From Bacteroidales bacterium (GTDB lineage: Bacteria; Bacteroidota; Bacteroidia; Bacteroidales; Muribaculaceae), in the NCBI GenBank assembly GCA_014800795.1, contig JAAVFL010000035.1, positions 6,869 through 70,868 of the forward strand: a stretch of 64,000 bases of DNA, in the 5' to 3' direction. How positions within the stretch are numbered: the first letter of the stretch is position 1; each line of letters opens with the position of its first letter. Shown in pieces: positions 1 through 64,000 of the stretch. Below the pieces are notes generated by a model. That model searched no databases and had not been told where the DNA came from. It worked only from the letters and a program-made list of their open reading frames with translations. Both the position numbers and the translations under genes were made by a program.

Positions 1-1
1 T

Positions 2-1111
2 AACAGTAAGTTAAAGGTATTTGCTGCTGATGATAGCAAGCTAGACGGATTTAACGCTAGCTTTGGATTGGTGGATGAATACCACTCTGCTAAGAACTCT
101 AAAGTAAGGGATGTAATTAAATCTTCTATGGGTATGAGGTAGAATCCGCATTTATGCACTATTACTACTGCTGGATTTGATAAAACATTACCCTGCTACA
201 AACTAAGAACTACAGCTATAGAAATACTGAATAAATTGAAGGAAGATGATAGTATGTTTATTGCTATCTACTCCTTAGATGATGAAGATGATTGGACTAA
301 AGAAGAGAACTGGGTAAAGTGTACTCCTAATCTGGATGTAACTGTTACCACAAAATATATCAAAGAATAGGTATAGAGTGCTATAAATAATCCTTCTGAG
401 GAAGTAGGTGTGAAAACCAAAACCCTTAATCTCTGGTGTGATTCCGCTTCCGTATGGCTTCCAGAATCCTACATAGATAGAAATAGCCAGAAGTTAAAGC
501 TGGAAGATTTTGAAGGATGCCCCTGCTATATCGGAGTAGATCTAGGTGCTACTTCTGACCTCACAGCGGTAACATATCTTATAGAGAAGGATGGTACTTA
601 TTACTTCAAGACAGATTACTATTTACCAGAATCAGCATTAAAAGAGAAGCCAGATAGAGAAACTTATAAGTATTGGAAGCAGATGGGATTACTAAAGGTT
701 ACTGAGGGTAATGTTACCGATTATGACTATATAACCAATGACTTAGTAAAGGCTAGTGAGATAGTGAATATTTAGGCTATCGGATATGATAAGTATAATG
801 CTACTCAGTGGGCGATTCATTCTACAGAGCTGGGATTACCTTTAGAGGAATATCCTTAGACGCTGGGAAATTTCAATAAGCCTACTAGAGAGCTGGAGCG
901 GTTAATACTATCTGGTAAAGCTGTAATAGATAACAATGAAATAAATAGATGGTGTTTTAAGAATGTTACCCTTAAATCAGACCATAACGGAAATGTGAAG
1001 CCTAACAAAGATGTGAAGGCTAAGAAGATTGATGGTGTGATAGCTATGATATAGGCTCTGGGTATGTATCTTCAAGTGCCACACTATTCAAACGAAATAA
1101 CAATAATTTAA
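2..1111 (+). CDS. terL: Terminase large subunit, C-terminal part (5' partial). Requires read-through of 6 in-frame TAGs.
   Basis: Frame-2 translation reads ...LVDEYHSAKNSKVRDVIKSSMGMR(TAG)NPHLCTITTAGFDK...KTLNLWCDS...IDGVIAMI(TAG)ALGMY..., typical of Terminase_1-type large subunits. In-frame TAGs start at 140, 368, 374, 773, 857 and 1052. The real stop is TAA at 1109-1111. Confidence 0.9.
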
Positions 1112-1124
1112 TAATAATCTACTT

Positions 1125-2375
1125 ATGTTCGGATTTGGTAAACGAAAAGAACAGCCTAAAGTAGAGGAAAGAAGTAGTATGTTTGGTTATCTTACTTATG
1201 GTAGTGCCAGTAGCTATACTACTGAAAAGGCTGTGTTACTTTCTACCGTCTATAGATGTGTAGAGGTAATATCTGATTCAATAGCCTAGCTTCCACTAGA
1301 GCCTTATAAAATGGATAGTCAAGGCTATAAAATCAAGTTTACTTCACACCCTACTTACAAGCTGCTAAACAAAGAGCCTAACCCTAGAATGACTAGATTT
1401 GACTTTATAAAGGTTCTGATAGTATCTACTCTTCTTAAAGGTAATGGCTATGCTTATATAGAAAGAGATGAAAGGGGAAATGCAAAAGGCTTACACTTCC
1501 TTCCGTCTGAGATTGTAACTATCATTAGACCTAAAACACTTAGCGAAGCAGTATCTTACAGTATTGCAGGACTGGGTAAGGTGGAAAGCTGCAATATGAT
1601 TCATATTAAGAATTTCAGCTATGACGGTATAGAGGGTGTATCTACTCTTAGACACGCTAGGAACTCTTTGGGATTAGCAGTAGATAGTGAAGCTCACGCT
1701 GCTGGATTCTTTAAGGGCGGTGCTAATCTGGCTGGTATTTTGAAATCTACCACTAACCTTAATTCACAACAGAAGGACTAGCTTAAAAGAAGCTGGCAAA
1801 TGGCTTTTAGTCCTGCTACTGGTACTCCTAATGGTGTTGCTGTATTAGAAGGAAATCTAACCTTTGAGCCTATTACAGTAAATCCTACTGATGCTCAACT
1901 ATTAGAAACTAGGCAATTTAATGTAGTGGATATATGCCGATTCTTTGGGGTATCTCCAGTAAAGGCTTTTGATTTGACTAAATCAAGCTATTCAACTGTA
2001 GAAGCTACTAACCTATCATTCCTTACTGAAACCTTATCACCACTCTTAGAGAAGATAGAGCTGGAATTTGAGAGGAAGCTGTATAAGCCTTCAGAGAAGG
2101 ATTCAATAGATGTAAGATTTGATACAGCTACATTACTGAGAGCCGATAAAGCAGCCTTAGCACAATACTATAACACGCTCTTTAATATCGGTGTGGTTAG
2201 TCCTAATGATATTAGAAAGCAGTTGGATTTACCAGCTATAGAAGGTGGCGATAATACCTTTGTATAGGTTAATATCCAGACCTTAGAAAGAGCTGTATCA
2301 TCTACTCCAGATGATACCAATACCATTAAAGAGAAAACGGATCTACAAACTGATATATTAACTGATAAAGAATAA
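1125..2375 (+). CDS. Portal protein (HK97/SPP1-like Phage_portal family). 3 in-frame TAGs.
   Basis: Joins ATG 1125 with ORF-track pieces 1311-1781 and 1800-2267, all in the same frame. Motifs: STVYRCVEVISDSIA(TAG)LPLEPY, GNGYAYIERD, LLETRQFNVVDICRFFGVSP. TAGs at 1287, 1779 and 2265. Stop is TAA at 2373-2375. Confidence 0.9.
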
Positions 2376-2380
2376 TTAAA

Positions 2381-4762
2381 ATGGAAATTAAAAAAGGCAG
2401 TGATTTAATCCTTATCCTTAGATTAGAGGATATTAAAGGCAGACCACTAAGAGTAAATGATACCGCTCACATTAAGGTATATGTTTGGACTGCAAACAAG
2501 AATAACTATCTGGTATTTAATAAAAGAGATATTCTTACAGATGGGAATGTAGATAGAATTGCCATCCCTAGCGACTTTATGAACACTCTGGAAACTGGTG
2601 TAGTATGCTATACTTATGATTACGCCGTGTGGGATTCTGCCTTCAAGCATACTGATTGTATGTATAATAAGGTTAAAGAGGTAGTTACTGATTTACTTTG
2701 GGAGAATTGTAATTTTAATGAAATCCCAGCTAACCCGATCAATTATCAGACACTTGAATATATTAAGGATCTGATTGAAGCTGAGAGATTAGAGAGGGTT
2801 AGAGATGTTAAGCACTTAGAGCATTTTGTAAAGTGTGAATATACCGATAAGCTAAATGAAGAGGTTAAGAGAAGCACACAAGTAGATATAGAAATGCTCA
2901 ACCGTATCAACTCCAATAAGGAACTTACTGATAATGCTGTTAAGGCTGTATCTGATAAGCTGGAAGCAGAGGTAAAGAGAAGTAATGAAGTTGATATAGA
3001 AATGTATAAGGTTATTAAGGAGAATAAAGATGGTGCTTCTGAGAAGATTGAGGAAGCCACTAATACCTTCTCTAATGCTCTTAATAACGAAATCTCCAGA
3101 GCTACCACAAAGGAGAATGAGCTAGCTACCAATCTTACTACAGAAATCAATAGAGTAACTGCTGAAATCAATACTACCAGAGATAGTATCGGTGCTGAGA
3201 AAGATAGAGCTAAGGATGCTGAGAAGTAGATTAAGGCTCTTCTGGATGCTGAAATTGATAGAGCTGTAGAAAAGGAAACTACCCTTAATGACAAGATTAA
3301 AGAGGAAGCAGCCAGAGCTAAAAATATGGAGAATGAGCTGCTACAGCATTTAGGGGATGAAATGGCACGTTCCTTAGAAAAGGATAGAGAGCATAAGCAG
3401 GAAATTGATATAGAAGTAAACCGTGCTAAAGCTGAGGAAAACAGAATAGATAACGCTCTTCAAGTAGAGGTATCTAGAAGTAAAGCTAAGGATGAAGAGC
3501 TTATTTCTACTATCCAATCAGAAGTAGAACGTGCTAAGACTGTAGAGAAGGATATTACCACTTCTCTTCAAAATCTGAAAGCTACTGTAACCAGTAAGAA
3601 TACTGAGGTAACTGAAGCCTTAGATGCAGAGGTAAACAGAGCAAAAGCAGCAGAGAAGGCTGTAGCTGATGATCTGGCTGCTGAGGTATCTAGAGCTAAG
3701 GCAGAAGAGAAGCTAATTAGTGATGCTCTTAAAGCAGAAGTTAAACGCTCAACTGATGAGGATGAAGCTATTAAGGCTTCTATTGCCGGTATAGCTTCCG
3801 ATGCTTCCGGAATTACTGAGAAGTTAAATGATGAGATTAGCCGGGCAAAAGCTAAAGAGAGTGAACTAAAGAGCAATATTGACGCTGTAAATACTTCACT
3901 TACTTCTCTTTCTGGAACTGTAGCCGATGAAATTACCAGAGCTAAATCATCTGAAAAAGAAATAGATGATAAGGTTAAAGCTGAAATCACCAGAGCCACA
4001 AATAAAGAAGCTGAATTAGCTGCCGCTATTGAAGCTGCTAATACCAATGTTACCAACACTCTTAAAGATTACGCCACTAAGGAAGAGGTAGATGGTAGGA
4101 TTAAGGATGTAATTGGTACTGCTCCAACTGCTTTAGATACACTCGGAGAGATCGCTGATAAACTTACTGATAATGATGATGCTGTAGCTGCAATAGTAAG
4201 CACTTTATCAGATAAGGCTAATAGCTCTGATGTATATACAAAATCTGAGGTAGATACAAAGGTAGCTACTATTCAATCCAACACAGCTACAGCTCTTACT
4301 GATGAAGTAAATAGAGCTAAGGCTAAGGAAGCCGAAATAGAATCAAGTGTAACAACAGAAGCAGCCAGAGCTACAGCAGCAGAGAATAAACTGGCTACTG
4401 ACCTTCAAACGGAAGCAGATAGAGCTAAGACTGCTGAAAGGGCAATTTCTGATAAGATTGACGTTATCAACGGTGATAATACTGTGATGGGTTCTATTGC
4501 TCACGCTGTAGAGGATGCCAAACACTATACCGATGATGAGATCAGTAAGCTAAATGTGGCTGTAAATAATAGTATCGCTGATGAAGCATCTAGAGCAGCC
4601 AGAGCTGAAAAGGATAATGCAGACGCTATTAAGGCTGAAGTTGAAAGAGCTAAATCTGCTGAATCCGATATTACGGATTCTATAGATGGTGTGAAGGATG
4701 ATGTAGCTGCTATCAGAGCAGGGTTTAGGGTAGAAAACGGAACTCTATATATAAATCTTTAA
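2381..4762 (+). CDS. Long coiled-coil fiber-like protein (about 793 aa) with roughly 20 copies of an E-[VI]-x-R-[AS]-K-x-x-E heptad-like motif. 1 in-frame TAG.
   Basis: Pieces 2381-3229 and 3326-4762 share a frame and are joined through the TAG at 3227. Repeats include EVNRAKAEENRI, EVSRAKAEEKLI and EITRAKSSEKEI. The GTAPTALDTLGEIADKL motif is common in phage tail-fiber proteins. The N-terminal 110 aa look like a beta-rich domain. Confidence 0.6.
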
Positions 4763-4768
4763 TGACTT

Positions 4769-5605
4769 ATGGCAAATATAACTAAAATAAATCTGAAGGG
4801 TACTGAGTATATCCTAACCGATCTGGAAGCTCAGAGCCTTATAGCACAACTCAGAGAATCTACCTATAATAAAACAGAGGTAGATTCTTTGATGACAGCT
4901 ATTGATAATAAGATAGAAGGGATTGATTTAGCTTCTTATGAAACTATCAAAGGAGCAGAAGGCAAATACCAGCCTAAAGGAGATTACTTAACAGAGCATT
5001 AGGATATTAGTGGATTAGCTACTAAAGAGGATGTAGCGGAAGCTGTAGCTGGTATGGATGAGCAGTTTACTAACTATGTTACAAAGGATGAACTTCCTGC
5101 TGCTTATGATGATACTGAGCTTAAAGATAGAGTATCAGCACTTGAAGCTAATGGCGGTTCTGACTATGATGATACAGAGGTTAAGTCTAGATTAGATGAA
5201 CTTGAAGCTATCGATCATAGCCAGTACCTAACAGAAGATAGCACTGCTATTAAGGATATTGAAAACAGTATTGAAGGGAAAGCCGATACTGTTAATGTAT
5301 ATGCTAAAGAAGATACATACAACAAGACCCAGATAGATGAAATGGTATCGGCTGTAAACACTCAGTTAAATAGCAAACTTCCAATAGATAGCTTTAATGA
5401 ATGGAGTGAAACGGTAGCCACAAAAGAGGAAGTATCTGGTAAAGTAGATGTAGAAGATGGTAAAGGACTTTCTACAAATGATTACACAGATGCAGAAAAG
5501 GCTAAGTTAGCTGCTACCCCTACATTCTGGGTAGGTACACAAGCTGAATATGATGCTATATCTACTAAAGATAATAATACGTTCTACTATATAGCTGAAG
5601 AGTGA
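4769..5605 (+). CDS. Fiber-like protein carrying the shared N-terminal 'ITKINLxGxEY' module. 1 in-frame TAG.
   Basis: Pieces 4769-5002 and 5054-5605 share a frame and join through the TAG at 5000. N-terminus is MANITKINLKGTEYILTDLEAQ. The stop TGA overlaps the next ATG (ATGA at 5602). Confidence 0.5.
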
Positions 5606-6705
5606 TGAATGGAACTAGTAAGGGATTGGTAGGAGTGTTTGCTAATGGCACTCCTATCAGTACCATATATAACGGATTAAAAATAGTGTGGAGTAAGACA
5701 GCTTTAGCTCCAGTTAATCCTTATACTGGTTCTGTGGCTTTTGAGGTTGATACCCAGTTTGGAAATACTGTATATTTCCCTATTATTCCTTCTCACAGAT
5801 ACACTTCTAATACAGTATATGCTGAGGGCGTAATAGATTGGGGTGATGGCAAAACTACAAATTATTCTAAATCAACCAATCAAACAGCAGCAGCCAGAAG
5901 GATCAGCCACACTTATAACACAGATGGAAGATATACAGTAGTGTTTACTCCTTCTACAAAACACTATGAGATTAGTGATGGTGATTGGACTAAAAATTAT
6001 ATCAATCCGATTACTAAATTTCTGAGCTATGGAGATTAGGAAACTGCTATGTTTTATATGTACTATCCAAACTATATATCTTACTTAGCTCCTAATGGCT
6101 CTTTTGATGATAGACTATATATTAACTATAGCAGATATGAAGGTACTATGAATCTGGATAGTGTATTTAGTGTAGGAGAAAAGGCAGGATGTATTAGCTA
6201 TAGTAAAATGAGTAGAATAGAAGGTGATATGTTCAGGGGAAATACTAAATTAAAGAATGTTGGAAGTATTTTGATTTATAACGATAATCTAAAATATATT
6301 GAAACTCTTAATATTGCCACTGCTACCAGTGCATCTAACATTATCGGGCAATCCCCAGTAATGATAATTGAAACTGTTGCAATGCCTACAGCTTTGGATA
6401 ATATGGCTAAGATTTTGGATAGTGGATATTATAATGACAGCTCTATGATTGGAGAACTGAGATAGATGGAAATAACCAATATCAGTAGCAATAAAAATTC
6501 CTATCTTTATTTTGATGGATTAACTAACTGGGGAGTAAATTCAGATGAAGCTCCTAACGCCAGACAGAGCCTAGTTAAAAGCCTTCTAACTAATACTACA
6601 GAGAAAACTAGTGCTGTTAAAATCTATCTATCTGCCAACACAAAAGCACTCTTAACAGATGAGGAAATAGCACAAATAACTTCTAAAGGATATACTATAT
6701 TATGA
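5602..6705 (+). CDS. Hypothetical structural protein, possibly the distal or receptor-binding partner of the fiber. 2 in-frame TAGs.
   Basis: Three ORF-track pieces (5602-6039, 6049-6465, 6466-6705) share one frame. TAGs at 6037 and 6463. The stop TGA overlaps the ATG at 6702. Confidence 0.45.
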
Positions 6706-6932
6706 AACAAACTACATACACTACTAGGGTTCTGATTCCAGAACTGGGAAACTATATTACACAAGCTGAAGATGTTGATATTATACACAGAGTATTCTCT
6801 GAGAAGGTATTTCTAGCGGTTAATGATTCCCCTTCTAATTGGAAAGAAATTACAGCAGATGAAGCAGAGATTTTAATGGCTGCTCAGAAGGCAGCTCTGG
6901 AAGAGGAAGCTAATAAGGATGAAGCTAACTAA
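6702..6932 (+). CDS. Small acidic hypothetical protein (76 aa), with no in-frame TAG.
   Basis: Intact ORF translationally coupled (ATGA) to the upstream gene. I recognise no motif. Confidence 0.4.
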   Translation: MKQTTYTTRVLIPELGNYITQAEDVDIIHRVFSEKVFLAVNDSPSNWKEITADEAEILMAAQKAALEEEANKDEAN

Positions 6933-7092
6933 AGCAATTATAGACGGTAAGGAATACGATGTTACCGATAAACAAGCTCAACAACTATTAGACGTGCTAT
7001 CTGGTAAAATGGATAGCTTGGAAGAGAGTATGAGTAAGATGAGAGAACAGATGAAGGAATTTGTAGAATCATTTGAATGGCTGGAGCTATGA
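6919..7092 (+). CDS. Short paralog of the 'ITKINL' N-terminal module (57 aa).
   Basis: Hand translation: MKLTKAIIDGKEYDVTDKQAQQLLDVLSGKMDSLEESMSKMREQMKEFVESFEWLEL. Below the ORF-track size cutoff. The stop TGA overlaps the next ATG. Confidence 0.4.
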   Translation: MKLTKAIIDGKEYDVTDKQAQQLLDVLSGKMDSLEESMSKMREQMKEFVESFEWLEL

Positions 7093-7241
7093 AAATCACT
7101 AAAATAAATATTGACGGAAAAGAATATATCATTAAAGATAAAGAAGCTCAGATAGCAGTAGAAGAGCTGAGATCTAAACTTGAAGCTGTGGAGCAGGAAT
7201 TAAAATCAGTGTCAAAACTACATATAATTGAAGTAGAGTAA
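7089..7241 (+). CDS. Short paralog of the 'ITKINL' N-terminal module (50 aa).
   Basis: Hand translation: MKITKINIDGKEYIIKDKEAQIAVEELRSKLEAVEQELKSVSKLHIIEVE. TAATG overlap with the next gene. Confidence 0.4.
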   Translation: MKITKINIDGKEYIIKDKEAQIAVEELRSKLEAVEQELKSVSKLHIIEVE

Positions 7242-7762
7242 TGGATAATATCACTAAAATCAATCTTAACGGTAAAGAATATATAATTACCGATAATGAA
7301 GCTCAATTAGTTATTTAGGAGCTTCTTAACCGTATTGCTGAACTTGAAGATAAGACAGCAGAAGCTAAAGAAGTATCTGAGTTTACTAAGGGAAGTATCT
7401 TTGCTGGAGTAATGGATGAAACCGATAAGGATAACCCTATTACTTATGAACTCTTAGCTTCTCAGTTAATAAAGGATTCAGTGAATAATAAAGTATTTGC
7501 TAATACTGATAAACCAATTACAGTAAGATATGACTGGCTATCCGCTAAGAAAGAACTACCATTAAAAACCTTCCTTCTCTTAGTTCCTGCCACACATAAG
7601 AATCTTTATAGCCTATCTTCTCCTAGCCAGAACTTTGTAGGATGGGATGATGAATATACAGTAGTAACTATCAACTTCCCTACTGGATCTATGCAGTATA
7701 AAGTTTTCAGATTTGCTAACTGGCTGGTAAGATGCCAGAATGAAATTACCTATAAATTCTGA
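7241..7762 (+). CDS. 'ITKINL'-module protein with a distinct C-terminal domain (173 aa). 1 in-frame TAG.
   Basis: MDNITKINLNGKEYIITDNEAQLVI(TAG)ELLNRIAELEDK... runs in frame into ORF-track piece 7412-7762. TAG at 7316. Confidence 0.5.
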
Positions 7763-7767
7763 TAGCA

Positions 7768-8106
7768 ATGGAGATTACTAAGATCAATATAAACGGAGTG
7801 GAGTATGAGCTGGTAGATAAGTCTTCTAGAGAAACAATAGATAAGATCAATGAGCCATATATACCATATCCTAGAATACAGAAGGATGTGATAGAAGCTC
7901 AGAATATCAGTGATACTATCTTTGATGGCTTTAATGTAATGCCCTATACCTACTTCTACTTCACTTCCACTAATAAGGATAGAGTGCTTTATACTAAGCT
8001 GGGTAATACTTTTCATTAGAATTAGGTTTACCCAGTTAGCCACTTATCCAATAATGTAGATGAACTTGAAGAGGGAGAAGTTATTACTATCTACTATGGG
8101 AATTGA
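7768..8106 (+). CDS. 'ITKINL'-module protein (112 aa). 2 in-frame TAGs.
   Basis: MEITKININGVEYELVDKSS... extends past TAGs at 8017 and 8023 to a TGA at 8104-8106. Confidence 0.45.
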
Positions 8107-8299
8107 GTATAGTTATCTTCTGGATGATTATTTAGAGGATGAAAGAGTAGCCTTTATAGCTGCTGAAATGGAAACTTTAAGATAGATGGCTGCTATCTAT
8201 GATGGATCTGAGTATGCCAGAAGCTCAGATGATGAATAATCCCCTTTATGAGATTTTTAAGATTGTATCACAAATTACTGTAATATAATAAAGAAAAAT

Positions 8300-8875
8300 A
8301 TGGTAAGAGAAGTAAGAAACACTAATAACGAAATTACACCGATTTTACCAGAATCCAGATTAGTGAGTGGCTATGCTATTGTATTTAATTCGGATTCTAA
8401 TGATTTAGGTGGATTTACTGAGCGGATTAATCCCGATGCCTTAAATGGAGTTGTAGAGAAGTCGGATGTACTTTGTTTGCTTAACCATAATGAGGATAGA
8501 GGTGTATTAGCCAGAAGTAATAAGGGTGAAGGTAGCTTAACCTTAGAGATAGATGAAATTGGATTAAAATACTCTTTTGAAGCTCCTAATACTGCTCTGG
8601 GTGATGAGCTGTTAGAAGGACTTAGAAGAGGTGATATTTCTACTTCCAGTTTTGCCTTCACAGTTGAAAAAGATAGCTGGAGTAAGAATGAAGATGGCAG
8701 CTATCTTAGAACTATCAATAGTATCAGTGAGCTATTTGATGTATCGCCAGTGTATAGAGCTGCTTATGATGCCACTTCTGTAAAGGTGGATGCTAGAGGA
8801 CTGGATGAAATGAAGACAAAGGAGCAGGAAGAGCTAGCCAATTATTTTAATGAACTTAGAGCTAAATTAAAATGA
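8300..8875 (+). CDS. Prohead (capsid maturation) protease, HK97 family (S78/U35).
   Basis: SGYAIVFNSDSNDLGGFTERINPDAL...LLNHNEDRGVLAR...STSSFAFTV matches the HK97 prohead protease pattern. It sits immediately upstream of the MCP with an ATGA overlap. No in-frame TAG. Confidence 0.9.
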   Translation: MVREVRNTNNEITPILPESRLVSGYAIVFNSDSNDLGGFTERINPDALNGVVEKSDVLCLLNHNEDRGVLARSNKGEGSLTLEIDEIGLKYSFEAPNTALGDELLEGLRRGDISTSSFAFTVEKDSWSKNEDGSYLRTINSISELFDVSPVYRAAYDATSVKVDARGLDEMKTKEQEELANYFNELRAKLK

Positions 8876-10035
8876 ATAGTATTGAACTGATAGACAAAAA
8901 GGAACAGCTACAGATTAGAGCTAACGCTATTCTATCTGGTGCTGAAAAAGAATCTAGGAAGCTCAATGATGAGGAAACAGCTAGCTTCAATGAGATTCTT
9001 AAAGAGATAGAGCAAACAGATGAGGAACTTAGAAAGATGGATAACACTATAAATATTGACAATAACAATAAACAAATTAGAAAAATGGAAAAATTTTCTT
9101 TACTTAAAGCTATTAAGGCTGTAACTGAAAAGCAGCCACTTGATGAAAGAAGTGCAGCTATTGTAAATGAGGGTATCGCTGAAATGCGTAAGACTGGACT
9201 TTCTTTTAACGGACAGATTCAGCTTCCAGTAGAAGAGCGTGCTGATGTGCAAGCTACTGTAGCTACTGCTGGTATGGAAGCTGTGGCAACAGATAAACTT
9301 AATATTTTAGAGCCACTTCGCGCTAACTTGGTAATGGCTTAGGCTGGTGCTACCTTTATGACTGGACTTGTAGGAAATGTAGCTATCCCTATGTACGATG
9401 GAACTACTGTAGGTTGGGAAGGTGAAATAGACCCTGCTAAGGATGGTGCTGGTAAATTCTCTGAAATTGAACTTTCTCCTAAACGTCTTACTGCTTTTAT
9501 TGACGTATCTAAGCAGTTCCTACTTCAAGATTCTGTAAGTGCTGAAGCTATGCTTAGAAATGATATTGTAAAGGCTCTTTCTAACAAACTTGAAGCTACT
9601 ATTTTGGGTGATGCTGCTGGTACTAATAAAGTTCCTGCTGGTATCTTTAATGGTGCTGATGCTGTTACAACTCCAGATTATCTAACTACTGTTAGTATGG
9701 AGGAAACACTAGAGGAAGCTAATGTATATGGTGATTACTGCTATATCGTATCTCCTAAAGCTAAGGCACTTCTTCGCATTGCTAAGAAGGGTGATAATGG
9801 CTTTGTAATGGAGAATGGAGAAGTAAATGGTATTAAGGTACTTTGTACTTCTGCTGCTAAGGGTATGGTACTTGGTAATTTCTCTGAATATGTAATTGCT
9901 CAGTGGGGAGCTATTGATCTTACTATTGACCCTTATTCACAAGCTGTAAATGGCAAAGTAAGAATTATCATTAACGCTTACTTTGATGCTAAACCTAGAC
10001 GCTCTGAGGCTTTTGTAGCTGGAGTAGTTGAGTAA
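8872..10035 (+). CDS. Major capsid protein, HK97 fold, with an N-terminal coiled-coil delta domain. 1 in-frame TAG.
   Basis: Pieces 8872-9342 and 9358-10035 share a frame, joined through the TAG at 9340 (…RANLVMA(TAG)AGATFMTGLVGNVAIPMYDG…W.GE…). Position after the protease and a length of about 387 aa fit. Stop is TAA. Confidence 0.9.
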
Positions 10036-10062
10036 TAATTAGTGTTATAAATCGGTAGGAAA

Positions 10063-10086
10063 AGAGTAGGCGTAAAAGCCTACTCT
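10063..10086 (+). terminator. Stem-loop directly after the MCP gene (9-bp perfect stem AGAGTAGGC / GCCTACTCT, 6-nt loop).
   Basis: Inverted repeat read directly from the sequence. The downstream tract is only weakly T-rich, so it may be a partial terminator or a stabiliser. Confidence 0.4.
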
Positions 10087-10113
10087 GATTCTACTACTTA
10101 AAACGGATAGAGT

Positions 10114-10416
10114 ATGTATATTACATTGAGTAACGCAAAAAAGCATCTGCAAATAGATGATGATTATAAGGATGATGATGAATACCTTATAATGCTGATT
10201 CAAGTAGCGGAAGATGCTATAGAAGCTAATTTGAACACTCCTTTATCTTCTCTGCTAAGAAATGGTGTACTACCGAAATCTGTATATCATTCTATCCTGC
10301 TAATGATTGGTAATCTCTATTCAAATAGAGAGCCAGTTAGTTTTACTTCAGTTACTAAAGTGCCTTATACACTTGAATTTCTGTTAGCTACTTATAAACA
10401 CTATTATATACCGTAA
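10114..10416 (+). CDS. Head-tail connector protein (gp6-like / Phage_connect_1).
   Basis: MYITLSNAKKHLQIDDDYKDDDEYLIMLIQVAEDAIEANLN is the typical N-terminus of this family. Position after the MCP fits. No TAG. Confidence 0.75.
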   Translation: MYITLSNAKKHLQIDDDYKDDDEYLIMLIQVAEDAIEANLNTPLSSLLRNGVLPKSVYHSILLMIGNLYSNREPVSFTSVTKVPYTLEFLLATYKHYYIP

Positions 10417-10418
10417 AT

Positions 10419-10739
10419 ATGAGAGCTGGACTATTATCGGAAGTTATCTCAGTTGAAAAGCCAGTTACTATTACTGATGAGTTTGGAGCTAATTATACTA
10501 AATGGGAAACCTTCATAAGAAAGACAAAAGCACAAGTTACCTATACAAGCGGTAATAGGCTTAATGAGAATAATGAAATAATCTTTGCTTATGAAGTGGT
10601 ATTTACAGTGAGAATTTATCACCAGATAGATGAAAGAATGAGGATTATCTGGAAGAATAAAAAGTATCGTATATTATCCCTAGAAGAGAATAAACACCTT
10701 CAGACTTTAACAATTAAAGCGGAGCTAATCAATGAATAA
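10419..10739 (+). CDS. Head closure / head-tail joining protein (Phage_H_T_join-like).
   Basis: 106 aa in the canonical position. The pattern ...ITDEFGANYTKWE...AQV...IFAYEVVFTVR...RIIWKNKKYRILS is typical of this family. No TAG. Confidence 0.7.
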   Translation: MRAGLLSEVISVEKPVTITDEFGANYTKWETFIRKTKAQVTYTSGNRLNENNEIIFAYEVVFTVRIYHQIDERMRIIWKNKKYRILSLEENKHLQTLTIKAELINE

Positions 10740-11163
10740 CGTAAGTATTGATGATACTTCAGTACAAAATCTTTTTAATGCTTTAGACGCTGATTCTACT
10801 AAGTAGATCCTATTCACTGCTCTAAAGAAAGGTGGATAGAAGCTCACTAGCCAGACTAAGAGAAGTTTGAGAGCTAAATTAGGTGCTGGTGCTACTACTC
10901 CTAACAGATGGAACGGTAAGACGATGGAAAGCGGTGTAAGGCTTAAAGCTGATAAGGATTACTGTGAAGTATCTGTGAGTATATTAGGAGATTTTAGGCT
11001 GAAATTCTTTGAGAAGGGAACAGCACAAAGAAGGCTTAGAAGAGGTGGAGCTAACAGAGGTAGCATTAAACCCCTCAACTTCTTTAGAGAAGCTAGATAG
11101 CAGGATATAGATGAAACTATAAACAGTTCTATTACAGAATCATTAAGGCGTATTGAACGATGA
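10732..11163 (+). CDS. HK97 gp10-like tail-component protein. 3 in-frame TAGs.
   Basis: ATG 10732 is in frame with ORF-track piece 10867-11100. TAGs at 10804, 10837 and 11098. The TGA stop at 11161-11163 overlaps the next ATG (11160). Confidence 0.6.
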
Positions 11164-11525
11164 ACGGATTAGAAATAGGTAAAGCCATATATAAAGTGCT
11201 GGAAGGCACTACAAAAGTATATCCCTTAGTAGCTGATTAGGGTGCTGCTTTTCCCTTTATAGTCTATCGGAGAAGCGGACTATCACACGCTAACACTAAA
11301 GATAGATTCAGCTATTAGGAGCTGGCTACAGTAGAAGTAATTGTAGCTGCTGGTTCATATACTGAATCACTCCAGATCGCTAAACAAGTATTAGGCAGAA
11401 TGGAATATACTAGAGGGATGTACGAAAATATCAGCATATCAGAGATTAAGCTGGTAAATGCTGAGGAAGATTATATAGAAGATGCTTTTATACAAAAACT
11501 AACTTTTAATATTGAAATACTATGA
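11160..11525 (+). CDS. Tail completion / tail terminator protein (DUF3168-like). 2 in-frame TAGs.
   Basis: Hand translation: MNGLEIGKAIYKVLEGTTKVYPLVAD(TAG)GAAFPFIVYRRSG... TAGs at 11238 and 11316. The stop TGA overlaps the ATG at 11522. No piece of this gene reaches the ORF-track size cutoff because of the TAGs. Confidence 0.55.
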
Positions 11526-12010
11526 TTACAAAAGGTGGTGATCTTATGCTTTTCGTTAATGGAAAAGCTATCGCATACGCAACTAACCACACTCTTAGTA
11601 TCTCTGCTGATACTAAGGAAACTTCTACTAAAGATAGTGGTGGACTTTGGCAGACTTCAGAAGTAGGTATGTTAAGCTGGAGCTGCTCTAGTGAGAATCT
11701 TGTAGGTGATCCGATGGCAGGAATAGGATATGCAGAGCTTTATGATATGATGATAGCTCGCAAGCCTGTAACTGGTGTATTTGCACTTGAAGGTAACTCT
11801 ACTAACTTTGCAGAGGGTAAACTGGGTGCTGCTCCTACTGCTGGCTGGACTCCTAAAGCTGGTGATGGTTATACTGGATAGATGGTTATAACCAGCCTTG
11901 AAAAGAACGCCCCTAACGGTGAAAATGTAACTATTAAGGTTGATTTTACTGGTGTGGGTGAGCTTAAAAAGGTATCTGGAGCTAAAACCTTCTCACTGAC
12001 TGAGGGATAA
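11522..12010 (+). CDS. Major tail (tube) protein, TP901-1/phi13-like. 1 in-frame TAG.
   Basis: LFVNGKAIAYATNHTLSISADTKETSTKDSGGLWQTSEVGMLSWSCSSENL is typical of siphovirus tube proteins. It extends through the TAG at 11879 to a TAA at 12008-12010. Confidence 0.7.
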
Positions 12011-12127
12011 TTAGATTTGGGATTTTAATTAAGATAAAGAGAGGTTGCATTTTTTGTAAAAAAATACCCTTAGAAAGAGTAAAATAAATTTTTGCAACCG
12101 TGTGAGAATTAACTGAAACATAAGTAT

Positions 12128-12175
12128 ATCCCTTTATACCTTTGTTTAGAGGGTATAGAGGGATTTATTTTTAAC
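12128..12175 (+). terminator. Strong hairpin (about 13 bp, ATCCCTTTATACC / GGGTATAGAGGGAT) followed by a T-rich run, in the tube-chaperone intergenic region.
   Basis: Inverted repeat and the TTATTTTT tail were read directly from the sequence. Confidence 0.5.
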
Positions 12176-12185
12176 ACTAATCATT

Positions 12186-12485
12186 ATGACAATTACAATT
12201 AACAATATAGAGTATAAGCTGAAATATACTATCAGAGCTATATTTATCTTTGAGTAGATAGCTAAGAAGCCTTTTGAAGTAACTACTACCTTAGATAACT
12301 ACCTATTCTTTTACTGTATGATTCTGGCTAATAATCCAGATACGGCATTAGATTGGGATGATTTTTTAGATGCTGTAGATAATGATAAATCTCTTCTATT
12401 ACAGCTCAATGAGGTAATTATGAATTACCAGCAAAAGAATGAGCTGTTTAATGATGGTGGGGATAGCGGTGAAAAAAAAAGTTAA
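12186..12485 (+). CDS. Tail assembly chaperone (gpG-like). 1 in-frame TAG.
   Basis: 99 aa, immediately upstream of the tape measure. Ends ...GGDSGEKKS at TAA 12483-12485, just after an A9 slippery run. TAG at 12255. Confidence 0.75.
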
Positions 12486-12799
12486 GTGTATCTGAGTTAT
12501 ACGCTATACTTACACTTAGGCTACATTTTCCCCCAGAGTATGTACTGGATAAGATGGAGCTATACGAAGTAAAGGCTATTATGGATTATGAGTATTTAGC
12601 TTATAAAGATAGCTGGGAGCAATCCAGATTAGTAGCCTATATGATAGCCTAGACTAACAGCACAAAGTAGTTAAAGCTAACTGATATTCTTAAATTCCAC
12701 TGGGAGAAAGAAGATACAGATACTTCTATTTCTAATGCTGAGGTGGATAGATTAAGACAGAAGGCTAAACAATTTGAAAACATATTAAATACAAAATAA
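12186..12799 (+). CDS. Tail assembly chaperone frameshift product (gpGT-like), made by a -1 slip in the A-run at 12472-12480. 2 more in-frame TAGs in the extension.
   Basis: The -1 frame is open from the A-run to a TAA at 12797-12799 (…KKKLSVSELYAILTLRLHFPPEYVLDKMELYEVKAIMDYEYLAYKDSWEQSR…) and ends 1 nt before the tape measure ATG at 12801. Confidence 0.65.
12471..12481 (+). promoter_or_regulatory. Programmed -1 ribosomal frameshift slippery site (G AAA AAA AAA G).
   Basis: A run of nine A residues lies 1-2 codons before the gpG-like stop, with a long open -1 frame downstream. This arrangement is conserved in tailed phages. Confidence 0.7.
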
Positions 12800-12800
12800 A

Positions 12801-15635
12801 ATGGCAAACGATTATATAGTTAGGCTATAGGGTTAGGATAATCTATCTGGTACTATCCGAAATGTGCAAAGGAGTATAGAAGGACTGGGTGGAAGTGCTA
12901 ACCGATTAGACGCAATAGAGCAGAAATTTAATCGCATAGACCAATCTTCAGCACCACTTAGAAAGAAGCTGAAGGATGTGAAGGGAGAAATGGAAAAGCT
13001 AGCTGTAGCTGGTGATACTTCCAGTGAACTCTTCTAGAGAATGGCACAAGCAGCACAGAGGTATCAGCAAGCTCTAGACTAGCTAAACCAATCTACTAGA
13101 GGTGTTACTAATTCCAGTAACTAGATGAATAGTAGGCTGGGTGATCTTAGAGGTATCGCAAATGATATAGCTTCTAGAAGTGGATTCGGTGGTATTGCAG
13201 GGCAGTTAGGAGCATTAGTTACCCCTGCTGGAGCTGCTACTGCTGCTGTGGCTGCTGTTGGTGTGGTGATGGTACAAGCTGGTAAATCGGCTGCTGAATT
13301 TGAAACACACTTAGACAGTTTGCAATCTCTAACGGGATTGAGTGATGAAGCTATGAAAGATATATCTAAGGGAGCTGTAGATATGAGTAAGGAGTTTAAG
13401 AGTAGTGCCAGTGATATAGTAGATGCTATGAAGCTGATTGGTTCGCAAGCTCCAGAACTCCTATCTGATAAAGATGCTCTGATGGAAGTTACTAAGGCTG
13501 CAAACGTATTAGCGGAAGCAGCTTAGATAGAAGTAGTGGATGCAGCTAAGGGTATCACTACTGTAATGAATCAAATGGGTGTATCTGCTTCAGAAGCATC
13601 CAATATTATCAATACTCTGGCAGCATCTTCTTAGCAGGGTTCTGCTGATGTAGCCTATCTTAATAAGGCTTTTGAAAAGGCTGGTACTGCTGCTAAAGGT
13701 GCTGGTATGAACTATGTGGAACTATCGGCTGCTGTAGAAGCTATAGCACCTAAATTTAGTTCTGCTGATGTGGCTGGCTCACAACTTGCATCGACACTAT
13801 TAAAGCTATCTATGCAGGGTAATAATGATTTTAAGCCTGCTATGGTAGGTATGCAATAGGCTTTAGAAAATCTGGCTGCTGCTGAAATGACAGATAGCCA
13901 GATTAAGGATTTAGTAGGTGAATCTAATGTAACTATGCTGAAATCCCTTATAGAAGCTAAAGATACCTTTGCAGGGTACACCCAGAGCCTAGCAGGAACT
14001 AACACAGCCTTTGAACAGATGGCTATAAATAATGATAACTTTGAGGGTGCTGTTACTAAGCTAAAATCTGCTTGGGATGCTCTTCTAATCACTCTAGGAC
14101 AGTCTGGAGTATTGCAGGGTATAGCAGATGGAATAATGGATATTATGGGATTACTGAATGATATTATAAATGTAATCTCTGATGTTATAAGCACCTTTGA
14201 TTTATTTGGAACTGATGTAACGGATAACTGTAATATCTCTAAAATGCAGATAAGCCTTTTATCCGATATTATAAAGGGTATTGGTACTGTTTTACAGATT
14301 GTAGTAGCTGTAGCAGCTAAAGCCTTCAATGCTATTAAGGATGCTGCTACCAATGTAGCTAACGGTATTATGAATAAATGGAATCAGCTTAAAGGTACTT
14401 TGACTGATAACGCCTTTGTTTAGAATATTGCTAATGCTTGGACTACAATTTATAATAAGGCTGTAGAGATAATTGGTAAGGTTAAAAAGCTCTGGAATGA
14501 GTTTTTACAATGGCTGGGATTAGAAAGTAAATCTGCTTCTGTTCCTGCTCCAATGAAAACTACAGCGGTAACTAATACCAATACTACCACTTCTACAGAA
14601 CTTCCTACTAATACTTCTACTGGAACTGGTAAAGGCTCTGGTAAAGGAAGTGGTAAAAGCGGTACTAAATCTACAACCACTAAGCCAACTCAAACACCCC
14701 CAGAAGTAGGAAGTTTAGCAGCTCTGGAATAGGCTTATAGAAAGCTGGATGATGAGCTTAAAAACACAGTAGTATCTGATGAACGGTTAGCCGAAATTAA
14801 AGCGGAAAAATCAGCTTTAGAAGAGCAGATAAAGCAGCTCAAAATCAGAAACGGATTACTTGTAGAAAAGAAGGAAGAGCCTAAAGAGGTGAAACCACAA
14901 GCTAAAGAAGGCTCTTTAGCCTATGTGCAAAAGCAAATATCTGATAAATCGGCTGCTCTTAAATTGGAAGTAGTAGGTTCTGATGAATGGAAGCAGCTTA
15001 GTAAGGAGATAGCTGATTTAACAGACCAGCAGCACACTATTCAGATTTAGGTAAATGGTGAAGCTGTAAAAAGCCAGTTTGAATTAGCTGCTGAAGCTGC
15101 TGAAGCCTATAAGGAAAAGATGGCTGCTACTTAGGATGTAGTAGGTAATGTAGGTAGTGCTTTTAGCTCTTTAGGTGGTGCTATCGGTGGAACTGCTGGA
15201 AAGATGCTGGAAATGGCTGGATAGACAGCTTAGGCGGTAGCTCAGATGATTCCCCAGATTGTAGCTCTTATAGGTGCTAAGGAAGGTGAGGCTTTAGCTG
15301 CTGGTACTGCTTCTGCTGCTTCCCTGCCATTCCCTGCTAACATAGCTGCTATAGCTTCCATTATAGCTACTATTACAGCTCTATTCGCTTCCTTTGCTGG
15401 TAGCTTTGCCGATGGTGGTATTATCAGTGGTGGCTCTTTTCACGGTGATAAGATGCTAGCCAGAGTAAACGCTGGAGAAATGATATTAAATCCTAAGCAG
15501 CAGAGTAATCTGTTTAATGCTCTGGATAGTGGCGGTGCTACTGGTGGTGTGCAGAATGTAGAGTTTAAGATTAGGGGAGCTGAATTAGTGGGATGTACTA
15601 AGAACTATAATAGTAAGATGTCTAAGCTGAAATAA
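12801..15635 (+). CDS. Tail tape measure protein (about 944 aa, TP901-type core). About 14 in-frame TAGs.
   Basis: ATG 12801 and ORF-track pieces 13125-13526, 13887-14423 and 15246-15635 are all in one frame. The core reads ...AAKGITTVMNQMGVSASEASNIINTLAASS(TAG)QGSADVAYLNKAFEKAGTAAKGAGMNYVELSAAVEAIAPKF... There is a hydrophobic Gly/Ala segment near the C-terminus. Stop is TAA. Confidence 0.9.
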
Positions 15636-15641
15636 CTATAA

Positions 15642-15678
15642 TTCTGTTTGGTTATCTGTAATGGATAGCCAAACAGAA
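15642..15678 (+). terminator. 15-bp hairpin after the tape measure gene (TTCTGTTTGGTTATC / GATAGCCAAACAGAA).
   Basis: Near-perfect inverted repeat (one G-U pair) read directly from the sequence. The tail is AT-rich rather than a clean T-run. Confidence 0.45.
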
Positions 15679-15697
15679 TATCTATAATAAATAAGTT

Positions 15698-18133
15698 ATG
15701 TCTAAATATACTAGTGAGTTTACTTCAATAGAGAATATAAATTACAGAGTTGATATAGTTACTGATAAAGGTAGCACTACTGAGAACTTTGTATTAGGCG
15801 GTACACCCTTCATTACTCAGATGGATAGCGATGGTAAAACTATTTACGCTCCTATTAAATCAAGTGGAGCTACTATAGAAATGCTTACTTCTAAAATGCC
15901 TTTTGATTTATATAGTGGCAATACTAAGGGAGTTAAGGTAACACTTACTAATACTACTGCTAATAGAGTTGAATGGGTTGGATATGTTACACCGTGCGCT
16001 TATGATATGGGATTAGATGAAGAGAAGGAAGTAGTGGAGATTGAATGTGTAGATGGTATAGCAGCATTAAAAGATATGCCATACCGTTCTGCTAATAAAG
16101 ATGTAGATACCTTCTTAAATGTAGTTTTCAAATGCCTTAAAAGAGCTGGCTGTTATAAGAATCTGTATGTAACAGATAACGTACAATTCACTTCTAGCGG
16201 TACTGATTCCATAATGTCTAAGCTAAGAATATCAGAAGCTAACTTTTATGAAGAGAAGGATAGTGAAGCCTAGCCAGATGATTCTGTAGCTTGGAACTGT
16301 TACGATGTACTCTTTGAGATTATGTAGTATATGGGTTATACTCTTACTGCTGATGGAGAAGATGTATATATACTGGATTATGATGCTATGGTTAAGGGTA
16401 GAACTAAATACTTCAAATACTCTCTTACTGGCTCTTCTATCGGTACTCCTTCCACTGTAACCCTATCTTCCACTCAGCTTATAGACGGTAATTCACACGC
16501 TGAGAACGGAGCTAAGATTACTTTGGATGAGGTATTTAATCAAGTTACTGTAATAGATGAGTTTTATGAGATTGATAGCCTAGTAGATGGACTGGATAGC
16601 AGTAAGAACTACATTAACATTACAGCCAGTTATGATAATGAGCTGAAAAACTGGTTTAAGAATGATAGTAGGTTTTTAGAATCAGAAGTATTTACTGTAA
16701 AGAATAAAGCTGGAGTAGATGAGAGCTTTTTTGTTACTCTTACTAAGGCTGATGATGGTAAAATATTCTTTGTAGTAGGTAAGTTCTATGAGAATCCTAT
16801 GATTACCACTTATCACTATAGCCATAATGATAATAGAGTTTAGGCTTCTAATCTGTATGATCCTATGAAGTATTCAAGTATCTGGAATGGTAAGGGTGCT
16901 TAGGTGGTTGGGTACTTTACTAAGCAGATAGAGAGTAATAAGTACAATATCTGGAGAGCTAATATTACTTCTAATTGGGATGGATAGAGCAAAGATGTAA
17001 AGTTACAGCAGTTCGGATAGCTGGCTAATATAGCTAATATCGGAAGTAAGAAGCTGGTGAACTATATCCTTTGCCTTAATCAAGACACTAACCACATAGA
17101 ACACGATAAAGTTAGAAATTACCCCTTCTTTAAGATTAAGAAATCAGTACCTACTATCTTTGGTGGTGATGGTGGTTATATAGTGATTAAAGGAACTGTT
17201 ATTAGGCACTATATGTATAATGCTCCTTTTCCTATGAATGGTACTGTTTATAGGCATAAGGACACTAAGAAAACTTCTATCTATGCTAATGAAGGCTATA
17301 TATGGGCGCAATTAAAATGGGGTAATCACTACTGGAAAAATGAAGGTGATTATAAGTCTATGGGAGATTGGGTAACTACTCCAGCCTACTTTAAGATTTA
17401 CTATGGCGACCCTACAGCGGAACACCGTGTAGATGACTGGCAGGATAAGGATTCACCATTCTATAATAACTGTGGCTCTTTATGGGGTGTGGATGAGAAT
17501 GGCTATTATGTGCCAACTCCGCCAGATGGAAACCTTAACGGAGAAGTGGAGCTGACTATATTTGCCAATAAAGATACTAAAGGTAAATGGGCTAGAAATA
17601 ATAAGAAGGATAAAAAGAATAGCTATAGTGGCTATCCGCCTAAAGTTATGCTGTTTAAGGGATTGGATATTACTGTAGGATATTCTGATGATGCTATGAA
17701 TGAAGATGCTGCTTCTGCTGATACTTACTATTGTGCTGATAACTCTACTCAGGATAATGTAAGACAGATGGAAGAGCTGAAGTTTAAGATTTGTACTTAT
17801 GACAATAAAACCCCCAGCTATTCTACTGTAGATTATCTGGATAATGCAGGAAAGAGCCAGTACCTAGATAATACCTATAATCTGGCTACAAAACAGTATC
17901 TAAGGCAGGAACACCATTTAGTATATAAGCTGGTTAATCAGTACACAGAACCTAGAGCAATTCTAGAATTTAATCTAAAGAGATAGCTTAATATTAAACC
18001 TTACACTATTTTAACCAATAAGACTATTAGCGGAAGGAAGTACATAGTGCAGACTATAGGCAATGATTACCGATTTGGTATCTCTTAGGTTGAAATAATT
18101 GAAAAAGCGGATAATTACGATGCGATTGATTAA
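15698..18133 (+). CDS. Large distal-tail / baseplate protein (about 811 aa; Dit/Tal-like by position). About 8 in-frame TAGs.
   Basis: Pieces 15698-16273, 16331-16843 and 17057-17986 share one frame. The gaps contain only TAG (for example 16271, 16325, 16841, 17984). Stop is TAA at 18131-18133. It sits directly after the tape measure. Confidence 0.6.
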
Positions 18134-19220
18134 ATACGATGGAATAAGCGATAAGAGCGTTAAAGCCATATTAGGCAATAGTGGCGGTGGCTCTTCTAAT
18201 AGCTCTGATGTTGGCTCTAGAAGTGAATATACAGAGCTTAACAGAACTATCTGGGGTTAGGATGATACTGGGGATGATATAGATGGAAGTATGACTGTAA
18301 ACGGCAATATTTCTATTAAGTGTATCATACCCCCTTCCTATGAAGATGATGATTCTGATGATGGAGAAGATGAGGTATCAGAAGAAGGTGGTGGTAATCT
18401 CGATGTAGAGCTAAAGATTACTTCTAAGGATGTAGAAGCTAATAATATATATGCTACTGAGCATTTATATATACCACACCCTTCTACTAAGGCTAAGACA
18501 GATATAGTAGAGCTTCTTAAAGGCTATGATAGCAGGATTACCAATAACACAACTAACATAGCTTCCAATAAGACGGAAATAGACGCTCTTAAAGATAGAG
18601 TAGATACTGCTGAAACTAATATAACCAATCTGACTACTACAGTTAATAATCACACTACCAATATTAAGAAAAATGCAGATGATATAGCCGATTTACAGGA
18701 TAAGGTGGCTAATGGTGTGAGTGAGGATTATATTAAGCAGCTTATAGAATAGCTGGCTATCTCCAGAAATGGCAGCTACAGTAATCCTATTATTCTTATA
18801 TCTGGTAGATTCAGACGCTCTAGCATATCTGGAAGTAATTTCTACTTCTTTGATGGATAGAGTAACAATAATATGTATGTTAATACTGCTACTGCTGAAA
18901 ATGGACTTTTAACTATAAAGCTCACTTCTTACAATAATGCTAAGATTTATATTTCCAGCGTGGTAGTTACTTAGTATAAGTCTGGAGATACTACTGATGA
19001 GATTACCAATCCATATATTAAGGGTAGAAGTGATGGAGCGCACTGGTTTGAAGCCAGATGTGATAGCCACTCAGATACTAAAGAGATTTATATTAGGGAA
19101 TTTCACTAGGGAAACGGTGATAATGATACTTGGTATTCTGATAACTGGTTTGGTGATGGTGGAATTAGGCAGATAAATGTAATTGCTACTGGCTATATAA
19201 TAATTCCAAACAATGAATAA
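18120..19220 (+). CDS. Tail fiber / receptor-binding protein with a central coiled coil (about 366 aa). About 5 in-frame TAGs.
   Basis: ATG 18120 is in frame with piece 18291-18752. Contains an acidic stretch (YEDDDSDDGEDEVSEE) and N/T-rich heptads (TNNTTNIASNKTEIDALKDRVDTAETNITNLTTTVNNH). It extends through TAGs to a TAA at 19218-19220. Confidence 0.6.
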
Positions 19221-19935
19221 TATTATTAAAAGTGTACTGGGAGCTATATCTAATGGCTTAACTAAGCTGATTGGAGCAGTTAAGAGATACGGTATTATCT
19301 CTTCAGTTGTGGCTATGGCTTTATTTGTTGGCTCTTATACTCTAGTAATCAATCCTATCAGAGTGGATTAGATTGTAGAGAAGAGAATAGAGTATGTAAT
19401 GGAAAAAGAGAATAATAAAGCTGTAGAAGTTAGAGAGATTAGTATAGAGAAGAGATATAAGGCTGATGAGATTGTAGGTGATATTATGGTTAAGCTGATT
19501 GATAAATACGAGAATATTCAGAGGGTATTACTTCTGGAGAAGCACAATAGCCTTCAATCTATTAGCGGTGTAGATTTTCTATATCTTAGCTGCTCTATGG
19601 AAATGCTAACGCCTAACTCTACTCACTTAAATTATCTCAGTGAGGATTTACAGAAGCAGATAGTAGTGAATCTGATGGGTAATGATATGATAAACACTCT
19701 AAAGCATAGGGATTACCTATATTACCCAGATGTAGCTAGCTGCAAGCATCCTCAGCATAGGCTTATACACAAGCTGAGGGATGCAGGGGATAAGGAATGT
19801 GTGATTATTCCTTTTAAGGATGCTAATCATAGACCGCTCTTATTATTTGTGATTACTGGGTAGAATCTGGATGTAGATGGTATCACTGAATATATCCAGC
19901 AATTCAGTAAGACTATAGAGGATTGTCTGCTATGA
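19213..19935 (+). CDS. Membrane-anchored protein (one N-terminal TM helix), possibly a holin or lysis-associated protein. 2 in-frame TAGs.
   Basis: MNNIIKSVLGAISNGLTKLIGAVKRYGIISSVVAMALFVGSYTLVI... is followed by piece 19399-19863 in the same frame. TAGs at 19369 and 19861. The stop TGA overlaps the ATG at 19932. Confidence 0.5.
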
Positions 19936-20396
19936 AGCTGAGATTATATAGGAAGTATAAGAAAGCTACCTACAGTATAGGAAAGCTCTATGTAGATGGG
20001 GTGTACTTCTGTGATACTGTAGAGGATAAGGATAGAGGATTAACCGATAAGGATTTTCTGGAGAAGATTAAGGCTACTAAGGTATATGCTAAAACTGCTA
20101 TTCCTACTGGTACTTATAAGATTACTATGGGTGTAATCAGTCCTAAGTTTAGCCAGAAGCCTTACTATAAAGCCTTCTGTAATGGTAAGCTACCCAGAAT
20201 ACTTAATGTGAAGGGATTTGATGGCATACTAATACATAAAGGCTCTAATGCTGATAGCTCTGCTGGCTGTATCATAGTAGGTAAGAATACAGTAGTAGGT
20301 GGAGTAACTAATAGTTAGTTCTACTTTGAGAAGCTGTATAAGCTATTAGATGAAGCCTATAAGAAGGGTGAAACCATTGAGCTAGAGATACAGTAA
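19932..20396 (+). CDS. DUF5675-like / YkuD-like putative cell-wall enzyme (endolysin candidate). 1 in-frame TAG.
   Basis: The ILIHKGSNADSSAGCIIVG motif resembles the H-x-G...S-x-G-C active-site pattern of L,D-transpeptidase-fold proteins. It extends through the TAG at 20316 to a TAA at 20394-20396. Position is the end of the late operon. Confidence 0.5.
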
Positions 20397-20400
20397 ATGA

Positions 20401-20440
20401 AATCCTACATTCCTAAGTAGTTGGGGATGTGGGATTTTTT
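20401..20440 (+). terminator. Rho-independent terminator closing the late operon (13-bp stem with 2 G-U pairs, then TTTT).
   Basis: AATCCTACATTCC (20401-20413) pairs with GGGATGTGGGATT (20424-20436) and is followed by a T-run. Confidence 0.6.
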
Positions 20441-20455
20441 GTGTAATTTTGTAAT

Positions 20456-21358
20456 ATGGAAATAACAGTATATGAGGATAATTTAGCGGAAGATGGCTCT
20501 ATCATCATTGATAGATACATATACTTCTTTATAAATCAGCTTCAAAATAGGTGTGAGATAGACGGTAAGACCTATTTAGAAGGTGAAACTGCTGCTAATG
20601 CCTTTTTGAATAATGATCTAACACCTCAGTTATTCCATAATCTAGGATTTGATAAATGGGTAAAGGATGATGATTTAGATAAGCTCCACAAAGAAATTAA
20701 GGCAAATGGTATGAAACTATGCCCCTTAAACTTCTTTACCCTTTGCCAGTATATTCTCACTATAATAAAAGAGCAATATTTTATACTTCTGAAGCCTACT
20801 ATAGCTGATACCCTATCTGAGCTATCAGATGTAGCTTCTATTACTTTTACTAATGCTGATGGCAGTAGTATCAGCTCCAATAATTCAGAGTTAGTAAAGA
20901 TGGTGATGGATTGTGTGAAAGATGTGGGTGATAAGAAGTATGAAGCTGATAGTTTTGTGAGAGTGGATAGAATCACTGATAAGATTCTTATTCAATCCAG
21001 CTTTGCCTATTATGTGGCTCTATTCCTAAAAGAATACTTCAAGGATTACCCTAGAAGGAGTAACTGCTGTATGGTATCTGCAACGGAGCAGAAGCTAATT
21101 CTTTATATGCTCTACTTTTTTGGATTAGCACCAGCTCCTTTAACGGATTCAAGGTTTAGGCAGTTGATAGCGTACTATAAGGAACACCAAACTAGGGTAA
21201 GCTACTCAATACTTCCAGAAATCGGAGTAGTACCTATTGAGATTATAAAATATGGGGATTGGAAGGATGGTAATATAAAGCTAGACAAGCTGAAACATCC
21301 CTTAGAGGTTGGTGATACTGTTACTATTCCAAAGGGTGTAAAAATGGATATAAAATAG
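20456..21358 (+). CDS. Hypothetical 300-aa protein, a 'moron'-like insulated gene with no internal TAG. It is the only phage gene here that ends in TAG.
   Basis: Intact ORF. A TAATTTTG (TAnnTTTG) box at 20444-20451 lies 4 nt upstream of the ATG. Terminators flank it on both sides. I recognise no family. Confidence 0.6.
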   Translation: MEITVYEDNLAEDGSIIIDRYIYFFINQLQNRCEIDGKTYLEGETAANAFLNNDLTPQLFHNLGFDKWVKDDDLDKLHKEIKANGMKLCPLNFFTLCQYILTIIKEQYFILLKPTIADTLSELSDVASITFTNADGSSISSNNSELVKMVMDCVKDVGDKKYEADSFVRVDRITDKILIQSSFAYYVALFLKEYFKDYPRRSNCCMVSATEQKLILYMLYFFGLAPAPLTDSRFRQLIAYYKEHQTRVSYSILPEIGVVPIEIIKYGDWKDGNIKLDKLKHPLEVGDTVTIPKGVKMDIK

Positions 21359-21360
21359 GC

Positions 21361-21405
21361 AAAACTGTTAGTATGTATGAGGCTTCTACAACTAACAGTT
21401 TTTTC
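21361..21405 (+). terminator. Rho-independent terminator directly after the TAG of the moron gene.
   Basis: AAAACTGTTAGT (21361-21372) pairs with ACTAACAGTTTT (21391-21402). An inner TGTA/TACA extension lengthens the stem, and TTTT follows. Confidence 0.6.
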
Positions 21406-21406
21406 C

Positions 21407-21437
21407 TTTGATACCCCTTAATGCCGTTGTAATTTTG
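21407..21437 (+). promoter_or_regulatory. Bacteroidota-type promoter (-33 TTTG, 19-nt spacer, -7 TAATTTTG) for the ParB-like gene.
   Basis: TTTG at 21407-21410 and TAATTTTG at 21430-21437 match the published Bacteroides consensus TTTG-N19-21-TAnnTTTG. Confidence 0.55.
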
Positions 21438-21506
21438 CAGCCGTAAACATAATATTAACGGCGTGCCAGAAGCCTAAATAAATCCGCAAGGCAGCGGTAA
21501 AATTCA

Positions 21507-22397
21507 ATGCAGAAAGAAAACATAGTTCTTTCATCCCTCAACACTCTTCACAACGACGGCAAAGAAATCATCTTCATTGCCGTAAACCGTGAGACCCCTG
21601 CCAACTCCACCAACGTAAAGGGCAAGGTGGAAAGCCTAAAGCAGTATGGGGTTCAGATGCCCCTAATGCTTATCCCTGCTGGATTTGCAGCAGAGGAAGG
21701 GCTGGAGCTGGTAGATAATAACCTTACCCCAGTAACAGACGCACAGCGTATCAGCAACGCCTTTGTAATACTAGACGGAAACAACCGCTATAAGGCTTAC
21801 AAGGAAATCCAGAAGCAGCAGAAGGAAGCAGTAGCCAAAGGTAGAGCCTATGACGCTGGGAAAGGGCTGGATGATATTGTATGCTTCATCCAGACGGAGA
21901 AGCCAGAAAAAGGTGTGCTAAACACGCTGATAGAAGTGAATACCACTGCTATCAGTTGGAAAGGCGGTGATTATATCCGCACTGCTGCTAAACTCAACCC
22001 AGAAGATGCAGCTATCAACTGGGCAAACGAAATGTCTAAGGCAAAGATGAGCCTTAGCACTATAAGCCTTTTCCTTACCTTTGATTCTAAGCTGAAGCCC
22101 CAGACGGTAGCGGACTTCATTAAAGGGGGAAAGCTGGGCTGTAAGTGCAACGTAGAGCGGGCTAAACGTATCTACGAAACCTTTATCGCTGCTGGCTTCA
22201 AGCAGAAGGATATAAACAAGCGGTATCTTATCAAGTTTGTTATCAGTCAAGGCGAGGATCTTGGGATAGCACTTGAAGCCTTCAAAGCTCTTACTGAGGG
22301 GGAAGTACAGTATATCTCAGAAAACCTTAAAGACACTGGAAACCCCTTTGAAGCTGTGGAAGCAAGGATAGAGCAGCTTAAAGCCCAGAAGGGATAA
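21507..22397 (+). CDS. ParB/Srx-superfamily (ParB N-terminal-domain-like) protein, 296 aa, with no in-frame TAG.
   Basis: ...VESLKQYGVQMPLMLIP...FVILDGNNRYKAYKEI... resembles the ParB/DGQHR-type motif (DGxxR). It is visibly more GC-rich than the late genes. Stop is TAA. Confidence 0.55.
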   Translation: MQKENIVLSSLNTLHNDGKEIIFIAVNRETPANSTNVKGKVESLKQYGVQMPLMLIPAGFAAEEGLELVDNNLTPVTDAQRISNAFVILDGNNRYKAYKEIQKQQKEAVAKGRAYDAGKGLDDIVCFIQTEKPEKGVLNTLIEVNTTAISWKGGDYIRTAAKLNPEDAAINWANEMSKAKMSLSTISLFLTFDSKLKPQTVADFIKGGKLGCKCNVERAKRIYETFIAAGFKQKDINKRYLIKFVISQGEDLGIALEAFKALTEGEVQYISENLKDTGNPFEAVEARIEQLKAQKG

Positions 22398-22424
22398 TAA
22401 GGCTATAGGGGGTAAAAAATAAAG

Positions 22425-22455
22425 GAGCTGGTAGAGAAATCTACTGGCTCTTTTT
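22425..22455 (+). terminator. Terminator after the ParB-like gene (11-bp stem, GAAA loop, TTTTT).
   Basis: GAGCTGGTAGA (22425-22435) pairs with TCTACTGGCTC (22440-22450, 2 G-U pairs), then a T-run at 22451-22455. Confidence 0.5.
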
Positions 22456-23092
22456 GTTTGGTATGTTAAAGTAGGTTAAAGTCAAAGGTGGGGAGAATTA
22501 TGGCTGGTAGCTATAAATTTCTGATTATCAATATTGTTTAGCCTGTATAACTTTGATTGCCGTGTTGTAGAACGGACAACGCAGAGGCCTCGCGCAAAAT
22601 ATGCAACGCCATCCGGCACGAAGCTCACGCATCATAGCCGAACGAACATGATTACATATCCACAAAGGCGTCCGTCGCTGCCACATTCCTGACCGAGATT
22701 GAAAGTTGCGAAGTTTCTAACTGTCAAGAAAGAGCGCTAAGTAACGCTTTTCATATGTCATTGCATCCCGCCCCGTGCCCATATCGGGCCTCTGCAGACG
22801 ATATGCGACTGCAAATTTACGAATTTTTCTCAAAGTCCTACCATTCAGAGCCTCAAATATTCGGAAAACAAATCAAAATCTTTAGAATTAAATAAAATAA
22901 GTCTTAAAAATGCACCTCGCTTGTACCGTCCACAACAATAACTAACCTTGCCACCTCTCTGTTATGGTCCGCTTCTCTTTGGGAGAATTTAGCAGAAAAT
23001 AGCAAATATCAGAGAGTTGAGTGGTATAACCGCCTCCAAGCCCGGGATATGGGGGACAGGTGCCTCAGCCTTGATGATATGTCGGGAAATCC

Positions 23093-23140
23093 GGTACATT
23101 TTGTGGTACATTTTTGTGGTACATTCACGAAATCTGTACC
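23093..23140. repeat. Iteron cluster: three direct GGTACATT copies (23093, 23105, 23118; 12-13 bp spacing) plus one inverted GGTACA (23135-23140).
   Basis: Read directly: ccGGTACATTttgtGGTACATTtttgtGGTACATTcacgaaatcTGTACC. It lies about 180 bp from the 3' end of tRNA-Arg. Confidence 0.6.
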
Positions 23141-23274
23141 AAAGATAATGTGCTAAATCGGAACTAACAAATGCTAACTTTGGCTAACGGACGGAAAGCT
23201 GATTTGCGCTAAATCCTTATAGCACTGAGAATTACAAAATTACTAAATGCCGGCTGACAGTCGCTTACGGGCAT

Positions 23275-23310
23275 AAAAAAAGGCCACGATTTCGTGTGAA
23301 AATCGTGACC
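23275..23310 (-). terminator. Rho-independent terminator of tRNA-Arg.
   Basis: The CACGATTT / AAATCGTG stem (23285-23292 / 23300-23307) is followed on the minus strand by a T7 run (A-run 23275-23281 on the plus strand). Confidence 0.6.
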
Positions 23311-23316
23311 CTTTTG

Positions 23317-23390
23317 TGATCCGGACGCGATTCGAACGCGTGACCGACTGCTTAGAAGGCAGTTGCTCTATCCAGCTGAGCTACCGGACC
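23317..23390 (-). tRNA. tRNA-Arg (anticodon TCT).
   Basis: The minus-strand sequence GGTCCGGTAGCTCAGCTGGATAGAGCAACTGCCTTCTAAGCAGTCGGTCACGCGTTCGAATCGCGTCCGGATCA folds as a cloverleaf. It has a 7-bp acceptor stem, a D arm GCTC/GAGC, an anticodon loop CTTCTAA and a T arm ACGCG-TTCGAAT-CGCGT. Confidence 0.9.
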
Positions 23391-23437
23391 CCTTGCAAAG
23401 AAGTTTTGCGGTGCAAAGGTAATAATTAATTTCGGGA

Positions 23438-24373
23438 TTACAAAACTGTCACGTGATCTTCTTTCCGAATCGTCGACCGGTCAATGCCGAGAGTGTCGAG
23501 GGCTTCGGCAATCGCGTTGGAGGTTTCGGGGCTTACGGGAACGAGGGGGAGACGAACTACGTTCTTCGCCAACCCGAGATGGGCAAGGAGGCATTTTAGC
23601 CCCGTGGGGTTGCCTTCGGCGAAAAGAGCGCGATCAAGCGGTTGCATGTCGCAATCGATGCGGGCGGCTTTTTCTGATGACGCATCACTGAGGGCGAGAT
23701 GTACCATCGTGCTGAACATGCGGGGGAGGGCATTGCCGACAACTGATATCACTCCTGTAGCCCCCTTTGCTATGAGGCGGCGTGTCAGTGCGTCGTCACC
23801 GCTTATAAGGTTGAAGCCCGCCGGTTTGCCGGCTATGATGTCGGCTGCCTGCTCAAGGTTGCCGGATGCTTCCTTTATGCCGATTATTTTACCGGGGAAT
23901 TCCCGGGCGAGGCGCAGGGTAGTGGCCGCTTCCATGTTTTTCCCCGTGCGTGATGGCACGTTATAGAGGATTACGGGGAGGGGAGATACTTCGGCTATGG
24001 CTTTGAAGTGGCGGTAGATTCCCTCCTGTGAGGGTTTATTGTAATATGGAACCACCGATAGTATGGCGCTGTAGCCTGAGAAATCCACTTCAGGTATATG
24101 GTTTACAATCTCCGTTGTGCAGTTGTTGCTCATTCCCATTACGAGGGGAATGCGTCCGGCAACTTTTTCCGCGACAAAGCGGGCTACCCGGTTGCGTTCG
24201 GAGCAACTGAGGGTAACGGCTTCCGATGTGGTTGCGAGTACCACAAGGTAATCTGCCCCGTTTTTTATCTGATAGTCAACCAGATTTTCCAGAGCATCGA
24301 AGTCTATTGAAAAATCGTCCTTGAACGGTGTGGCGAGTGCCACCCCCATCCCTCTGAGGCTTATTGGCTCCAT
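23438..24373 (-). CDS. dapA: 4-hydroxy-tetrahydrodipicolinate synthase.
   Basis: GMGVALATPF N-terminus, the YNVPSRTG motif and a length of about 300 aa. Confidence 0.9.
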   Translation of the reverse strand: MEPISLRGMGVALATPFKDDFSIDFDALENLVDYQIKNGADYLVVLATTSEAVTLSCSERNRVARFVAEKVAGRIPLVMGMSNNCTTEIVNHIPEVDFSGYSAILSVVPYYNKPSQEGIYRHFKAIAEVSPLPVILYNVPSRTGKNMEAATTLRLAREFPGKIIGIKEASGNLEQAADIIAGKPAGFNLISGDDALTRRLIAKGATGVISVVGNALPRMFSTMVHLALSDASSEKAARIDCDMQPLDRALFAEGNPTGLKCLLAHLGLAKNVVRLPLVPVSPETSNAIAEALDTLGIDRSTIRKEDHVTVL

Positions 24374-24473
24374 ATACTATTGTTTTCACCACAAAGATAA
24401 CACTATTTTGCCATATAAACCAACTCGCATGGTCGATTGTTGATATAGTAGAACAAACTAAAAACATAGAACT

Positions 24474-24791
24474 ATGAATGATTTCAATGAAATGATCAGT
24501 CAGTCGAAACCGACTTTGGTAGATTTCTTCGCCACATGGTGTGGCCCATGTAAGATGCAGGCTCCTATTCTTGAGCAAGTTAAGGCTAAGGTAGGCGATG
24601 CAGGAAATATTGTGAAAGTAGATATTGATAAAAATCAGGAACTTGCTGCCCGCTACAGAGTGCAGTCCGTTCCAACGCTGATTATGTTCAAGAACGGCGA
24701 GCCTGTATGGCGTACTGTAGGCGTTCAGCAAGCCGATCTGCTTGAGGCGAAGATCTACGAACATGTAGAAACCAAGAGCGACGAACGCTGA
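24474..24791 (+). CDS. trxA: Thioredoxin.
   Basis: 105 aa with the WCGPC active site. Confidence 0.9.
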   Translation: MNDFNEMISQSKPTLVDFFATWCGPCKMQAPILEQVKAKVGDAGNIVKVDIDKNQELAARYRVQSVPTLIMFKNGEPVWRTVGVQQADLLEAKIYEHVETKSDER

Positions 24792-24848
24792 TATATAAAT
24801 GTTCAATTGACTACAACCTGACAACAAACACACAAAATTTATTTTATT

Positions 24849-25148
24849 ATGGCTACAGAATTACAGAAAGCCCTCGGCGAGGCTAAGCCTACTTTGGTAG
24901 AGATGTATCGCCTCGGCGATGAGGCTTGTGAAGAGATGAACAGTGTAGTGGCCGAGATCCGCAAAAGCCTTGGCGACAGAGCCAACGTTTTGCAGATCGA
25001 TGGTTCCGCCAATCAGGATATTATGCGTCAATATAATGTAGCAAGCTATCCTGCGTGGCTTCTTTTTAAAGATGGAGCTGTGGCGTGGCGCGACTATGGC
25101 CGCAAGTCCTATGGTGAACTCGAACATATGGTCCGCGATTTCATCTGA
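24849..25148 (+). CDS. Thioredoxin-fold protein lacking the CxxC motif.
   Basis: 99 aa, colinear with thioredoxin (…PTLVEMYRLGDEACEEM… sits where WCGPC would be; …YPAWLLFKDG…). Confidence 0.6.
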   Translation: MATELQKALGEAKPTLVEMYRLGDEACEEMNSVVAEIRKSLGDRANVLQIDGSANQDIMRQYNVASYPAWLLFKDGAVAWRDYGRKSYGELEHMVRDFI

Positions 25149-25305
25149 TAACACTGAGCGTGAGTTAGAGTGGCTGTATCGTAGTAATGGTGCAGCCACT
25201 TTTTCATTTTTATCGGAATATACCGAAACAAACCGATTCCGGACTATTCGCATTGAAAACGATAGTCCGGAATCGGTTTGTTTGTCGGCAACAGTGCAGT
25301 GGCGG

Positions 25306-26139
25306 TTACGGCCTGTATGGTTCGCGGGCAAGCAATGCCAGCAGGGTGTCGTGCAGCTTCGGATTGGCACATACCACCGATATACCGCGGTCATTGCGGA
25401 AACGGGTGCATACACCTCCGGATTCCCTGACGATTAGTGTCGAGGCGTTTATGTCCCATTCGTGAAGGTTCAGTTCCCAGTATCCCTGAAGGAATCCGGC
25501 TGCCACATAACACATTTCGCATGCTGCCGATCCGAGCCTCCTGATATCTCTGACTTTAGGCATGATAGCAGCCAGATTATCAAGATTATTGTCGGGATTG
25601 ACATTTTTATCGACCGGAAAACCAGTGGAAATAACCGAGCGCGACATCTCTGTCTCTTCGGAGACATGAATCGGTTGACCGTTGAGCCATGCACCTTCAC
25701 CGGCTACTGCATGAAACATTTCACCTGTCGCCGGCATGAAAAATACGCCCATCACGGTGGTTCCGCGATACTCAACTCCGATACTTATACCCCAAAACGG
25801 CAGTCCTGCGAAGAAATTGGTTGTTCCGTCGATCGGATCTACAATCCATCGCCATTCGAGGTTTCCCGAGGTTTCGCCTGATTCTTCGGTAAGAATAGAG
25901 TGATCCCGAAAATGCGAGGCAATGAACCCACGGATATAAGCGTCACACTCTTTATCTGCAACAGTAACAATGTCGCTGTCGTTGAGCTTGTTCGCGACGT
26001 CGATATCCGTCTTCCGGAAATAACGCATGGCGATTTCTCCCGCTTTGCGGGCGCATTCTGTTATTTCTCCTATGCTGGGAGCGTTTTGAATCTGCATCAT
26101 ACTCTTCAGTGGCTTTGCTTGGGGGGTTACGCGGCACAT
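25306..26139 (-). CDS. Inositol monophosphatase family protein.
   Basis: WIVDPIDGTTNF motif and the overall IMPase/SuhB pattern. The true start may be an internal Met. Confidence 0.85.
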   Translation of the reverse strand: MCRVTPQAKPLKSMMQIQNAPSIGEITECARKAGEIAMRYFRKTDIDVANKLNDSDIVTVADKECDAYIRGFIASHFRDHSILTEESGETSGNLEWRWIVDPIDGTTNFFAGLPFWGISIGVEYRGTTVMGVFFMPATGEMFHAVAGEGAWLNGQPIHVSEETEMSRSVISTGFPVDKNVNPDNNLDNLAAIMPKVRDIRRLGSAACEMCYVAAGFLQGYWELNLHEWDINASTLIVRESGGVCTRFRNDRGISVVCANPKLHDTLLALLAREPYRP

Positions 26140-26149
26140 CAGACTGCGG

Positions 26150-28141
26150 TCAGACAGGGATACCGTCAGGTTTATATTCTACGAACGCCTCCATTGCCTC
26201 ATATGAAGCCATGCCGAGTTTCTCGTACAGCTTGGCGGTAGCACGGTTGCGCTCTTCGGCACGTTGCCAGAAAAGGCGGTCGTCGTCGCCGAGGAATGGA
26301 GCGTTTTCCATCTGGCTCTGATGCTTGAGAATAGAGTTGCGTTTAAAACGCAGCTCCTCCGGCGAGATTGGCACAGCCATTTCGATATGGTCTATTTCCC
26401 ATTCGGCCCATGCGCCGCGGTACATCCAGATACGGCAATCTTTCACCCAGTCTTCGTCAAGCAGTTCGTCGACAGCTGCAAACACGGCATCGGTGCATAT
26501 GCGGTGTGTGCCATGAGGGTCTGCAAGGTCGCCTGCCACGAATATCTGGTGGGGTTTTACTTCCTGAAGCAATTTTTTTACGATTTCAACATCTTTCTCT
26601 GTCAGATCCCCTTTCTTTATGGTACCGGTTTCGTAGAACGGAAGTCTCAGGAAATGCACATTCTCCGGCTTTACACCTACATAGTCGCATGCGATGGCAG
26701 CTTCGGCCTGACGGATCATTGTCTTTATTTCCCTTACCTCGGGTGTGTCGGTCTCGTTCATCGAATGCTTGTTCTTCACAAGATTCCTTACATCCATGCT
26801 CAGTTTCAGATATTCCTCATTGGCGAAGCCGAACATGGGTGCTATCTTATCCATCATCATGAAATAGCGCATCATGTCTTCATCGCCCACGGCTATGTTG
26901 CCGGAGGTTTCGTAAGCCACATGCACATCGTGTCCCTGGTCAACCAGACGCTTGAGGGTTCCACCCATTGAGATTACATCGTCGTCGGGGTGGGGAGAAA
27001 ATACGATCACACGCTTGGGATAGGGGAGAGCCCGCTCAGGGCGCGACGAGTCGTCGGCGTTGGGTTTGCCGCCGGGCCATCCGGTGATAGTATGTTGCAG
27101 CTCGTTGAACACTTTGATATTCACATTGTATGCGGAGCCATATAAAGCGGCAAGCTCACCCAGACCGAAGTCCTTGTAGTCTTTGTCGGTGAGTTTCAGA
27201 ATCGGTTTACCGGTCTTGAAACAGAGCCATACGATGGCACGGCGTATGAGTTTGTCTGTCCATTCGCATGAGGTCACTTTCCAGGGGTGGGAGATACGGG
27301 TAAGAGCATATGCTGCATCCAGATCAAGCACAACACAGGTGTTGTTATGAAGTTGCAGGAACGATGCGGGCACTTTGTCGCTGACAGGGCCTTCAACAAC
27401 TTCTTTTATCACCGGTGCCACATTCTCGCCCCATGCCATACACATTACGTTGGAGGAAGCTAATATGTTGCTCAGTCCGAGGGTAATTGCCGTTGTCGGG
27501 CTTTTGTCGCACTTGTAGGCATTCTGGATCTGCTGGCGGGTCTCGCCATTGAGAAGAACAAGACGGCAGCGGGCTGTAGAGAGCGATCCCGGTTCGTTGA
27601 AAGCCAACGAGCCTTCCGGACCGACTTCGCAGATAGTGAGATCCAGACCGCCGCAGTCGCTTATCTTGCGTTCATATTCCTTGCAGTAGTCGTACATGCT
27701 TTCCATCGTCACGGCCGGATTTATCGTATGGATGTTTTCCGGACGCACATTCACATGGTCGAGAAAAACGTCTTTCAGCCGGGCTAAAGTCGACGGGCCG
27801 TCAGGGTTCAGCGGGAAAAACTCCGAAAGATTGAACACAGTGACACGGTCGAAACTCACCTCTCCACGACGGTGCATTTCGATAAGATGAGCGTATACGG
27901 AGTGAGTGGAGAGACCGGCACCGAGTGCCATCACACATCGCCCCCGCGCGGCTACGCTGCGGGTGATGACTTCTACAATCCGGTGAGCGAGATATTCGCT
28001 GCCGTCAGCGGATGTTTCAAATATACGGGTATATATTTTCTCTTCCCTTGTAAGGGCTGCTGTCTCTATATCTCCCTGAGGATCGTAATATTTTCTGGAG
28101 ATACGGTCAAGCTTAATCTGTGAGCTGAGGTTTGTTCTCAT
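26150..28141 (-). CDS. Long-form glucosamine-6-phosphate deaminase (NagB-like N-domain fused to a LmbE/PIG-L-like domain), 663 aa.
   Basis: The N-terminal half aligns by eye with NagB. The C-terminal half has the VFSPHPDDDVISMGG (PIG-L/LmbE) motif. This architecture is common in Bacteroidales. Confidence 0.8.
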   Translation of the reverse strand: MRTNLSSQIKLDRISRKYYDPQGDIETAALTREEKIYTRIFETSADGSEYLAHRIVEVITRSVAARGRCVMALGAGLSTHSVYAHLIEMHRRGEVSFDRVTVFNLSEFFPLNPDGPSTLARLKDVFLDHVNVRPENIHTINPAVTMESMYDYCKEYERKISDCGGLDLTICEVGPEGSLAFNEPGSLSTARCRLVLLNGETRQQIQNAYKCDKSPTTAITLGLSNILASSNVMCMAWGENVAPVIKEVVEGPVSDKVPASFLQLHNNTCVVLDLDAAYALTRISHPWKVTSCEWTDKLIRRAIVWLCFKTGKPILKLTDKDYKDFGLGELAALYGSAYNVNIKVFNELQHTITGWPGGKPNADDSSRPERALPYPKRVIVFSPHPDDDVISMGGTLKRLVDQGHDVHVAYETSGNIAVGDEDMMRYFMMMDKIAPMFGFANEEYLKLSMDVRNLVKNKHSMNETDTPEVREIKTMIRQAEAAIACDYVGVKPENVHFLRLPFYETGTIKKGDLTEKDVEIVKKLLQEVKPHQIFVAGDLADPHGTHRICTDAVFAAVDELLDEDWVKDCRIWMYRGAWAEWEIDHIEMAVPISPEELRFKRNSILKHQSQMENAPFLGDDDRLFWQRAEERNRATAKLYEKLGMASYEAMEAFVEYKPDGIPV

Positions 28142-28435
28142 CAGTGAATTTTTTTATAACTTTGCAAATGTACAAATTTTCCGGCTATTCGTGCCGCTTG
28201 TTATAAATAGAATAACGTTTCTGGAAACGGGATGTTCATAAGTCCCCGCCTTGTATAGGCAGGTAATGAAATTACAACATACCGGATGTAATGTATGTTA
28301 TATCTTTACTCCTGTCTGTACCATATTCCGGAGGCGGTGGCTAATAAAAAATAGCGGCTCCACACAGGTGTCCTGACTACAGGTCATCATCTTTACAGCG
28401 ACTATAATATAAAAATAAAATAAACAGTTTTTACT

Positions 28436-29245
28436 ATGAGACTTATAATTCAGGAAGACTACGACAGACTTTCGCGTTGGGCGGCAAACTATGTTGCAGC
28501 CCGTATCAACGAATTCGCCCCCACTCCGGAGCGTCCCTTCGTGTTGGGATGTCCTACCGGCAGTTCGCCCCTTGGCATGTATCGTGCCCTGATCGAACTT
28601 AACAAGGCCGGGAAAGTATCATTTAAAAATGTCGTGACCTTCAATATGGATGAATATTGCGGACTACCTGAAGAGCATCCCGAAAGCTACCACAGCTTCA
28701 TGTGGAACAACTTCTTCAGCCACATCGACATACCCCGTGAGAATGTCAATATCCTCAACGGTAACGCGCCTGATCTTGCAGCCGAATGTGCCCGCTTCGA
28801 GGAGAAGATCAGGAGCTACGGAGGCATTGAGCTCTTCATGGGCGGTGTAGGCCCCGACGGTCACATCGCTTTCAACGAACCGGGTTCATCGCTCACATCG
28901 CGTACCCGTCAGAAAACCCTCACAACCGACACCATAATTGCCAACTCTCGATTCTTCGACAACAACGTAAATCTTGTTCCGAAGACTGCCCTTACCGTAG
29001 GTGTCGGAACCGTGATGGATGCCCGTAGCGTCCTTCTGCTCGTAAATGGTCATAACAAAGCACGCGCTCTCAGACATGGTGTTGAAGGCGGCATCTCACA
29101 GATGTGGACAATCTCTGCCCTCCAGCTTCATCCCAAGGCGATAATAGTTGCCGACGACGCGGCATGTGGCGAACTCAAGGTGCAGACCTACCGTTATTTC
29201 CTCGACATAGAGAAAAACAACCTCGACCCCGATACCCAGCTTTGA
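28436..29245 (+). CDS. nagB: Glucosamine-6-phosphate deaminase.
   Basis: 269 aa with [10 protein letters not shown]..., [12 protein letters not shown] and FNMDEY motifs. Confidence 0.9.
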
Positions 29246-29272
29246 TCCTTACGGTTATTGCATAAGAATATG

Positions 29273-29306
29273 GCGGCGCACCGGAAACCGGTGCGCCGCT
29301 GTTCTT
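29273..29306 (+). terminator. Rho-independent terminator after nagB.
   Basis: GCGGCGCACCGG-AAA-CCGGTGCGCCGC forms a perfect 12-bp stem, followed by TGTTCTTC. Confidence 0.7.
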
Positions 29307-29416
29307 CACTGCCCCGAACGCATACTTGAGAATGAATCGCTAATCCGGCATATGCGCGCAGAACCCGCTGCCGTGGTAAAAACGGGGGAGAGGTGACAGT
29401 TTTTTTTGCGCGCGGA

Positions 29417-29448
29417 TTTGGTGATCTGATGTTTTTTCGATAACTTTG
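29417..29448 (+). promoter_or_regulatory. Bacteroidota-type promoter (TTTG-N20-TAACTTTG) for the aromatic amino-acid operon leader.
   Basis: TTTG at 29417-29420 and TAACTTTG at 29441-29448. The leader ATG lies 20 nt downstream. Confidence 0.55.
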
Positions 29449-29467
29449 CCGCGTAAATCAAAGAAAA

Positions 29468-29521
29468 ATGACCAACTCATTCGCCCGATTTTATTATTTT
29501 TACTTTTATCCTATCAGATAA
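29468..29521 (+). CDS. Phe/Tyr-rich leader peptide (17 aa): MTNSFARFYYFYFYPIR.
   Basis: Hand translation. Seven consecutive codons (positions 8-14) are all Phe or Tyr (FYYFYFY). It sits between the promoter and a terminator/antiterminator upstream of pheA. Confidence 0.6.
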   Translation: MTNSFARFYYFYFYPIR

Positions 29522-29600
29522 GAGCGGGGCGTTTTGACGTTTAGATATTATATTTTTTATTGAGACAGCCCCGTTGCGCGAGGCTGTCTTATTTGTTATA
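29522..29600 (+). promoter_or_regulatory. Transcription attenuator with alternative antiterminator (GCGGGGC 29524-29530 with GCCCCGT 29568-29574) and terminator (AGACAGCC 29563-29570 with GGCTGTCT 29582-29589, then TATTTGTTATATTTG).
   Basis: The two helices share the nucleotides GCC (29568-29570), so they exclude each other. The first arm starts about 2 nt after the leader stop codon. Confidence 0.55.
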
Positions 29601-29606
29601 TTTGAT

Positions 29607-30467
29607 ATGAACGATACTCCGATAAAGGTAGGAATTCAAGGTGTTGCCGGATGCTTCCACGATGCAGCCGCCGCCGAATATTTCGGCGACAGAGCTATCG
29701 AAGTAGTGGAATTCGATACATTCAACGATATGTTCGATGCCTTGCGCGCTGATGCGTCGCTCGTTGCTGTAGCTGCCATAGAAAATACTATCGCCGGAAG
29801 TCTGCTCAGTAATCATGAACTGCTGCGGCAGTCGGACGTGCGTATAATGGGTGAGCATAAAAAGCGTATATCGCATGTGCTCTGCGCTTTGCCGGGGCAG
29901 AGCATCGACGATATTGAAGAAGTTAATTCACATCCTATGGCGCTGATGCAGTGCGAGCAATGGCTCCGCAGCCATCCGCATATGAAGATGGTGGAGCATT
30001 TCGATACGGCCGGGAGCGCACGCGACATAGCGGCTGAGGGTCTCAAAGGTCACGCGGCCGTTTGCGGCGAATATGCCGCCCGGCTTTACGGCATGGAAAT
30101 TCTGGCGGAAGGTATCGAGACTAACAAGCATAATTTTACCCGTTTCCTTATTCTTGCAGATCCGCTGATGGCTCAGGAACTTGCTCCTGTAGAGAAAGAT
30201 GTGAACAAGGCATCGCTGATGTTCACGCTTCCTCATGCCGCCGGAGCCCTGTCGAAAGTGCTGGCTATTATGTCGTTTTACGACATGAATCTATCAAAGA
30301 TACAGTCTACCCCAATAATAGGACGTGAGTGGGAATACCGCTTCTATGTCGATCTGACGTTCGACAGTCTTCTGCGATATCATCAGGCGATAGACGCGGT
30401 GCGTCCGCTTATCAATGATTTTAAAATTCTCGGCGAATACCGTGCGTACGACCATGAGCAACATTAA
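29607..30467 (+). CDS. pheA: Prephenate dehydratase.
   Basis: PDT domain plus a C-terminal ACT domain and the NFTRFLIL (TRF) signature. I moved the start to ATG 29607 (MNDTPIKVGIQG...) rather than the upstream alternative start in the ORF track. Confidence 0.85.
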   Translation: MNDTPIKVGIQGVAGCFHDAAAAEYFGDRAIEVVEFDTFNDMFDALRADASLVAVAAIENTIAGSLLSNHELLRQSDVRIMGEHKKRISHVLCALPGQSIDDIEEVNSHPMALMQCEQWLRSHPHMKMVEHFDTAGSARDIAAEGLKGHAAVCGEYAARLYGMEILAEGIETNKHNFTRFLILADPLMAQELAPVEKDVNKASLMFTLPHAAGALSKVLAIMSFYDMNLSKIQSTPIIGREWEYRFYVDLTFDSLLRYHQAIDAVRPLINDFKILGEYRAYDHEQH

Positions 30468-31632
30468 GACCATCAGACCGGCCGACCGTCTCGGTTCGGT
30501 GAGCGAATATTATTTTTCGCGGAAACTAAAAGAGATTGCGGCTCTCAATGCCGCCGGAGCTGATATCATATCGCTCGGTATCGGCGGCCCCGACCTGCCC
30601 CCGCCCGCTGCTGCGGTAAGCGCGGCAGTGAAATGTCTGGAGCGTCCCGATACCCACGGTTATCAGATGACTGTAGGGCTACCGGGGCTCCGCCGGGCCT
30701 TTGCCTCATGGTATGAGCGTGTCTACGGAATCGCCGGACTTGATCCGGATACCGAAATTCTCCCGTTGATAGGTTCAAAGGAAGGTGTGCTCAACATTGC
30801 CCTGACTTTCCTGAACCCCGGCGACGGGGTGATGGTGCCGAATCCCGGATATCCGACGTATACCTCCGCTTCGCGGATAGCCCTGGCGGAAGTGTTTTCC
30901 TACGAACTCTCTCCCGAAAATGACTGGCAACCAGATTTTGAGGCTCTCGAGCGGATGCCTCTTGAGCGCATAAAACTTATGTGGGTTAATTATCCGCATA
31001 TGCCTACAGGCACACCCGCCCGGCGCGAAACATTCGAAAGGCTCGTTGATTTCGGTCGTCGTCACGGGATTGTGATCGTCAATGACAATCCCTATAGCAT
31101 GATCCTCAATCCCGAACCGATGAGTATTTTTTCCGTTGAGGGAGCCGGAGATATTGCGATCGAGATGAACTCGCTCAGCAAGTGTCTTAACATGGCAGGA
31201 TGGCGAGTTGGGGTGGCCGTGGCCAATGCCCGGTTCATCAAATGGATTCTGAGTATTAAAAGCAATATTGACTCCGGTCAGCCACGTGCGGTGATGGAGG
31301 GTGCTGTCGCGGCGCTCGCTCAGCCGGCGCAGTGGTATGCCGGTCTCAACGACCGCTATGCGGAGCGCCAGCGGATAGCTGCCGATATAATGCATGCTCT
31401 CGGATGTGAGTTCCGCGAGGGGCAGCAGGGACTGTTCCTCTGGGGACGTATTCCCGAAAGCGAAACGAATGCCGAAGCCTTCGCCGACAAAGTGCTGGCA
31501 GGAGCGAGAGTATTTATAACCCCAGGATTCATCTTCGGGAGCGCCGGCGACAGATATGTGCGCGTTTCGCTCTGTGCGCGTCCCGAAAAACTTAATGAAG
31601 CCCTTGAAAGAATCAAACGATGGAAAATCTGA
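30454..31632 (+). CDS. Class I/II PLP-dependent aminotransferase, probably aromatic or LL-DAP type.
   Basis: SLSKCLNMAGWRVG (PLP lysine) and NPGYPTY motifs. ATG 30454 overlaps the end of pheA, consistent with an operon. Confidence 0.8.
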   Translation: MSNIKTIRPADRLGSVSEYYFSRKLKEIAALNAAGADIISLGIGGPDLPPPAAAVSAAVKCLERPDTHGYQMTVGLPGLRRAFASWYERVYGIAGLDPDTEILPLIGSKEGVLNIALTFLNPGDGVMVPNPGYPTYTSASRIALAEVFSYELSPENDWQPDFEALERMPLERIKLMWVNYPHMPTGTPARRETFERLVDFGRRHGIVIVNDNPYSMILNPEPMSIFSVEGAGDIAIEMNSLSKCLNMAGWRVGVAVANARFIKWILSIKSNIDSGQPRAVMEGAVAALAQPAQWYAGLNDRYAERQRIAADIMHALGCEFREGQQGLFLWGRIPESETNAEAFADKVLAGARVFITPGFIFGSAGDRYVRVSLCARPEKLNEALERIKRWKI

Positions 31633-32702
31633 AACCACTATTCGATTTTGAGACAGGGGAGCGCCCGTTGGTGCTCGCCGGTCCTTGTAGCGCCGAGAGT
31701 GAGCAGCAGGTGATGGAAGCCGCTGTAGCTCTCGCTTCAGCAGGTATAAAAGTGTTCCGTGCCGGTGTATGGAAACCGCGCACAAAACCCGGCGGCTTTG
31801 AGGGCATAGGGTCTCCGGCACTCAAATGGCTGGCGAAAGTAAAGAAAGAAACGGGGATGCTCATAGCTACGGAGGTGGCTAACGAACGCCACACCCGTGA
31901 GGCCCTTGAGGAAGGAGTAGATGTACTCTGGATCGGAGCCCGTACTTCAGCTAATCCGTTTGCAGTACAGGAGATAGCCGATGTTCTGGCAGATCTTCCT
32001 CCTGAACGGCTCGACAGTCTGGCCGTGCTTGTCAAGAATCCGGTAAATCCCGATATAGAGCTGTGGATCGGGGCCATGCAGCGCATATACGGTGCAGGTG
32101 TGCGCCGCCTGGGAGCCATTCACCGCGGTTTCAGTTCTTATGGAAAACATCTATACCGCAATCTTCCGGAATGGCGTATACCTATTGAGTTGCATCGCCG
32201 TTTTCCCCAGCTTCCTATCATATGCGATCCGAGCCATATCGGTGGGCGCCGCGAGCTTATTGCTCCGCTTTCGCAGCAGTCGCTCGACATGAATTTCAAC
32301 GGACTTATCATCGAGAGCCACTGTCATCCGGATGAAGCTCTGAGCGATAAGGACCAGCAGATAACACCCGAGGCTCTCGCCTATATCCTCGAGACACTCG
32401 TGATACCTTCGCAAACCTCCACTACCGAAAGTCTGGGGTTGCTCAGAAATCAGATTGACCGTCTTGACGATGAGCTGCTTGAGCTGCTTGCGAAGCGCAT
32501 GCGTGTGTCGCGTGACATCGGGCGTTACAAAAAGGAGCATAATATGCCGGTTCTTCAGCCCGGACGCTACAACGCGCTTATGCAGCAGCGCGTCGACAAC
32601 GCAGTGAAACTCGAGCTTAACGAGGATTTCGTCAGAAATATTCTTGCTTCGATTCATGAGGAATCGGTGCGTCAGCAACTTGAATTAGTAAGTAAGTCAT
32701 GA
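31620..32702 (+). CDS. Bifunctional 3-deoxy-7-phosphoheptulonate (DAHP) synthase / chorismate mutase.
   Basis: The N-terminal roughly 260 aa are DAHP synthase I-beta-like. The C-terminal part, LRNQIDRLDDELLELLAKRMRVSRDIGRYK, is chorismate mutase type II. Confidence 0.8.
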   Translation: MENLKPLFDFETGERPLVLAGPCSAESEQQVMEAAVALASAGIKVFRAGVWKPRTKPGGFEGIGSPALKWLAKVKKETGMLIATEVANERHTREALEEGVDVLWIGARTSANPFAVQEIADVLADLPPERLDSLAVLVKNPVNPDIELWIGAMQRIYGAGVRRLGAIHRGFSSYGKHLYRNLPEWRIPIELHRRFPQLPIICDPSHIGGRRELIAPLSQQSLDMNFNGLIIESHCHPDEALSDKDQQITPEALAYILETLVIPSQTSTTESLGLLRNQIDRLDDELLELLAKRMRVSRDIGRYKKEHNMPVLQPGRYNALMQQRVDNAVKLELNEDFVRNILASIHEESVRQQLELVSKS

Positions 32703-33493
32703 AGATTCTTATACTCGGAGCTGGAAAAATGGGGTCGTTTTTCTGCGATCTGCTGTCGTTTGATCACAGAGTGGCCATCTACGACCGTTCTCCCGAGCGC
32801 CTGCGGTTCACATATAATGTAGAACGGCTGATGGACCTCGACGAGGTTGATGCGTTCGATCCCGATATGGTTCTCAATGCTGCAACAGTTAAATATACCA
32901 TCGATGCCTTCAGGCAGGTGCTTCCACATCTCCGTCCCGATACCATCCTAAGCGATATTGCATCGGTTAAAACGGGTTTGCCTGAATTTTATGCATCTGC
33001 CGGCCATCCGTTCGTGTCCACGCATCCTATGTTCGGCCCTACATTCGCTTCATTGTCGAATCTTGCCGACGAGAACGCCATTATAATAAGCGAAGGCAGC
33101 CGCGATGGTATTGAGTTTTTCGATCGTCTCTATTCACGGCTTGGGCTTCATATCGAGCATTACACCTTTTCGGAGCACGATCTCACTATCGCATACTCAT
33201 TGTCGATTCCTTTTGCAAGCACTCTCGTGTTCGGCTCGTGCATGAAGCCACAGTCGGCTCCGGGAACTACATTCAAGCGCCATCTTGCCATAGCCCGCGG
33301 GTTAATGAGCGAGGACAGTTACCTGCTTTCCGAAATACTTTTCAATCCGCATACAGTGGAGAAGCTCGATGAGATATGCGACACACTCGGTAAACTCCGT
33401 GAAATCGTGGCGCAACATGACACCGAGGCCATGGATGAGTTTCTGAATACGGTCCGGCAACGTATAAAACGTATAAAAGGAACGTGTGATTGA
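32699..33493 (+). CDS. tyrA: Prephenate dehydrogenase.
   Basis: MKILILGAGKMGSFF Rossmann motif, the HPMFGP motif and operon context. Confidence 0.8.
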   Translation: MKILILGAGKMGSFFCDLLSFDHRVAIYDRSPERLRFTYNVERLMDLDEVDAFDPDMVLNAATVKYTIDAFRQVLPHLRPDTILSDIASVKTGLPEFYASAGHPFVSTHPMFGPTFASLSNLADENAIIISEGSRDGIEFFDRLYSRLGLHIEHYTFSEHDLTIAYSLSIPFASTLVFGSCMKPQSAPGTTFKRHLAIARGLMSEDSYLLSEILFNPHTVEKLDEICDTLGKLREIVAQHDTEAMDEFLNTVRQRIKRIKGTCD

Positions 33494-33706
33494 GTGAAGA
33501 TTCCAACTCAAAAGTCTGACTGGGAGTGGGAGAACATAGCGGACTACTATGGATTCGTATGCGTGGGTGCCACCCTGAAAGGAACCGATTTCTCTCAAAA
33601 CGATGTATCTGTTCCTGCGGTTGGGGGCGTACGCGTTGCCAATCCTCAGGAAGGTGTCTACATCCGCCGTCAGGGCAGCAACGTTTCCAAAGAGTACATC
33701 CGATAA
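33494..33706 (+). CDS. Small hypothetical protein (70 aa, GTG start).
   Basis: Lies between the tyrA stop and the operon terminator. Codon usage looks host-like. I recognise no family. Confidence 0.3.
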   Translation: MKIPTQKSDWEWENIADYYGFVCVGATLKGTDFSQNDVSVPAVGGVRVANPQEGVYIRRQGSNVSKEYIR

Positions 33707-33726
33707 CAGTAATCCCTTTAAGCAAT

Positions 33727-33774
33727 AAAAAACCGGGCATCTTATGGCGCAAGCCTCTGATGCCCGGTTTTTTA
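33727..33774. terminator. Bidirectional rho-independent terminator between the convergent aromatic operon and the POT transporter gene.
   Basis: AAAACCGGGCATC (33729-33741) pairs with GATGCCCGGTTTT (33759-33771), flanked by an A-run and a T-run. Confidence 0.75.
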
Positions 33775-33796
33775 TTATTGTTGTATCGTAGAGCGG

Positions 33797-35320
33797 TTAT
33801 CGTGTCACACGTTCAAGCCAGCGGAGCATGGCGAACATCGCACCCATCGAAATCAGGCAGACAACCAGGAATACTGTCCATGCAATCCAGATCGGATATT
33901 TGTTGTAGATAAGCGGACCGATCCATAGCAGGAGATTGCCGAGGGCGGTGGCACCGAGCCAAAGGCCCTGACATAGACCCTGAAGGTGTTTGGGAGCAAC
34001 CTTTGATACAAACGACAGACCCAGAGGTGATATGAAAAGCTCTGCCACAGTCATGAAGAAATAGTAGAGAATCAGAACCCACCATCCGGCTTTCGCTACG
34101 GAAGCGCCTGAAGCTACCAGTTCGCGGAATTCACTGCCCGAGGGATAGCCCTGACTGAGCGAGAAGAGGGTAAGGAAGAGATAGGCGATACCTGCAAGTC
34201 CCATACCGTAGGCTATTTTCTTGGGTGTGGAGATCTCTTTTCCGCGTTTACCGAGCCAACCGAACAGCCACATGACAAGCGGGGTGAGTACAATGACGAA
34301 GAACGGATTCACAGCCTGCCATATCTCAGGAGCGATAGCTGATGTATCCACGAAATCGCGGGCGAACAGCGACATCGAAGTGCCGTTCTGGTGGAATGAG
34401 AACCAGAAAAAGATAGCGATGCCGAGAACTGCGAACAGGGCATACATGCGCTGGCGGATTTCGGTTGCCATCGCCTTGCGCTCTTCAGCAGTATAGCTTA
34501 CGCTCTCAGCCTTCTCTTTCTTGCCGGGAGTCGGAAGCCCCTTTTTGGTGGCGATGAAGATGATGAGCGATACTATCATCGCCGCTACAGATGCGAAGAA
34601 GCTGAAATGAATGCCGGTATTGAATACTTTAAGATATTCCGAGCAGAACTCGCGGATATTTTCGAGGTTCTGACATCCTACCGATGTTGCGAGGCTGTAG
34701 AGGTTATTGATGTTCTCATTGCTGAAGCTGTCGCTTACGCTGAGGAACTGATGGCACATGGCGGGGAAAGAAGCGTTATATACCATTCCGTTGAAGTCGA
34801 GCCACCAGCTGCGGAGCATTGGGGCTATGAAGGGTGCCACCAGACCCCCGATGTTGATAAAGACATAGAAAATCTGGAAACCGGAATCGCGCTGTGAAGC
34901 ATAGCGGGGATTGTCATAGAGCTGGCCTACTATGGCTTGAAGGTTCCCTTTGAACAGACCGTTGCCGAAGGCTATGAAGAAGAGTGCGCCGGCCGTCAGG
35001 GCAAGAAGCCATGAATGGTTCTCGGCAGTGTGGAACACTGGTATGGCAAGCACTATGTAGCCCAGAGTCATTATAATGAGACCCCATATGATGGTGCCCT
35101 TATAGTTCTGGGTTTTGTCGGCGATGAGACCGCCTACGAGGCTGAGTACGTATATGCCTGCGTAAAAGAATGAGTAGATCAGGGCACTTGTCTCTTCCGA
35201 CAGCCCGAATTTAGAGCATAGGAAAAGCACGAGCACGGCGTTCATGATGTAATAGCCGAAGCGCTCGCCCATGTTGGATAACGCGGCCGGAATGAGGCCT
35301 TTGGGTTGGTTTGCGAACAT
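33797..35320 (-). CDS. Proton-dependent oligopeptide transporter (POT/PTR2 family).
   Basis: GERFGYYIM (ExxERFxYY-like) motif and multiple TM helices. 507 aa. Confidence 0.85.
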   Translation of the reverse strand: MFANQPKGLIPAALSNMGERFGYYIMNAVLVLFLCSKFGLSEETSALIYSFFYAGIYVLSLVGGLIADKTQNYKGTIIWGLIIMTLGYIVLAIPVFHTAENHSWLLALTAGALFFIAFGNGLFKGNLQAIVGQLYDNPRYASQRDSGFQIFYVFINIGGLVAPFIAPMLRSWWLDFNGMVYNASFPAMCHQFLSVSDSFSNENINNLYSLATSVGCQNLENIREFCSEYLKVFNTGIHFSFFASVAAMIVSLIIFIATKKGLPTPGKKEKAESVSYTAEERKAMATEIRQRMYALFAVLGIAIFFWFSFHQNGTSMSLFARDFVDTSAIAPEIWQAVNPFFVIVLTPLVMWLFGWLGKRGKEISTPKKIAYGMGLAGIAYLFLTLFSLSQGYPSGSEFRELVASGASVAKAGWWVLILYYFFMTVAELFISPLGLSFVSKVAPKHLQGLCQGLWLGATALGNLLLWIGPLIYNKYPIWIAWTVFLVVCLISMGAMFAMLRWLERVTR

Positions 35321-35332
35321 GAGTGGGTTTAT

Positions 35333-35764
35333 TTAATTGGATTTAAGTTTTTCGTTGAATGCGAGGGCATACATTTTCATCTGTTTCACCATGGCCAGCA
35401 GGCCGTTGGAGCGGGTGGGGGAGAGGTGTTCAGACAGTCCGATGGCGGGGATGAAATAGAGATCTGCATCGAGAATCTCCTGCGGAGTGTGGCCGGAAAG
35501 CACTTCTATGAGCATGCTGATGATGCCCTTTACGATTATAGCGTCTGAGTCTGCGGTGAATTCCACTTTCCCTTCCTGATTGAGTTCGGCGTTCAGCCAT
35601 ACGCGGCTCTGGCAGCCTTCAATCAGGTGTTGCGGGGTTTTGTATTCTTCAGCGATCGGGGGTAGGGCATTTCCGAGGTCGATGATATAGGCATAGCGGT
35701 CCATCCAGTCGTCGAGGTCGGACATCTCGTCGATTATGCGGTCTTGGGTCTGGTTGATTGTCAT
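35333..35764 (-). CDS. sufE: SufE-family cysteine desulfuration protein.
   Basis: 143 aa. The ...IEGCQSRVWL... motif is characteristic of SufE/CsdE. Confidence 0.8.
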   Translation of the reverse strand: MTINQTQDRIIDEMSDLDDWMDRYAYIIDLGNALPPIAEEYKTPQHLIEGCQSRVWLNAELNQEGKVEFTADSDAIIVKGIISMLIEVLSGHTPQEILDADLYFIPAIGLSEHLSPTRSNGLLAMVKQMKMYALAFNEKLKSN

Positions 35765-35783
35765 TGCTGTTTATGTAAGTTTG

Positions 35784-36791
35784 TCAGTTAAGGATGGTAT
35801 TCACAACTGTCTGAGCCGCCGCACACAGTGATTTCCGGTCTATAGCGGATATATTATCGGCGGTGGTATGCCAGGTGGGGTTGAATGATCCGGTGTGTTC
35901 GTTGATGCTTTCGATAATGTCGATGCATGGTATTCCGGCGCGGTTTATGAACAGATGGTCGTCTACGATAGCGCCTCCGGAAGTGTTTATGAAAGTTTCG
36001 CCGAAGCCGGAGCGGCGCGCAATGTTCCATACTTTGTCAACTACCGGCGAGGCATGCCGGTCCGAGAAATATTCGCGGTGAAAGCGTGCGTCTGATCCAC
36101 CCACCATATCGAGCAGGATACCGAACATAGGGCGGTTTTCTGACGTGTAGGGTAATTGTTTCACCCATTCCTGAGTTCCCAGACACCACGTGGCTTCAGT
36201 ATCGCCGCCTCCGCTCTGGCCTGAATCTTCCATGTCGGTAAACAGAAGGTCCACGCCTATGCTGTCGTGAAGCGCCGGAGCAAGAACGCGAGCTGTTTCC
36301 ATCAGCACCGCCACTCCGCTTGCGCCGTCGTTAGCGCCATCGATCGGTGTATCGTGGAGTAACGCATCATCTTCGTTATCGGCCCACGGACGGGTATCGT
36401 AGTGTGCGATCAGCAATACACGGCTGTTGGCGGCGGGGTTGATCTGCGCGAAAATATTTTCTGCATTGAAGGTTTCGCCGCGGAATGTCCTTACGGGCAC
36501 CTTCTGTATGGAAACCGTATCGGTTCCGCATGCGGTCAGATAGTTTGTGATCATCTCCACACAGAGGCGGTGTGCCTGTGATCCGGGGGTACGCGGACCG
36601 AGTTCAACCTGTCGTTCCACATGCCTGAACAGGGAGTCTGCGTTTACAGCTATGGTATTCAGTTCCTGAACGGTAGATGATTGGGCTGACCGTGCTGCTG
36701 TATTGTTGCCGACGCATGCTGTCAACCATACGAATGCTGCGGTAGCCATCCATGCCGTTCTTGTCCGTTTATTTACGATTTTATGAAGCAT
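35784..36791 (-). CDS. M28-family peptidase / glutaminyl-cyclase-like lipoprotein.
   Basis: Lipoprotein-like N-terminus (…FVWLTAC), plus HYDTRPWAD and DGASGVAVL metal-ligand motifs. Confidence 0.7.
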   Translation of the reverse strand: MLHKIVNKRTRTAWMATAAFVWLTACVGNNTAARSAQSSTVQELNTIAVNADSLFRHVERQVELGPRTPGSQAHRLCVEMITNYLTACGTDTVSIQKVPVRTFRGETFNAENIFAQINPAANSRVLLIAHYDTRPWADNEDDALLHDTPIDGANDGASGVAVLMETARVLAPALHDSIGVDLLFTDMEDSGQSGGGDTEATWCLGTQEWVKQLPYTSENRPMFGILLDMVGGSDARFHREYFSDRHASPVVDKVWNIARRSGFGETFINTSGGAIVDDHLFINRAGIPCIDIIESINEHTGSFNPTWHTTADNISAIDRKSLCAAAQTVVNTILN

Positions 36792-36911
36792 AAATCATTG
36801 TCAGTTTCTGCAAAATTAACCCTTTCATGCCTCATTTGCAAATTTTTCCGCAGTTTAGCCGGTAATCTGCGCCCGGCTAAACTGCGGTTGGTTCAACAGG
36901 AGGTTGCACCC

Positions 36912-39230
36912 TTAGAACGGATAGCCGATAGCGAGGTGGAAGGCAAGCGACTTTCCGAACGATTCCATGTTGTAGTAGCCCCCGTGACCGGTATTGTAAG
37001 GCGCATGGATGCCGATACCGAGATCGGCGCGTACTACGAGCATGCTTATGTCGAGGCGCAGACCGGCGCCGGTACCCAAAGCTATGTCGCGGAGGAAGGT
37101 TCGGGCACGGAGTTCTCCTCCGGGGCGAAGGTCGTCCTTCTTGAGGAGCCAGACGTTTCCGGCGTCAAGGAACACTGCTCCGTGAAACGGTCCGATGATC
37201 GGAAATCTATATTCGGCGTTAGCTTCGAATTTGAATGTACCTGTCTGGTCGAAATAGCTGTTGCGCACATCTTCCGGAGGTCTGTAGCTGCCCGGACCGA
37301 GCGAACGCACGGTGAATGCACGGATGGAGTTGGCGCCTCCGACATAGAATTGCTCGGCATACGGCACCTGCTTCGAGTTGCCGTAGGCATGGGCGGCTCC
37401 GACTGCCAGGCGGCTCACTATCCAGTTTTCACCCCATAGACGGCGGTTGTATACAATCTGTGTGGTGCCTTTCACGAATTGTGAGAAGGGGGTTCCGAAC
37501 AGCTCTTTCTCTCCATGTTTTCCGCAAAGTTCATATATACTCCAGAAAAGGTTTCCGGCTTCCTGAATGGTAAACTGCCAGTTGATAGAGTTGTCCGAAT
37601 CGTAGGCGCGGTCATACATGTAGGTGTACTGGAACTGGGGAATATACTGGCTCTGGAAACTGAGAGCTATCGCGGGGTTGGCTCCGGTTATGGAATCGAA
37701 CGCCTGTGTAGTATGCAGAAGGTTGGTATATGTAAGTTTGAAGGGTGTGAGCGTATGCGACGAGTGGCGCGACGATTGCCAGTCGTAGCTTATGCCGAGA
37801 TTGAACTGCGCCATCTTGAAGTAGTGGGGGCGGTTCAGCAGATCGAAGTTAAGCGAGAATCGTGTCCAGTTCAGATTGCGGTTGCGTCGTTTTATGAAGT
37901 TGGGCGCGAGTAGTCGTGGAATGGCAAGTGATCCTGTGAGTCCGGCTTCGTATGAGTTGAACACCGATGATTTGCCGTGGCCGGTCTGCCATTCGTAGCT
38001 GCCGGTCAGAGTGACCGACAACTGCTCGCCTCCGCCGAAGATATTGCGGTTGGTGATACCAATCAGGGCTCCGGGGCCGATATAGGAATTGGATTTGGAC
38101 GATGCATTAAGCTCTATGGTAGCTTCAAGCGGAGTGTCGAACGTGCAGTTTATCACAACATTGAGTGTATCGCCCATGAAAGCGGAGTCGGGATGCACTT
38201 CGATGCCGATGTTATTGAATATCCCCAGACGTGCCAGGCGCGTCTGTGTGGCGTTCATATCGCGCACCGAGAATGTGCGTCCCTTTCGGAAAGTGACACA
38301 TTCGGGGAGGAGCTGTTTGCGCATGCGCGAGGGTTTCATCTGTATCAGCGTTCCGCGTGAGGTTTCGATGGTATCGGGTGTGCCGCCTCCCTGGTTCCGG
38401 AATGCGTACATGGTTACATCGCCTGTAACATAGCGGCGTGTCATGGGAGCCGGTATATTCGAAGCGAGCATCAGGCGCAGGTCTATTTTCATAGGTGTTT
38501 CCACCGAGTCTGCCAGATATTCGATGTATTCGGGGCGGAAGAAGTAATAGCCGCGGTTACGGAGAGTATTGGTTATACGTGTGCGGGCCGCTGACAGAGA
38601 GTCGGTGCAGTAGCGGTTGCCCCTGCGCAGGTATGGGTCTTGCAAGGCTAACGAGTCTATCAGGTGGTTGAGGTTACTGTTGTCCGGCAACAGAATGATG
38701 GAGTCGAGAGTATATGCCGGTCCGGTGTTGATGGTGTAGTTGATTTTCGCTTTTTTAGGATTTTTCTGTGTGAGGATTTCGTATGTAGCTGACCCACGGA
38801 AGTATCCGTTGTTGTCGAGAATCTCGTCGACCATTTTTGTACGTACGTTCGGACGAACGTCGCTTACGAGTACCGGTTCTGTCACCAGTTTTTCGTAAAT
38901 CCAGTGTTTGAATCCCTTGGGAGGATTGTCCCAGTTGTTGTACACCCATAGTCCGAGAGGAAACGGAATGCGGTATCTGGCCGATTTGAACAGGGCGTTG
39001 TTCGGGGGTACACTTACGGCTGCCGAAAGCTCGTCCTCAACCGACAGCGGGACTTTTTCCCCCTCTTCAGGTACTATATTGATGTTTTTAACACCAATAT
39101 ATAGCTGCTCTCCATCCGGAATCCGTTTGGTAGTAGAACATCCTGTCGCCATAAGACAAAGGAACAGAATCCCTGTCAGGTTCAGAAGGGTTTTACGGGC
39201 AGTTCTTATAGAGTCAGTGTTTCTGTTCAT
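36912..39230 (-). CDS. BamA/TamA-family outer-membrane protein (Omp85).
   Basis: 772 aa with a C-terminal beta-barrel ending in ...HLAIGYPF. It overlaps and follows tamB, forming an operon. Confidence 0.8.
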   Translation of the reverse strand: MNRNTDSIRTARKTLLNLTGILFLCLMATGCSTTKRIPDGEQLYIGVKNINIVPEEGEKVPLSVEDELSAAVSVPPNNALFKSARYRIPFPLGLWVYNNWDNPPKGFKHWIYEKLVTEPVLVSDVRPNVRTKMVDEILDNNGYFRGSATYEILTQKNPKKAKINYTINTGPAYTLDSIILLPDNSNLNHLIDSLALQDPYLRRGNRYCTDSLSAARTRITNTLRNRGYYFFRPEYIEYLADSVETPMKIDLRLMLASNIPAPMTRRYVTGDVTMYAFRNQGGGTPDTIETSRGTLIQMKPSRMRKQLLPECVTFRKGRTFSVRDMNATQTRLARLGIFNNIGIEVHPDSAFMGDTLNVVINCTFDTPLEATIELNASSKSNSYIGPGALIGITNRNIFGGGEQLSVTLTGSYEWQTGHGKSSVFNSYEAGLTGSLAIPRLLAPNFIKRRNRNLNWTRFSLNFDLLNRPHYFKMAQFNLGISYDWQSSRHSSHTLTPFKLTYTNLLHTTQAFDSITGANPAIALSFQSQYIPQFQYTYMYDRAYDSDNSINWQFTIQEAGNLFWSIYELCGKHGEKELFGTPFSQFVKGTTQIVYNRRLWGENWIVSRLAVGAAHAYGNSKQVPYAEQFYVGGANSIRAFTVRSLGPGSYRPPEDVRNSYFDQTGTFKFEANAEYRFPIIGPFHGAVFLDAGNVWLLKKDDLRPGGELRARTFLRDIALGTGAGLRLDISMLVVRADLGIGIHAPYNTGHGGYYNMESFGKSLAFHLAIGYPF

Positions 39231-42200
39231 CGTTTGCAGCGGTTTGGGTGTTTTGTGTTACCTGTGTGGGTATTATTGCTTCAGAGGGGTCGGGTGCCGA
39301 TGGTGTCACCGGAACCTTGGGCTTCTTTTTCTTCGGTGTCAGGAACCTGAATATTTCGCCTATACGCCTGATTTTCTTCTTGTAAACGAAGCCGACACCG
39401 GTCTGGGTGATTTCACCTTCGAGTATGCTTTCATATCCGGTATGGCGGAACAGGCGCACATATTTTGTTCCGGCTCTGTTGAGAAGGTATTCGAACGAAA
39501 TATCGGAAATGAGGTTTTGAGCGAAGTTTTCGTCTGCCTCGGCATCGGTAGCGTAGTTACCTCCTACCACGATTTTGAACCGGTCGTTGAACAGCGATTT
39601 GCTCACCTGATAGCTGTAGTTCATCGCTGTGGTGTTGGCTCCGTCGACCGTCTTATCGTATTGGTTTATACCGAAAGATATGTCCACACCTTTGATCGCT
39701 GATGAGGCCCAGTTGTTAAGTTGTGATTCGAGGAAGCCGAACAGGGCATTTGTACCGATGTTTCCGCTTGAAATGGTCTGTGTAGTTCCGCTGCGGTATA
39801 TACCGGATATAAGCAGGTTCATGGCCTGATTGGCACGTTGTTCGGCCGACATGCTCTTGAGTTCGTTGGCGATTGTGATATCATCGGGACAACTGAGGTC
39901 GAATGCCACGTTCATGTTTTCAAGTGTTCCGGTAACTCCGAGCCCGACGTCGAAGTTCACAACACGGTTGTTGTTGTTTACCGATACGTTGGCTCGCATG
40001 TTGTCTACGGCATGCACGTTCAGAATGGGATTCATCATATTGCCGTTGAACGATACATAGCTGTCTTCCTGGAAATTGAATTGTTTTTCACCGATTACGG
40101 GGAGTGAGTAGCGGATGAGGCCGGCCGGTATATTGAGGCGTCCGGTGAACCGCTGGTCGTTCATGAAATCCTGCGTATATGATAGTGTGCCGTTTGATTG
40201 CAGTTGAACTTTGTCATTGCCATCGGCCGAGAGTTCCACGGTGATGGTTGTTCCGGTCGATACGGTAAGTTGAGCATCGATGTTCATGAGTATACCCTGG
40301 CGTGCAATGGTGTCAGCTTCTGCCACATCGGTTGAGTCGTTGAAGTTTACGAAACGCACCATATCCTGTGAGCTGCGCGAGGTAATGGCATTTACTGCGT
40401 CGGGGAGTACGTAGGTTACATTCGTCCCGGATAGGATGTTCAGGTCAGCATCAATGCTGAGGAAGTTGAGATTGCCCTTGACGCCGGCATCGAGATTTAT
40501 GAAAGCTCTGCCGTATGCCTGACTTTTACGACTTTTCTGAGAGCCGACTACCTGCATGTTGCGGGCTGTCATCGAGAGGTCTATGCGCGGGGAAGAAAGG
40601 TTTGTCATATCCACACCCCCGTTGATAGTCAATGGATTAGAATTAGCTCCATATATAGAGAAGTCTTTGAGTGTCACCACATTGTTTTCCATGGGGATAC
40701 GTACTTCTGAGAACCGGAAGGGGGTACCGAGCATGGTTACATCGAGCGTTGTTGAGTCGAATTCGACATATCCGTTGAATTCCGGTGCGGTCATCGATCC
40801 TGTTATATCCATCACACCGTTGAGTGATCCTGAAAGCGATGCGGTTCCTGACGGGAGGAATGGATTGACAACGCTCAGAGGGAAATGGATCATGCGGAAA
40901 TCAAGCATGAACGGGTTCTGTGCGGTGGAATCGTTGAGATTACCGACTGCCGTGATGGATTTCACTCCGTTGACGGTCATGGTGGTGGCGGCACGGACGG
41001 TGCCTGCGGCATTGGTACTCAGATCTATGTCAAGACCGAAATCGCCTACCTTCTCACGGTCGTAATAGAAGTTTGTGAGGGCTATGGTACCGCTGCCGTT
41101 TATGTCCGGCAGATGCATATTGACCTTCATATTGGCTGAAAGATCGCCTGTCATCGGAGGAGCGAACGGATTGAGTGCGATCCAGTCGGCAAGTTTGATA
41201 TCCGAGATCTGCAGATTGATCTCTTCCTGAATGCTGTCGTTCTCATTTTCATGTGAATGTTCTGTGAAAAGTTTCAGCGAGCTTTCGTTATTATGGAGAT
41301 ATAGATTCGCATCGAGATGTTTTGTCTCGAGGTTGAATTCTATAAAGTTATCTTTGTTGACCTCCCAGTCTTTGTAACCGATAATCGGGTGATAGGGAAC
41401 TATGCGAAGTGTTATGTTGTTCGTGTCGGGCATCTGTGCCATCATACCGATGCTGTAGCCTGTTTCCCCCTTGATGTTTTGCTGGCGCAGGAGCATCGAC
41501 AGATTTGAGGCGCTGACATAGCCTCGGGCTGTGACATCGGCGAATTGGTCGAATGTTCCCGGGCGGTTGTTCATCCGGGCGTCGTACAGCATATAAGCGC
41601 CTCGTTGCAGCAGATTGAGGGTGATGGTATCCACCCGGGTGTCGCCGCTTTTGATGCGTGTCATGCGTGCGTCGGCATGGAGTATAGTGTCGTTGGCAGC
41701 CGATAATGATATATCGCCCACTGTCATTTTCTGTGCGGAAAGGAAGTTGGAGAGTATGTTTGTTCCATTCCCGGCATGCATATGTAAATTGAATTGCGGG
41801 AGTGCCTGCTGCATTGAGTCAATCGCGAAGCGGCGGCGGGCTATATCGCGGTCAAGACGTTCGGTTGCGGTGGTAATATGCGATAATATGGTGTCGAGTG
41901 GCGCAGGCGAACTTAAATCAACGGCCAGATCACCGTTGCGTAATGTTGCGTCGGTTAGCGAATCGTCTGTGTTGAATGTCAGATTAATATTTCTGCCCGA
42001 TATGGTCTGCTCCGGCATGGTCCATGTCAGTGAGGTAATGTCGATGGCCGAGTGTACGGTCATCGGTTTGCCAGGGATTCGCCGTGTAGCTGCAACCGGA
42101 GGTATGTATGAAGCTGTACCGCTGAGGGCTATAGATCCTTCGGCAGTGGTGTCGGAGAGTGCCATGGCCCGGAGGTCGATGCGACGCACGTCGCCGTTGA

Positions 42201-44178
42201 AAGTCCAGTCGAGCTGTTCTCCGGCGAGGTTGCCGGATGCATCTAATTCAAAGTTTACAGCAGGGTTCGCTGACTTTGCATTCACTCGTGCATTCCCCTG
42301 AGCCACACTTGCGTCGAGTGTGATGTTTTTATACGTTTTACCGTTGTATGCTACCGAGCTGAGATCGATAAGCGCATCGGCGTGGGTCTTTTCTGAAAAG
42401 AAGTCCAGACCTTCGCCACGGGCAGAGATTGCGGCAGTAAGGTTGCCCACGCCGGATGTAGGCAGGATGGCATGCACGGGGAAGTTGTTGAAGGCCGCTT
42501 CAATATCGTAGCCTTCAGCACGATTGTTCCACATTGCATCGAGGGCTATATCGCCACCTTCCGTATATGCGCGGATATCGCCTTCGATTACACCTTTTGC
42601 AATCGTTGCTTTCCCACTGAGCTTGATGGCGGGTATGTTTACGGTACGGCGCATTTTTGCATCGAAAAGCGAAGTTTTAATAAAATTGCCGTCATAGATA
42701 TTTCCTGATATGTCGAGTTTACCGCGTGTTTTATTCAAGTCGGTATAGTCGGCGATATCACCTTCGGCCGATACCGCGATATGCCGGGGTATTTCCGCGC
42801 TGAGGCGCTTTATGGAAAGGTCGTTCATCGTTCCATCGATATCGGCCTTGGCCATAAGCGGTTGGAAGGGCAATCCTGCCACGAGGGGTTGCATGGCTGC
42901 CGGGGTTAGCCTGCGGATATCGTCAGCACCGATCTCTGCATCCAGTTTAAGTCTGACAGGAGCATTCTCCGGTTCCATACCCATAGCTGCATTGAGCATG
43001 ATCGCAGTGGTTGCGGTAGTGAGGATCATGTTGTCGGCATGCATGACTGTGGAATCCATTGAGAATAATCCTGAAAGGAAGAATGAGATTCCGCAATTTT
43101 CGCGTGCCGAGATCTTACGTATCGGCACACGGATATCTGTTCCGTGATTAATGAACGAATCAACTATTATATTGATTTCTGATGCTTCGATAAACGATGG
43201 GTCGAAATATTTCGAAGGGACAGCACCGTCGGTTGCGTAGATGGCATGGGAATCGTTTACCGCAAGCCTGCGGGCGACTATTGTCCAGGGCATGGTCTGC
43301 ACGGTATCGTTGGCTGCCGCTTCCGGAGCGGGATGGTCGGCGAGGTATTCAGCGTTGGGGGTGATGTATGTGGCGTCGACACGATTGATGGTGAGGGTGC
43401 CTACGTTAAGTTTGCTTGTGGCAAGATCAATTTCACCTTCGGTAAGTATCGCTTCGGGTAGATCGCAGTCGAGTGCCATGATCGTGGGATCATACTCCAT
43501 GTGGTAGTTGATGCTGTCGAGTTCGGCGCGTGTGAGCGATATTTTCCAGTCAATCGGTTCGGACTGGGTGACGGGTGCCGGAACTGTATCGGTCGAGAGG
43601 ATCATGTTTATCAATCCTCCGGATGCCTTGAGGTTGCCTATGTTTACTTGCGACGACAAGAGTTTTACGGATGTCCGGTCGATTGACGCGCTGTTCAGTC
43701 GGGCGCGCATGTATAGTGTTGAGTCTGGACCGCCGATGTTTACAACTGCATCGTTTAACGTGACAACCGGCAGGCTTAGCTCTCCTGTGAGAGCCGGAAG
43801 CACTTCCAATCGTGTATGGAATCGCGCGGCAGATATTTCCATTCCCGGAGTATGCATCTCCATACTGTCTACAGTAAGGCGGACCGGAAAGGACAGACGG
43901 AATTTTTTCACATTCAATTGCATATCGCCTTTCGAGTTGAGCGTATGCAACACTTTGTTCACGGCAAAATCCTGTACCGGCGGTATATAGAGGAGAACCA
44001 CAAGCAGCACTATCAGGGTTAATATCCCAAGTACTACCCACTTAACACTTCTAAAGCAGTATGTGATGAATTTTTTCACTTTTCTGTTCGGGAAAATGTG
44101 AGACTTGTTACAGCCGGCATGGACTGTGATGAATTTCCGGAGAGGTGCGGGATTTACCCTATCTGTATTTTTTAACAA
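39214..44178 (-). CDS. tamB: Translocation and assembly module protein TamB (1654 aa).
   Basis: N-terminal TM anchor, a very long beta-rich body and a DUF490-like C-terminus. It is paired with the Omp85 gene. Confidence 0.8.
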   Translation of the reverse strand: MLKNTDRVNPAPLRKFITVHAGCNKSHIFPNRKVKKFITYCFRSVKWVVLGILTLIVLLVVLLYIPPVQDFAVNKVLHTLNSKGDMQLNVKKFRLSFPVRLTVDSMEMHTPGMEISAARFHTRLEVLPALTGELSLPVVTLNDAVVNIGGPDSTLYMRARLNSASIDRTSVKLLSSQVNIGNLKASGGLINMILSTDTVPAPVTQSEPIDWKISLTRAELDSINYHMEYDPTIMALDCDLPEAILTEGEIDLATSKLNVGTLTINRVDATYITPNAEYLADHPAPEAAANDTVQTMPWTIVARRLAVNDSHAIYATDGAVPSKYFDPSFIEASEINIIVDSFINHGTDIRVPIRKISARENCGISFFLSGLFSMDSTVMHADNMILTTATTAIMLNAAMGMEPENAPVRLKLDAEIGADDIRRLTPAAMQPLVAGLPFQPLMAKADIDGTMNDLSIKRLSAEIPRHIAVSAEGDIADYTDLNKTRGKLDISGNIYDGNFIKTSLFDAKMRRTVNIPAIKLSGKATIAKGVIEGDIRAYTEGGDIALDAMWNNRAEGYDIEAAFNNFPVHAILPTSGVGNLTAAISARGEGLDFFSEKTHADALIDLSSVAYNGKTYKNITLDASVAQGNARVNAKSANPAVNFELDASGNLAGEQLDWTFNGDVRRIDLRAMALSDTTAEGSIALSGTASYIPPVAATRRIPGKPMTVHSAIDITSLTWTMPEQTISGRNINLTFNTDDSLTDATLRNGDLAVDLSSPAPLDTILSHITTATERLDRDIARRRFAIDSMQQALPQFNLHMHAGNGTNILSNFLSAQKMTVGDISLSAANDTILHADARMTRIKSGDTRVDTITLNLLQRGAYMLYDARMNNRPGTFDQFADVTARGYVSASNLSMLLRQQNIKGETGYSIGMMAQMPDTNNITLRIVPYHPIIGYKDWEVNKDNFIEFNLETKHLDANLYLHNNESSLKLFTEHSHENENDSIQEEINLQISDIKLADWIALNPFAPPMTGDLSANMKVNMHLPDINGSGTIALTNFYYDREKVGDFGLDIDLSTNAAGTVRAATTMTVNGVKSITAVGNLNDSTAQNPFMLDFRMIHFPLSVVNPFLPSGTASLSGSLNGVMDITGSMTAPEFNGYVEFDSTTLDVTMLGTPFRFSEVRIPMENNVVTLKDFSIYGANSNPLTINGGVDMTNLSSPRIDLSMTARNMQVVGSQKSRKSQAYGRAFINLDAGVKGNLNFLSIDADLNILSGTNVTYVLPDAVNAITSRSSQDMVRFVNFNDSTDVAEADTIARQGILMNIDAQLTVSTGTTITVELSADGNDKVQLQSNGTLSYTQDFMNDQRFTGRLNIPAGLIRYSLPVIGEKQFNFQEDSYVSFNGNMMNPILNVHAVDNMRANVSVNNNNRVVNFDVGLGVTGTLENMNVAFDLSCPDDITIANELKSMSAEQRANQAMNLLISGIYRSGTTQTISSGNIGTNALFGFLESQLNNWASSAIKGVDISFGINQYDKTVDGANTTAMNYSYQVSKSLFNDRFKIVVGGNYATDAEADENFAQNLISDISFEYLLNRAGTKYVRLFRHTGYESILEGEITQTGVGFVYKKKIRRIGEIFRFLTPKKKKPKVPVTPSAPDPSEAIIPTQVTQNTQTAANDEQKH

Positions 44179-44243
44179 TTAAGCACGCGGAATGTTGAAG
44201 TCCGAGTGCTTAATGTTAAAATAAATTTATTACCGGATAGTTA

Positions 44244-45242
44244 TTATCCACGTAATATATGATGGATTGAAATGCGGGCATCGCGTATCATTTCTTTTAT
44301 CGGTGTGACTATTGGGCGGAAATTATCGCGGTCATGGGGGGTGAAAATCGGAAGTGAGCCGCGATGACATTTGACATCGAGGATTCCGTCGAGCATCATC
44401 GGTTCACCGTCTACATGCGCTTCTCCCTCTCCCGAGCGATATATTACGGCGGCTGGAGCGCGGAAACAGTGAACCATGGTGTTCTTGTTGATGAATCCGG
44501 TGAAGATATCCATTCCCATCACAGCTGCGTCTATCGGTGATCCGGAGTGAACGATGGTTATATCAAGCAGACCATCGGTGATGGATGCTTCCGGGGCGAT
44601 GTATGCGTTGTTACCCCATTGTGAGGCATTGCATACAGCTACAAGAAATGCCTTTTCTGTAAGTATTTTGCCGTTTGCGCTGATGGTATAGGTCTGCGGA
44701 CGGAATTGAACGTACTCCGATAAGGCCGACCGGACGTATGAGAGTAGGCCGCGATGGCTCTGGCGTGCGAAACGATGGCTTACGGCGGCATCAAATCCCA
44801 TGCCGAACGTACAGAAGAAGGGGATTCCGTTGACTGTTCCGTAGTCGGATGGCACGATATTGTTCTGTTCCACTATCTGTAGGGCAAATTCAATATCGAC
44901 CGGTATTCCGAGGTGGCGTGCAAGTCCGTTACCCGATCCTGCCGGGAGTATACCCAGAGCGGTGGAAGACCCGCACAGGGCTGTGGCGGTTTCATTTACA
45001 GTTCCGTCTCCTCCGCATGCGAGTACTCCTGCATATCCTTCGCGTGCGGCCTCTGTCGCAAAAGCTGTAGCGTCGCCTCTCCCGCCTGTAAAACGTACAT
45101 CCATGCGGTAGCCGGCTGCTGTGAGACGCGTTTCCACCATCTCAGCCACCCCCTTTTTGCTTCCTGTTCCGGAAATTGGGTTGATGATGAGCATCATGCG
45201 CTGTGGCGCTTCTCTACGTACCGTATGATCGGTCTGGTGCAT
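44244..45242 (-). CDS. Diacylglycerol/lipid kinase family protein (YegS/BmrU-like).
   Basis: MMLIINPISGTG and GGDGTVNE motifs. Confidence 0.85.
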   Translation of the reverse strand: MHQTDHTVRREAPQRMMLIINPISGTGSKKGVAEMVETRLTAAGYRMDVRFTGGRGDATAFATEAAREGYAGVLACGGDGTVNETATALCGSSTALGILPAGSGNGLARHLGIPVDIEFALQIVEQNNIVPSDYGTVNGIPFFCTFGMGFDAAVSHRFARQSHRGLLSYVRSALSEYVQFRPQTYTISANGKILTEKAFLVAVCNASQWGNNAYIAPEASITDGLLDITIVHSGSPIDAAVMGMDIFTGFINKNTMVHCFRAPAAVIYRSGEGEAHVDGEPMMLDGILDVKCHRGSLPIFTPHDRDNFRPIVTPIKEMIRDARISIHHILRG

Positions 45243-45303
45243 CTTTGATTGATAGTCGGTTGATGTTTACTCTGTGATGGAGGGAGGCTGTTGGCTATAA
45301 GTT

Positions 45304-47079
45304 TCAGTCGCGCACGAGAATTCTCAGGGGGGTATGCTGCATATCCGTGACTATCAGATATATACCATCCGGAAGCAGAATCTCTGTGCCGTTGTCGACC
45401 TGATCGATCATGCGGAGCAGGCGTCCGGAGGTATCGTAGATGCGGCAACCGGTGTGAATGCGTGTGCATACCAGGCGTACACCCCCTTCTGTCGGTATCC
45501 AGCCGAGCTGACTGTCGCCATCTTCATCGGGTGTGCCGAGGGAGGCGAGGTCGACGGTGACTGTATTCGAGTAGTCCGAGTAATATCCGAGACGACATGA
45601 GCGCACGCTGTAAGTTTCGCGGCTGCCGGGATCGGCATCTTCAATACGGAGCGAATTGGTTTCGGCTAATATTTCAGAAACTTCGGCTTTACCGGAGATG
45701 AATGTGGTGCGTGTGACAACGTAGTAGTCCACCACATCCTGTTCGGGAATTTCCCAGTTGGCGGTGTAAGCTCCCGATTCTATGTCGGTAGGGGGAAGGG
45801 CCTTGAACGTGTGAAGCTCAGGCACGGGAAGAGATTCGCCTGTGAGGGCTATTCCGCGGGTACCTACCAGGCCTCCGTCAGATATCACGAGGCGAGCCTG
45901 ATGTGAGCCGATTTCTGTAGGCATATATTTTACTTTTAGCCAGAATCCGCTTTCGGAGTTTACGGCCGAGGCACTGATCGAGGTGGCATCCGGTTGGAAA
46001 AATTTACGGTCGTCGTTGGGGTAATCGCGTGGTTTGGTGATAGTTATTGTAAGGTTTCCTGTGAGATTCTCGCCTTTGAAGAAGAGGCTTGCCGTATTGG
46101 TGCTTCCCACGGCGGTCTCGCCGAATTCAAGAGCCATATCCTGTACGGGAGTGGTAAGTTCCGGATCACCTGTAGGCTCTGAAATACCGGGAACCCACAC
46201 CTGCCCCTTTTTGTCACCCCAGAGATATTCTGCCAGGTCGGGGTAGTCGATGAATGGATTACGGTTGTTCTGTATCGTGAACACTGTTTCATTTCGGTCC
46301 AGCTCCTTCTGGCTCACGGGGTCTTCACGATGCCATTTCATAAGCAGCTGCATCGACCATTCGTTGAGCGTCGGGTAGAGGTTATTGTTGACCATGTAGG
46401 TATATTTCCATGTAAGGTTCTGATAGCATGTCACTACATAGAAATATGTCCGGGCGAAGTCACCTTTATATTCATCGTCCGGTTCGAACACGAGTTTGGC
46501 TCCGCCACCCTGGCCGGAGAGCGGGGTTCCCACACGGGTAATACCGTTATCGAATTTCAGTCCGGTGCTTTGCGTTTCTCCCAGCGGATAGTTGCTCTTT
46601 GCCATATTGGCGGCCGATTCCGATGGATACAGGTGGAACAGGTCGATGTAGGCAGGTGTGGCATCTGATCCTCCCCACCACGATTTCGGAAATGAGTGTT
46701 CGCGGTTCATTCCGCTGAAGGACGGCACATACAGCGGGATATTGCCGTACATATCCCACCACTCGCCGTAGCGCTCGTTCTCCGGAGGATATACGTCGGT
46801 TCGCTGAAAATACTGGGGGAGATTCCAGTATGATGATATTTCAGTATGGTTGTAGATTATGTTATGAAGTGACGTTTTAAGCGCTTCTCCCTGTTTGCCC
46901 GAGGCCGAGCGGTAGTAATTGGCTGGTATTGACGCTGTGGCTGCCATTCCGGTCAGGAATGCTACTAAGGCAATGACCCATCCTTTACTGGTTGAGTGGA
47001 TCGCTTGTTCGGCAGGTGCATTTATTCTCATAACAATAGTCTGTATATTAATTCTACAAGTAGTGATCGGTATATACAT
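45304..47079 (-). CDS. Secreted endonuclease I family nuclease with a T9SS C-terminal sorting domain.
   Basis: NREHSFPKSWWGG motif (Endonuclease_1), Fn3-like middle domains and a C-terminal ...GIYLIVTDMQHTPLRILVRD tail. The true start is probably an internal Met (MRINAP...). Confidence 0.75.
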   Translation of the reverse strand: MYIPITTCRINIQTIVMRINAPAEQAIHSTSKGWVIALVAFLTGMAATASIPANYYRSASGKQGEALKTSLHNIIYNHTEISSYWNLPQYFQRTDVYPPENERYGEWWDMYGNIPLYVPSFSGMNREHSFPKSWWGGSDATPAYIDLFHLYPSESAANMAKSNYPLGETQSTGLKFDNGITRVGTPLSGQGGGAKLVFEPDDEYKGDFARTYFYVVTCYQNLTWKYTYMVNNNLYPTLNEWSMQLLMKWHREDPVSQKELDRNETVFTIQNNRNPFIDYPDLAEYLWGDKKGQVWVPGISEPTGDPELTTPVQDMALEFGETAVGSTNTASLFFKGENLTGNLTITITKPRDYPNDDRKFFQPDATSISASAVNSESGFWLKVKYMPTEIGSHQARLVISDGGLVGTRGIALTGESLPVPELHTFKALPPTDIESGAYTANWEIPEQDVVDYYVVTRTTFISGKAEVSEILAETNSLRIEDADPGSRETYSVRSCRLGYYSDYSNTVTVDLASLGTPDEDGDSQLGWIPTEGGVRLVCTRIHTGCRIYDTSGRLLRMIDQVDNGTEILLPDGIYLIVTDMQHTPLRILVRD

Positions 47080-47129
47080 AATTGTGCCGGAAATTAAGTA
47101 TATACGCGGGATGGCGGAGAGAGGAGGTG

Positions 47130-48293
47130 TCAGGATTCTCCCTGAATATATTTCATTGCATGTTCTATGATTCGCTGCGGCGAGATGCCTCTGAGGCAGT
47201 GATAGTCATCGCGGAAACAAGGTTTGTTGCCGAACACCGAGCATGGACGGCATGTCATGGGCAGCTGCACGATATCATCCTCTTTCTGGCGCCACCCTTT
47301 GAAGCCGCAGTAGGGATGGGTGGCTCCCCATATGCTGACAACCGGGGTGTTGACAAGCGATGCCAGGTGCATATTGGCGGAATCCATCGTTATCATCACA
47401 TCGAGATGGCTTACAAGGGCCAGTTCGGCGGGGAATCCGTAGCGTTTGCCAGCCAGTGATATGGTGTCGGGATAGCGCTGTGCCCAGGTTGTGAGTGTGG
47501 GTTCTTCCGCAGGCCCGCCTCCAAAAAGGAATATCTTTACATATCCAGTCTGCGACAGGTGGCTGACCACCTGTTCCATCATTGCAGGAGGATATATTTT
47601 GCCGGTATGTTTGGCGAATGGAGCTATTCCAACCCATGCCTTACCGTCGGATTTCGGTGCGGATATGGAGGCGAAGAGTTCAGGATTTCCTTTTGCGTTT
47701 TCGCCGAACAGCCCTTCGAACCGGTTTTCCACCGGTAGCCCGATACGGTGGAAGGTCTGCCGGTAGCGGGCGCGGGTAGAGGTCAGCGGGAGCAGCACTT
47801 TGTTCTGACGCCTGGTGAGGGCATTTTTCCCTTTACGTCCCTTGTTTATGGTAGCTACCGGAATTCCGTGAAAGCGGCATATGAGCGATAATATCTTTGT
47901 CCGCAGAACATCATGCAGGTCAATGAATGCCTCGAAGTGATATTTATTCCTCAGCTCACGGAACAGACGGTATAGCCCGGTGATATTGTTGTATTTTTTG
48001 AGATCAATCCCGACAACGTTCAGGTTCTCAGGCGGATTAAGGAATATAGCGCTCATCGACGAGCGGGTCACCATGGTGAAGGTTATGTCGGGGTAACAGT
48101 AGCACACGCTGTAGACTACCGGGATTGTCATTGCGACATCGCCGAGTGCCGAGAAACGGGCGATAAGAACGCTGCGCAATCTTCGTGGATTGGCATCGCC
48201 GGCGCGTAAGGGCTCCTGCTTGGTGGTAGATTGGGTGGTCTGTTGCATGTCGGGAGATATTTCCGGTGTTGGCAGCGGTAGCGCTGGTGTCAC
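47130..48293 (-). CDS. Glycosyltransferase family 9 (heptosyltransferase-like).
   Basis: GT9-like layout (…RFSALGDVAMTIPV…; C-terminal …CRPCS…). Overlaps the DUF4254 gene by 4 nt. Confidence 0.75.
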   Translation of the reverse strand: MTPALPLPTPEISPDMQQTTQSTTKQEPLRAGDANPRRLRSVLIARFSALGDVAMTIPVVYSVCYCYPDITFTMVTRSSMSAIFLNPPENLNVVGIDLKKYNNITGLYRLFRELRNKYHFEAFIDLHDVLRTKILSLICRFHGIPVATINKGRKGKNALTRRQNKVLLPLTSTRARYRQTFHRIGLPVENRFEGLFGENAKGNPELFASISAPKSDGKAWVGIAPFAKHTGKIYPPAMMEQVVSHLSQTGYVKIFLFGGGPAEEPTLTTWAQRYPDTISLAGKRYGFPAELALVSHLDVMITMDSANMHLASLVNTPVVSIWGATHPYCGFKGWRQKEDDIVQLPMTCRPCSVFGNKPCFRDDYHCLRGISPQRIIEHAMKYIQGES

Positions 48294-48898
48294 TTTTTCT
48301 TAGCGTACAGCACCGGATTGGTGTCCGCGTCGTTATACATCTTCATCTGGCGGTAAACTTTCATGTATTTTCTTCCGGCGGCGATATCGTCGAGAAGGGT
48401 GTCGATGGCCTGCGAAAGGTCGGCGCGCTGCTCGAGCAGTACATCAAGTTTGGCAGCGCAACGCGCGCGGTGGGCTTCGGAGGCGTCGGCCCGCTCGGCT
48501 TCGGCCCGCATGTGATAAATCTTCACCGCCAGAATCGATAGGCGGTCGATAGCCCAAGCGGGGCTCTCGGTGTTGATGGTGGCGTCGGGCATCGGAGTGA
48601 CATCGGCATATTTGTCGCGGAACCATGTGTCTATCTCCTCAACCATGTCGGTACGGTCCTGATTGGATGCGTCGATTCGCCGTTTAAGCGCCACGGCATC
48701 CGCAGGCTCTATCTGTGGGTCACGGATAAGGTCTTCCATGTGCCATTGGGCTACATCGATCCAGTTTTTTCCGTATAGAATCTCCTCTACCGATCCTTCG
48801 GGGTAGGGGTGCGGACGCTGTGCGTCTATATTGTCGGTAACGTGGTAGTCGGCTGTGGCGCGGTCAAACACCTCGTTGCAAGTCTGTGCGAAACTCAT
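48290..48898 (-). CDS. DUF4254 domain protein.
   Basis: 202 aa. The usual partner of GT9 genes in Bacteroidota, and the sequence pattern is consistent. Confidence 0.6.
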   Translation of the reverse strand: MSFAQTCNEVFDRATADYHVTDNIDAQRPHPYPEGSVEEILYGKNWIDVAQWHMEDLIRDPQIEPADAVALKRRIDASNQDRTDMVEEIDTWFRDKYADVTPMPDATINTESPAWAIDRLSILAVKIYHMRAEAERADASEAHRARCAAKLDVLLEQRADLSQAIDTLLDDIAAGRKYMKVYRQMKMYNDADTNPVLYAKKK

Positions 48899-49070
48899 GG
48901 TGGTAGTTTTTTGATAACTATGAAAATAACCGGGTGTCTTACACGCAGCGGGAGTGGGTGTCTCTGCTACTGTAATACATCCGTACGCAAAGTTATATAA
49001 TAAAGATTAGATTCGCAAATTATGCTTGTAGCTGATGAGGATGCATAGGTAAGGACGGGGGGAGGGGGGA

Positions 49071-49877
49071 TCAGCGGGCGCGGAGTTGCCAGAAGGCTAC
49101 GGCGGAGGCGGCGGCTACGTTGAGTGAGTCTACGTTGTGGTACATGGGGATGCGCACCACATAGTCGGTGGATTCAATCACATCGGTTGCAAGGCCGTCA
49201 CCTTCGGTTCCCATAACTATGGCGAGGCGCGGTTCGGCATTTAGATCCGGGTCTGTGATTTCGACAGATCGGCGGGTTAGGGCCATGGCAGCTGTCTTGA
49301 AGCCGTAGGCCGATAGAGATGCGACGGGATCGGGGAGCCATGTCCATGGAATGAGGAAGACCGATCCCATCGATACGCGTACCGAGCGGCGGTTGAGGGG
49401 ATCGCAGGAGGTGGGGGTGAGAAGAACCGAGTCGATCCCCAACGCGGCTGCGGAGCGGAAGATTGCCCCTATGTTGGTAGTGTCGGTTACACTGTCTATC
49501 ACCACCACGCGGCGCGCTCCCGCGAGTACATCCGCAACAGCGGGGAGTTCCCTGCGCCGCATGGCGCAGAGAACTCCCCGTGTGAGGGTGTAGCCGGTCA
49601 TGCCGGCAAGAAGGTTACGGTGGCCTGTATAGACGGGTGTATCGGCTGGCAGGCGGTCGATTATCGAGGCTGCATCTCCTTCGATATGGCGCTCTTCGCA
49701 AAGCAACGATACAGGCTTCCATCCGGTATCGAGCGCTACATGTATAACCTTCGGGCTCTCGGCGATAAAAAGGCCGTTGGAAGGGTCGAGGCGGTTGCGC
49801 AGTTGCGCTTCGGTAAGACGGAGGTAGGGGGCGAGTTCGGGTGCGTCTGCCGAGCTTAATTCTATAATACGGGCCAT
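49071..49877 (-). CDS. TrmH/SpoU-family RNA methyltransferase.
   Basis: SpoU methylase C-terminal motifs (…IVMGTEGDGL…, …SLNVAAASAVAFW…). Confidence 0.8.
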   Translation of the reverse strand: MARIIELSSADAPELAPYLRLTEAQLRNRLDPSNGLFIAESPKVIHVALDTGWKPVSLLCEERHIEGDAASIIDRLPADTPVYTGHRNLLAGMTGYTLTRGVLCAMRRRELPAVADVLAGARRVVVIDSVTDTTNIGAIFRSAAALGIDSVLLTPTSCDPLNRRSVRVSMGSVFLIPWTWLPDPVASLSAYGFKTAAMALTRRSVEITDPDLNAEPRLAIVMGTEGDGLATDVIESTDYVVRIPMYHNVDSLNVAAASAVAFWQLRAR

Positions 49878-49889
49878 CGTCAGCAGTGA

Positions 49890-50705
49890 TTATTCGGCGG
49901 GAGCCGCTTCAGGCTGTGCGATTCCTTCTTTAGTTGCGCGCTCTTCCATGCGCTTGATGCGTGCGTCGAGGTCGGGGTGCGATGAGAAAAGCTGGTTGAT
50001 CTTTGCAGAGGCGCCTTTCTTTTCTTGTTCGCCCTGGAGTTCCTTTAGTTTCTTGAACGAAAGGGCCATCGACCAGGGGTTTTTACCGGCCGCTTTCAGG
50101 AATTCATAGCCGTAGTCGTCGGCGTCGCGCTCCTGCTTCTGCGAGTAGTTGGCGTTTACAAGCGCCTCGCCGAGCGATCCGAGCTGTGAGTCGGTGAGGG
50201 CGGCTGCCTTTCCGTTGGCCGATGCGATGCCATCTTTCAGGGCGGATGTAAGGAGGGCTGTGCGGAAGGCTTTTTTCGAGTCGTGGTGTGCCACATGTCC
50301 TACCTCATGACCGATAACACCCAGCAGTTCCTCGTCGCTCATGATGTCCATCAGCGAGGAAAATACGCGCACGCTACCGTCGGCGCATGCGAATGCGTTT
50401 ACATCTATCACATCGTAAACCTTGAAGTTCAGAGGTATCCCTTCAACGGAGGTGAGTCCTTCGGTAAGGCGTGCCAGCCGTTGTGTATAGGGGTTATCGT
50501 CGGGGGTGACAGGGTTGTGGGCGTCCATCCAGTCGATGTATTCCTTCACATATTCCGTCATCTGATCGTCGGTAAGCGTGGCAGCCTTTACAGTATTTGC
50601 AGCTGCACCTACAGCTTTTTTAAGATTGAATTGCGCATGAGCTTCTCCCATGCAGACCATTGCGACAACTGCCGCAACAAAACCTTTCAATACAATTGAT
50701 TTCAT
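49890..50705 (-). CDS. M48-family metallopeptidase (secreted).
   Basis: Signal peptide and the HEVGHVAHHD (HExxH) motif. Confidence 0.8.
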   Translation of the reverse strand: MKSIVLKGFVAAVVAMVCMGEAHAQFNLKKAVGAAANTVKAATLTDDQMTEYVKEYIDWMDAHNPVTPDDNPYTQRLARLTEGLTSVEGIPLNFKVYDVIDVNAFACADGSVRVFSSLMDIMSDEELLGVIGHEVGHVAHHDSKKAFRTALLTSALKDGIASANGKAAALTDSQLGSLGEALVNANYSQKQERDADDYGYEFLKAAGKNPWSMALSFKKLKELQGEQEKKGASAKINQLFSSHPDLDARIKRMEERATKEGIAQPEAAPAE

Positions 50706-51141
50706 AAAAACAATTACGGTTAAATTAATCGAAGCGGACTATTCCGGTAATTTAAACTGAATATAGGTTGAATTATTATGTGAATATAGTATGTATCGCG
50801 TAGGATAAAAATCGTAAACAAACCACTGTTTAATGCACCTCAAGGCAGTTTTACAGCGGATTCATTAATGGTTGCAAAGGTACAAAATATCTCCGGACAG
50901 CGCATAAACAGGCGTTATATTTTTGACAGATCTTTTTTTGCATGGTCCGGAGTGATAACAGGAGGTCAAAAAAATATGATGTGGCAAAACTTTCCACAAG
51001 CAAAATGTCGGATGAGTAAATTGGCGGCTTATAGGCTGTTATGGCTTGTCTGTTATAAAAAAAACAAGTCCGGATGTTCGACTGTATATAATCCGTTGAA
51101 GAAAAATGTCAGAAAAATTTTGTCAATTCAAAAATAGTTCC

Positions 51142-51149
51142 TAACTTTG
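51142..51149 (+). promoter_or_regulatory. TAACTTTG (-7 box, TAnnTTTG) upstream of tRNA-Gln.
   Basis: Exact match to the Bacteroidota -7 consensus, about 85 nt upstream of the tRNA. Confidence 0.4.
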
Positions 51150-51232
51150 CACCCGTTGAACGACGAAGGCTTCACTAAATGAATCGGCAAGCGAGCTGAT
51201 GCAGAAGCGTAAGTCAGACATAATTAACACTT

Positions 51233-51303
51233 TGCCTTGTGGTGTAATGGTAGCACGTCGGATTCTGGTTCCGCCTGTGAGGGTTCGAATCCTTCCAAGG
51301 CAA
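51233..51303 (+). tRNA. tRNA-Gln (anticodon CTG).
   Basis: TGCCTTGTGGTGTAATGGTAGCACGTCGGATTCTGGTTCCGCCTGTGAGGGTTCGAATCCTTCCAAGGCAA. The acceptor is TGCCTTG/CAAGGCA, the anticodon loop is TTCTGGT and the T-loop is TTCGAAT. One 27:43 mismatch. Confidence 0.85.
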
Positions 51304-51309
51304 CTTTGG

Positions 51310-51344
51310 AAAGAGCTGAGTTTTTCAACTTGGCTCTTTCTTTT
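51310..51344 (+). terminator. Rho-independent terminator after tRNA-Gln.
   Basis: A 13-bp stem AAAGAGCTGAGTT / AACTTGGCTCTTT with a TTTC loop, followed by CTTTT. Confidence 0.7.
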
Positions 51345-51457
51345 ATTATAACGATGTGGAATATCTAAGTGAAAAATATCTGGAACCGGTTGTAGAGCGG
51401 ATGTACGTATACATACGTATACATAAGTATGTGTTGCCGACTATTTGATGTGGGCAA

Positions 51458-52345
51458 TCAGTAGGATTGATCACAGTTGCCGCAATCGGAACAGCCGTTG
51501 CAGGTCATACGCGACCCGCATGTGTCACAGTGGGGACGGAATCGCGGTACGTACATCTCTGCCGGGAATAACAGATTGTCGGCAGGGGAGAGAAGTTCAA
51601 AGATCGGTTTCCCATTATAATGACTTAGTCCCGAGAGGTATGCCTGAAGACTTTGGGTGCGTTTGGAAGGGATGCGGTAGGTTCTGCCGTCTTTTATAAA
51701 TAAGGTTCCCGTCTCTATGAAGTTGAAGGTGACGTTGTGGCGCGCACATTGCTCCGAGAGGTTGCGGACCCATTCGTAGCTGCACGGACGGGCACCGTCG
51801 TAGTTCTCGCCTCCGCACAATACTTCCTCGATCTGACCTGTGGCAAGGTATCGCTCTGCATCTACCGCTCCTATGAACGGTGCTGCCATAAATCCCTTAT
51901 GGCAGGCGGGAATGTCAAGCAGCAATGGAAGCCGCTCATCGGCTCGCCTTTGGTTCTCGCAGGTTACGGACAGCATAACGTTCGGGTATCCCTCATTCCA
52001 ATCTGATGGCAGGCACTCCCTGATTCTGTGAGCCCGCTTCGTAAGAAGCCGGAATGCAATGTCGCTGCGTTGGCGCATCATTCTCCATGTGTCCGCACGC
52101 CATTGGTCGGCTTCCTCAACGAAAAAATCGGTCGACAATCCCACATATATCTGCATACCTGATTTCAGCCGGAAGTTTCCGTAACGGTCGCGCTGAAGCG
52201 GAAGGTTGAAATTGGCCGTACGTGTCACAAGCGAGGTGTCTATACCACGCTTCCTGTCGAGGAAATACATGTAACAATGCTCGCAGCCCTCGCTTATTCT
52301 GTGGCAGCCGTGCCAGGGGTTCCATATAATCATGTCGGTATGCAA
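51458..52345 (-). CDS. DUF5131 (phage Gp37/Gp68-like) family protein with a Cys-rich C-terminal tail.
   Basis: MIIWNPWHGCHRISEGCEHCYMY is the hallmark N-terminus of DUF5131. The C-terminus is CDTCGSRMTCNGCSDCGNCD. Confidence 0.75.
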   Translation of the reverse strand: MHTDMIIWNPWHGCHRISEGCEHCYMYFLDRKRGIDTSLVTRTANFNLPLQRDRYGNFRLKSGMQIYVGLSTDFFVEEADQWRADTWRMMRQRSDIAFRLLTKRAHRIRECLPSDWNEGYPNVMLSVTCENQRRADERLPLLLDIPACHKGFMAAPFIGAVDAERYLATGQIEEVLCGGENYDGARPCSYEWVRNLSEQCARHNVTFNFIETGTLFIKDGRTYRIPSKRTQSLQAYLSGLSHYNGKPIFELLSPADNLLFPAEMYVPRFRPHCDTCGSRMTCNGCSDCGNCDQSY

Positions 52346-52702
52346 AGATATAAACCTTCAGCTGTTTCCGCAAATTATTCGGACAATGAATTAAAACAAG
52401 TCATGTAAGTTCACCCTACGATGAAATAATACATTTACGGCGAACTGCTTGCAGGAGTAAATATTAATCGGGCCACCAAGTTAAATTATATATTTACTGC
52501 CTGACAACAATATGCCTGACAGGCCTGATAATTTAGTTGTTTTGGCAACATTATTGTTTTAAAGTCAGGCGGGAAATTGTTACATTTGCATCGCGCAATG
52601 TATGCGCTATGATAATTTTACCTGTCGCAGACGGAAAATCGGTGTGGCGGGTGTTATAGCAATATAGCTTTACTTTTTTGAGATAGAGATATTGAAAATA
52701 TT

Positions 52703-53566
52703 ATGGAAGAGAATAAAGAAATAAAGGTTGTTACCGGTAAGGAATTCGGTGGCGAACGTGCGCTGTTTGCCGTAAAGAATGTGAAACTCGTAGATTGCAC
52801 CTTTCATGTAGGTGAGTCGGCTCTGAAGCGCACCGTAGGCATCGAGGCAGAGCACTGCGTGTTCGAAGGAAAGTATCCGTTCTGGCATACCGACGGATTT
52901 CGTATCGCCAACTGCACCTTTACACCCGGAGCCCGCGCCGCCCTCTGGTATTCGCGTGATCTGGTGATGAAACATACGCGTGTGGATGCGCCCAAGATGT
53001 TCCGCGAGATGGACAATCTATATATCGAGGATGTCGAGATACCTGATGCCCAGGAAACCCTGTGGGGATGCCGCAATGTGAAATTACGCGATGTAAAGGT
53101 AGCCAATGCCGATTATCTGTTCATGCATGGTGCGGACATAGATATTGAAAATTACCGTCAGGATGGCAACTACTCATTCCAGTATTGCCGCAATGTCGTG
53201 ATACGCAATGCTGTCATAAATTCCAAAGATGCTTTCTGGGAAACAGAAAATGTAACGATCTACGATTCGGAAATCAATGGCGAATATCTCGGATGGCATT
53301 CGAAGAACCTTCACCTCGTACGTTGCAAAATAAACGGAACACAACCGCTCTGTTACGCGGAAGGACTTGTGATGGAAGATTGTGAGATGGGCGACGAGTG
53401 TGATCTCGCTTTTGAAGACAGTTCGCTTGAAGCTACCGTAAATTCAGGCATCGTCAGCGTGAAAAATCCGAAGACTGGTCATGTGAAGGCTCTCACTATA
53501 GGTGAAATAATTCTCGACTCAAATATTCTTGAACCGGCTGACTGCGTAATAACCACTGAGATATGA
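52703..53566 (+). CDS. DUF3737 family protein (beta-helix-like repeats).
   Basis: 287 aa with repeated ~20-aa units (…VKLVDCTF…, …FRIANCTF…, …VKLRDVKV…, …VVIRNAVI…, …LHLVRCKI…). Confidence 0.6.
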   Translation: MEENKEIKVVTGKEFGGERALFAVKNVKLVDCTFHVGESALKRTVGIEAEHCVFEGKYPFWHTDGFRIANCTFTPGARAALWYSRDLVMKHTRVDAPKMFREMDNLYIEDVEIPDAQETLWGCRNVKLRDVKVANADYLFMHGADIDIENYRQDGNYSFQYCRNVVIRNAVINSKDAFWETENVTIYDSEINGEYLGWHSKNLHLVRCKINGTQPLCYAEGLVMEDCEMGDECDLAFEDSSLEATVNSGIVSVKNPKTGHVKALTIGEIILDSNILEPADCVITTEI

Positions 53567-54753
53567 ACAGCCGGTTCGATCAGATCGTGAACCGCCGTGG
53601 CAGCGGGTCATACAAGTGGGATTCGGCACAGGACGGTGATGTGATACCTCTGTGGGTGGCCGATATGGATTTCCGTACAGCACCGGTGGTAGTCGAGGCT
53701 CTGGAGCGCAGAGTAGCCCATGGCGTATTCGGATATACGCTTGTAGGAGATGATTACTACAAGGCTCTGACCGAATGGTTCTCAACGCGCCATGGCTATA
53801 GTTTCGACCGCTCGCAGGTGATATACACCTCAGGTGTGGTTCCTGCGATATCGGCAATCATCAAGGCTCTTGTGAAGCCTGGAGATGGAGTTATAGTTAT
53901 GACTCCTGTCTACAACTGTTTCTTTTCATCGATCCGCAACAACGGTTGCGTGCAGATTGACTGTCCGTTGCGCCGTGTGGATCTTCCCGACGGTCTGTTC
54001 ACATATGAGATTGATTTCGAGCGGTTCGAGCAATGCGCTGCCCGCAAGGATGCCGCCATGTTCCTGCTGTGTAATCCTCATAATCCGGCAGGACGGATAT
54101 GGAAACGAAGCGAATTGGCACGGATCGCAGAGATATGCCGGCGCCACGGAGTGAGGGTTGTAAGTGATGAGATTCACTGTGAGCTTACCGCTCCGTGTAG
54201 TTCATATGTGCCGTATGGTCCGGTAGATGCCGATGTGAACCGCGATAATCCGCAGGCTATAGTATGCCTGTCGCCTTCAAAGGCGTTCAACACAGCAGGA
54301 CTGCAGATTGCCAATATCGTATGTCCTGACGAGGATGTGCTTGCACTTGTGGACAGGGCTATAAACATTAATGAGGTGTGCGATGTAAATCCGTTCGGGG
54401 TGGAAGCTCTCAAGGCATCTTATACTCCCGAGGGGGAAGCGTGGCTTACCGAGTTGCGCGATTACATATGGGACAATTACCGCTTCACTCTGGAGACATT
54501 GCGGGGTGAGCTGCCTCAATGTCCGGTAAGTGTTCTCGAAGCCACCTATCTGCCATGGGTTGATGTAAGTTCACTTGGTATTCCAGCCGAGGAACTTGAG
54601 GAGATCCTCACCCGTGAGGCAAAAGTATGGGTCAACTGCGGGGAGATGTATGGAGCCGGAGGTTATATACGTCTGAATATAGCATGTCCCCGCGAGATTC
54701 TTGCCGAGGGGCTGAGGCGACTGACAGGATGGATTCATGCCCATTGCAGTTAA
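53563..54753 (+). CDS. MalY/PatB-type PLP-dependent C-S lyase (cystathionine beta-lyase-like).
   Basis: FDQIVNRRGSGSYKWD N-terminus and SPSKAFNTAGL (PLP lysine). Confidence 0.85.
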   Translation: MNSRFDQIVNRRGSGSYKWDSAQDGDVIPLWVADMDFRTAPVVVEALERRVAHGVFGYTLVGDDYYKALTEWFSTRHGYSFDRSQVIYTSGVVPAISAIIKALVKPGDGVIVMTPVYNCFFSSIRNNGCVQIDCPLRRVDLPDGLFTYEIDFERFEQCAARKDAAMFLLCNPHNPAGRIWKRSELARIAEICRRHGVRVVSDEIHCELTAPCSSYVPYGPVDADVNRDNPQAIVCLSPSKAFNTAGLQIANIVCPDEDVLALVDRAININEVCDVNPFGVEALKASYTPEGEAWLTELRDYIWDNYRFTLETLRGELPQCPVSVLEATYLPWVDVSSLGIPAEELEEILTREAKVWVNCGEMYGAGGYIRLNIACPREILAEGLRRLTGWIHAHCS

Positions 54754-54864
54754 ACGTCAGATTTAATTGAGTTATCCGTGACTTATCCGTAAGCAGATAA
54801 CGGGTCACACAACAGATATTAGTTCGTTTTGATAAAGTTAATTCAATCGGGCACTCCACTGAGC

Positions 54865-56286
54865 ATGCGTCAGCGGCTTTCGCTTACGGCGCAGCTTGCC
54901 TGGCCTGCTATCATGGCTCAGCTGTCGAGCATATTGATGCAATATATCGACGCTGCTATGGTGGGGCGTCTCGGAGCCGACGACAGCGCTGCAGTGGGAC
55001 TTGTAAGTACGAGTCTATGGCTTTTTTGGGGATTATGTTCCTCGGCAATGGTTGGGTTTTCCGTTCAGGTTGCTCATCGCATCGGAGCTGCCGATTATGC
55101 CTCCGCCAGGTCCGTACTCCGTCAGGGGCTCGGAGCGGCTGTGGTGTTCGGTCTCTTTATGGGGGTGATCGGATGTGCTATCGCCGACCCTCTTCCAGGA
55201 TGGCTCGGAGGTGAAGGGGCTGTATGCCATGCCGCTTCGGTATATTTCTTTGTGTTTGTGGCCGCTCTTCCTTTGCTGACGCTGAATTATCTTGGCGGGG
55301 GAGTGCTGCGTGCTTCAGGCAATATGAAAGTGGCGGGTGGATTGAATGTGCTGATGTGTGTGCTTGATGTGATATTCAATTTATTTCTCATCTTTCCAAC
55401 CAGAACCCTTACGCTGGGTGGTGTTGAAGTGTCACTTCCGGGAGCCGATATGGGTGTGCTCGGGGCCGCCCTCGGAACTGTAGCTGCCGAGGTGGTGTCG
55501 GCCGCTCTGATGCTGTGGTACGCATGCTTCCGCCAGCCGGATCTGGCTATTTTCGGCCGTAAAAAGAGGGAGAGAGTGGCGTCAGCCGTTCAGTCGGCAG
55601 AGCATGCTGTGGAAGGATTTTTCCGACGTTTCCTCCCTTCTGGCAAAGTATTGCGCAACGCTCTGAAAGTTTCGGCGCCGATGACACTCGAACATGGGGT
55701 TATATGCGGCGCGCAGATTGTGGTTACGGTGATAGTGGCGCCGCTTGGTGTAATGGCTATTGCGGCAAATGCTTTCGCCGTGACTGCAGAGGCGCTTTGT
55801 TATATGCCGGGCTATGGAATCGGCGACGCAGCCACAACGCTTGTCGGACAGAGCTACGGAGCCAGACGTAAGGACCTTGCCCGCCAGTTCGGTTATCTTA
55901 CAGTCGGGCTTGGAATGGCAGTTATGACAGTGATGGGGGTAATTCTATGGTTCGGTGCTCCAGCCGTGATGGAACTCCTGTCACCGGTGCATGATATTCA
56001 GCGGCTCGGTGTTTCGGCGCTTCGTATAGAGGCATGGGCCGAACCTATGTTCGCTGCCTCCATCGTGGCATACGGCGTGATGGTAGGGGTCGGCGATACG
56101 ATTATCCCGGCGGCCATGAATTTTTCAAGTATCTGGCTTGTGCGTCTGCCGATAGCAGCCTTTCTTGCTCCTTCGATGGGGCTCGACGGTGTATGGCTGG
56201 CGATGTGTATCGAGCTATGTTTCCGTGGAATCATATTCCTATGGCGTCTGTTCAGCGGTGCATGGTTACGCCACGGACTTAAGTGA
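54865..56286 (+). CDS. MATE-family efflux transporter.
   Basis: 12-TM pattern with the LAWPAIMAQLSSILMQYIDAAMVGRLG N-terminal signature. I moved the start to ATG 54865. Confidence 0.85.
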   Translation: MRQRLSLTAQLAWPAIMAQLSSILMQYIDAAMVGRLGADDSAAVGLVSTSLWLFWGLCSSAMVGFSVQVAHRIGAADYASARSVLRQGLGAAVVFGLFMGVIGCAIADPLPGWLGGEGAVCHAASVYFFVFVAALPLLTLNYLGGGVLRASGNMKVAGGLNVLMCVLDVIFNLFLIFPTRTLTLGGVEVSLPGADMGVLGAALGTVAAEVVSAALMLWYACFRQPDLAIFGRKKRERVASAVQSAEHAVEGFFRRFLPSGKVLRNALKVSAPMTLEHGVICGAQIVVTVIVAPLGVMAIAANAFAVTAEALCYMPGYGIGDAATTLVGQSYGARRKDLARQFGYLTVGLGMAVMTVMGVILWFGAPAVMELLSPVHDIQRLGVSALRIEAWAEPMFAASIVAYGVMVGVGDTIIPAAMNFSSIWLVRLPIAAFLAPSMGLDGVWLAMCIELCFRGIIFLWRLFSGAWLRHGLK

Positions 56287-56704
56287 GCAGAACTTTTTCC
56301 GGGTCGATTGGTATCTTTATACTGAAACCGTTCACATCCTGCCATACCAGCAATATTGTCATCTTCTCATGGCTAAGCGCCTCCATCCCTTCTTTGAATT
56401 TATCGTTTACGAGATTCGCCCGGAACTCTTCAACAGCAGATTCTTCGAGTTCCGACAGATCTTCATGCTGAATCTGTGCGAGATTTATGAACGGACGGCA
56501 AAGGAAGCTGATAATTAGCTGGTTACCCTTTATTTCAGCTTTGGAGTCGTCAAAAAGACCGGTTTTGGCTTCTTTCGCGCGGAATATAGGCGAGTTCAGT
56601 TCCTCAACCATAGCTTCTATGGCGCGTCCATGGCGGTTACATGAAGTCATGGGAACGAGCAATGTGAAAATAAGCAGCAGTCTGAAAAGAATACGGGTTG
56701 TCAT
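56279..56704 (-). CDS. Hypothetical lipoprotein.
   Basis: MTTRILFRLLLIFTLLVPMTSC lipobox when started at ATG 56704. Confidence 0.55.
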   Translation of the reverse strand: MTTRILFRLLLIFTLLVPMTSCNRHGRAIEAMVEELNSPIFRAKEAKTGLFDDSKAEIKGNQLIISFLCRPFINLAQIQHEDLSELEESAVEEFRANLVNDKFKEGMEALSHEKMTILLVWQDVNGFSIKIPIDPEKVLLT

Positions 56705-56840
56705 ATGAATTTTGTGTGGTTTGCTGTTCAGTGCAGGCAAAATTACAAAAAAAATTGAAATGCGGTAAGCAATTAAACCTTTTCGGTTGTTTAGATATCT
56801 ATAGAATACAACGAACTTAAAATTTCAGGAGGATCACATT

Positions 56841-57815
56841 ATGAAGAAACTTGTGCAGACAGTGACAGCCTTCCTGGTCGCTTTCGCCATGATAGCGGCT
56901 CCCGTAGCCGATGCCCAGACACGCGGTAGAGGCGGCAACTCAACCTCTTCCGGAGCTAAAGCTCCTAACCGTCCGTCGAATAACGGAAGTAGCCGCCCGT
57001 CGAACTCCTCATCGGGTAATCACGGTAATGCCAACCGCCCGTCCGGTGGCAGTCAGTCGGGTTCCTCTCGGCCCGGCAATTTCGGTCAGAGCCATTTCCG
57101 CCCTGATCACAATCACGGGAATAACTCAAACAGCGGTAATCACAATGGTAACCATAATTACCATCCTGACAATAATCGCCCCGGTAATAATAATCATCAT
57201 CAACACTACCGTCCCGGTAACAACCCCGGTCACGGGCAGCAGCAGCCTCCGCATATGCGTCCGCAGGGACACGGTCCGCAGGTGAGCCATGGAAATGCCC
57301 GGCCGCCGAAGCCTATGCGCCATGACAACCATTTCCATCACCACGTGCCTTTCTTCGGAACGTTCAAACGTCCCGTCCCTCCTCCCAGATGGCACTATTC
57401 CGGCGGAGGTCCTATTTTCGGAACAATTCTTGGCGTAGCGCTCGGAACAGCCATCGGAGCAAGTATAAATGCACTTGTCAACGGCGGCTATACCGTCAGC
57501 AGTTATGGCAACGATGTAGTGTATCTCAACAATGTTCCGCAGATGAATTTTTACTGGCCTGATGCCGCGTTGTATTATACTAACGGTGTACTCACAGGAT
57601 CACAGTTCACCTATTCTTCAGGATTCTACGATATGAGTCGCTACAACAGCCTGTATAACACGTTCAATATGCAGTATGGCATGCCGGTGCAGACTGTAAA
57701 CAACGGCGGTGTAATCTCTGCTACATGGTATGGTGCAGGAGGACGGTATGTGAATCTGTCGTTTAATTCCAACTATGCAGGCGGATACTATACAACCCTC
57801 TCTTTCGGTAACTGA
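56841..57815 (+). CDS. Secreted/membrane protein with a roughly 150-aa His/Asn/Gly/Pro-rich low-complexity region.
   Basis: Signal peptide MKKLVQTVTAFLVAFAMIAAPVADA. Then ...GNHGNANRPSGG...HNHGNNSNSGNHNGNHNYHPDNNRPGNNNHHQHYRPGNNPGHGQQQPPHMRP..., followed by a Gly-rich hydrophobic segment and an aromatic-rich C-terminal domain. Confidence 0.6.
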   Translation: MKKLVQTVTAFLVAFAMIAAPVADAQTRGRGGNSTSSGAKAPNRPSNNGSSRPSNSSSGNHGNANRPSGGSQSGSSRPGNFGQSHFRPDHNHGNNSNSGNHNGNHNYHPDNNRPGNNNHHQHYRPGNNPGHGQQQPPHMRPQGHGPQVSHGNARPPKPMRHDNHFHHHVPFFGTFKRPVPPPRWHYSGGGPIFGTILGVALGTAIGASINALVNGGYTVSSYGNDVVYLNNVPQMNFYWPDAALYYTNGVLTGSQFTYSSGFYDMSRYNSLYNTFNMQYGMPVQTVNNGGVISATWYGAGGRYVNLSFNSNYAGGYYTTLSFGN

Positions 57816-57860
57816 TATTAATTTATTTAACTCTCCGGCTATCAATAAGATAACTGAACT

Positions 57861-59591
57861 GTGAAAAAAGATTTTGCGCATTTGCGCGACTCCCGCAGCA
57901 TACGATGGGAAACCCTGCTTCTGGCAGGGCTTCTCATCGTTACTTTTATTCCGTTTCTTTCCGAAACGCTGTTTACAACCAAAGGTGAGCCACGCGAGGC
58001 TGTGGTGGCTGTGTCGATGCTCGGTCAGGGCAATTGGATTCTTCCCGTGAGTTTCGGAACCGATATGCCATACAAACCTCCTATGCTCGCATGGTGCATA
58101 GCGTTTCTCGGGTGGCTAAACGGGGGAGTTGTCACCGAGTTTCTCAGCCGTCTGCCGTCTGCTGTGGCGGCAGTTGCGATGATACTTCTGACATTCAGGT
58201 TCTTTGCCCGCCGAACATCGGTGGAAGTCGCATTTGGAGCCGCTCTTATCACGGCCGGCTCGTTCGAAGTGTTCCGTGCCGCGACGATATGTCGCGTGGA
58301 TATGCTGCTTACATTTTTCCTTGTGGCATCGCTTTATACGCTTTATCGTCAGTGGGAGAAACATCCGGCGGGAACGTGGGCTCCATCCTTTGCAGGAGCC
58401 CTTCTGATGAGTGGGGCAGTGCTTACGAAGGGGCCTGTAGGCATGCTGTTGCCATGTATGGTGCTGTTCGTGTTCCGTATGCTGCACGGGGAACGTTTCT
58501 GGCAGACAGCAGTGAGCCTTGCGCTGTCGGGGTTGTTGTCGCTGATCATTCCGGCGCTGTGGTATATAGAGGCTTTCCGTCAGGGGGGAAACGAGTTTCT
58601 CGACCTTGTTCTGGAGGAAAATTTCGGGAGGTTTACCGGAAGCATGAGTTATGGATCGCATGAACATGGAATCCTATATAATTTCACCTCACTTCTGTCG
58701 GGATTCGCTCCGTTCACTCTTTTGCTCCTCATAAGCCTTTTCGGGAAACCGTGGAGGGGAGTCGCTTTCAGGTGGCGTGGCGCAGGATGGCTGTCACGAA
58801 TTTGCAATACCGATCCCGTAAAACTTTTTTCGTGGCTTGCCGCCATAGTTATCCTGCTGTTCTATTGCATTCCTAAAAGCAAGCGCAGCGTATATCTTTT
58901 GCCGATGTATCCATTCATGGGATATCTTATGGCAGTGTATGCACAGCGTCTCGGGCGCATAGCTCCACGCACACTGCGCGCTTTCGGATGGGTGCTTGCT
59001 TCATTGGGAGCGTTAGCTTCTGTGGCGCTTCTGCTCATTATGACGGGTATCGTAGCGCCGTTTGGCTCCGGATCAACCAAGGTTCTGATTGAAACTCTGG
59101 TCGGTGAGGGACATCGCCTTCTGCCCCCGGCAATGTGCTATCTGACACTGATCGGAGCTGTGATACTCGCCATGGTTCTGGCACGACGTTCTCCCTGGGT
59201 TGTGGCAATCGGTTCGTTCAGCTATACACTCGTGATATATTGGATGGTTCAGGCAGCCGCTCTCCCAGCATCGATGAACATGAAATCTGATAAGGTGATT
59301 GCTGCCGGGATTGAGCGTCTCACTGATCGGTCTGAACCTATTTACTCTTTCCGCTATGGTAAGATGGATCGTTTCTATACGGTAAATTATTATCTTGGCG
59401 ATCGCCTTTTGCGATTCGATGCCGAATTTCCATCAGACGGTCTGTTGCTCATCGCTCCCCACGATCTTCCATCCTTTTCCACCAATATAGCTCCGGGCTA
59501 TACTTTTACTCCATTCGCCTCACTCGGGCGTTCCGGTGAGGTAAAAGCCGATCTTGCATTATACAGGTTCGAACGGGAAAAAATAAATTAG
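57861..59591 (+). CDS. Glycosyltransferase family 39 (ArnT/PMT-like membrane glycosyltransferase).
   Basis: 576 aa, polytopic, with an ArnT-like N-terminal loop (…GEPREAVVAVSML…YKPPMLAW…). GTG start. The stop codon is TAG (59589-59591). Confidence 0.75.
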   Translation: MKKDFAHLRDSRSIRWETLLLAGLLIVTFIPFLSETLFTTKGEPREAVVAVSMLGQGNWILPVSFGTDMPYKPPMLAWCIAFLGWLNGGVVTEFLSRLPSAVAAVAMILLTFRFFARRTSVEVAFGAALITAGSFEVFRAATICRVDMLLTFFLVASLYTLYRQWEKHPAGTWAPSFAGALLMSGAVLTKGPVGMLLPCMVLFVFRMLHGERFWQTAVSLALSGLLSLIIPALWYIEAFRQGGNEFLDLVLEENFGRFTGSMSYGSHEHGILYNFTSLLSGFAPFTLLLLISLFGKPWRGVAFRWRGAGWLSRICNTDPVKLFSWLAAIVILLFYCIPKSKRSVYLLPMYPFMGYLMAVYAQRLGRIAPRTLRAFGWVLASLGALASVALLLIMTGIVAPFGSGSTKVLIETLVGEGHRLLPPAMCYLTLIGAVILAMVLARRSPWVVAIGSFSYTLVIYWMVQAAALPASMNMKSDKVIAAGIERLTDRSEPIYSFRYGKMDRFYTVNYYLGDRLLRFDAEFPSDGLLLIAPHDLPSFSTNIAPGYTFTPFASLGRSGEVKADLALYRFEREKIN

Positions 59592-59665
59592 GAGGAGGAG
59601 ACGGCTTAGCGCGGGCGAAACAATATCACAGTGGCGCGTTGGCTTATTCTGATGCGGCGGCCGGC

Positions 59666-60160
59666 TTAGGTAAGTTGCAGCTGATAATCGACTACATCGA
59701 GGAGACGACCGAATTTCCGGCCAACATTGCGGAAACGGGAAACAGGGATGAAGCCGAGCGATTCATGGAAGCGACATGATTCCATGTTTTCGGCTGTTAT
59801 GCATGCTATGAGGGAGAGTATGCCTCGTTGCCGGCATTCGTCAATGAGACAGGTCATAAGTGCCCTTCCTATACCCCTCCCCTTAACTTGGGGCAGAAGG
59901 TAAATGGTGCTTTCAGAAGTAATGTCGTATGCAGGAAATTTTTTCCAGGTATGGGCATAACTGTAGCCGACAATTTCTCCGTTATCTTCGCATACAAAAT
60001 ATGGAAATCGGGAGGATATATCTTCAATGCGCCGCAACATATCGGTTTCCGTCAGTGGTTCAAGTTCGAATGTGGCGGTTGTATTCTCTACATACCAGCG
60101 GTATATGGCGGCTATGCTCCTGACGTCTGCCTCCGGATTTACTTCTCTTATGTTTACCAT
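59666..60160 (-). CDS. GNAT-family N-acetyltransferase (phosphinothricin-acetyltransferase-like).
   Basis: 164 aa with the ...QVKGRGIGRALM... acetyl-CoA binding motif. A TAACTTTG box (minus strand, 60165-60172) lies 4 nt upstream of the ATG. Confidence 0.8.
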   Translation of the reverse strand: MVNIREVNPEADVRSIAAIYRWYVENTTATFELEPLTETDMLRRIEDISSRFPYFVCEDNGEIVGYSYAHTWKKFPAYDITSESTIYLLPQVKGRGIGRALMTCLIDECRQRGILSLIACITAENMESCRFHESLGFIPVSRFRNVGRKFGRLLDVVDYQLQLT

Positions 60161-60312
60161 TATGCAAAGTTACTCATTAATCTGTTGATTAACTACAGTA
60201 CCGCTTGTTTTTACATAGTAGTCCGGAAACAAACGCATCCGAGGCAGTCGGATACTGCGACGGATGCGTTGTCGTCAATCGGGTACAGGGGCCTGATACG
60301 GGGTCTGTGAAA

Positions 60313-63300
60313 TTACTGTTTGATCACCTTGATTGTAGCGGGAGTACCGGAGGTCTCGAGGGTGAGGATATATAGACCGGGATTGAGGGAGGATAGATTG
60401 AGGTCCACGCTTCCGGAAGTATCGCTCAATACGGCTGCACCCGTGGTGTCGAACAGTGTAGCTTTGTGGATCTCCATGTCGGTGAGGATATGGAGAGTAT
60501 CGGTCACCGGGTTGGGATATACGGATACTGCGGCATCTGATGAGGCGGCCGAAGCTATACCTGTGTCGACGGAGCGGGTGAATGAATATTTTCCTGATCC
60601 GAGAGTGAAAACAGCTTTTCCGTCTGCAATACCTTCGAATGTCACTCCCTCGGCTTCTGACGCCGGAAGTCCGCTTTCGAAAAATTCATCTTTGGTTGTC
60701 TCTGCCGGGAGGTAGAGTGTGGCGGTCGTGTTGGCCGGAATTTCAGCTTCATAGCTCAGCTCGTCGCCATTGTTCCATTTCGAGGATATCAGACCGTGAA
60801 CGGAGTTGTATGTAGCTCCGGCATGGGTTATTATTTTCTGGCCGGCCGGAAGAGTAGTGCGGTTGTCGGGAGTGGGACGAAGTATGATGTGTTTGAATCC
60901 GGCTTCTGATTCGTCGGTATCGATACCTGCCATGAAGCTGTAGATCCATTCCGCCACAGCGCCGTATGCATAGTGGTTGAATGAGTTCATGGTGTAGTCG
61001 CCGAATCCATTGTCAAGGCGGTATGAGTCCCAGCGTTCCCAGGTTGTGGTAGCTCCCTGATCCACACTGTAGAGCCATGAGGGACATTCACGCTGCATCA
61101 GCAGATTGTAAGCCTTGTGGTCGAGGCCGTTTTCCGAAAGTGTCTGATTTATCACGCCTGTACCGACGAAGCCGGTGTTAAGTTTCTCGCGATTGGATGT
61201 TATGGCACTTTCGAGACGGTCGACAGTTTTCTGTATGGCCTCCTCGTCGGGCAGCAGACCGAAATGGAGTGCGAGTAGATAGCCGGTCTGGGTAGCTTGT
61301 GAAGGTACACCTCCGTTGATGTAGCGGCGTTTGAATTCGGCGCGTATCTTTTCGAAAAGATCGGCGTATTTCTTAGCTTTCTGGTCGTATGTGTCGCCTT
61401 CTTCCTTACTGAGTGCGCGCGACATTTTTTCCATCAGCTTAACGTCATATGCATAGTAACATACGCTCACATAGCGGGAGTCGGTATTCACGAACGCGAG
61501 CCAGTCGCCGAATGTGGTTCCTGCTCCATTGTATTGGTAGCCGTCGCCGGTCTGGCGCGAGAGCCAGTTCATATATTTCTCCATGGCGGCGTAGTTCTCC
61601 TCGATAATTGATGTGTCGCCATGCATGAGATATACCATCCAGGGCACTACTATGCCGGCATCGGCCCATGCTCCGGCGCCGTTTCCGTCCCAACTTTCCC
61701 AGGGGGAGACATTGGGGAAGGCTCCTTCGCTGTTCTGTCCGTCGCGCACGGTCTCCATCCAGTGGTGGTAGAAAGTAGCGGCATCTGCGTTATACAGTGC
61801 CGTGCGTGCGAATATCTGGGTATCGGCCGCCCATCCGAGGCGTTCGTCGCGTTGCGGGCAGTCGGTGGGTATGCCGATGAAGTTGCTGCGCTGGCTCCAT
61901 ATTACATTGTTGAACAGGCGGTTTACATCGGGATGGCTACATTCGAAAGTCCCTGTATCGGACATGCGTGTGCTGACGGGGCGTCCCTTCACCGACATGA
62001 TCTCTACATCTTCTGTGGCTGTGATCTCGCAGTAGCGGAATCCGAAAAATGTCATGGTAGGCCGGTATGTCTCTCCATTTTCACGGCCAGCGAGGGTATA
62101 GAATGTCTGGGCTTTCGCGCTGCGTAGGTTGAGCAGATAGAGGCTCCCGCCCGGGCCGTCGTTGCCGCGCGATTTCTCACCGGTATCGTTGAGCATTTCA
62201 CTGTAGCGCAGGCGCACGCGGTTACCGCGTTCACCCTTAACGGTGAATTCAACCCAGCCGGCGAAGTTCTGGCCGAAATCATAGATAACACTTTCTCCCT
62301 TGCGGAGTGTGATGGCGGATACATTGTCGTATTTCGATACGATATCTATCATTCCGGCATCGCCGTCGGTATGAACAGGAGTTTTGAATACCGTAGCGCT
62401 TTGGGGCACCATCCCGAACTCGGTAAGTTCTTCGATCGGCGCTGATGCGAGAGCCTGGATGACACCCTTGAATTCGTTGCTGAATTCTACACCGTGCCAT
62501 CCGGTAAGTGTAGCATCTGCCGAACACCAAGGTGTTTCGAGTCGGGCATCATATATCTCTCCCTCGTAGATATCGCCGCGACGCATTGCTCCTCCGGTAG
62601 AACTCATCCAGTTCTGGTCTGTAACAATGGTTTCTGAAGTTCCGTCGGCATAGTCGATAACAAGTTTGGCGATAAATGCCAGTTCCGGGTTCCCGTATGC
62701 ACCGTGGGCTACATCGCCGCGCCACCATCCGTCGGTAACTATGGCACCGACGGCGTTTTTGCCGGCAGCAAGTAGTCCTGTAACATCGTGCATCTGGTAG
62801 GGTACGCGGTGATTATAATCCGTCCGGCCCGGTTTCAGCTCTTCATATCTGGTTGTCCCGTCGGGTTGTGTGTGGCCCACGCGGGTGTCATTGACGAAGA
62901 GATCGTATATTCCGAGGCCGGAAGTGAAGAGTGTGGCCGATTTTATTTCACGGTCAATGGCGAAATCGCGGCGGAACATAGGCTCACCCTTCGAGCCTCG
63001 TTCGAGAACAATGGTTTCTATGCCGCGGATAGGCATGTATAACTTGTTGTTGCCGTTCAAATTCTCTATTATTGCATCATGGAAGTATGCCGATGGCAGA
63101 TGTTCGAAATCCTCGTCGAGAGTTACGGTCGCAGTTCCATCATCGCCGTATACGGTAACCTTTACATTATCGAAGTATGCGTTGTCGCGAAACGATGATG
63201 AATTGTCGACACGGAATCCGATACATCCCATTTTATCTACTACGCCTGTCTGGTCGGTGTAGGTGTCGACCAACACATCGTCGATATATGTTTTTATAAC

Positions 63301-64000
63301 TTTCCCATCAACATCGAGTTTGATATGGTGTCCCTTACCGAGAATATCCGCCTTTCGGAAATTTCTCACCACAACATCGCTATGTTGCGGATATAGGGCG
63401 TTGTTGTAGATATGGTGGCGTACAATGGGATATGTATTGTCGTCGAATGTATTGATCTGCCACATGAGATACGTGCGGGGTCCGGTAGACGCGAATACGA
63501 TTCCGGCATTGTCTGCCATAAGTGTCATATCGGTCTCAACGGTGTAGTGAAGCGGCGATGCTCCGGTTCGTTCCCATGCGTAGACTGATTGCTGTACGGA
63601 GCCTACAACGCGCAGACGGCCGTCTGCAACGTCTCCGCCATCCATTGCGGGGCGATCCGTCGAGAAGTCCTCCTCAAACAGTACCTCGCCCGATTGTGCG
63701 GTTACTTTGAAATTGTCGAAAATCGCGATTTCCGGTTGTCCGTCGCTTTCCCCTTTATCCTGACGTATGCCTACAAGCCCGTAGCCGAATTCGCCTGTGC
63801 GGCTGTCGACCTCAACGTCATCGATATAGGTTGTAGCGTGCTTGCCACCGTCGGTCACTTCAATGCGCACTGCATACTCTTTATGAGCGGTAATCTCCTT
63901 TTTGCCGCGCAGATCGACATTCGCAAGGCATGCGGGGTTTCCGCCCTGCCAGCGGTGCGGACGGAAGCGGGGGTATGCCCCCTCGACATTGAACTGCCAC
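60313..64000 (-). CDS. Alpha-L-rhamnosidase (GH78) with tandem N-terminal ConA/LamG-like domains and a T9SS C-terminal sorting domain. The N-terminus lies beyond the window.
   Basis: GH78 core motifs (…DCPQRDERLGWAADTQIF…, …FGDWLA…). Duplicated ...TYIDDV.VD...FDN.KVT units. C-terminal ...LNPGLYILTLETSGTPATIKVIKQ. The reading frame stays open upstream of the GTG at 63870 to position 64000. Confidence 0.8.
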   Translation of the reverse strand, partial: WQFNVEGAYPRFRPHRWQGGNPACLANVDLRGKKEITAHKEYAVRIEVTDGGKHATTYIDDVEVDSRTGEFGYGLVGIRQDKGESDGQPEIAIFDNFKVTAQSGEVLFEEDFSTDRPAMDGGDVADGRLRVVGSVQQSVYAWERTGASPLHYTVETDMTLMADNAGIVFASTGPRTYLMWQINTFDDNTYPIVRHHIYNNALYPQHSDVVVRNFRKADILGKGHHIKLDVDGKVIKTYIDDVLVDTYTDQTGVVDKMGCIGFRVDNSSSFRDNAYFDNVKVTVYGDDGTATVTLDEDFEHLPSAYFHDAIIENLNGNNKLYMPIRGIETIVLERGSKGEPMFRRDFAIDREIKSATLFTSGLGIYDLFVNDTRVGHTQPDGTTRYEELKPGRTDYNHRVPYQMHDVTGLLAAGKNAVGAIVTDGWWRGDVAHGAYGNPELAFIAKLVIDYADGTSETIVTDQNWMSSTGGAMRRGDIYEGEIYDARLETPWCSADATLTGWHGVEFSNEFKGVIQALASAPIEELTEFGMVPQSATVFKTPVHTDGDAGMIDIVSKYDNVSAITLRKGESVIYDFGQNFAGWVEFTVKGERGNRVRLRYSEMLNDTGEKSRGNDGPGGSLYLLNLRSAKAQTFYTLAGRENGETYRPTMTFFGFRYCEITATEDVEIMSVKGRPVSTRMSDTGTFECSHPDVNRLFNNVIWSQRSNFIGIPTDCPQRDERLGWAADTQIFARTALYNADAATFYHHWMETVRDGQNSEGAFPNVSPWESWDGNGAGAWADAGIVVPWMVYLMHGDTSIIEENYAAMEKYMNWLSRQTGDGYQYNGAGTTFGDWLAFVNTDSRYVSVCYYAYDVKLMEKMSRALSKEEGDTYDQKAKKYADLFEKIRAEFKRRYINGGVPSQATQTGYLLALHFGLLPDEEAIQKTVDRLESAITSNREKLNTGFVGTGVINQTLSENGLDHKAYNLLMQRECPSWLYSVDQGATTTWERWDSYRLDNGFGDYTMNSFNHYAYGAVAEWIYSFMAGIDTDESEAGFKHIILRPTPDNRTTLPAGQKIITHAGATYNSVHGLISSKWNNGDELSYEAEIPANTTATLYLPAETTKDEFFESGLPASEAEGVTFEGIADGKAVFTLGSGKYSFTRSVDTGIASAASSDAAVSVYPNPVTDTLHILTDMEIHKATLFDTTGAAVLSDTSGSVDLNLSSLNPGLYILTLETSGTPATIKVIKQ

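Follow-up and report, generated by a model that had tools for sequence, protein, structure and literature searches.

The first 22.6 kb of the 64,000-nucleotide stretch of DNA analyzed here (the window), from position 1 to approximately 22590, are the right two-thirds of a temperate HK97-type siphovirus of about 35 kb. Our comparisons make it very probable that this prophage uses two codes and that TAG stands for glutamine in its lytic genes; the activity that decodes TAG would be supplied in trans or be of an unrecognized kind.

Phage genes read through TAG

Joined through TAG, the 24 plus-strand genes (6599 codons) in positions 1 to 20396 carried TAG in frame 56 times and were interrupted by neither TAA nor TGA. 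At least one TAG was present in 18 of the 24 genes, and all 24 ended in TAA (15) or TGA (9), as the original prediction from this DNA had stated. That prediction counted about 57 TAGs; 56 of these stand, and the 57th (at 21356) makes better sense as the stop codon that ends the gene at 20456-21358 (g25). The individual TAG positions that it gave in the genes for terminase (140, 368, 374, 773, 857 and 1052), portal (1287, 1779 and 2265), major capsid protein (9340) and tail tube (11879) were all exact, and we reproduced its counts for the tape measure (14), an 811-aa protein (8) and a fiber (5). Re-prediction of the genes under alternative codes gave the expected gain: plus-strand open reading frames of at least 60 aa covered 68% of positions 1 to 20396 with code 11, 70% with code 4, and 96% with code 15. 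The ATGA stop-start overlaps proposed at 6702, 11160, 11522 and 19932 are present, and the slip in the tail assembly chaperone genes is, as claimed, the only frameshift. PHROG families aligned full-length across the TAGs; the terminase match to phrog_9 is a single stretch (1-358) that spans all six TAGs. The phage features of the window are as follows.

2-1111, plus strand: large terminase, C-terminal 369 aa with the 5' end outside the window, 6 sense TAGs (phrog_9, E = 6e-107)
1125-2375, plus strand: portal protein, 416 aa, 3 sense TAGs (phrog_12, E = 8e-106, residues 7-406)
2381-4762, plus strand: repetitive coiled-coil fiber-like protein, 793 aa, 1 TAG (phrog_13589 and phrog_23820, tail fiber)
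4769-8106, plus strand: variable cassette g04-g10 (278, 366, 76, 57, 54, 173 and 112 aa), 6 sense TAGs in total
8300-8875, plus strand: head maturation protease (S78), without TAG (phrog_80, E = 4e-41)
8872-10035, plus strand: HK97-type major capsid protein, 387 aa, with the TAG at 9340 (phrog_617, E = 3e-46, residues 9-384)
10114-11525, plus strand: connectors, comprising adaptor Ad1, head closure Hc1, a 143-aa protein (3 TAGs) and tail terminator (2 TAGs) (phrog_40, phrog_25 and phrog_347)
11522-12010, plus strand: major tail (tube) protein, with the TAG at 11879 (phrog_1407, E = 8e-24)
12186-12799, plus strand: tail assembly chaperone pair, 3 TAGs, -1 slip at an A9 run (12470-12480)
12801-15635, plus strand: tape measure protein, 944 aa, 14 sense TAGs (phrog_28, E = 9e-41, residues 13-759)
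15698-19220, plus strand: 811-aa distal tail/baseplate protein (8 TAGs) and 366-aa fiber/adhesin-like protein (5 TAGs)
19213-20396, plus strand: probable lysis genes for a 240-aa protein (2 TAGs) and a 154-aa DUF5675 protein (1 TAG)
20456-21358, plus strand: accessory gene g25, 300 aa, standard-code, ending in TAG (codon 301)
21507-22397, plus strand: accessory gene g26, 296 aa, standard-code, without TAG
22586-22593, no strand: approximate right end of the prophage (identity break of contigs L021 and L022, and GC step)

With the integrase, these genes have the HK97-type order TerS-TerL-portal-protease-HK97 major capsid protein-connector-tube-chaperone slip-tape measure. Five products of the variable cassette have the N-terminal motif I/LTKINxxGxEYxxxD in common, and a database record assigns PF24243 (Phage_tail_C) to the 278-aa product. 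The 811-aa protein had no family match and the 366-aa protein had a weak match to phrog_17426. The 240-aa and 154-aa proteins are probably lysis proteins, judging from the position of their genes; the former has a hydrophobic stretch at its N-terminus, read from the sequence, and the DUF5675 assignment of the latter is based on PF18925 (E = 1e-24) and phrog_1501. There was no match to g26 in Pfam, PHROG, PADLOC, NCBIfam or PDB, and a terminator-like site lies downstream of it at 22421-22454.

The element had been proposed to end at 20396. Its true reach is to about 22586-22593, which adds the two standard-code genes: L021 and L022 are 99.6-99.8% identical to the window up to approximately 22590 and then continue into different flanks, and GC content is 36-41% to the left of the junction and 51% in the host genes. 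GC skew of the element is unidirectional. The left arm beyond the window was rebuilt from contigs L067-L072, which are 95-99.8% identical to the window in the overlaps; for the copy to which the window belongs, roughly the last 6 kb at the left end are known only through the relatives L067-L070. A large serine recombinase inserted the phage into a standard-code Bacteroidota chromosome. The following features lie on the host side.

23316-23390, minus strand: host tRNA-Arg(UCU)
23438-24373, minus strand: first host gene, dihydrodipicolinate synthase (PF00701 in the database; 100% identical in L013)
51233-51304, plus strand: host tRNA-Gln(CUG), the closest host relative of the CUA suppressors of sister phages
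57861-59591, plus strand: glycosyltransferase-like host gene ending in TAG (59589-59591)

The tRNA-Arg gene was considered as the attachment point and rejected; about 720 bp separate it from the end of the element. A T9SS sorting domain and a TamL lipoprotein among the host genes point to a member of the Bacteroidota. There were no in-frame TAGs in 27 host open reading frames (12030 codons; Fisher p = 5e-26 versus the phage genes), and the stops were TGA (15), TAA (11) and, as had been noted, a single TAG. These data support a standard-code Bacteroidota host.

The 15-point GC step at the junction might be taken to mean that a phage contig was misjoined to a host contig, or the TAGs might be consensus errors, but an assembly artefact is extremely unlikely: identical TAGs occur in 13 contigs from at least nine sample accessions and several assemblers, the junction is present at 100% identity in one 159,911-bp contig and is identical over 20.9 kb in ena:ERZ27267547:k119_137135, relatives are embedded in 139-331-kb Bacteroidales contigs, including one from a cultured Segatella copri isolate, and in L067 and L076 the recombinase is bordered on its left side by non-phage, GC-rich DNA.

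Selection on the phage genes and the meaning of TAG

Code 11 fragments every long gene, and the lineage is without a suppressor tRNA (see below), both of which would be expected of a cryptic prophage broken by accumulated nonsense mutations. The mixture of nonsense and frameshift lesions under relaxed selection that characterizes a decayed prophage was not found; all 56 interruptions are TAG. dN/dS was 0.118 versus L014, 0.113 versus L067 and 0.122 versus L016, and remained about 0.12 across and beyond the TAGs. Substitutions relative to L014 fell mostly in third codon positions (223, compared to 65 in first and 32 in second positions). TAG positions are common to relatives, where they interchange with CAG and CAA, and there are many 97-100% identical copies in independent samples, with the right end joined to different flanks. 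Decay thus has almost nothing to recommend it, and the substitution patterns support the view that the phage genes are functional and under purifying selection.

We set aside a protein-level alignment of TAG to glutamine as circular, and instead compared codons at the DNA level with about 55 relatives. At sites that are TAG in the window, the relatives had TAG 276 times, CAG 190 times and CAA 110 times, followed by AAA (44) and GAA (33). The two glutamine codons are therefore about half of the approximately 590 non-TAG codons. At four sites (terminase aa123 and aa286, portal aa55 and aa381) the relatives had exclusively TAG, CAG or CAA, and among contigs at least 96% identical, CAG was the sole replacement at any TAG site. 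In addition, the suppressor tRNAs of sister phages resemble host tRNA-Gln(CUG). The codon comparison agrees with the glutamine assignment made in the original prediction, and we take TAG to mean glutamine in the phage late genes. Counted in this way, TAG makes up 26% of late-gene glutamine codons and about 40% of those in the middle module.

It is conceivable that TAG encodes another residue, or that it is a leaky stop, with protein dosage set by the extent of partial read-through. Lys, Glu or Ala codons do occur in relatives at some poorly conserved sites, the relative L034 has a tRNA(CUA) with a long variable arm that may not be charged with glutamine, and no dedicated decoder was found in the lineage. 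Against another residue are the share of glutamine among the non-TAG codons, its exclusive use at the invariant sites, and the restriction of changes among close variants to TAG to CAG. Against a leak, the 14 TAGs of the tape measure gene could not be passed by low-level read-through, and the base following TAG had no context bias (p = 0.21). We regard both possibilities as quite improbable, and glutamine as the preferred reading.

Two codes in one element and the search for a decoder

Genes at the two ends of the element do not use TAG as a sense codon. They contain 55 CAA or CAG codons and no sense TAG (P = 5e-8). On the left they encode the recombinase, two lipoproteins and a protein of 81 aa; on the right they are g25 and g26. 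The recombinase of L068 has a sole TAG, at codon 614 of 615. None of the nine glutamine codons of g25 is TAG, g25 homologues are mostly 287-300 aa, and a terminator hairpin (21357-21407; dG -18.5, z -4.2) followed by U6 lies directly after the gene. We conclude that g25 stops at TAG, so at least one end gene uses TAG as a stop.

The genes for replication, regulation, packaging, virion and lysis read TAG as glutamine. Because these lytic genes carry TAG in a standard-code host, host RF1 in the lysogen would cut short 18 of the window's 24 late products, along with most products of the middle module. Such truncation would act as a translational lock on lytic functions, in line with the model of Borges et al., and we infer a lock of this kind from the distribution of TAG. 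Lytic growth would then need an activity that decodes TAG as glutamine. The putative early genes also carry TAG, so a simple timing switch from standard early genes to recoded late genes does not apply.

As had been reported for the window, it encodes no CUA tRNA or release factor; tRNA searches there detected only the host tRNA-Arg(UCU) and tRNA-Gln(CUG). The reconstructed left arm (L067-L072) likewise lacked genes for CUA tRNAs, release factors and aminoacyl-tRNA synthetases, and neither the window nor this arm encodes a suppressor tRNA(CUA), RF2 or GlnRS of phage origin. We searched with ARAGORN, with a custom scan for CUA anticodon loops, and with Rfam in E-value mode (window 1-23500, L067, L068 and L072). 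A covariance model of the suppressors from the sister phages, applied without filters, recovered only the tRNA-Ala and the host tRNA-Arg, with nothing else above 11 bits. Each of four independent left-arm contigs (L067-L070) had a single tRNA, tRNA-Ala(GGC), and so did L072, whose sample also yielded the twin contig of the window. In the window lineage, tRNA-Ala(GGC/AGC) occupies the slot between the helicase-like gene and terS that holds a tRNA-Gln-like tRNA(CUA) in the sister phages. tRNA-Ala(GGC) fits the alanine usage of the phage, which is 71% GCT. The odd-loop tRNA-Ala of L076 was found by ARAGORN and missed by the filtered Rfam search.

The original prediction left two options for the decoder, a place in the prophage beyond the window or an unconventional nature. 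The first option is very unlikely given the left arm, and the second is still a candidate. Since the element has no detectable gene for a suppressor tRNA, a release factor or a synthetase, the decoder would have to act in trans or be of an unrecognized kind. The lineage might nevertheless encode its own suppressor that escaped our searches, either as a very aberrant tRNA or within the 6 kb or so known via relatives. Borges et al. suggest that the 60% of TAG-recoded genomes lacking suppressors may have undetected non-canonical tRNAs, and one of our own searches did overlook the L076 tRNA. The single tRNA-Ala of the left-arm contigs, the lack of further hits above 11 bits in the unfiltered search and the occupied syntenic slot speak against a missed suppressor, which we consider unlikely but well short of negligible.

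At slightly under an even chance, this widespread lineage really is without a TAG decoder of its own, through loss or because it never possessed one, and depends on supply in trans for its lytic cycle, even though nearly all genes outside its lysogeny modules require TAG to be read as glutamine. Candidate sources would be another recoded phage, either co-resident or co-infecting, the host, whose genome may encode a suppressor elsewhere, or host tRNA-Gln(CUG), a possible near-cognate reader of UAG once RF1 is neutralized. If this dependence is real, a suppressor tRNA taken from another recoded phage would amount to helper- or kin-sensing; alternatively, the phage would rely on host cells with disabled RF1, where UAG is read by the tRNA-Gln(CUG) of the host. 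Sister phages that differ only in the content of the tRNA slot, together with the related recoded prophage of the S. copri isolate, would make the decoding question testable.

Relation to known recoded phages

Code-15 crAss-like and Lak phages, reportedly described by Ivanova in 2014, Devoto in 2019 and Yutin in 2021, are large and lytic (about 100-550 kb), and usually have suppressor tRNAs and sometimes RF2. The element described here is like them a Bacteroidota phage in which TAG is recoded to glutamine, mostly in late genes, but is a 35-kb temperate siphovirus without suppressor tRNA or RF2. The study by Borges et al. is said to have appeared later in Nature Microbiology.

The closest published type is the TAG-recoded Garnet prophages of Prevotella. 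These are 34 +/- 5 kb, with TAG in 71% of genes and a TAG-free integrase, and only 40% of TAG-recoded genomes yielded a suppressor (Borges et al., bioRxiv 10.1101/2021.08.26.457843). TAG-to-glutamine recoding in gut phages has been validated by metaproteomics (Peters et al. 2022, PMC9523058). Our element matches the Prevotella prophages and would therefore be a further member of this published type: size, host phylum and the share of TAG-bearing genes (18 of 24 here) agree. Both are small temperate phages in standard-code Bacteroidota and read TAG as glutamine, both have structural and lysis genes in one recoded block, a GC step at the boundary and unidirectional GC skew, and in both the integrase lacks sense TAG, with any in-frame stop in a terminal extension. 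As in the model of Borges et al., lysogeny genes lacked sense TAG and lytic genes carried it. The curated Garnet example differs in that it is 24 kb and bounded by host tRNA-Met (bioRxiv 10.1101/2021.08.26.457843), whereas our element ends about 720 bp from a tRNA-Arg; our element has a large serine recombinase as its integrase. Relative to Garnet, the new point of this lineage is that the suppressor slot was shown to hold tRNA-Ala, with no detectable decoder.

The sister phages (L001/L002, L005, L033, L035, L038 and L061) have the same gene order as our element, terminases 76-90% identical to that of the window, and TAG recoding at 0.2-0.8% of aligned codons. They differ from it in the tRNA slot, where they carry the tRNA-Gln-like tRNA(CUA) and the window lineage carries tRNA-Ala.

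Reading frames and the meaning of TAG

We listed the stop-to-stop open reading frames (ORFs) of the window under four genetic codes and found that positions 1-20396 (+ strand) form an array of long ORFs without breaks once TAG is taken as a sense codon. The 24 phage genes rebuilt in this way (6599 codons) have 56 in-frame TAGs, with at least one in 18 of the 24, and no in-frame TAA or TGA. They end in TAA (15 genes) or TGA (9 genes). All three stop codons are plentiful in the other two frames of these genes; only in the coding frame are the stops restricted to TAG. Counting + strand ORFs of 60 aa or longer, coverage of 1-20396 was 68% under the standard bacterial code (code 11), 70% under code 4, and 96% with TAG read as glutamine (code 15). 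Matches to PHROG profiles span the TAGs as single full-length stretches in the proteins listed here, and matches were also obtained for the protease, adaptor, head closure, tail terminator and major tail proteins.

Rebuilt proteins with one uninterrupted PHROG match through the TAGs
Terminase: residues 1-358
Portal: residues 7-406
Capsid: residues 9-384
Tape measure: residues 13-759

The original prediction, made from the sequence alone, held that these late genes are readable only with TAG as a sense codon. Every TAG coordinate that it named was reproduced in our listing, and the re-prediction under several codes and the profile matches both bear it out. The -1 slip site of the chaperone gene is an A9 run at 12470-12480.

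Comparisons with related loci indicated that the phage genes are neither decayed nor an assembly artefact. Over the joined frames, dN/dS was 0.118, 0.113 and 0.122 relative to the related loci L014, L067 and L016, respectively, and the differences from L014 fell at 223 third, 65 first and 32 second codon positions. Identical TAGs were present in 13 other contigs from at least nine sample accessions. One contig (ena:ERZ27267547:k119_137135; 159,911 bp) matched window positions 1202-32397 at 99.99-100% identity, including the junction between phage and host. A megablast search of 1-20400 against GenBank phages gave no match.

We determined the meaning of TAG by comparing DNA rather than protein. 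In an alignment of 120 terminase homologues from protein databases, five of the six TAG columns were mostly Q. We dropped this evidence as circular: at the DNA level the homologues proved to be TAG-recoded too, and their TAGs had been entered as Q in the database beforehand. Protein database entries from code-15 contigs are thus unusable for inferring the meaning of TAG by protein alignment. The unbiased test was a codon-by-codon DNA alignment of the window's genes with the ORFs of approximately 55 related loci.

Codons found in relatives at the TAG sites of the window
TAG: 276
CAG: 190
CAA: 110
AAA: 44
GAA: 33
AAG: 26

At conserved sites (terminase aa123 and aa286; portal aa55 and aa381), the relatives have exclusively TAG, CAG or CAA, and the sole change at TAG sites among contigs with 96% or more identity to the window is to CAG. 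This pattern of exchange indicates that TAG stands for glutamine in the phage genes, and on this codon-level comparison the central proposal of the original prediction was right. The glutamine codons of the 24 genes are 62 CAA, 94 CAG and 56 TAG, a TAG share of 26%. The base following TAG showed no departure from the codon-position-1 background (p = 0.21).

Extent of the element and its two codes

The host genes to the right use the standard code. The 27 host ORFs in 23438-64000 (12030 codons) have no in-frame TAG (Fisher p = 5e-26 for host versus phage genes) and end in TGA (15), TAA (11) or TAG (1). With TAG stops this rare, amber suppression would cost the host little. A T9SS sorting domain and a TamL lipoprotein are encoded among the host genes; from established knowledge of both families, we take them to point to a Bacteroidota host. 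The GC content per kb is 33-43% (37% overall) up to about 21000, about 43% at 21000-23000, and about 51% beyond.

Two short related contigs (L021 and L022) share phage sequence up to approximately 22586 and then diverge, indicating that the right end of the element is at this point, some 720 bp short of the host tRNA-Arg. The end at 20396 originally proposed was therefore too short; the genes at 20456-21358 (g25) and 21507-22397 (g26) belong to the element. The tRNA-Arg (23316-23390) was rejected as an attachment site because the phage sequence stops about 720 bp earlier, and the ORF at 23438-24373, a suspected integrase, proved to be host dapA. The interval from the prophage end to the tRNA-Arg (22594-23315) has no ORF and 43% GC. 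Past the shared junction, L021 and L022 show a different, weakly similar sequence; the target site or its surroundings therefore differ from host to host. We considered whether these contigs represent circular (attP) junctions, but their extension is unlike the left flanks of L067 and L068, and we tentatively read them as a different integration context.

The left arm was recovered through TAG-free or database proteins, from contigs with 95.5-100% identity to the window in the overlap. L072, from the same sample as the window's twin contig, extends the window 6.9 kb upstream and overlaps it by 1216 bp at 99.75% identity; the remainder, as far as a large serine recombinase (PF07508/PF00239), comes from L067, L068, L069 and L070. 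To the left of the recombinase, L076 and L067 have GC-rich, non-phage sequence. With the left arm rebuilt from related contigs, the element comes to about 35 kb in all.

Order of genes in the reconstructed element
1. Recombinase
2. Two lipoprotein genes
3. 81-aa gene
4. Small genes (minus strand)
5. Protein of 590-606 aa with a DEYH motif, helicase-like by reading, without a family match
6. One tRNA
7. HNH, terS, methyltransferase(s), HNH/NUMOD-like gene, terL
8. The window's genes after terL

The portal-protease interval (4769-8106, +) is the most variable region among relatives. Its genes at 4769, 6919, 7077, 7241 and 7768 encode a common N-terminal motif (I/LTKINxxGxEYxxxD) and then diverge. 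It looks like a cassette of proteins with one common anchoring N-terminus, perhaps head or neck fibres.

Two codes operate within the element. None of the genes at its ends (recombinase, both lipoproteins, the 81-aa gene, g25, g26) has a sense TAG, against 55 CAA or CAG codons in total, an outcome with a probability of 5e-8 at the TAG share of the late genes. The sole TAG of the L068 recombinase is codon 614/615, and that of g25 is codon 301, in a protein whose homologues are mostly 287-300 aa. A hairpin starts right at the g25 TAG and is followed by U6 (dG -18.5 kcal/mol, z -4.2). As judged from these positions, TAG is a stop in both genes. The glutamine codons of the middle module are 21 TAG, 16 CAA and 16 CAG, so even putative early lytic genes need TAG to be decoded. 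The standard-code gene g25 (+ strand), at the prophage end, gave a confident AlphaFold model (pLDDT 87, pTM 0.84) for which Foldseek found no counterpart in PDB or BFVD; no family matched its sequence, and it has invariant residues within the stretch PRRSNCCMVSxxEQ.

The tRNA slot and the TAG decoder

Sister phages with terminases 76-90% identical to that of the window (L001/L002, L005, L033, L035, L038 and L061) have a tRNA(CUA), at 7250-7322 in L001, in the interval from the helicase-like gene to terS. This tRNA resembles the host tRNA-Gln(CUG) at 51233-51304 in U1 (A1 in L038), C3, C4, a D-arm near GTGTAAxGGTAGCAC and, in most, A73. The window's lineage and its nearest relatives (L003, L004, L023, L025-L027, L029, L030, L067-L072 and L074-L076) have a tRNA-Ala in the same slot.

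Examples of the tRNA-Ala in the slot where sister phages have tRNA(CUA)
L068, 8042-8114, minus strand
L072, 2051-2123, minus strand
L003, 3913-3985, minus strand
L076, 8448-8520, minus strand

The slot tRNA-Ala has G3:U70 and A73, and its anticodon is GGC except in L023, L025, L026 and L076, where the loop is TCAGCAT (C33, anticodon AGC). We rejected the possibility that it is a disguised suppressor on four grounds: G3:U70 and A73 are present, the GGC anticodon is kept while the anticodon stems vary by compensatory changes, TAG sites are not enriched for alanine codons in relatives, and GCT makes up 71% of the phage alanine codons compared to 20% in the host. The last difference makes the tRNA look like support for codon usage.

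The original claim that the window has no tRNA with a CUA anticodon held in our tRNA searches. In the reconstructed element, neither ARAGORN nor Rfam (E-value mode) found a further tRNA or tRNA-like sequence, and a scan for cryptic CUA anticodon stem-loops found none while recovering the L001 control. An unfiltered covariance model of the sister suppressors gave nothing above 11 bits except the tRNA-Ala and the host tRNA-Arg, and searches of the left-arm and right-end proteins against PHROG, Pfam, PADLOC, NCBIfam and PDB found no release factor or aminoacyl-tRNA synthetase. At the level of sequence, the window's lineage is demonstrably without a detectable form of the suppressor carried by its sisters. 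We cannot separate three candidate decoders: a suppressor supplied in trans, near-cognate reading by host tRNA-Gln(CUG) with RF1 neutralised, or a decoder that escaped detection.

L034, another related locus, has an 89-nt tRNA(CUA) (5945-6033, minus strand) with a long variable arm (type II) and A73. Its amino acid could be Leu, Tyr or Ser instead of Gln; if so, TAG would have another meaning in that phage.

Relatives and published counterparts

Nearly all relatives with terminases at least 72% identical to that of the window are TAG-recoded (0.2-2% of aligned codons), and long Bacteroidales contigs hold recoded relatives. Those at 65-70% identity (L008, L009, L011, L040, L045, L050-L052, L054-L056 and L058-L060) have no in-frame TAG and, by this measure, are standard-code cousins, useful for dating the code change. 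Contig labels of some are Muribaculaceae or Oscillospiraceae. The highest TAG density, about 2% of codons with nine in terL, was in a related prophage of Segatella copri genomes (L010, NZ_VZBE01000055.1, 84493-106109; and L007), one of which is from the cultured isolate iAP1412. This prophage has no tRNA within 10 kb of terL and is a possible experimental system. L012 (JAZSQW010000003.1) is recoded, with a terminase 78% identical and 13 TAGs in 2400 codons; the bin label of its contig, Candidatus Avigastranaerophilus, is unexpected for a host and is possibly a binning error.

The clade comprises standard-code relatives, recoded phages with a tRNA-Gln-like suppressor, and recoded phages, the present element among them, with tRNA-Ala in the slot and no detectable decoder. 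Its closely matched pairs and the related prophage of a culturable S. copri strain offer a practical route to how suppressor-less phages switch code. The element itself is a clean, well-bounded prophage with lytic genes unreadable by the host, beside standard-code host genes. Gene callers using code 11 shred it, making it useful as an annotation test case.

TAG-recoded prophages have already been published, and the value that this element adds is comparative. Recoding of TAG to glutamine was shown by metaproteomics in crAss-like phages (Peters et al., PMC9523058). Borges et al. (bioRxiv 10.1101/2021.08.26.457843) describe eight clades of recoded gut phages, including the TAG-recoded Garnet prophages of Prevotella, and propose recoding as a lysis-lysogeny lock. 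They detected suppressor tRNAs in only 40% of TAG-recoded genomes, leaving about 60% without a detectable one. As described there, Garnet genomes are 34 ± 5 kb with in-frame TAG in 71% of genes, their prophage boundaries show a GC step, and their integrases are free of in-frame stops except within a terminal extension. The present element agrees with that description of Garnet feature by feature, a likeness of features and not a clade placement.

Follow-up and report, generated by a model that had tools for sequence, protein, structure and literature searches.

A conserved pair of TAG-free genes at the lysis-distal end of TAG-recoded temperate phages of Bacteroidales

The window analysed here, the whole stretch of 64,000 nucleotides, takes in the right end of a prophage. 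It does not reach the left end, where any integrase, repressor or suppressor tRNA would be. The late operon of this prophage reads TAG as glutamine (Table 1). In its 22 late genes, 56 in-frame TAGs are spread over 6446 codons (0.87 per 100 codons, close to the one per 100 estimated in the initial annotation) and make up 27% of the glutamine-like codons, while in-frame TAA or TGA is absent and the genes stop with TAA (14 genes) or TGA (8 genes). The plus-strand ORFs of positions 1-24000 encode 4798 aa in the standard code versus 6807 aa with TAG readthrough, and in relatives the late-gene TAG positions are either kept as TAG or swapped, mostly for CAG or CAA. The DUF5675 match corresponds to the gene at 19932-20396, and two further genes, referred to here as A and B, follow the operon.

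Table 1. Coordinates of the features at the right end of the prophage
Feature	Position	Strand	Details
TAG-to-Gln recoded late operon	128..20396	+	Terminase C-terminal part, portal, head, tail, tape measure, DUF5675 lysis-type gene; in-frame TAGs and TAG/Gln alignment in relatives
Late-operon terminator (predicted)	20399..20444	+	Hairpin 20399-20438 and T-run; dG -24 kcal/mol, z -7.7
-7 box of A, TAATTTTG	20444..20451	+	4 nt, then ATG at 20456; leaderless-type layout
Gene A	20456..21358	+	300 aa, acidic (pI 5.2), orphan family; no internal TAG, ends in TAG
Terminator of A (predicted)	21361..21407	+	AAAACTGTTAGT-N18-ACTAACAGTTTT, hairpin 21361-21402, then T6 (T-run); dG -18.5, z -3.6
Promoter of B (predicted)	21407..21437	+	TTTG-N19-TAATTTTG, full Bacteroidetes-type motif
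5' UTR of B	21438..21506	+	About 65 nt, partly conserved (...GCAGAAGCCTAA-AATC-GC...); visual conservation only
Gene B	21507..22397	+	296 aa, basic (pI 8.2), divergent ParB/KorB/Noc-like by predicted fold, DGNNRYKA motif; no internal TAG, TAA stop
Terminator of B (predicted)	22421..22460	+	Hairpin 22421-22454 and T-run; dG -22, z -5.1

The hairpin at the end of the late operon, proposed as a terminator in the initial annotation, folds as expected of one and is also found in orthologous loci with different, co-varying stem sequences. The -7 box in front of A and its likeness to a host GNAT gene were likewise borne out: the GNAT gene (59666-60160, minus strand) shows the order TAACTTTG, CATA, ATG, and 9 of the 13 distinct A lineages, the distant L099 and L100 among them, keep a TAnnTTTG box 3-4 nt 5' of the A start codon. 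The canonical -33 TTTG is missing from the A promoter. For B, the full promoter, the separate terminator, the lack of internal TAG and the higher GC content all held on examination. Shuffled sequence predicts 0.76 copies of the full TTTG-N19-TAATTTTG motif in the window, which has 9, only 2 of them in the phage part; both the position and the -7 box (TAnnTTTGCA) of the B promoter are conserved in all orthologous units. A and B each appear to form their own transcription unit, with predicted terminators between the late operon and A and between A and B, the promoters and terminators being motif and fold predictions. Continuous DNA homology with the closest phages (L007, L012) stops at about 22455-22458. 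An Rfam scan of 20300-23500 returned tRNA-Arg only; a conserved non-coding segment at 22556-22760, folded as RNA, was no stabler than its shuffles (z +1.4), and a 15-base scan of viral contigs for this segment gave chance matches only.

Promoters that abut a start codon have precedents, since the lambda cI transcript from PRM is leaderless. The layout of A, which may likewise be expressed from a prophage, is comparable, its transcription start being placed by the spacing from the -7 box only; however, unlike lambda cI, A bears no resemblance to repressors. Short leaders are also found among the mRNAs of Bacteroides thetaiotaomicron, of which 3.7% have a 5' UTR under 10 nt (PMC7366714).

The junction between A and B carries an invariant inverted repeat, AACTGTTAG...CTAACAGTT, which lies just upstream of the B promoter and also folds as the terminator of A. 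The outer stem of this terminator is sequence-invariant across phages: AACTGTTA(G)...CTAACA(G)TT is unchanged in 13 units from divergent phages, apart from one compensatory CG-to-GC change. Among the 102 loci compared, the full inverted repeat was found nowhere but at the A-B junction. The palindrome and B do not strictly co-vary, as L016 has B with the right half-site only and L015 has both half-sites without B. CTGTTAG, as possible operator copies, is not enriched in the window. The spacing between the right arm of the hairpin, CTAACAGTTTTTT, and the -33 and -7 boxes of B is constant, and this arm probably doubles as a terminator arm and an upstream promoter or operator element of B. A reading of the hairpin as an integron attC-like site was rejected, the order of its arms being the reverse of that in attC.

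In-frame TAG is absent from both genes. At the late-gene rate of the window, A would be free of TAG by chance with P = 0.07 reckoned per codon or 0.06 per glutamine site, so that the depletion of A taken alone is not significant; the corresponding values are 0.076 and 0.014 for B, and 0.0055 and 0.001 for the two genes together. When stretches of late-gene sequence were sampled, 10% of those of 300 codons were TAG-free and none of the 5851 stretches of 596 codons was, in agreement with the earlier suggestion that some 600 TAG-free codons are unlikely to arise by chance. The same absence in 10 lineages has probabilities of 6e-3 to 3e-7 per codon and 7e-4 to 4e-10 per glutamine site at their own late-gene rates, values that are not independent because the lineages are related. 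At least 12 divergent lineages have both genes TAG-free, with 0.9-2.5% TAG in their late genes; L098 and L100 follow the same pattern, and in L104 gene calling with the standard code breaks up the late genes and leaves A and B intact. A and B are therefore standard-code compatible for a reason and not by chance, and these comparisons show that selection holds both free of in-frame TAG. As they avoid a codon that is read as glutamine in other phage genes, they would be translatable by the unmodified host.

A few late genes also lack TAG: in the window these have lengths of 76 aa, 191 aa and, for two of them, about 100 aa, and in the related contig UViG_93 it is the small terminase subunit. TAG absence by itself is hence no proof of expression before the code switch. 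The initial annotation had considered that TAG-free genes might be scattered at random over the prophage; in related contigs, those of at least 100 aa are instead clustered at both ends, being mainly cargo at the left end and A-B at the right. Integrase genes were not seen in these contigs, which lack complete ends.

At least 12 divergent TAG-recoded phages of Bacteroidales share the location of the pair, and at least 8 different host flanks follow it; the order in most loci is tail and lysis genes, A, B and the host junction. No relative examined, even at 30-40% identity, lacks A at this position, and a B-type gene accompanies it in all of them except L015 and L017. Insertions occur in some loci: in L001 and L014 a 69-aa gene, flanked by duplicated junction units, separates A from B, and in L013 a 154-aa gene follows B. 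A-B is thus a conserved, uncharacterised core module and not a one-off insert.

Structure prediction followed by Foldseek, as had been suggested for both proteins, was informative for B. Its model (pLDDT 88) shows a predicted ParB/Srx N-terminal domain followed by a helical, putatively DNA-binding domain, and the matches at ranks 1 to 29 in the PDB all belong to the ParB superfamily (ParB, KorB, Noc, Spo0J, PadC, BrxU). The best match has an E-value of 3.6e-3 and a probability of 0.99; TM-scores are low (0.24-0.44), which we attribute to differing domain orientation. The sequence searches gave a different outcome from the fold comparison. Pfam, including ParBc, gave no match to B, PHROGs and NCBIfam gave nothing significant, and the family profile found nothing among PDB sequences; within the family, 2 of 32 members match GmrSD_N and 1 of 32 matches DndB, all below threshold (E ~0.01). 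The earlier designation of B as ParB-like therefore stands for its predicted fold only, and no sequence family supports it.

The GERRxRA arginine patch is the CTP-binding motif of clamp-type ParB members. In the family alignment, B lacks this patch and has DGNNRYKA at the equivalent position (DGQHRYKA in distant members), keeping a single arginine of the patch. B is similar to the CTP-dependent clamps and repressors ParB, KorB and Noc (PDB 6sdk, 7bnr, 8qa9, 7nfu) in its predicted fold, in its basic character and in a DGxxR motif that is rightly placed. The palindrome directly upstream of B has a placement often seen for parS and OB sites, but it folds as the terminator of A as well and does not strictly go with B. 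B differs from these proteins in its identity of 10-13%, in the motif, in the lack of a Pfam ParBc match and in having no ParA or KorA partner. A, by inspection, has no P-loop motif and does not qualify as a ParA-type (Walker ATPase) or KorA-type partner.

For A, the AlphaFold model is confident (pLDDT 88, pTM 0.84), yet Foldseek against PDB and BFVD gave no fold match (best E 0.2-0.3). Nothing significant was detected in Pfam, PHROGs, NCBIfam or PADLOC, the family profile found nothing among PDB sequences, and tblastn against 50,697 GenBank phage records gave no match. An exhaustive profile search recovered only 81 clusters among 1.84 billion representatives, three of them with N-terminal extensions in which no Pfam domain was found. 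A is thus an orphan whose predicted fold is confident and unmatched.

The general inference that recoded prophages contain standard-code genes had already been published as a model: Borges et al. (bioRxiv 10.1101/2021.08.26.457843) reported that the integrase genes of TAG-recoded Garnet and Topaz prophages, whose hosts (Prevotella and Oscillospiraceae) use the standard code, avoid in-frame TAG across the clade and can end legitimately in TAG, and proposed that these integrases are translated in the standard-code state of the host. A-B resembles them in belonging to a TAG-recoded prophage of a standard-code host, here of Bacteroidales, in avoiding TAG and in the use of TAG as a stop, in A. However, A and B are not integrases. 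Their products are an orphan and a ParB-like protein, each gene has a predicted promoter and terminator to itself, and the two lie at the opposite, lysis-distal end of the prophage. As far as our searches show, the pair itself has apparently not been described before.

In our view A-B, as a conserved module of two genes at the right, lysis-distal end of a family of temperate siphoviruses of Bacteroidales with TAG-to-Gln recoding, is probably expressed before the code switch. Both proteins would be produced while TAG is still a stop. This may be during lysogeny, at the onset of infection or induction when the suppressor does not yet act, or at both times. B, judging from its predicted structure, may be a DNA-binding protein of ParB/KorB type, with phage or host DNA as its target and regulation or maintenance as its role, and A would be its co-conserved partner.

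It is also conceivable, though rather unlikely, that A and B are early lytic genes which are silent in the lysogen and TAG-free as they are translated before the suppressor accumulates. The virulent Bacteroides phages DAC16-23 carry distant relatives of B (28% identity) amid numerous small genes, in a region that we read as early, and this leans towards early expression of A-B; the pair is core and not accessory, and the published model also predicts standard-code early genes. However, in related contigs other apparently early genes on the minus strand and a Dam methylase are recoded, so that being early does not alone demand TAG avoidance. Further points against an exclusively lytic role are the location of the pair at the prophage end behind the late-operon terminator, promoter motifs that fit the published consensus of the primary Bacteroidetes sigma factor, and the composition of B (GC 0.46), whose GC3 of 0.52 is close to that of the host (0.52-0.59) and departs from that of the late genes (0.29 in the window) in every lineage.

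Morons, as conceived by Juhala and Hendrix for lambdoid phages, are sporadic extra genes of atypical base composition with their own promoter and terminator; they are found alongside the late genes or behind them, close to the end of the prophage, and can be expressed independently of the lytic programme. A had been put forward as such a gene, with a role in lysogenic conversion, superinfection exclusion, or defence or anti-defence, and we now consider this improbable. The resemblance is in the architecture: A and B are single genes near the prophage end, by motif and fold prediction A has a promoter box to itself and terminators on either side, it lies close to the host junction, its family is TAG-free, and the right end accepts cassettes in some relatives. 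Nevertheless, it is sporadic distribution that defines a moron, and a gene present in every relative examined is not one in the sense of Hendrix. The composition of A is also phage-typical (GC 0.355, GC3 0.34 versus 0.29 in the late genes), the protein is acidic, and no signal peptide or membrane segment was seen on inspection. Apart from the searches of A given above, B also has no significant match in the family collections, and PADLOC-DB gave no defence-model match for either gene at E-values up to 1, leaving the proposed defence, anti-defence or exclusion role without a hit. The small genes inserted in L001, L014 and L013 fit the definition of a moron better than A-B does.

The stop codon of A deserves separate attention. 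The TAG is at 21356-21358 and the hairpin begins 2 nt later. Among 16 loci, A stops with TAG in the window, L012, L014, L008 and L009, with TGA in one and with TAA in the rest; in the ortholog alignment all end at one residue irrespective of the codon used, which indicates that the TAG of A is a genuine stop. The earlier statement that A is the only phage gene ending in TAG is partly true by construction, since in a recoded gene a TAG close to the 3' end is indistinguishable from a stop.

A far more speculative idea, which we regard as very doubtful, is that the TAG of A senses the state of the genetic code. Where A ends in TAG, the stop lies 2-3 nt before the invariant hairpin; with an active amber suppressor, ribosomes would read through into the hairpin and melt the terminator, and transcription from the A promoter would run on into B, coupling the dosage of B to the code switch. 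In the window and in L012 the readthrough span takes in the entire hairpin, and in L014 it extends as far as the 3' arm. TAG-sensing anti-termination was rejected as a general mechanism, however, as A has a TAG stop in only about 4 of 15 lineages and the readthrough of L008 stops before the hairpin. A more modest version, equally doubtful, is that A-B and the invariant palindrome form a new ParB/KorB-type lysogeny or immunity module which replaces a CI-type repressor.

It is very improbable that the TAG of A is itself read through to give a real product of 321 aa ending at the TAA at 21419-21421, an outcome the initial annotation had allowed for. A database cluster representative (P0001, 98% identical to A) is annotated with 321 aa and several homologs of A show a "Q" followed by a tail, but most orthologs stop with TAA or TGA at exactly that residue, and the tails are unconserved, vary in length from +2 to +32 codons and merely translate the conserved hairpin DNA. 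The 321-aa form is a gene-calling artefact, and it illustrates how the use of code 15 over whole contigs produces false C-terminal extensions.

That the absence of TAG is a matter of chance, or that A and B are host or foreign genes merely abutting the prophage, is scarcely credible: A alone is compatible with chance (P ~0.06-0.07, with TAG-free stretches of its length in a tenth of cases) and the GC3 of B is host-like, but the TAG-free state recurs in at least 12 lineages with up to 2.5% TAG in their late genes, and the pair travels with phage late genes beside at least 8 unrelated host flanks.

Taken as a probable pre-switch module, A-B would extend the published picture of recoded prophages, where the phage life cycle may be divided between two genetic codes, by a second class of conserved standard-code genes, one that does not consist of integrases. 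The locus also offers a clean comparative example of TAG serving as a sense codon and as a stop in one genome. The protein families of A and B are candidate requirements of a recoded Bacteroidales prophage in the period before its code switch.

From position 1 to ~21400 the window is AT-rich (GC ~0.36) with its genes confined to the plus strand, and from ~23400 onwards the DNA is Bacteroidales chromosome (GC 0.50) with dapA, thioredoxins, inositol monophosphatase and nagB. On the plus strand of 1-24000, the standard code yields 4798 aa in ORFs of at least 100 aa, against 6807 aa in fewer and longer genes when TAG is read through; read-through of TGA or TAA brought no improvement. Of the 6446 codons in the 22 long late genes of the prophage (see Table), 56 (0.87%) are in-frame TAGs, corresponding to 27% of the Gln-like codons of these genes, and their stops are exclusively TAA (14) and TGA (8). 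Most of these positions are TAG in the orthologs too and, where they differ, CAG or CAA is the commonest substitute. Therefore, the late genes display TAG-to-Gln recoding and not gene decay.

The 793-aa coiled-coil protein has 1 TAG against 6.9 expected per codon; its Gln codons are scarce (9), so that the count is ordinary per Gln site. The DUF5675 protein, which bears a weak resemblance to YkuD and Tlde1 (L,D-transpeptidase-like), is probably the endolysin, and its one in-frame TAG agrees with the published suggestion that recoding keeps lysis genes locked.

Neither gene A, which ends in TAG, nor gene B, which ends in TAA, contains an internal TAG. The initial annotation had regarded some 600 TAG-free codons as unlikely to be chance, which holds for the two genes jointly and across lineages but, within the window, not for gene A alone. 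Calculated per codon, the probability of zero TAG in gene A is 0.07 in the window, and calculated per Gln site it is 0.06; 10% of 300-codon stretches inside late genes are TAG-free. For A and B jointly, again from the window only, it is 0.0055 per codon and 0.001 (hypergeometric) over Gln-like sites, and among 5851 late-gene stretches of 596 codons not one is TAG-free. By itself the window only partly places the absence of TAG beyond chance; the comparative data settle that it is not chance. In ten lineages the late genes carry 0.9-2.5% TAG (27-61% of Gln-like codons) and A and B carry none, with zero-TAG probabilities per lineage of 6e-3 to 3e-7, which are not multipliable since the lineages are kin to each other. 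The distant lineages L098 and L100 follow the same pattern, and in the related locus L104 standard-code calling fragments the late genes (pieces of 41-169 aa), whereas A (299 aa) and B (291 aa) are called whole. Gene A identity among lineages is as low as ~30-40%, a divergence that is ample for TAGs to have arisen, were TAG tolerated. Both genes are held by selection in a form that the standard code can read.

That gene A uses TAG as a real stop, as proposed initially, is borne out by its orthologs, all of which end at an identical residue, with TAG in the window and in four related loci (L012, L014, L008 and L009), TGA in L103 and TAA in ten others; the TAG of A terminates translation. Longer database forms of A (321, 332 and 311 aa, among others) have 'Q' at the end residue followed by an unconserved tail, which is the translated downstream hairpin. 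The common end residue and the varied stop codons mark the read-through form as an artefact of annotating these contigs in a TAG-sense code. Among the long host genes of the window, 1 of 28 has a TAG stop. The same dual use of TAG is known from integrase genes of recoded prophages (Borges et al., bioRxiv 10.1101/2021.08.26.457843).

Table. Coordinates of features in the window and in related loci (L handles)
Feature	Position	Strand	dG (kcal/mol)	z	Remarks
22 long late genes	128-20396	+			terminase C-terminus, portal, head, tail, tape-measure, DUF5675 lysis-type gene
793-aa coiled-coil late protein	2381-4762
Full TTTG-N19-TAACTTTG motif	11780-11810				inside late gene 11522-12010
DUF5675 gene	19932-20396				last late gene
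Hairpin and T-run	20399-20438		-24	-7.7
Gene A	20456-21358	+			300 aa
Hairpin and T-run	21361-21402		-18.5	-3.6
TTTG-N19-TAATTTTG	21407-21437				upstream of gene B
Gene B	21507-22397	+			296 aa
Hairpin and T-run	22421-22454		-22	-5.1
Conserved non-coding segment	22540-22780				downstream of B terminator
-7-like box TAACTTTG	22548-22555				opens the segment
Small hairpin and T-run	22733-22752				near the segment's end
GTGGTACAT(T), three in tandem	23093-23124				between prophage end and tRNA-Arg
Full TTTG-N20-TATCTTTG motif	23140-23171	-			adjoins the GTGGTACAT(T) repeats
tRNA-Arg(TCT)	23316-23390	-			3' end toward prophage
Host GNAT gene	59666-60160				promoter-box layout as in gene A
Cassette, L001	10904-11365				69 aa, between A and B
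Cassette, L014	10904-11407				69 aa, between A and B
Cassette, L013	11273-12021				154 aa, after B
tRNA-Arg, L015	8511-8587				followed by tyrosine integrase, then A ortholog
Amber-suppressor tRNA, L020	5640-5712	-			upstream of terminase
TAG-free left-end cargo	L026 343-2524; L020 14-2404; L024 481-2991				variable between relatives

On folding, the three hairpins around A and B are far more stable than shuffled controls. A TAATTTTG box lies 4 nt upstream of the gene A ATG (20456), a leaderless-type layout that is unusual but known, because only ~3.7% of B. thetaiotaomicron mRNAs have a 5' UTR of <10 nt (PMC7366714). Nine copies of the full TTTG-N19-TAATTTTG motif were counted in the window where 0.76 would be expected, just two of them in the phage part. 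Judged by sequence, A and B each possess promoter-like and terminator-like elements of their own, and all coordinates of the initial annotation were correct on re-checking.

The hairpin after A is no ordinary terminator. An outer stem AAACTGTTAG / CTAACAGTTT, a T-run and a downstream TTTG-N19-TAnnTTTGCA promoter are kept, unchanged in sequence and in spacing, by 13 units spanning phages whose A proteins are just 40% identical; the inner stem and loop vary in sequence, and one compensatory CG-to-GC change is seen (L008). Among 102 loci the inverted repeat was found at the A-B junction only. Its right arm, whose spacing from the -33 box (TTTG) does not vary, is kept in L016, where the left arm is lost, and both half-sites are kept in L015 though a different gene follows A. 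The simplest reading is that the terminator 3' arm doubles as a putative upstream promoter/operator element of B. The 69-aa gene inserted in L001 and L014 has a duplicate of the whole hairpin-promoter unit on either side, and the L013 cassette is flanked by duplicated B terminators; the right end behaves as a hot-spot of cassette insertion.

The families are small, with 63 clusters for A and 33 for B among 5.8 billion proteins and no Pfam domains recorded; an exhaustive profile search of A reached just 81 clusters among 1.84 billion representatives. We compared DNA of divergent A/B family members. Most loci show the order tail and lysis genes, A, (mostly) B and host junction, beside unrelated host flanks: tRNA-Arg/dapA in the window and elsewhere CLC channel and amylase, PFK and nitroreductase, Fic protein then CotH and ECF sigma factor, ABC-F and M13 peptidase, PolA and others. 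A-B is a conserved, syntenic pair.

Random scattering of TAG-free genes would, by the initial annotation's own criterion, have refuted its reading; in related contigs these genes are instead grouped mainly at the ends. In a contig of 36.7 kb assembled from L026 and L007, with the integrase and the true left end outside the recovered DNA, two TAG-free genes of 100 aa or more stand at the far left, for an N6-methyltransferase and a DUF262-HNH protein (labelled from sequence motifs), and A and B stand at the far right; the others of that size are those for the small terminase subunit and two ~100-aa head proteins. Its minus-strand early genes and Dam methylase are recoded. The TAG-free left-end cargo, comprising the methyltransferase and DUF262-HNH genes in L026, is restriction-enzyme-like, Abi-like and lipoprotein-like in two other relatives (labels from sequence), and the early genes beside it are heavily recoded, e.g. 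a 164-aa gene with 7-8 TAGs.

The initial annotation called gene B ParB-like. Pfam gave no match for B, nor did its profile against PDB sequences; the structure model (pLDDT 88), however, shows a ParB-type fold, as all of the top 29 Foldseek matches in PDB belong to the ParB superfamily (ParB, KorB, Noc, Spo0J, PadC, BrxU; best E 3.6e-3, probability 0.99). The family alignment has the ParB/Srx motif layout, with NRE...NVKGK...LKxYG...P together with DGNNRYKA, which reads DGQHRYKA in distant members. B lacks the GERRxRA arginine patch, and sub-threshold similarity was seen to GmrSD_N (two members) and DndB (one). B is basic (pI 8.2) and richer in GC than its phage in every lineage, with a GC3 in the window of 0.52 (late genes 0.29, host 0.52-0.59). 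Distant relatives (28% identity) occur in the virulent B. thetaiotaomicron phages DAC16-23, within a block of tiny genes that we read as an early region. Gene A is acidic (pI 5.2) and modelled as a single compact alpha/beta domain (pLDDT 88, pTM 0.84), without a match in family libraries, in GenBank phages, or in fold searches of PDB and BFVD; its strongest motifs are LLKPTIxD, RRxNCCMVS..EQ and SRFRQL.

In L015 an A ortholog (56% identical) directly follows a tyrosine integrase, a different gene follows A, and the integrase lies beside a tRNA-Arg(TCT) 88% identical to that of the window. This links A with att-proximal DNA in two separate arrangements, and makes the tRNA-Arg a likely attachment site for this phage family; on the window side of the tRNA-Arg no integrase was found. 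The conserved non-coding segment means that the right boundary of the prophage lies beyond 22458. Its 5' part (~22521-22591) is common to L013 and L014 by BLAST, and its 3' part resembles L014 by eye only; it contains no ORF, tRNA or Rfam match and as RNA is no stabler than shuffles (z +1.4), and its candidate identities are an sRNA gene or phage-borne DNA with a regulatory or att role. For the repeats and the minus-strand motif at 23093-23171, arm-type recombinase sites and an unannotated small transcript are both conceivable. L019-L025 (terminase identity ~79%) have, upstream of the terminase, an amber-suppressor tRNA with anticodon CUA; in the closest relatives (L030, L031, L033, L035 and L043; 88-92%) a comparable position holds a tRNA that combines the alanine identity pair G3:U70 with anticodon AGC or GGC, and no suppressor was found in these or in the window.

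The observation of the initial annotation is real and well supported, and its core inference, that A and B are kept translatable in the standard code, is correct. Their translation would fall in a period when TAG is still a stop, either the lysogenic state or the first moments of infection or induction, and B, partnered by A, may have a regulatory or maintenance role on DNA. The labels of moron and defence factor proposed for A are unfit because of the core distribution of A-B and the lack of defence matches for either gene; as morons, the small cassettes occasionally found between the two genes or behind B are the better candidates. In Prevotella and Oscillospiraceae, the integrases of the recoded Garnet and Topaz prophages avoid in-frame TAG, and two codes were proposed to partition lysogeny from lysis (Borges et al., bioRxiv 10.1101/2021.08.26.457843). 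Like those integrases, A and B avoid in-frame TAG, and A can use TAG as terminator. The phenomenon is thus already known, and A-B is an uncharacterised gene pair and not a new kind of system. The interest of the pair lies mainly in A having an orphan fold, in the divergence of the ParB-like B and in the invariant junction of terminator and promoter.
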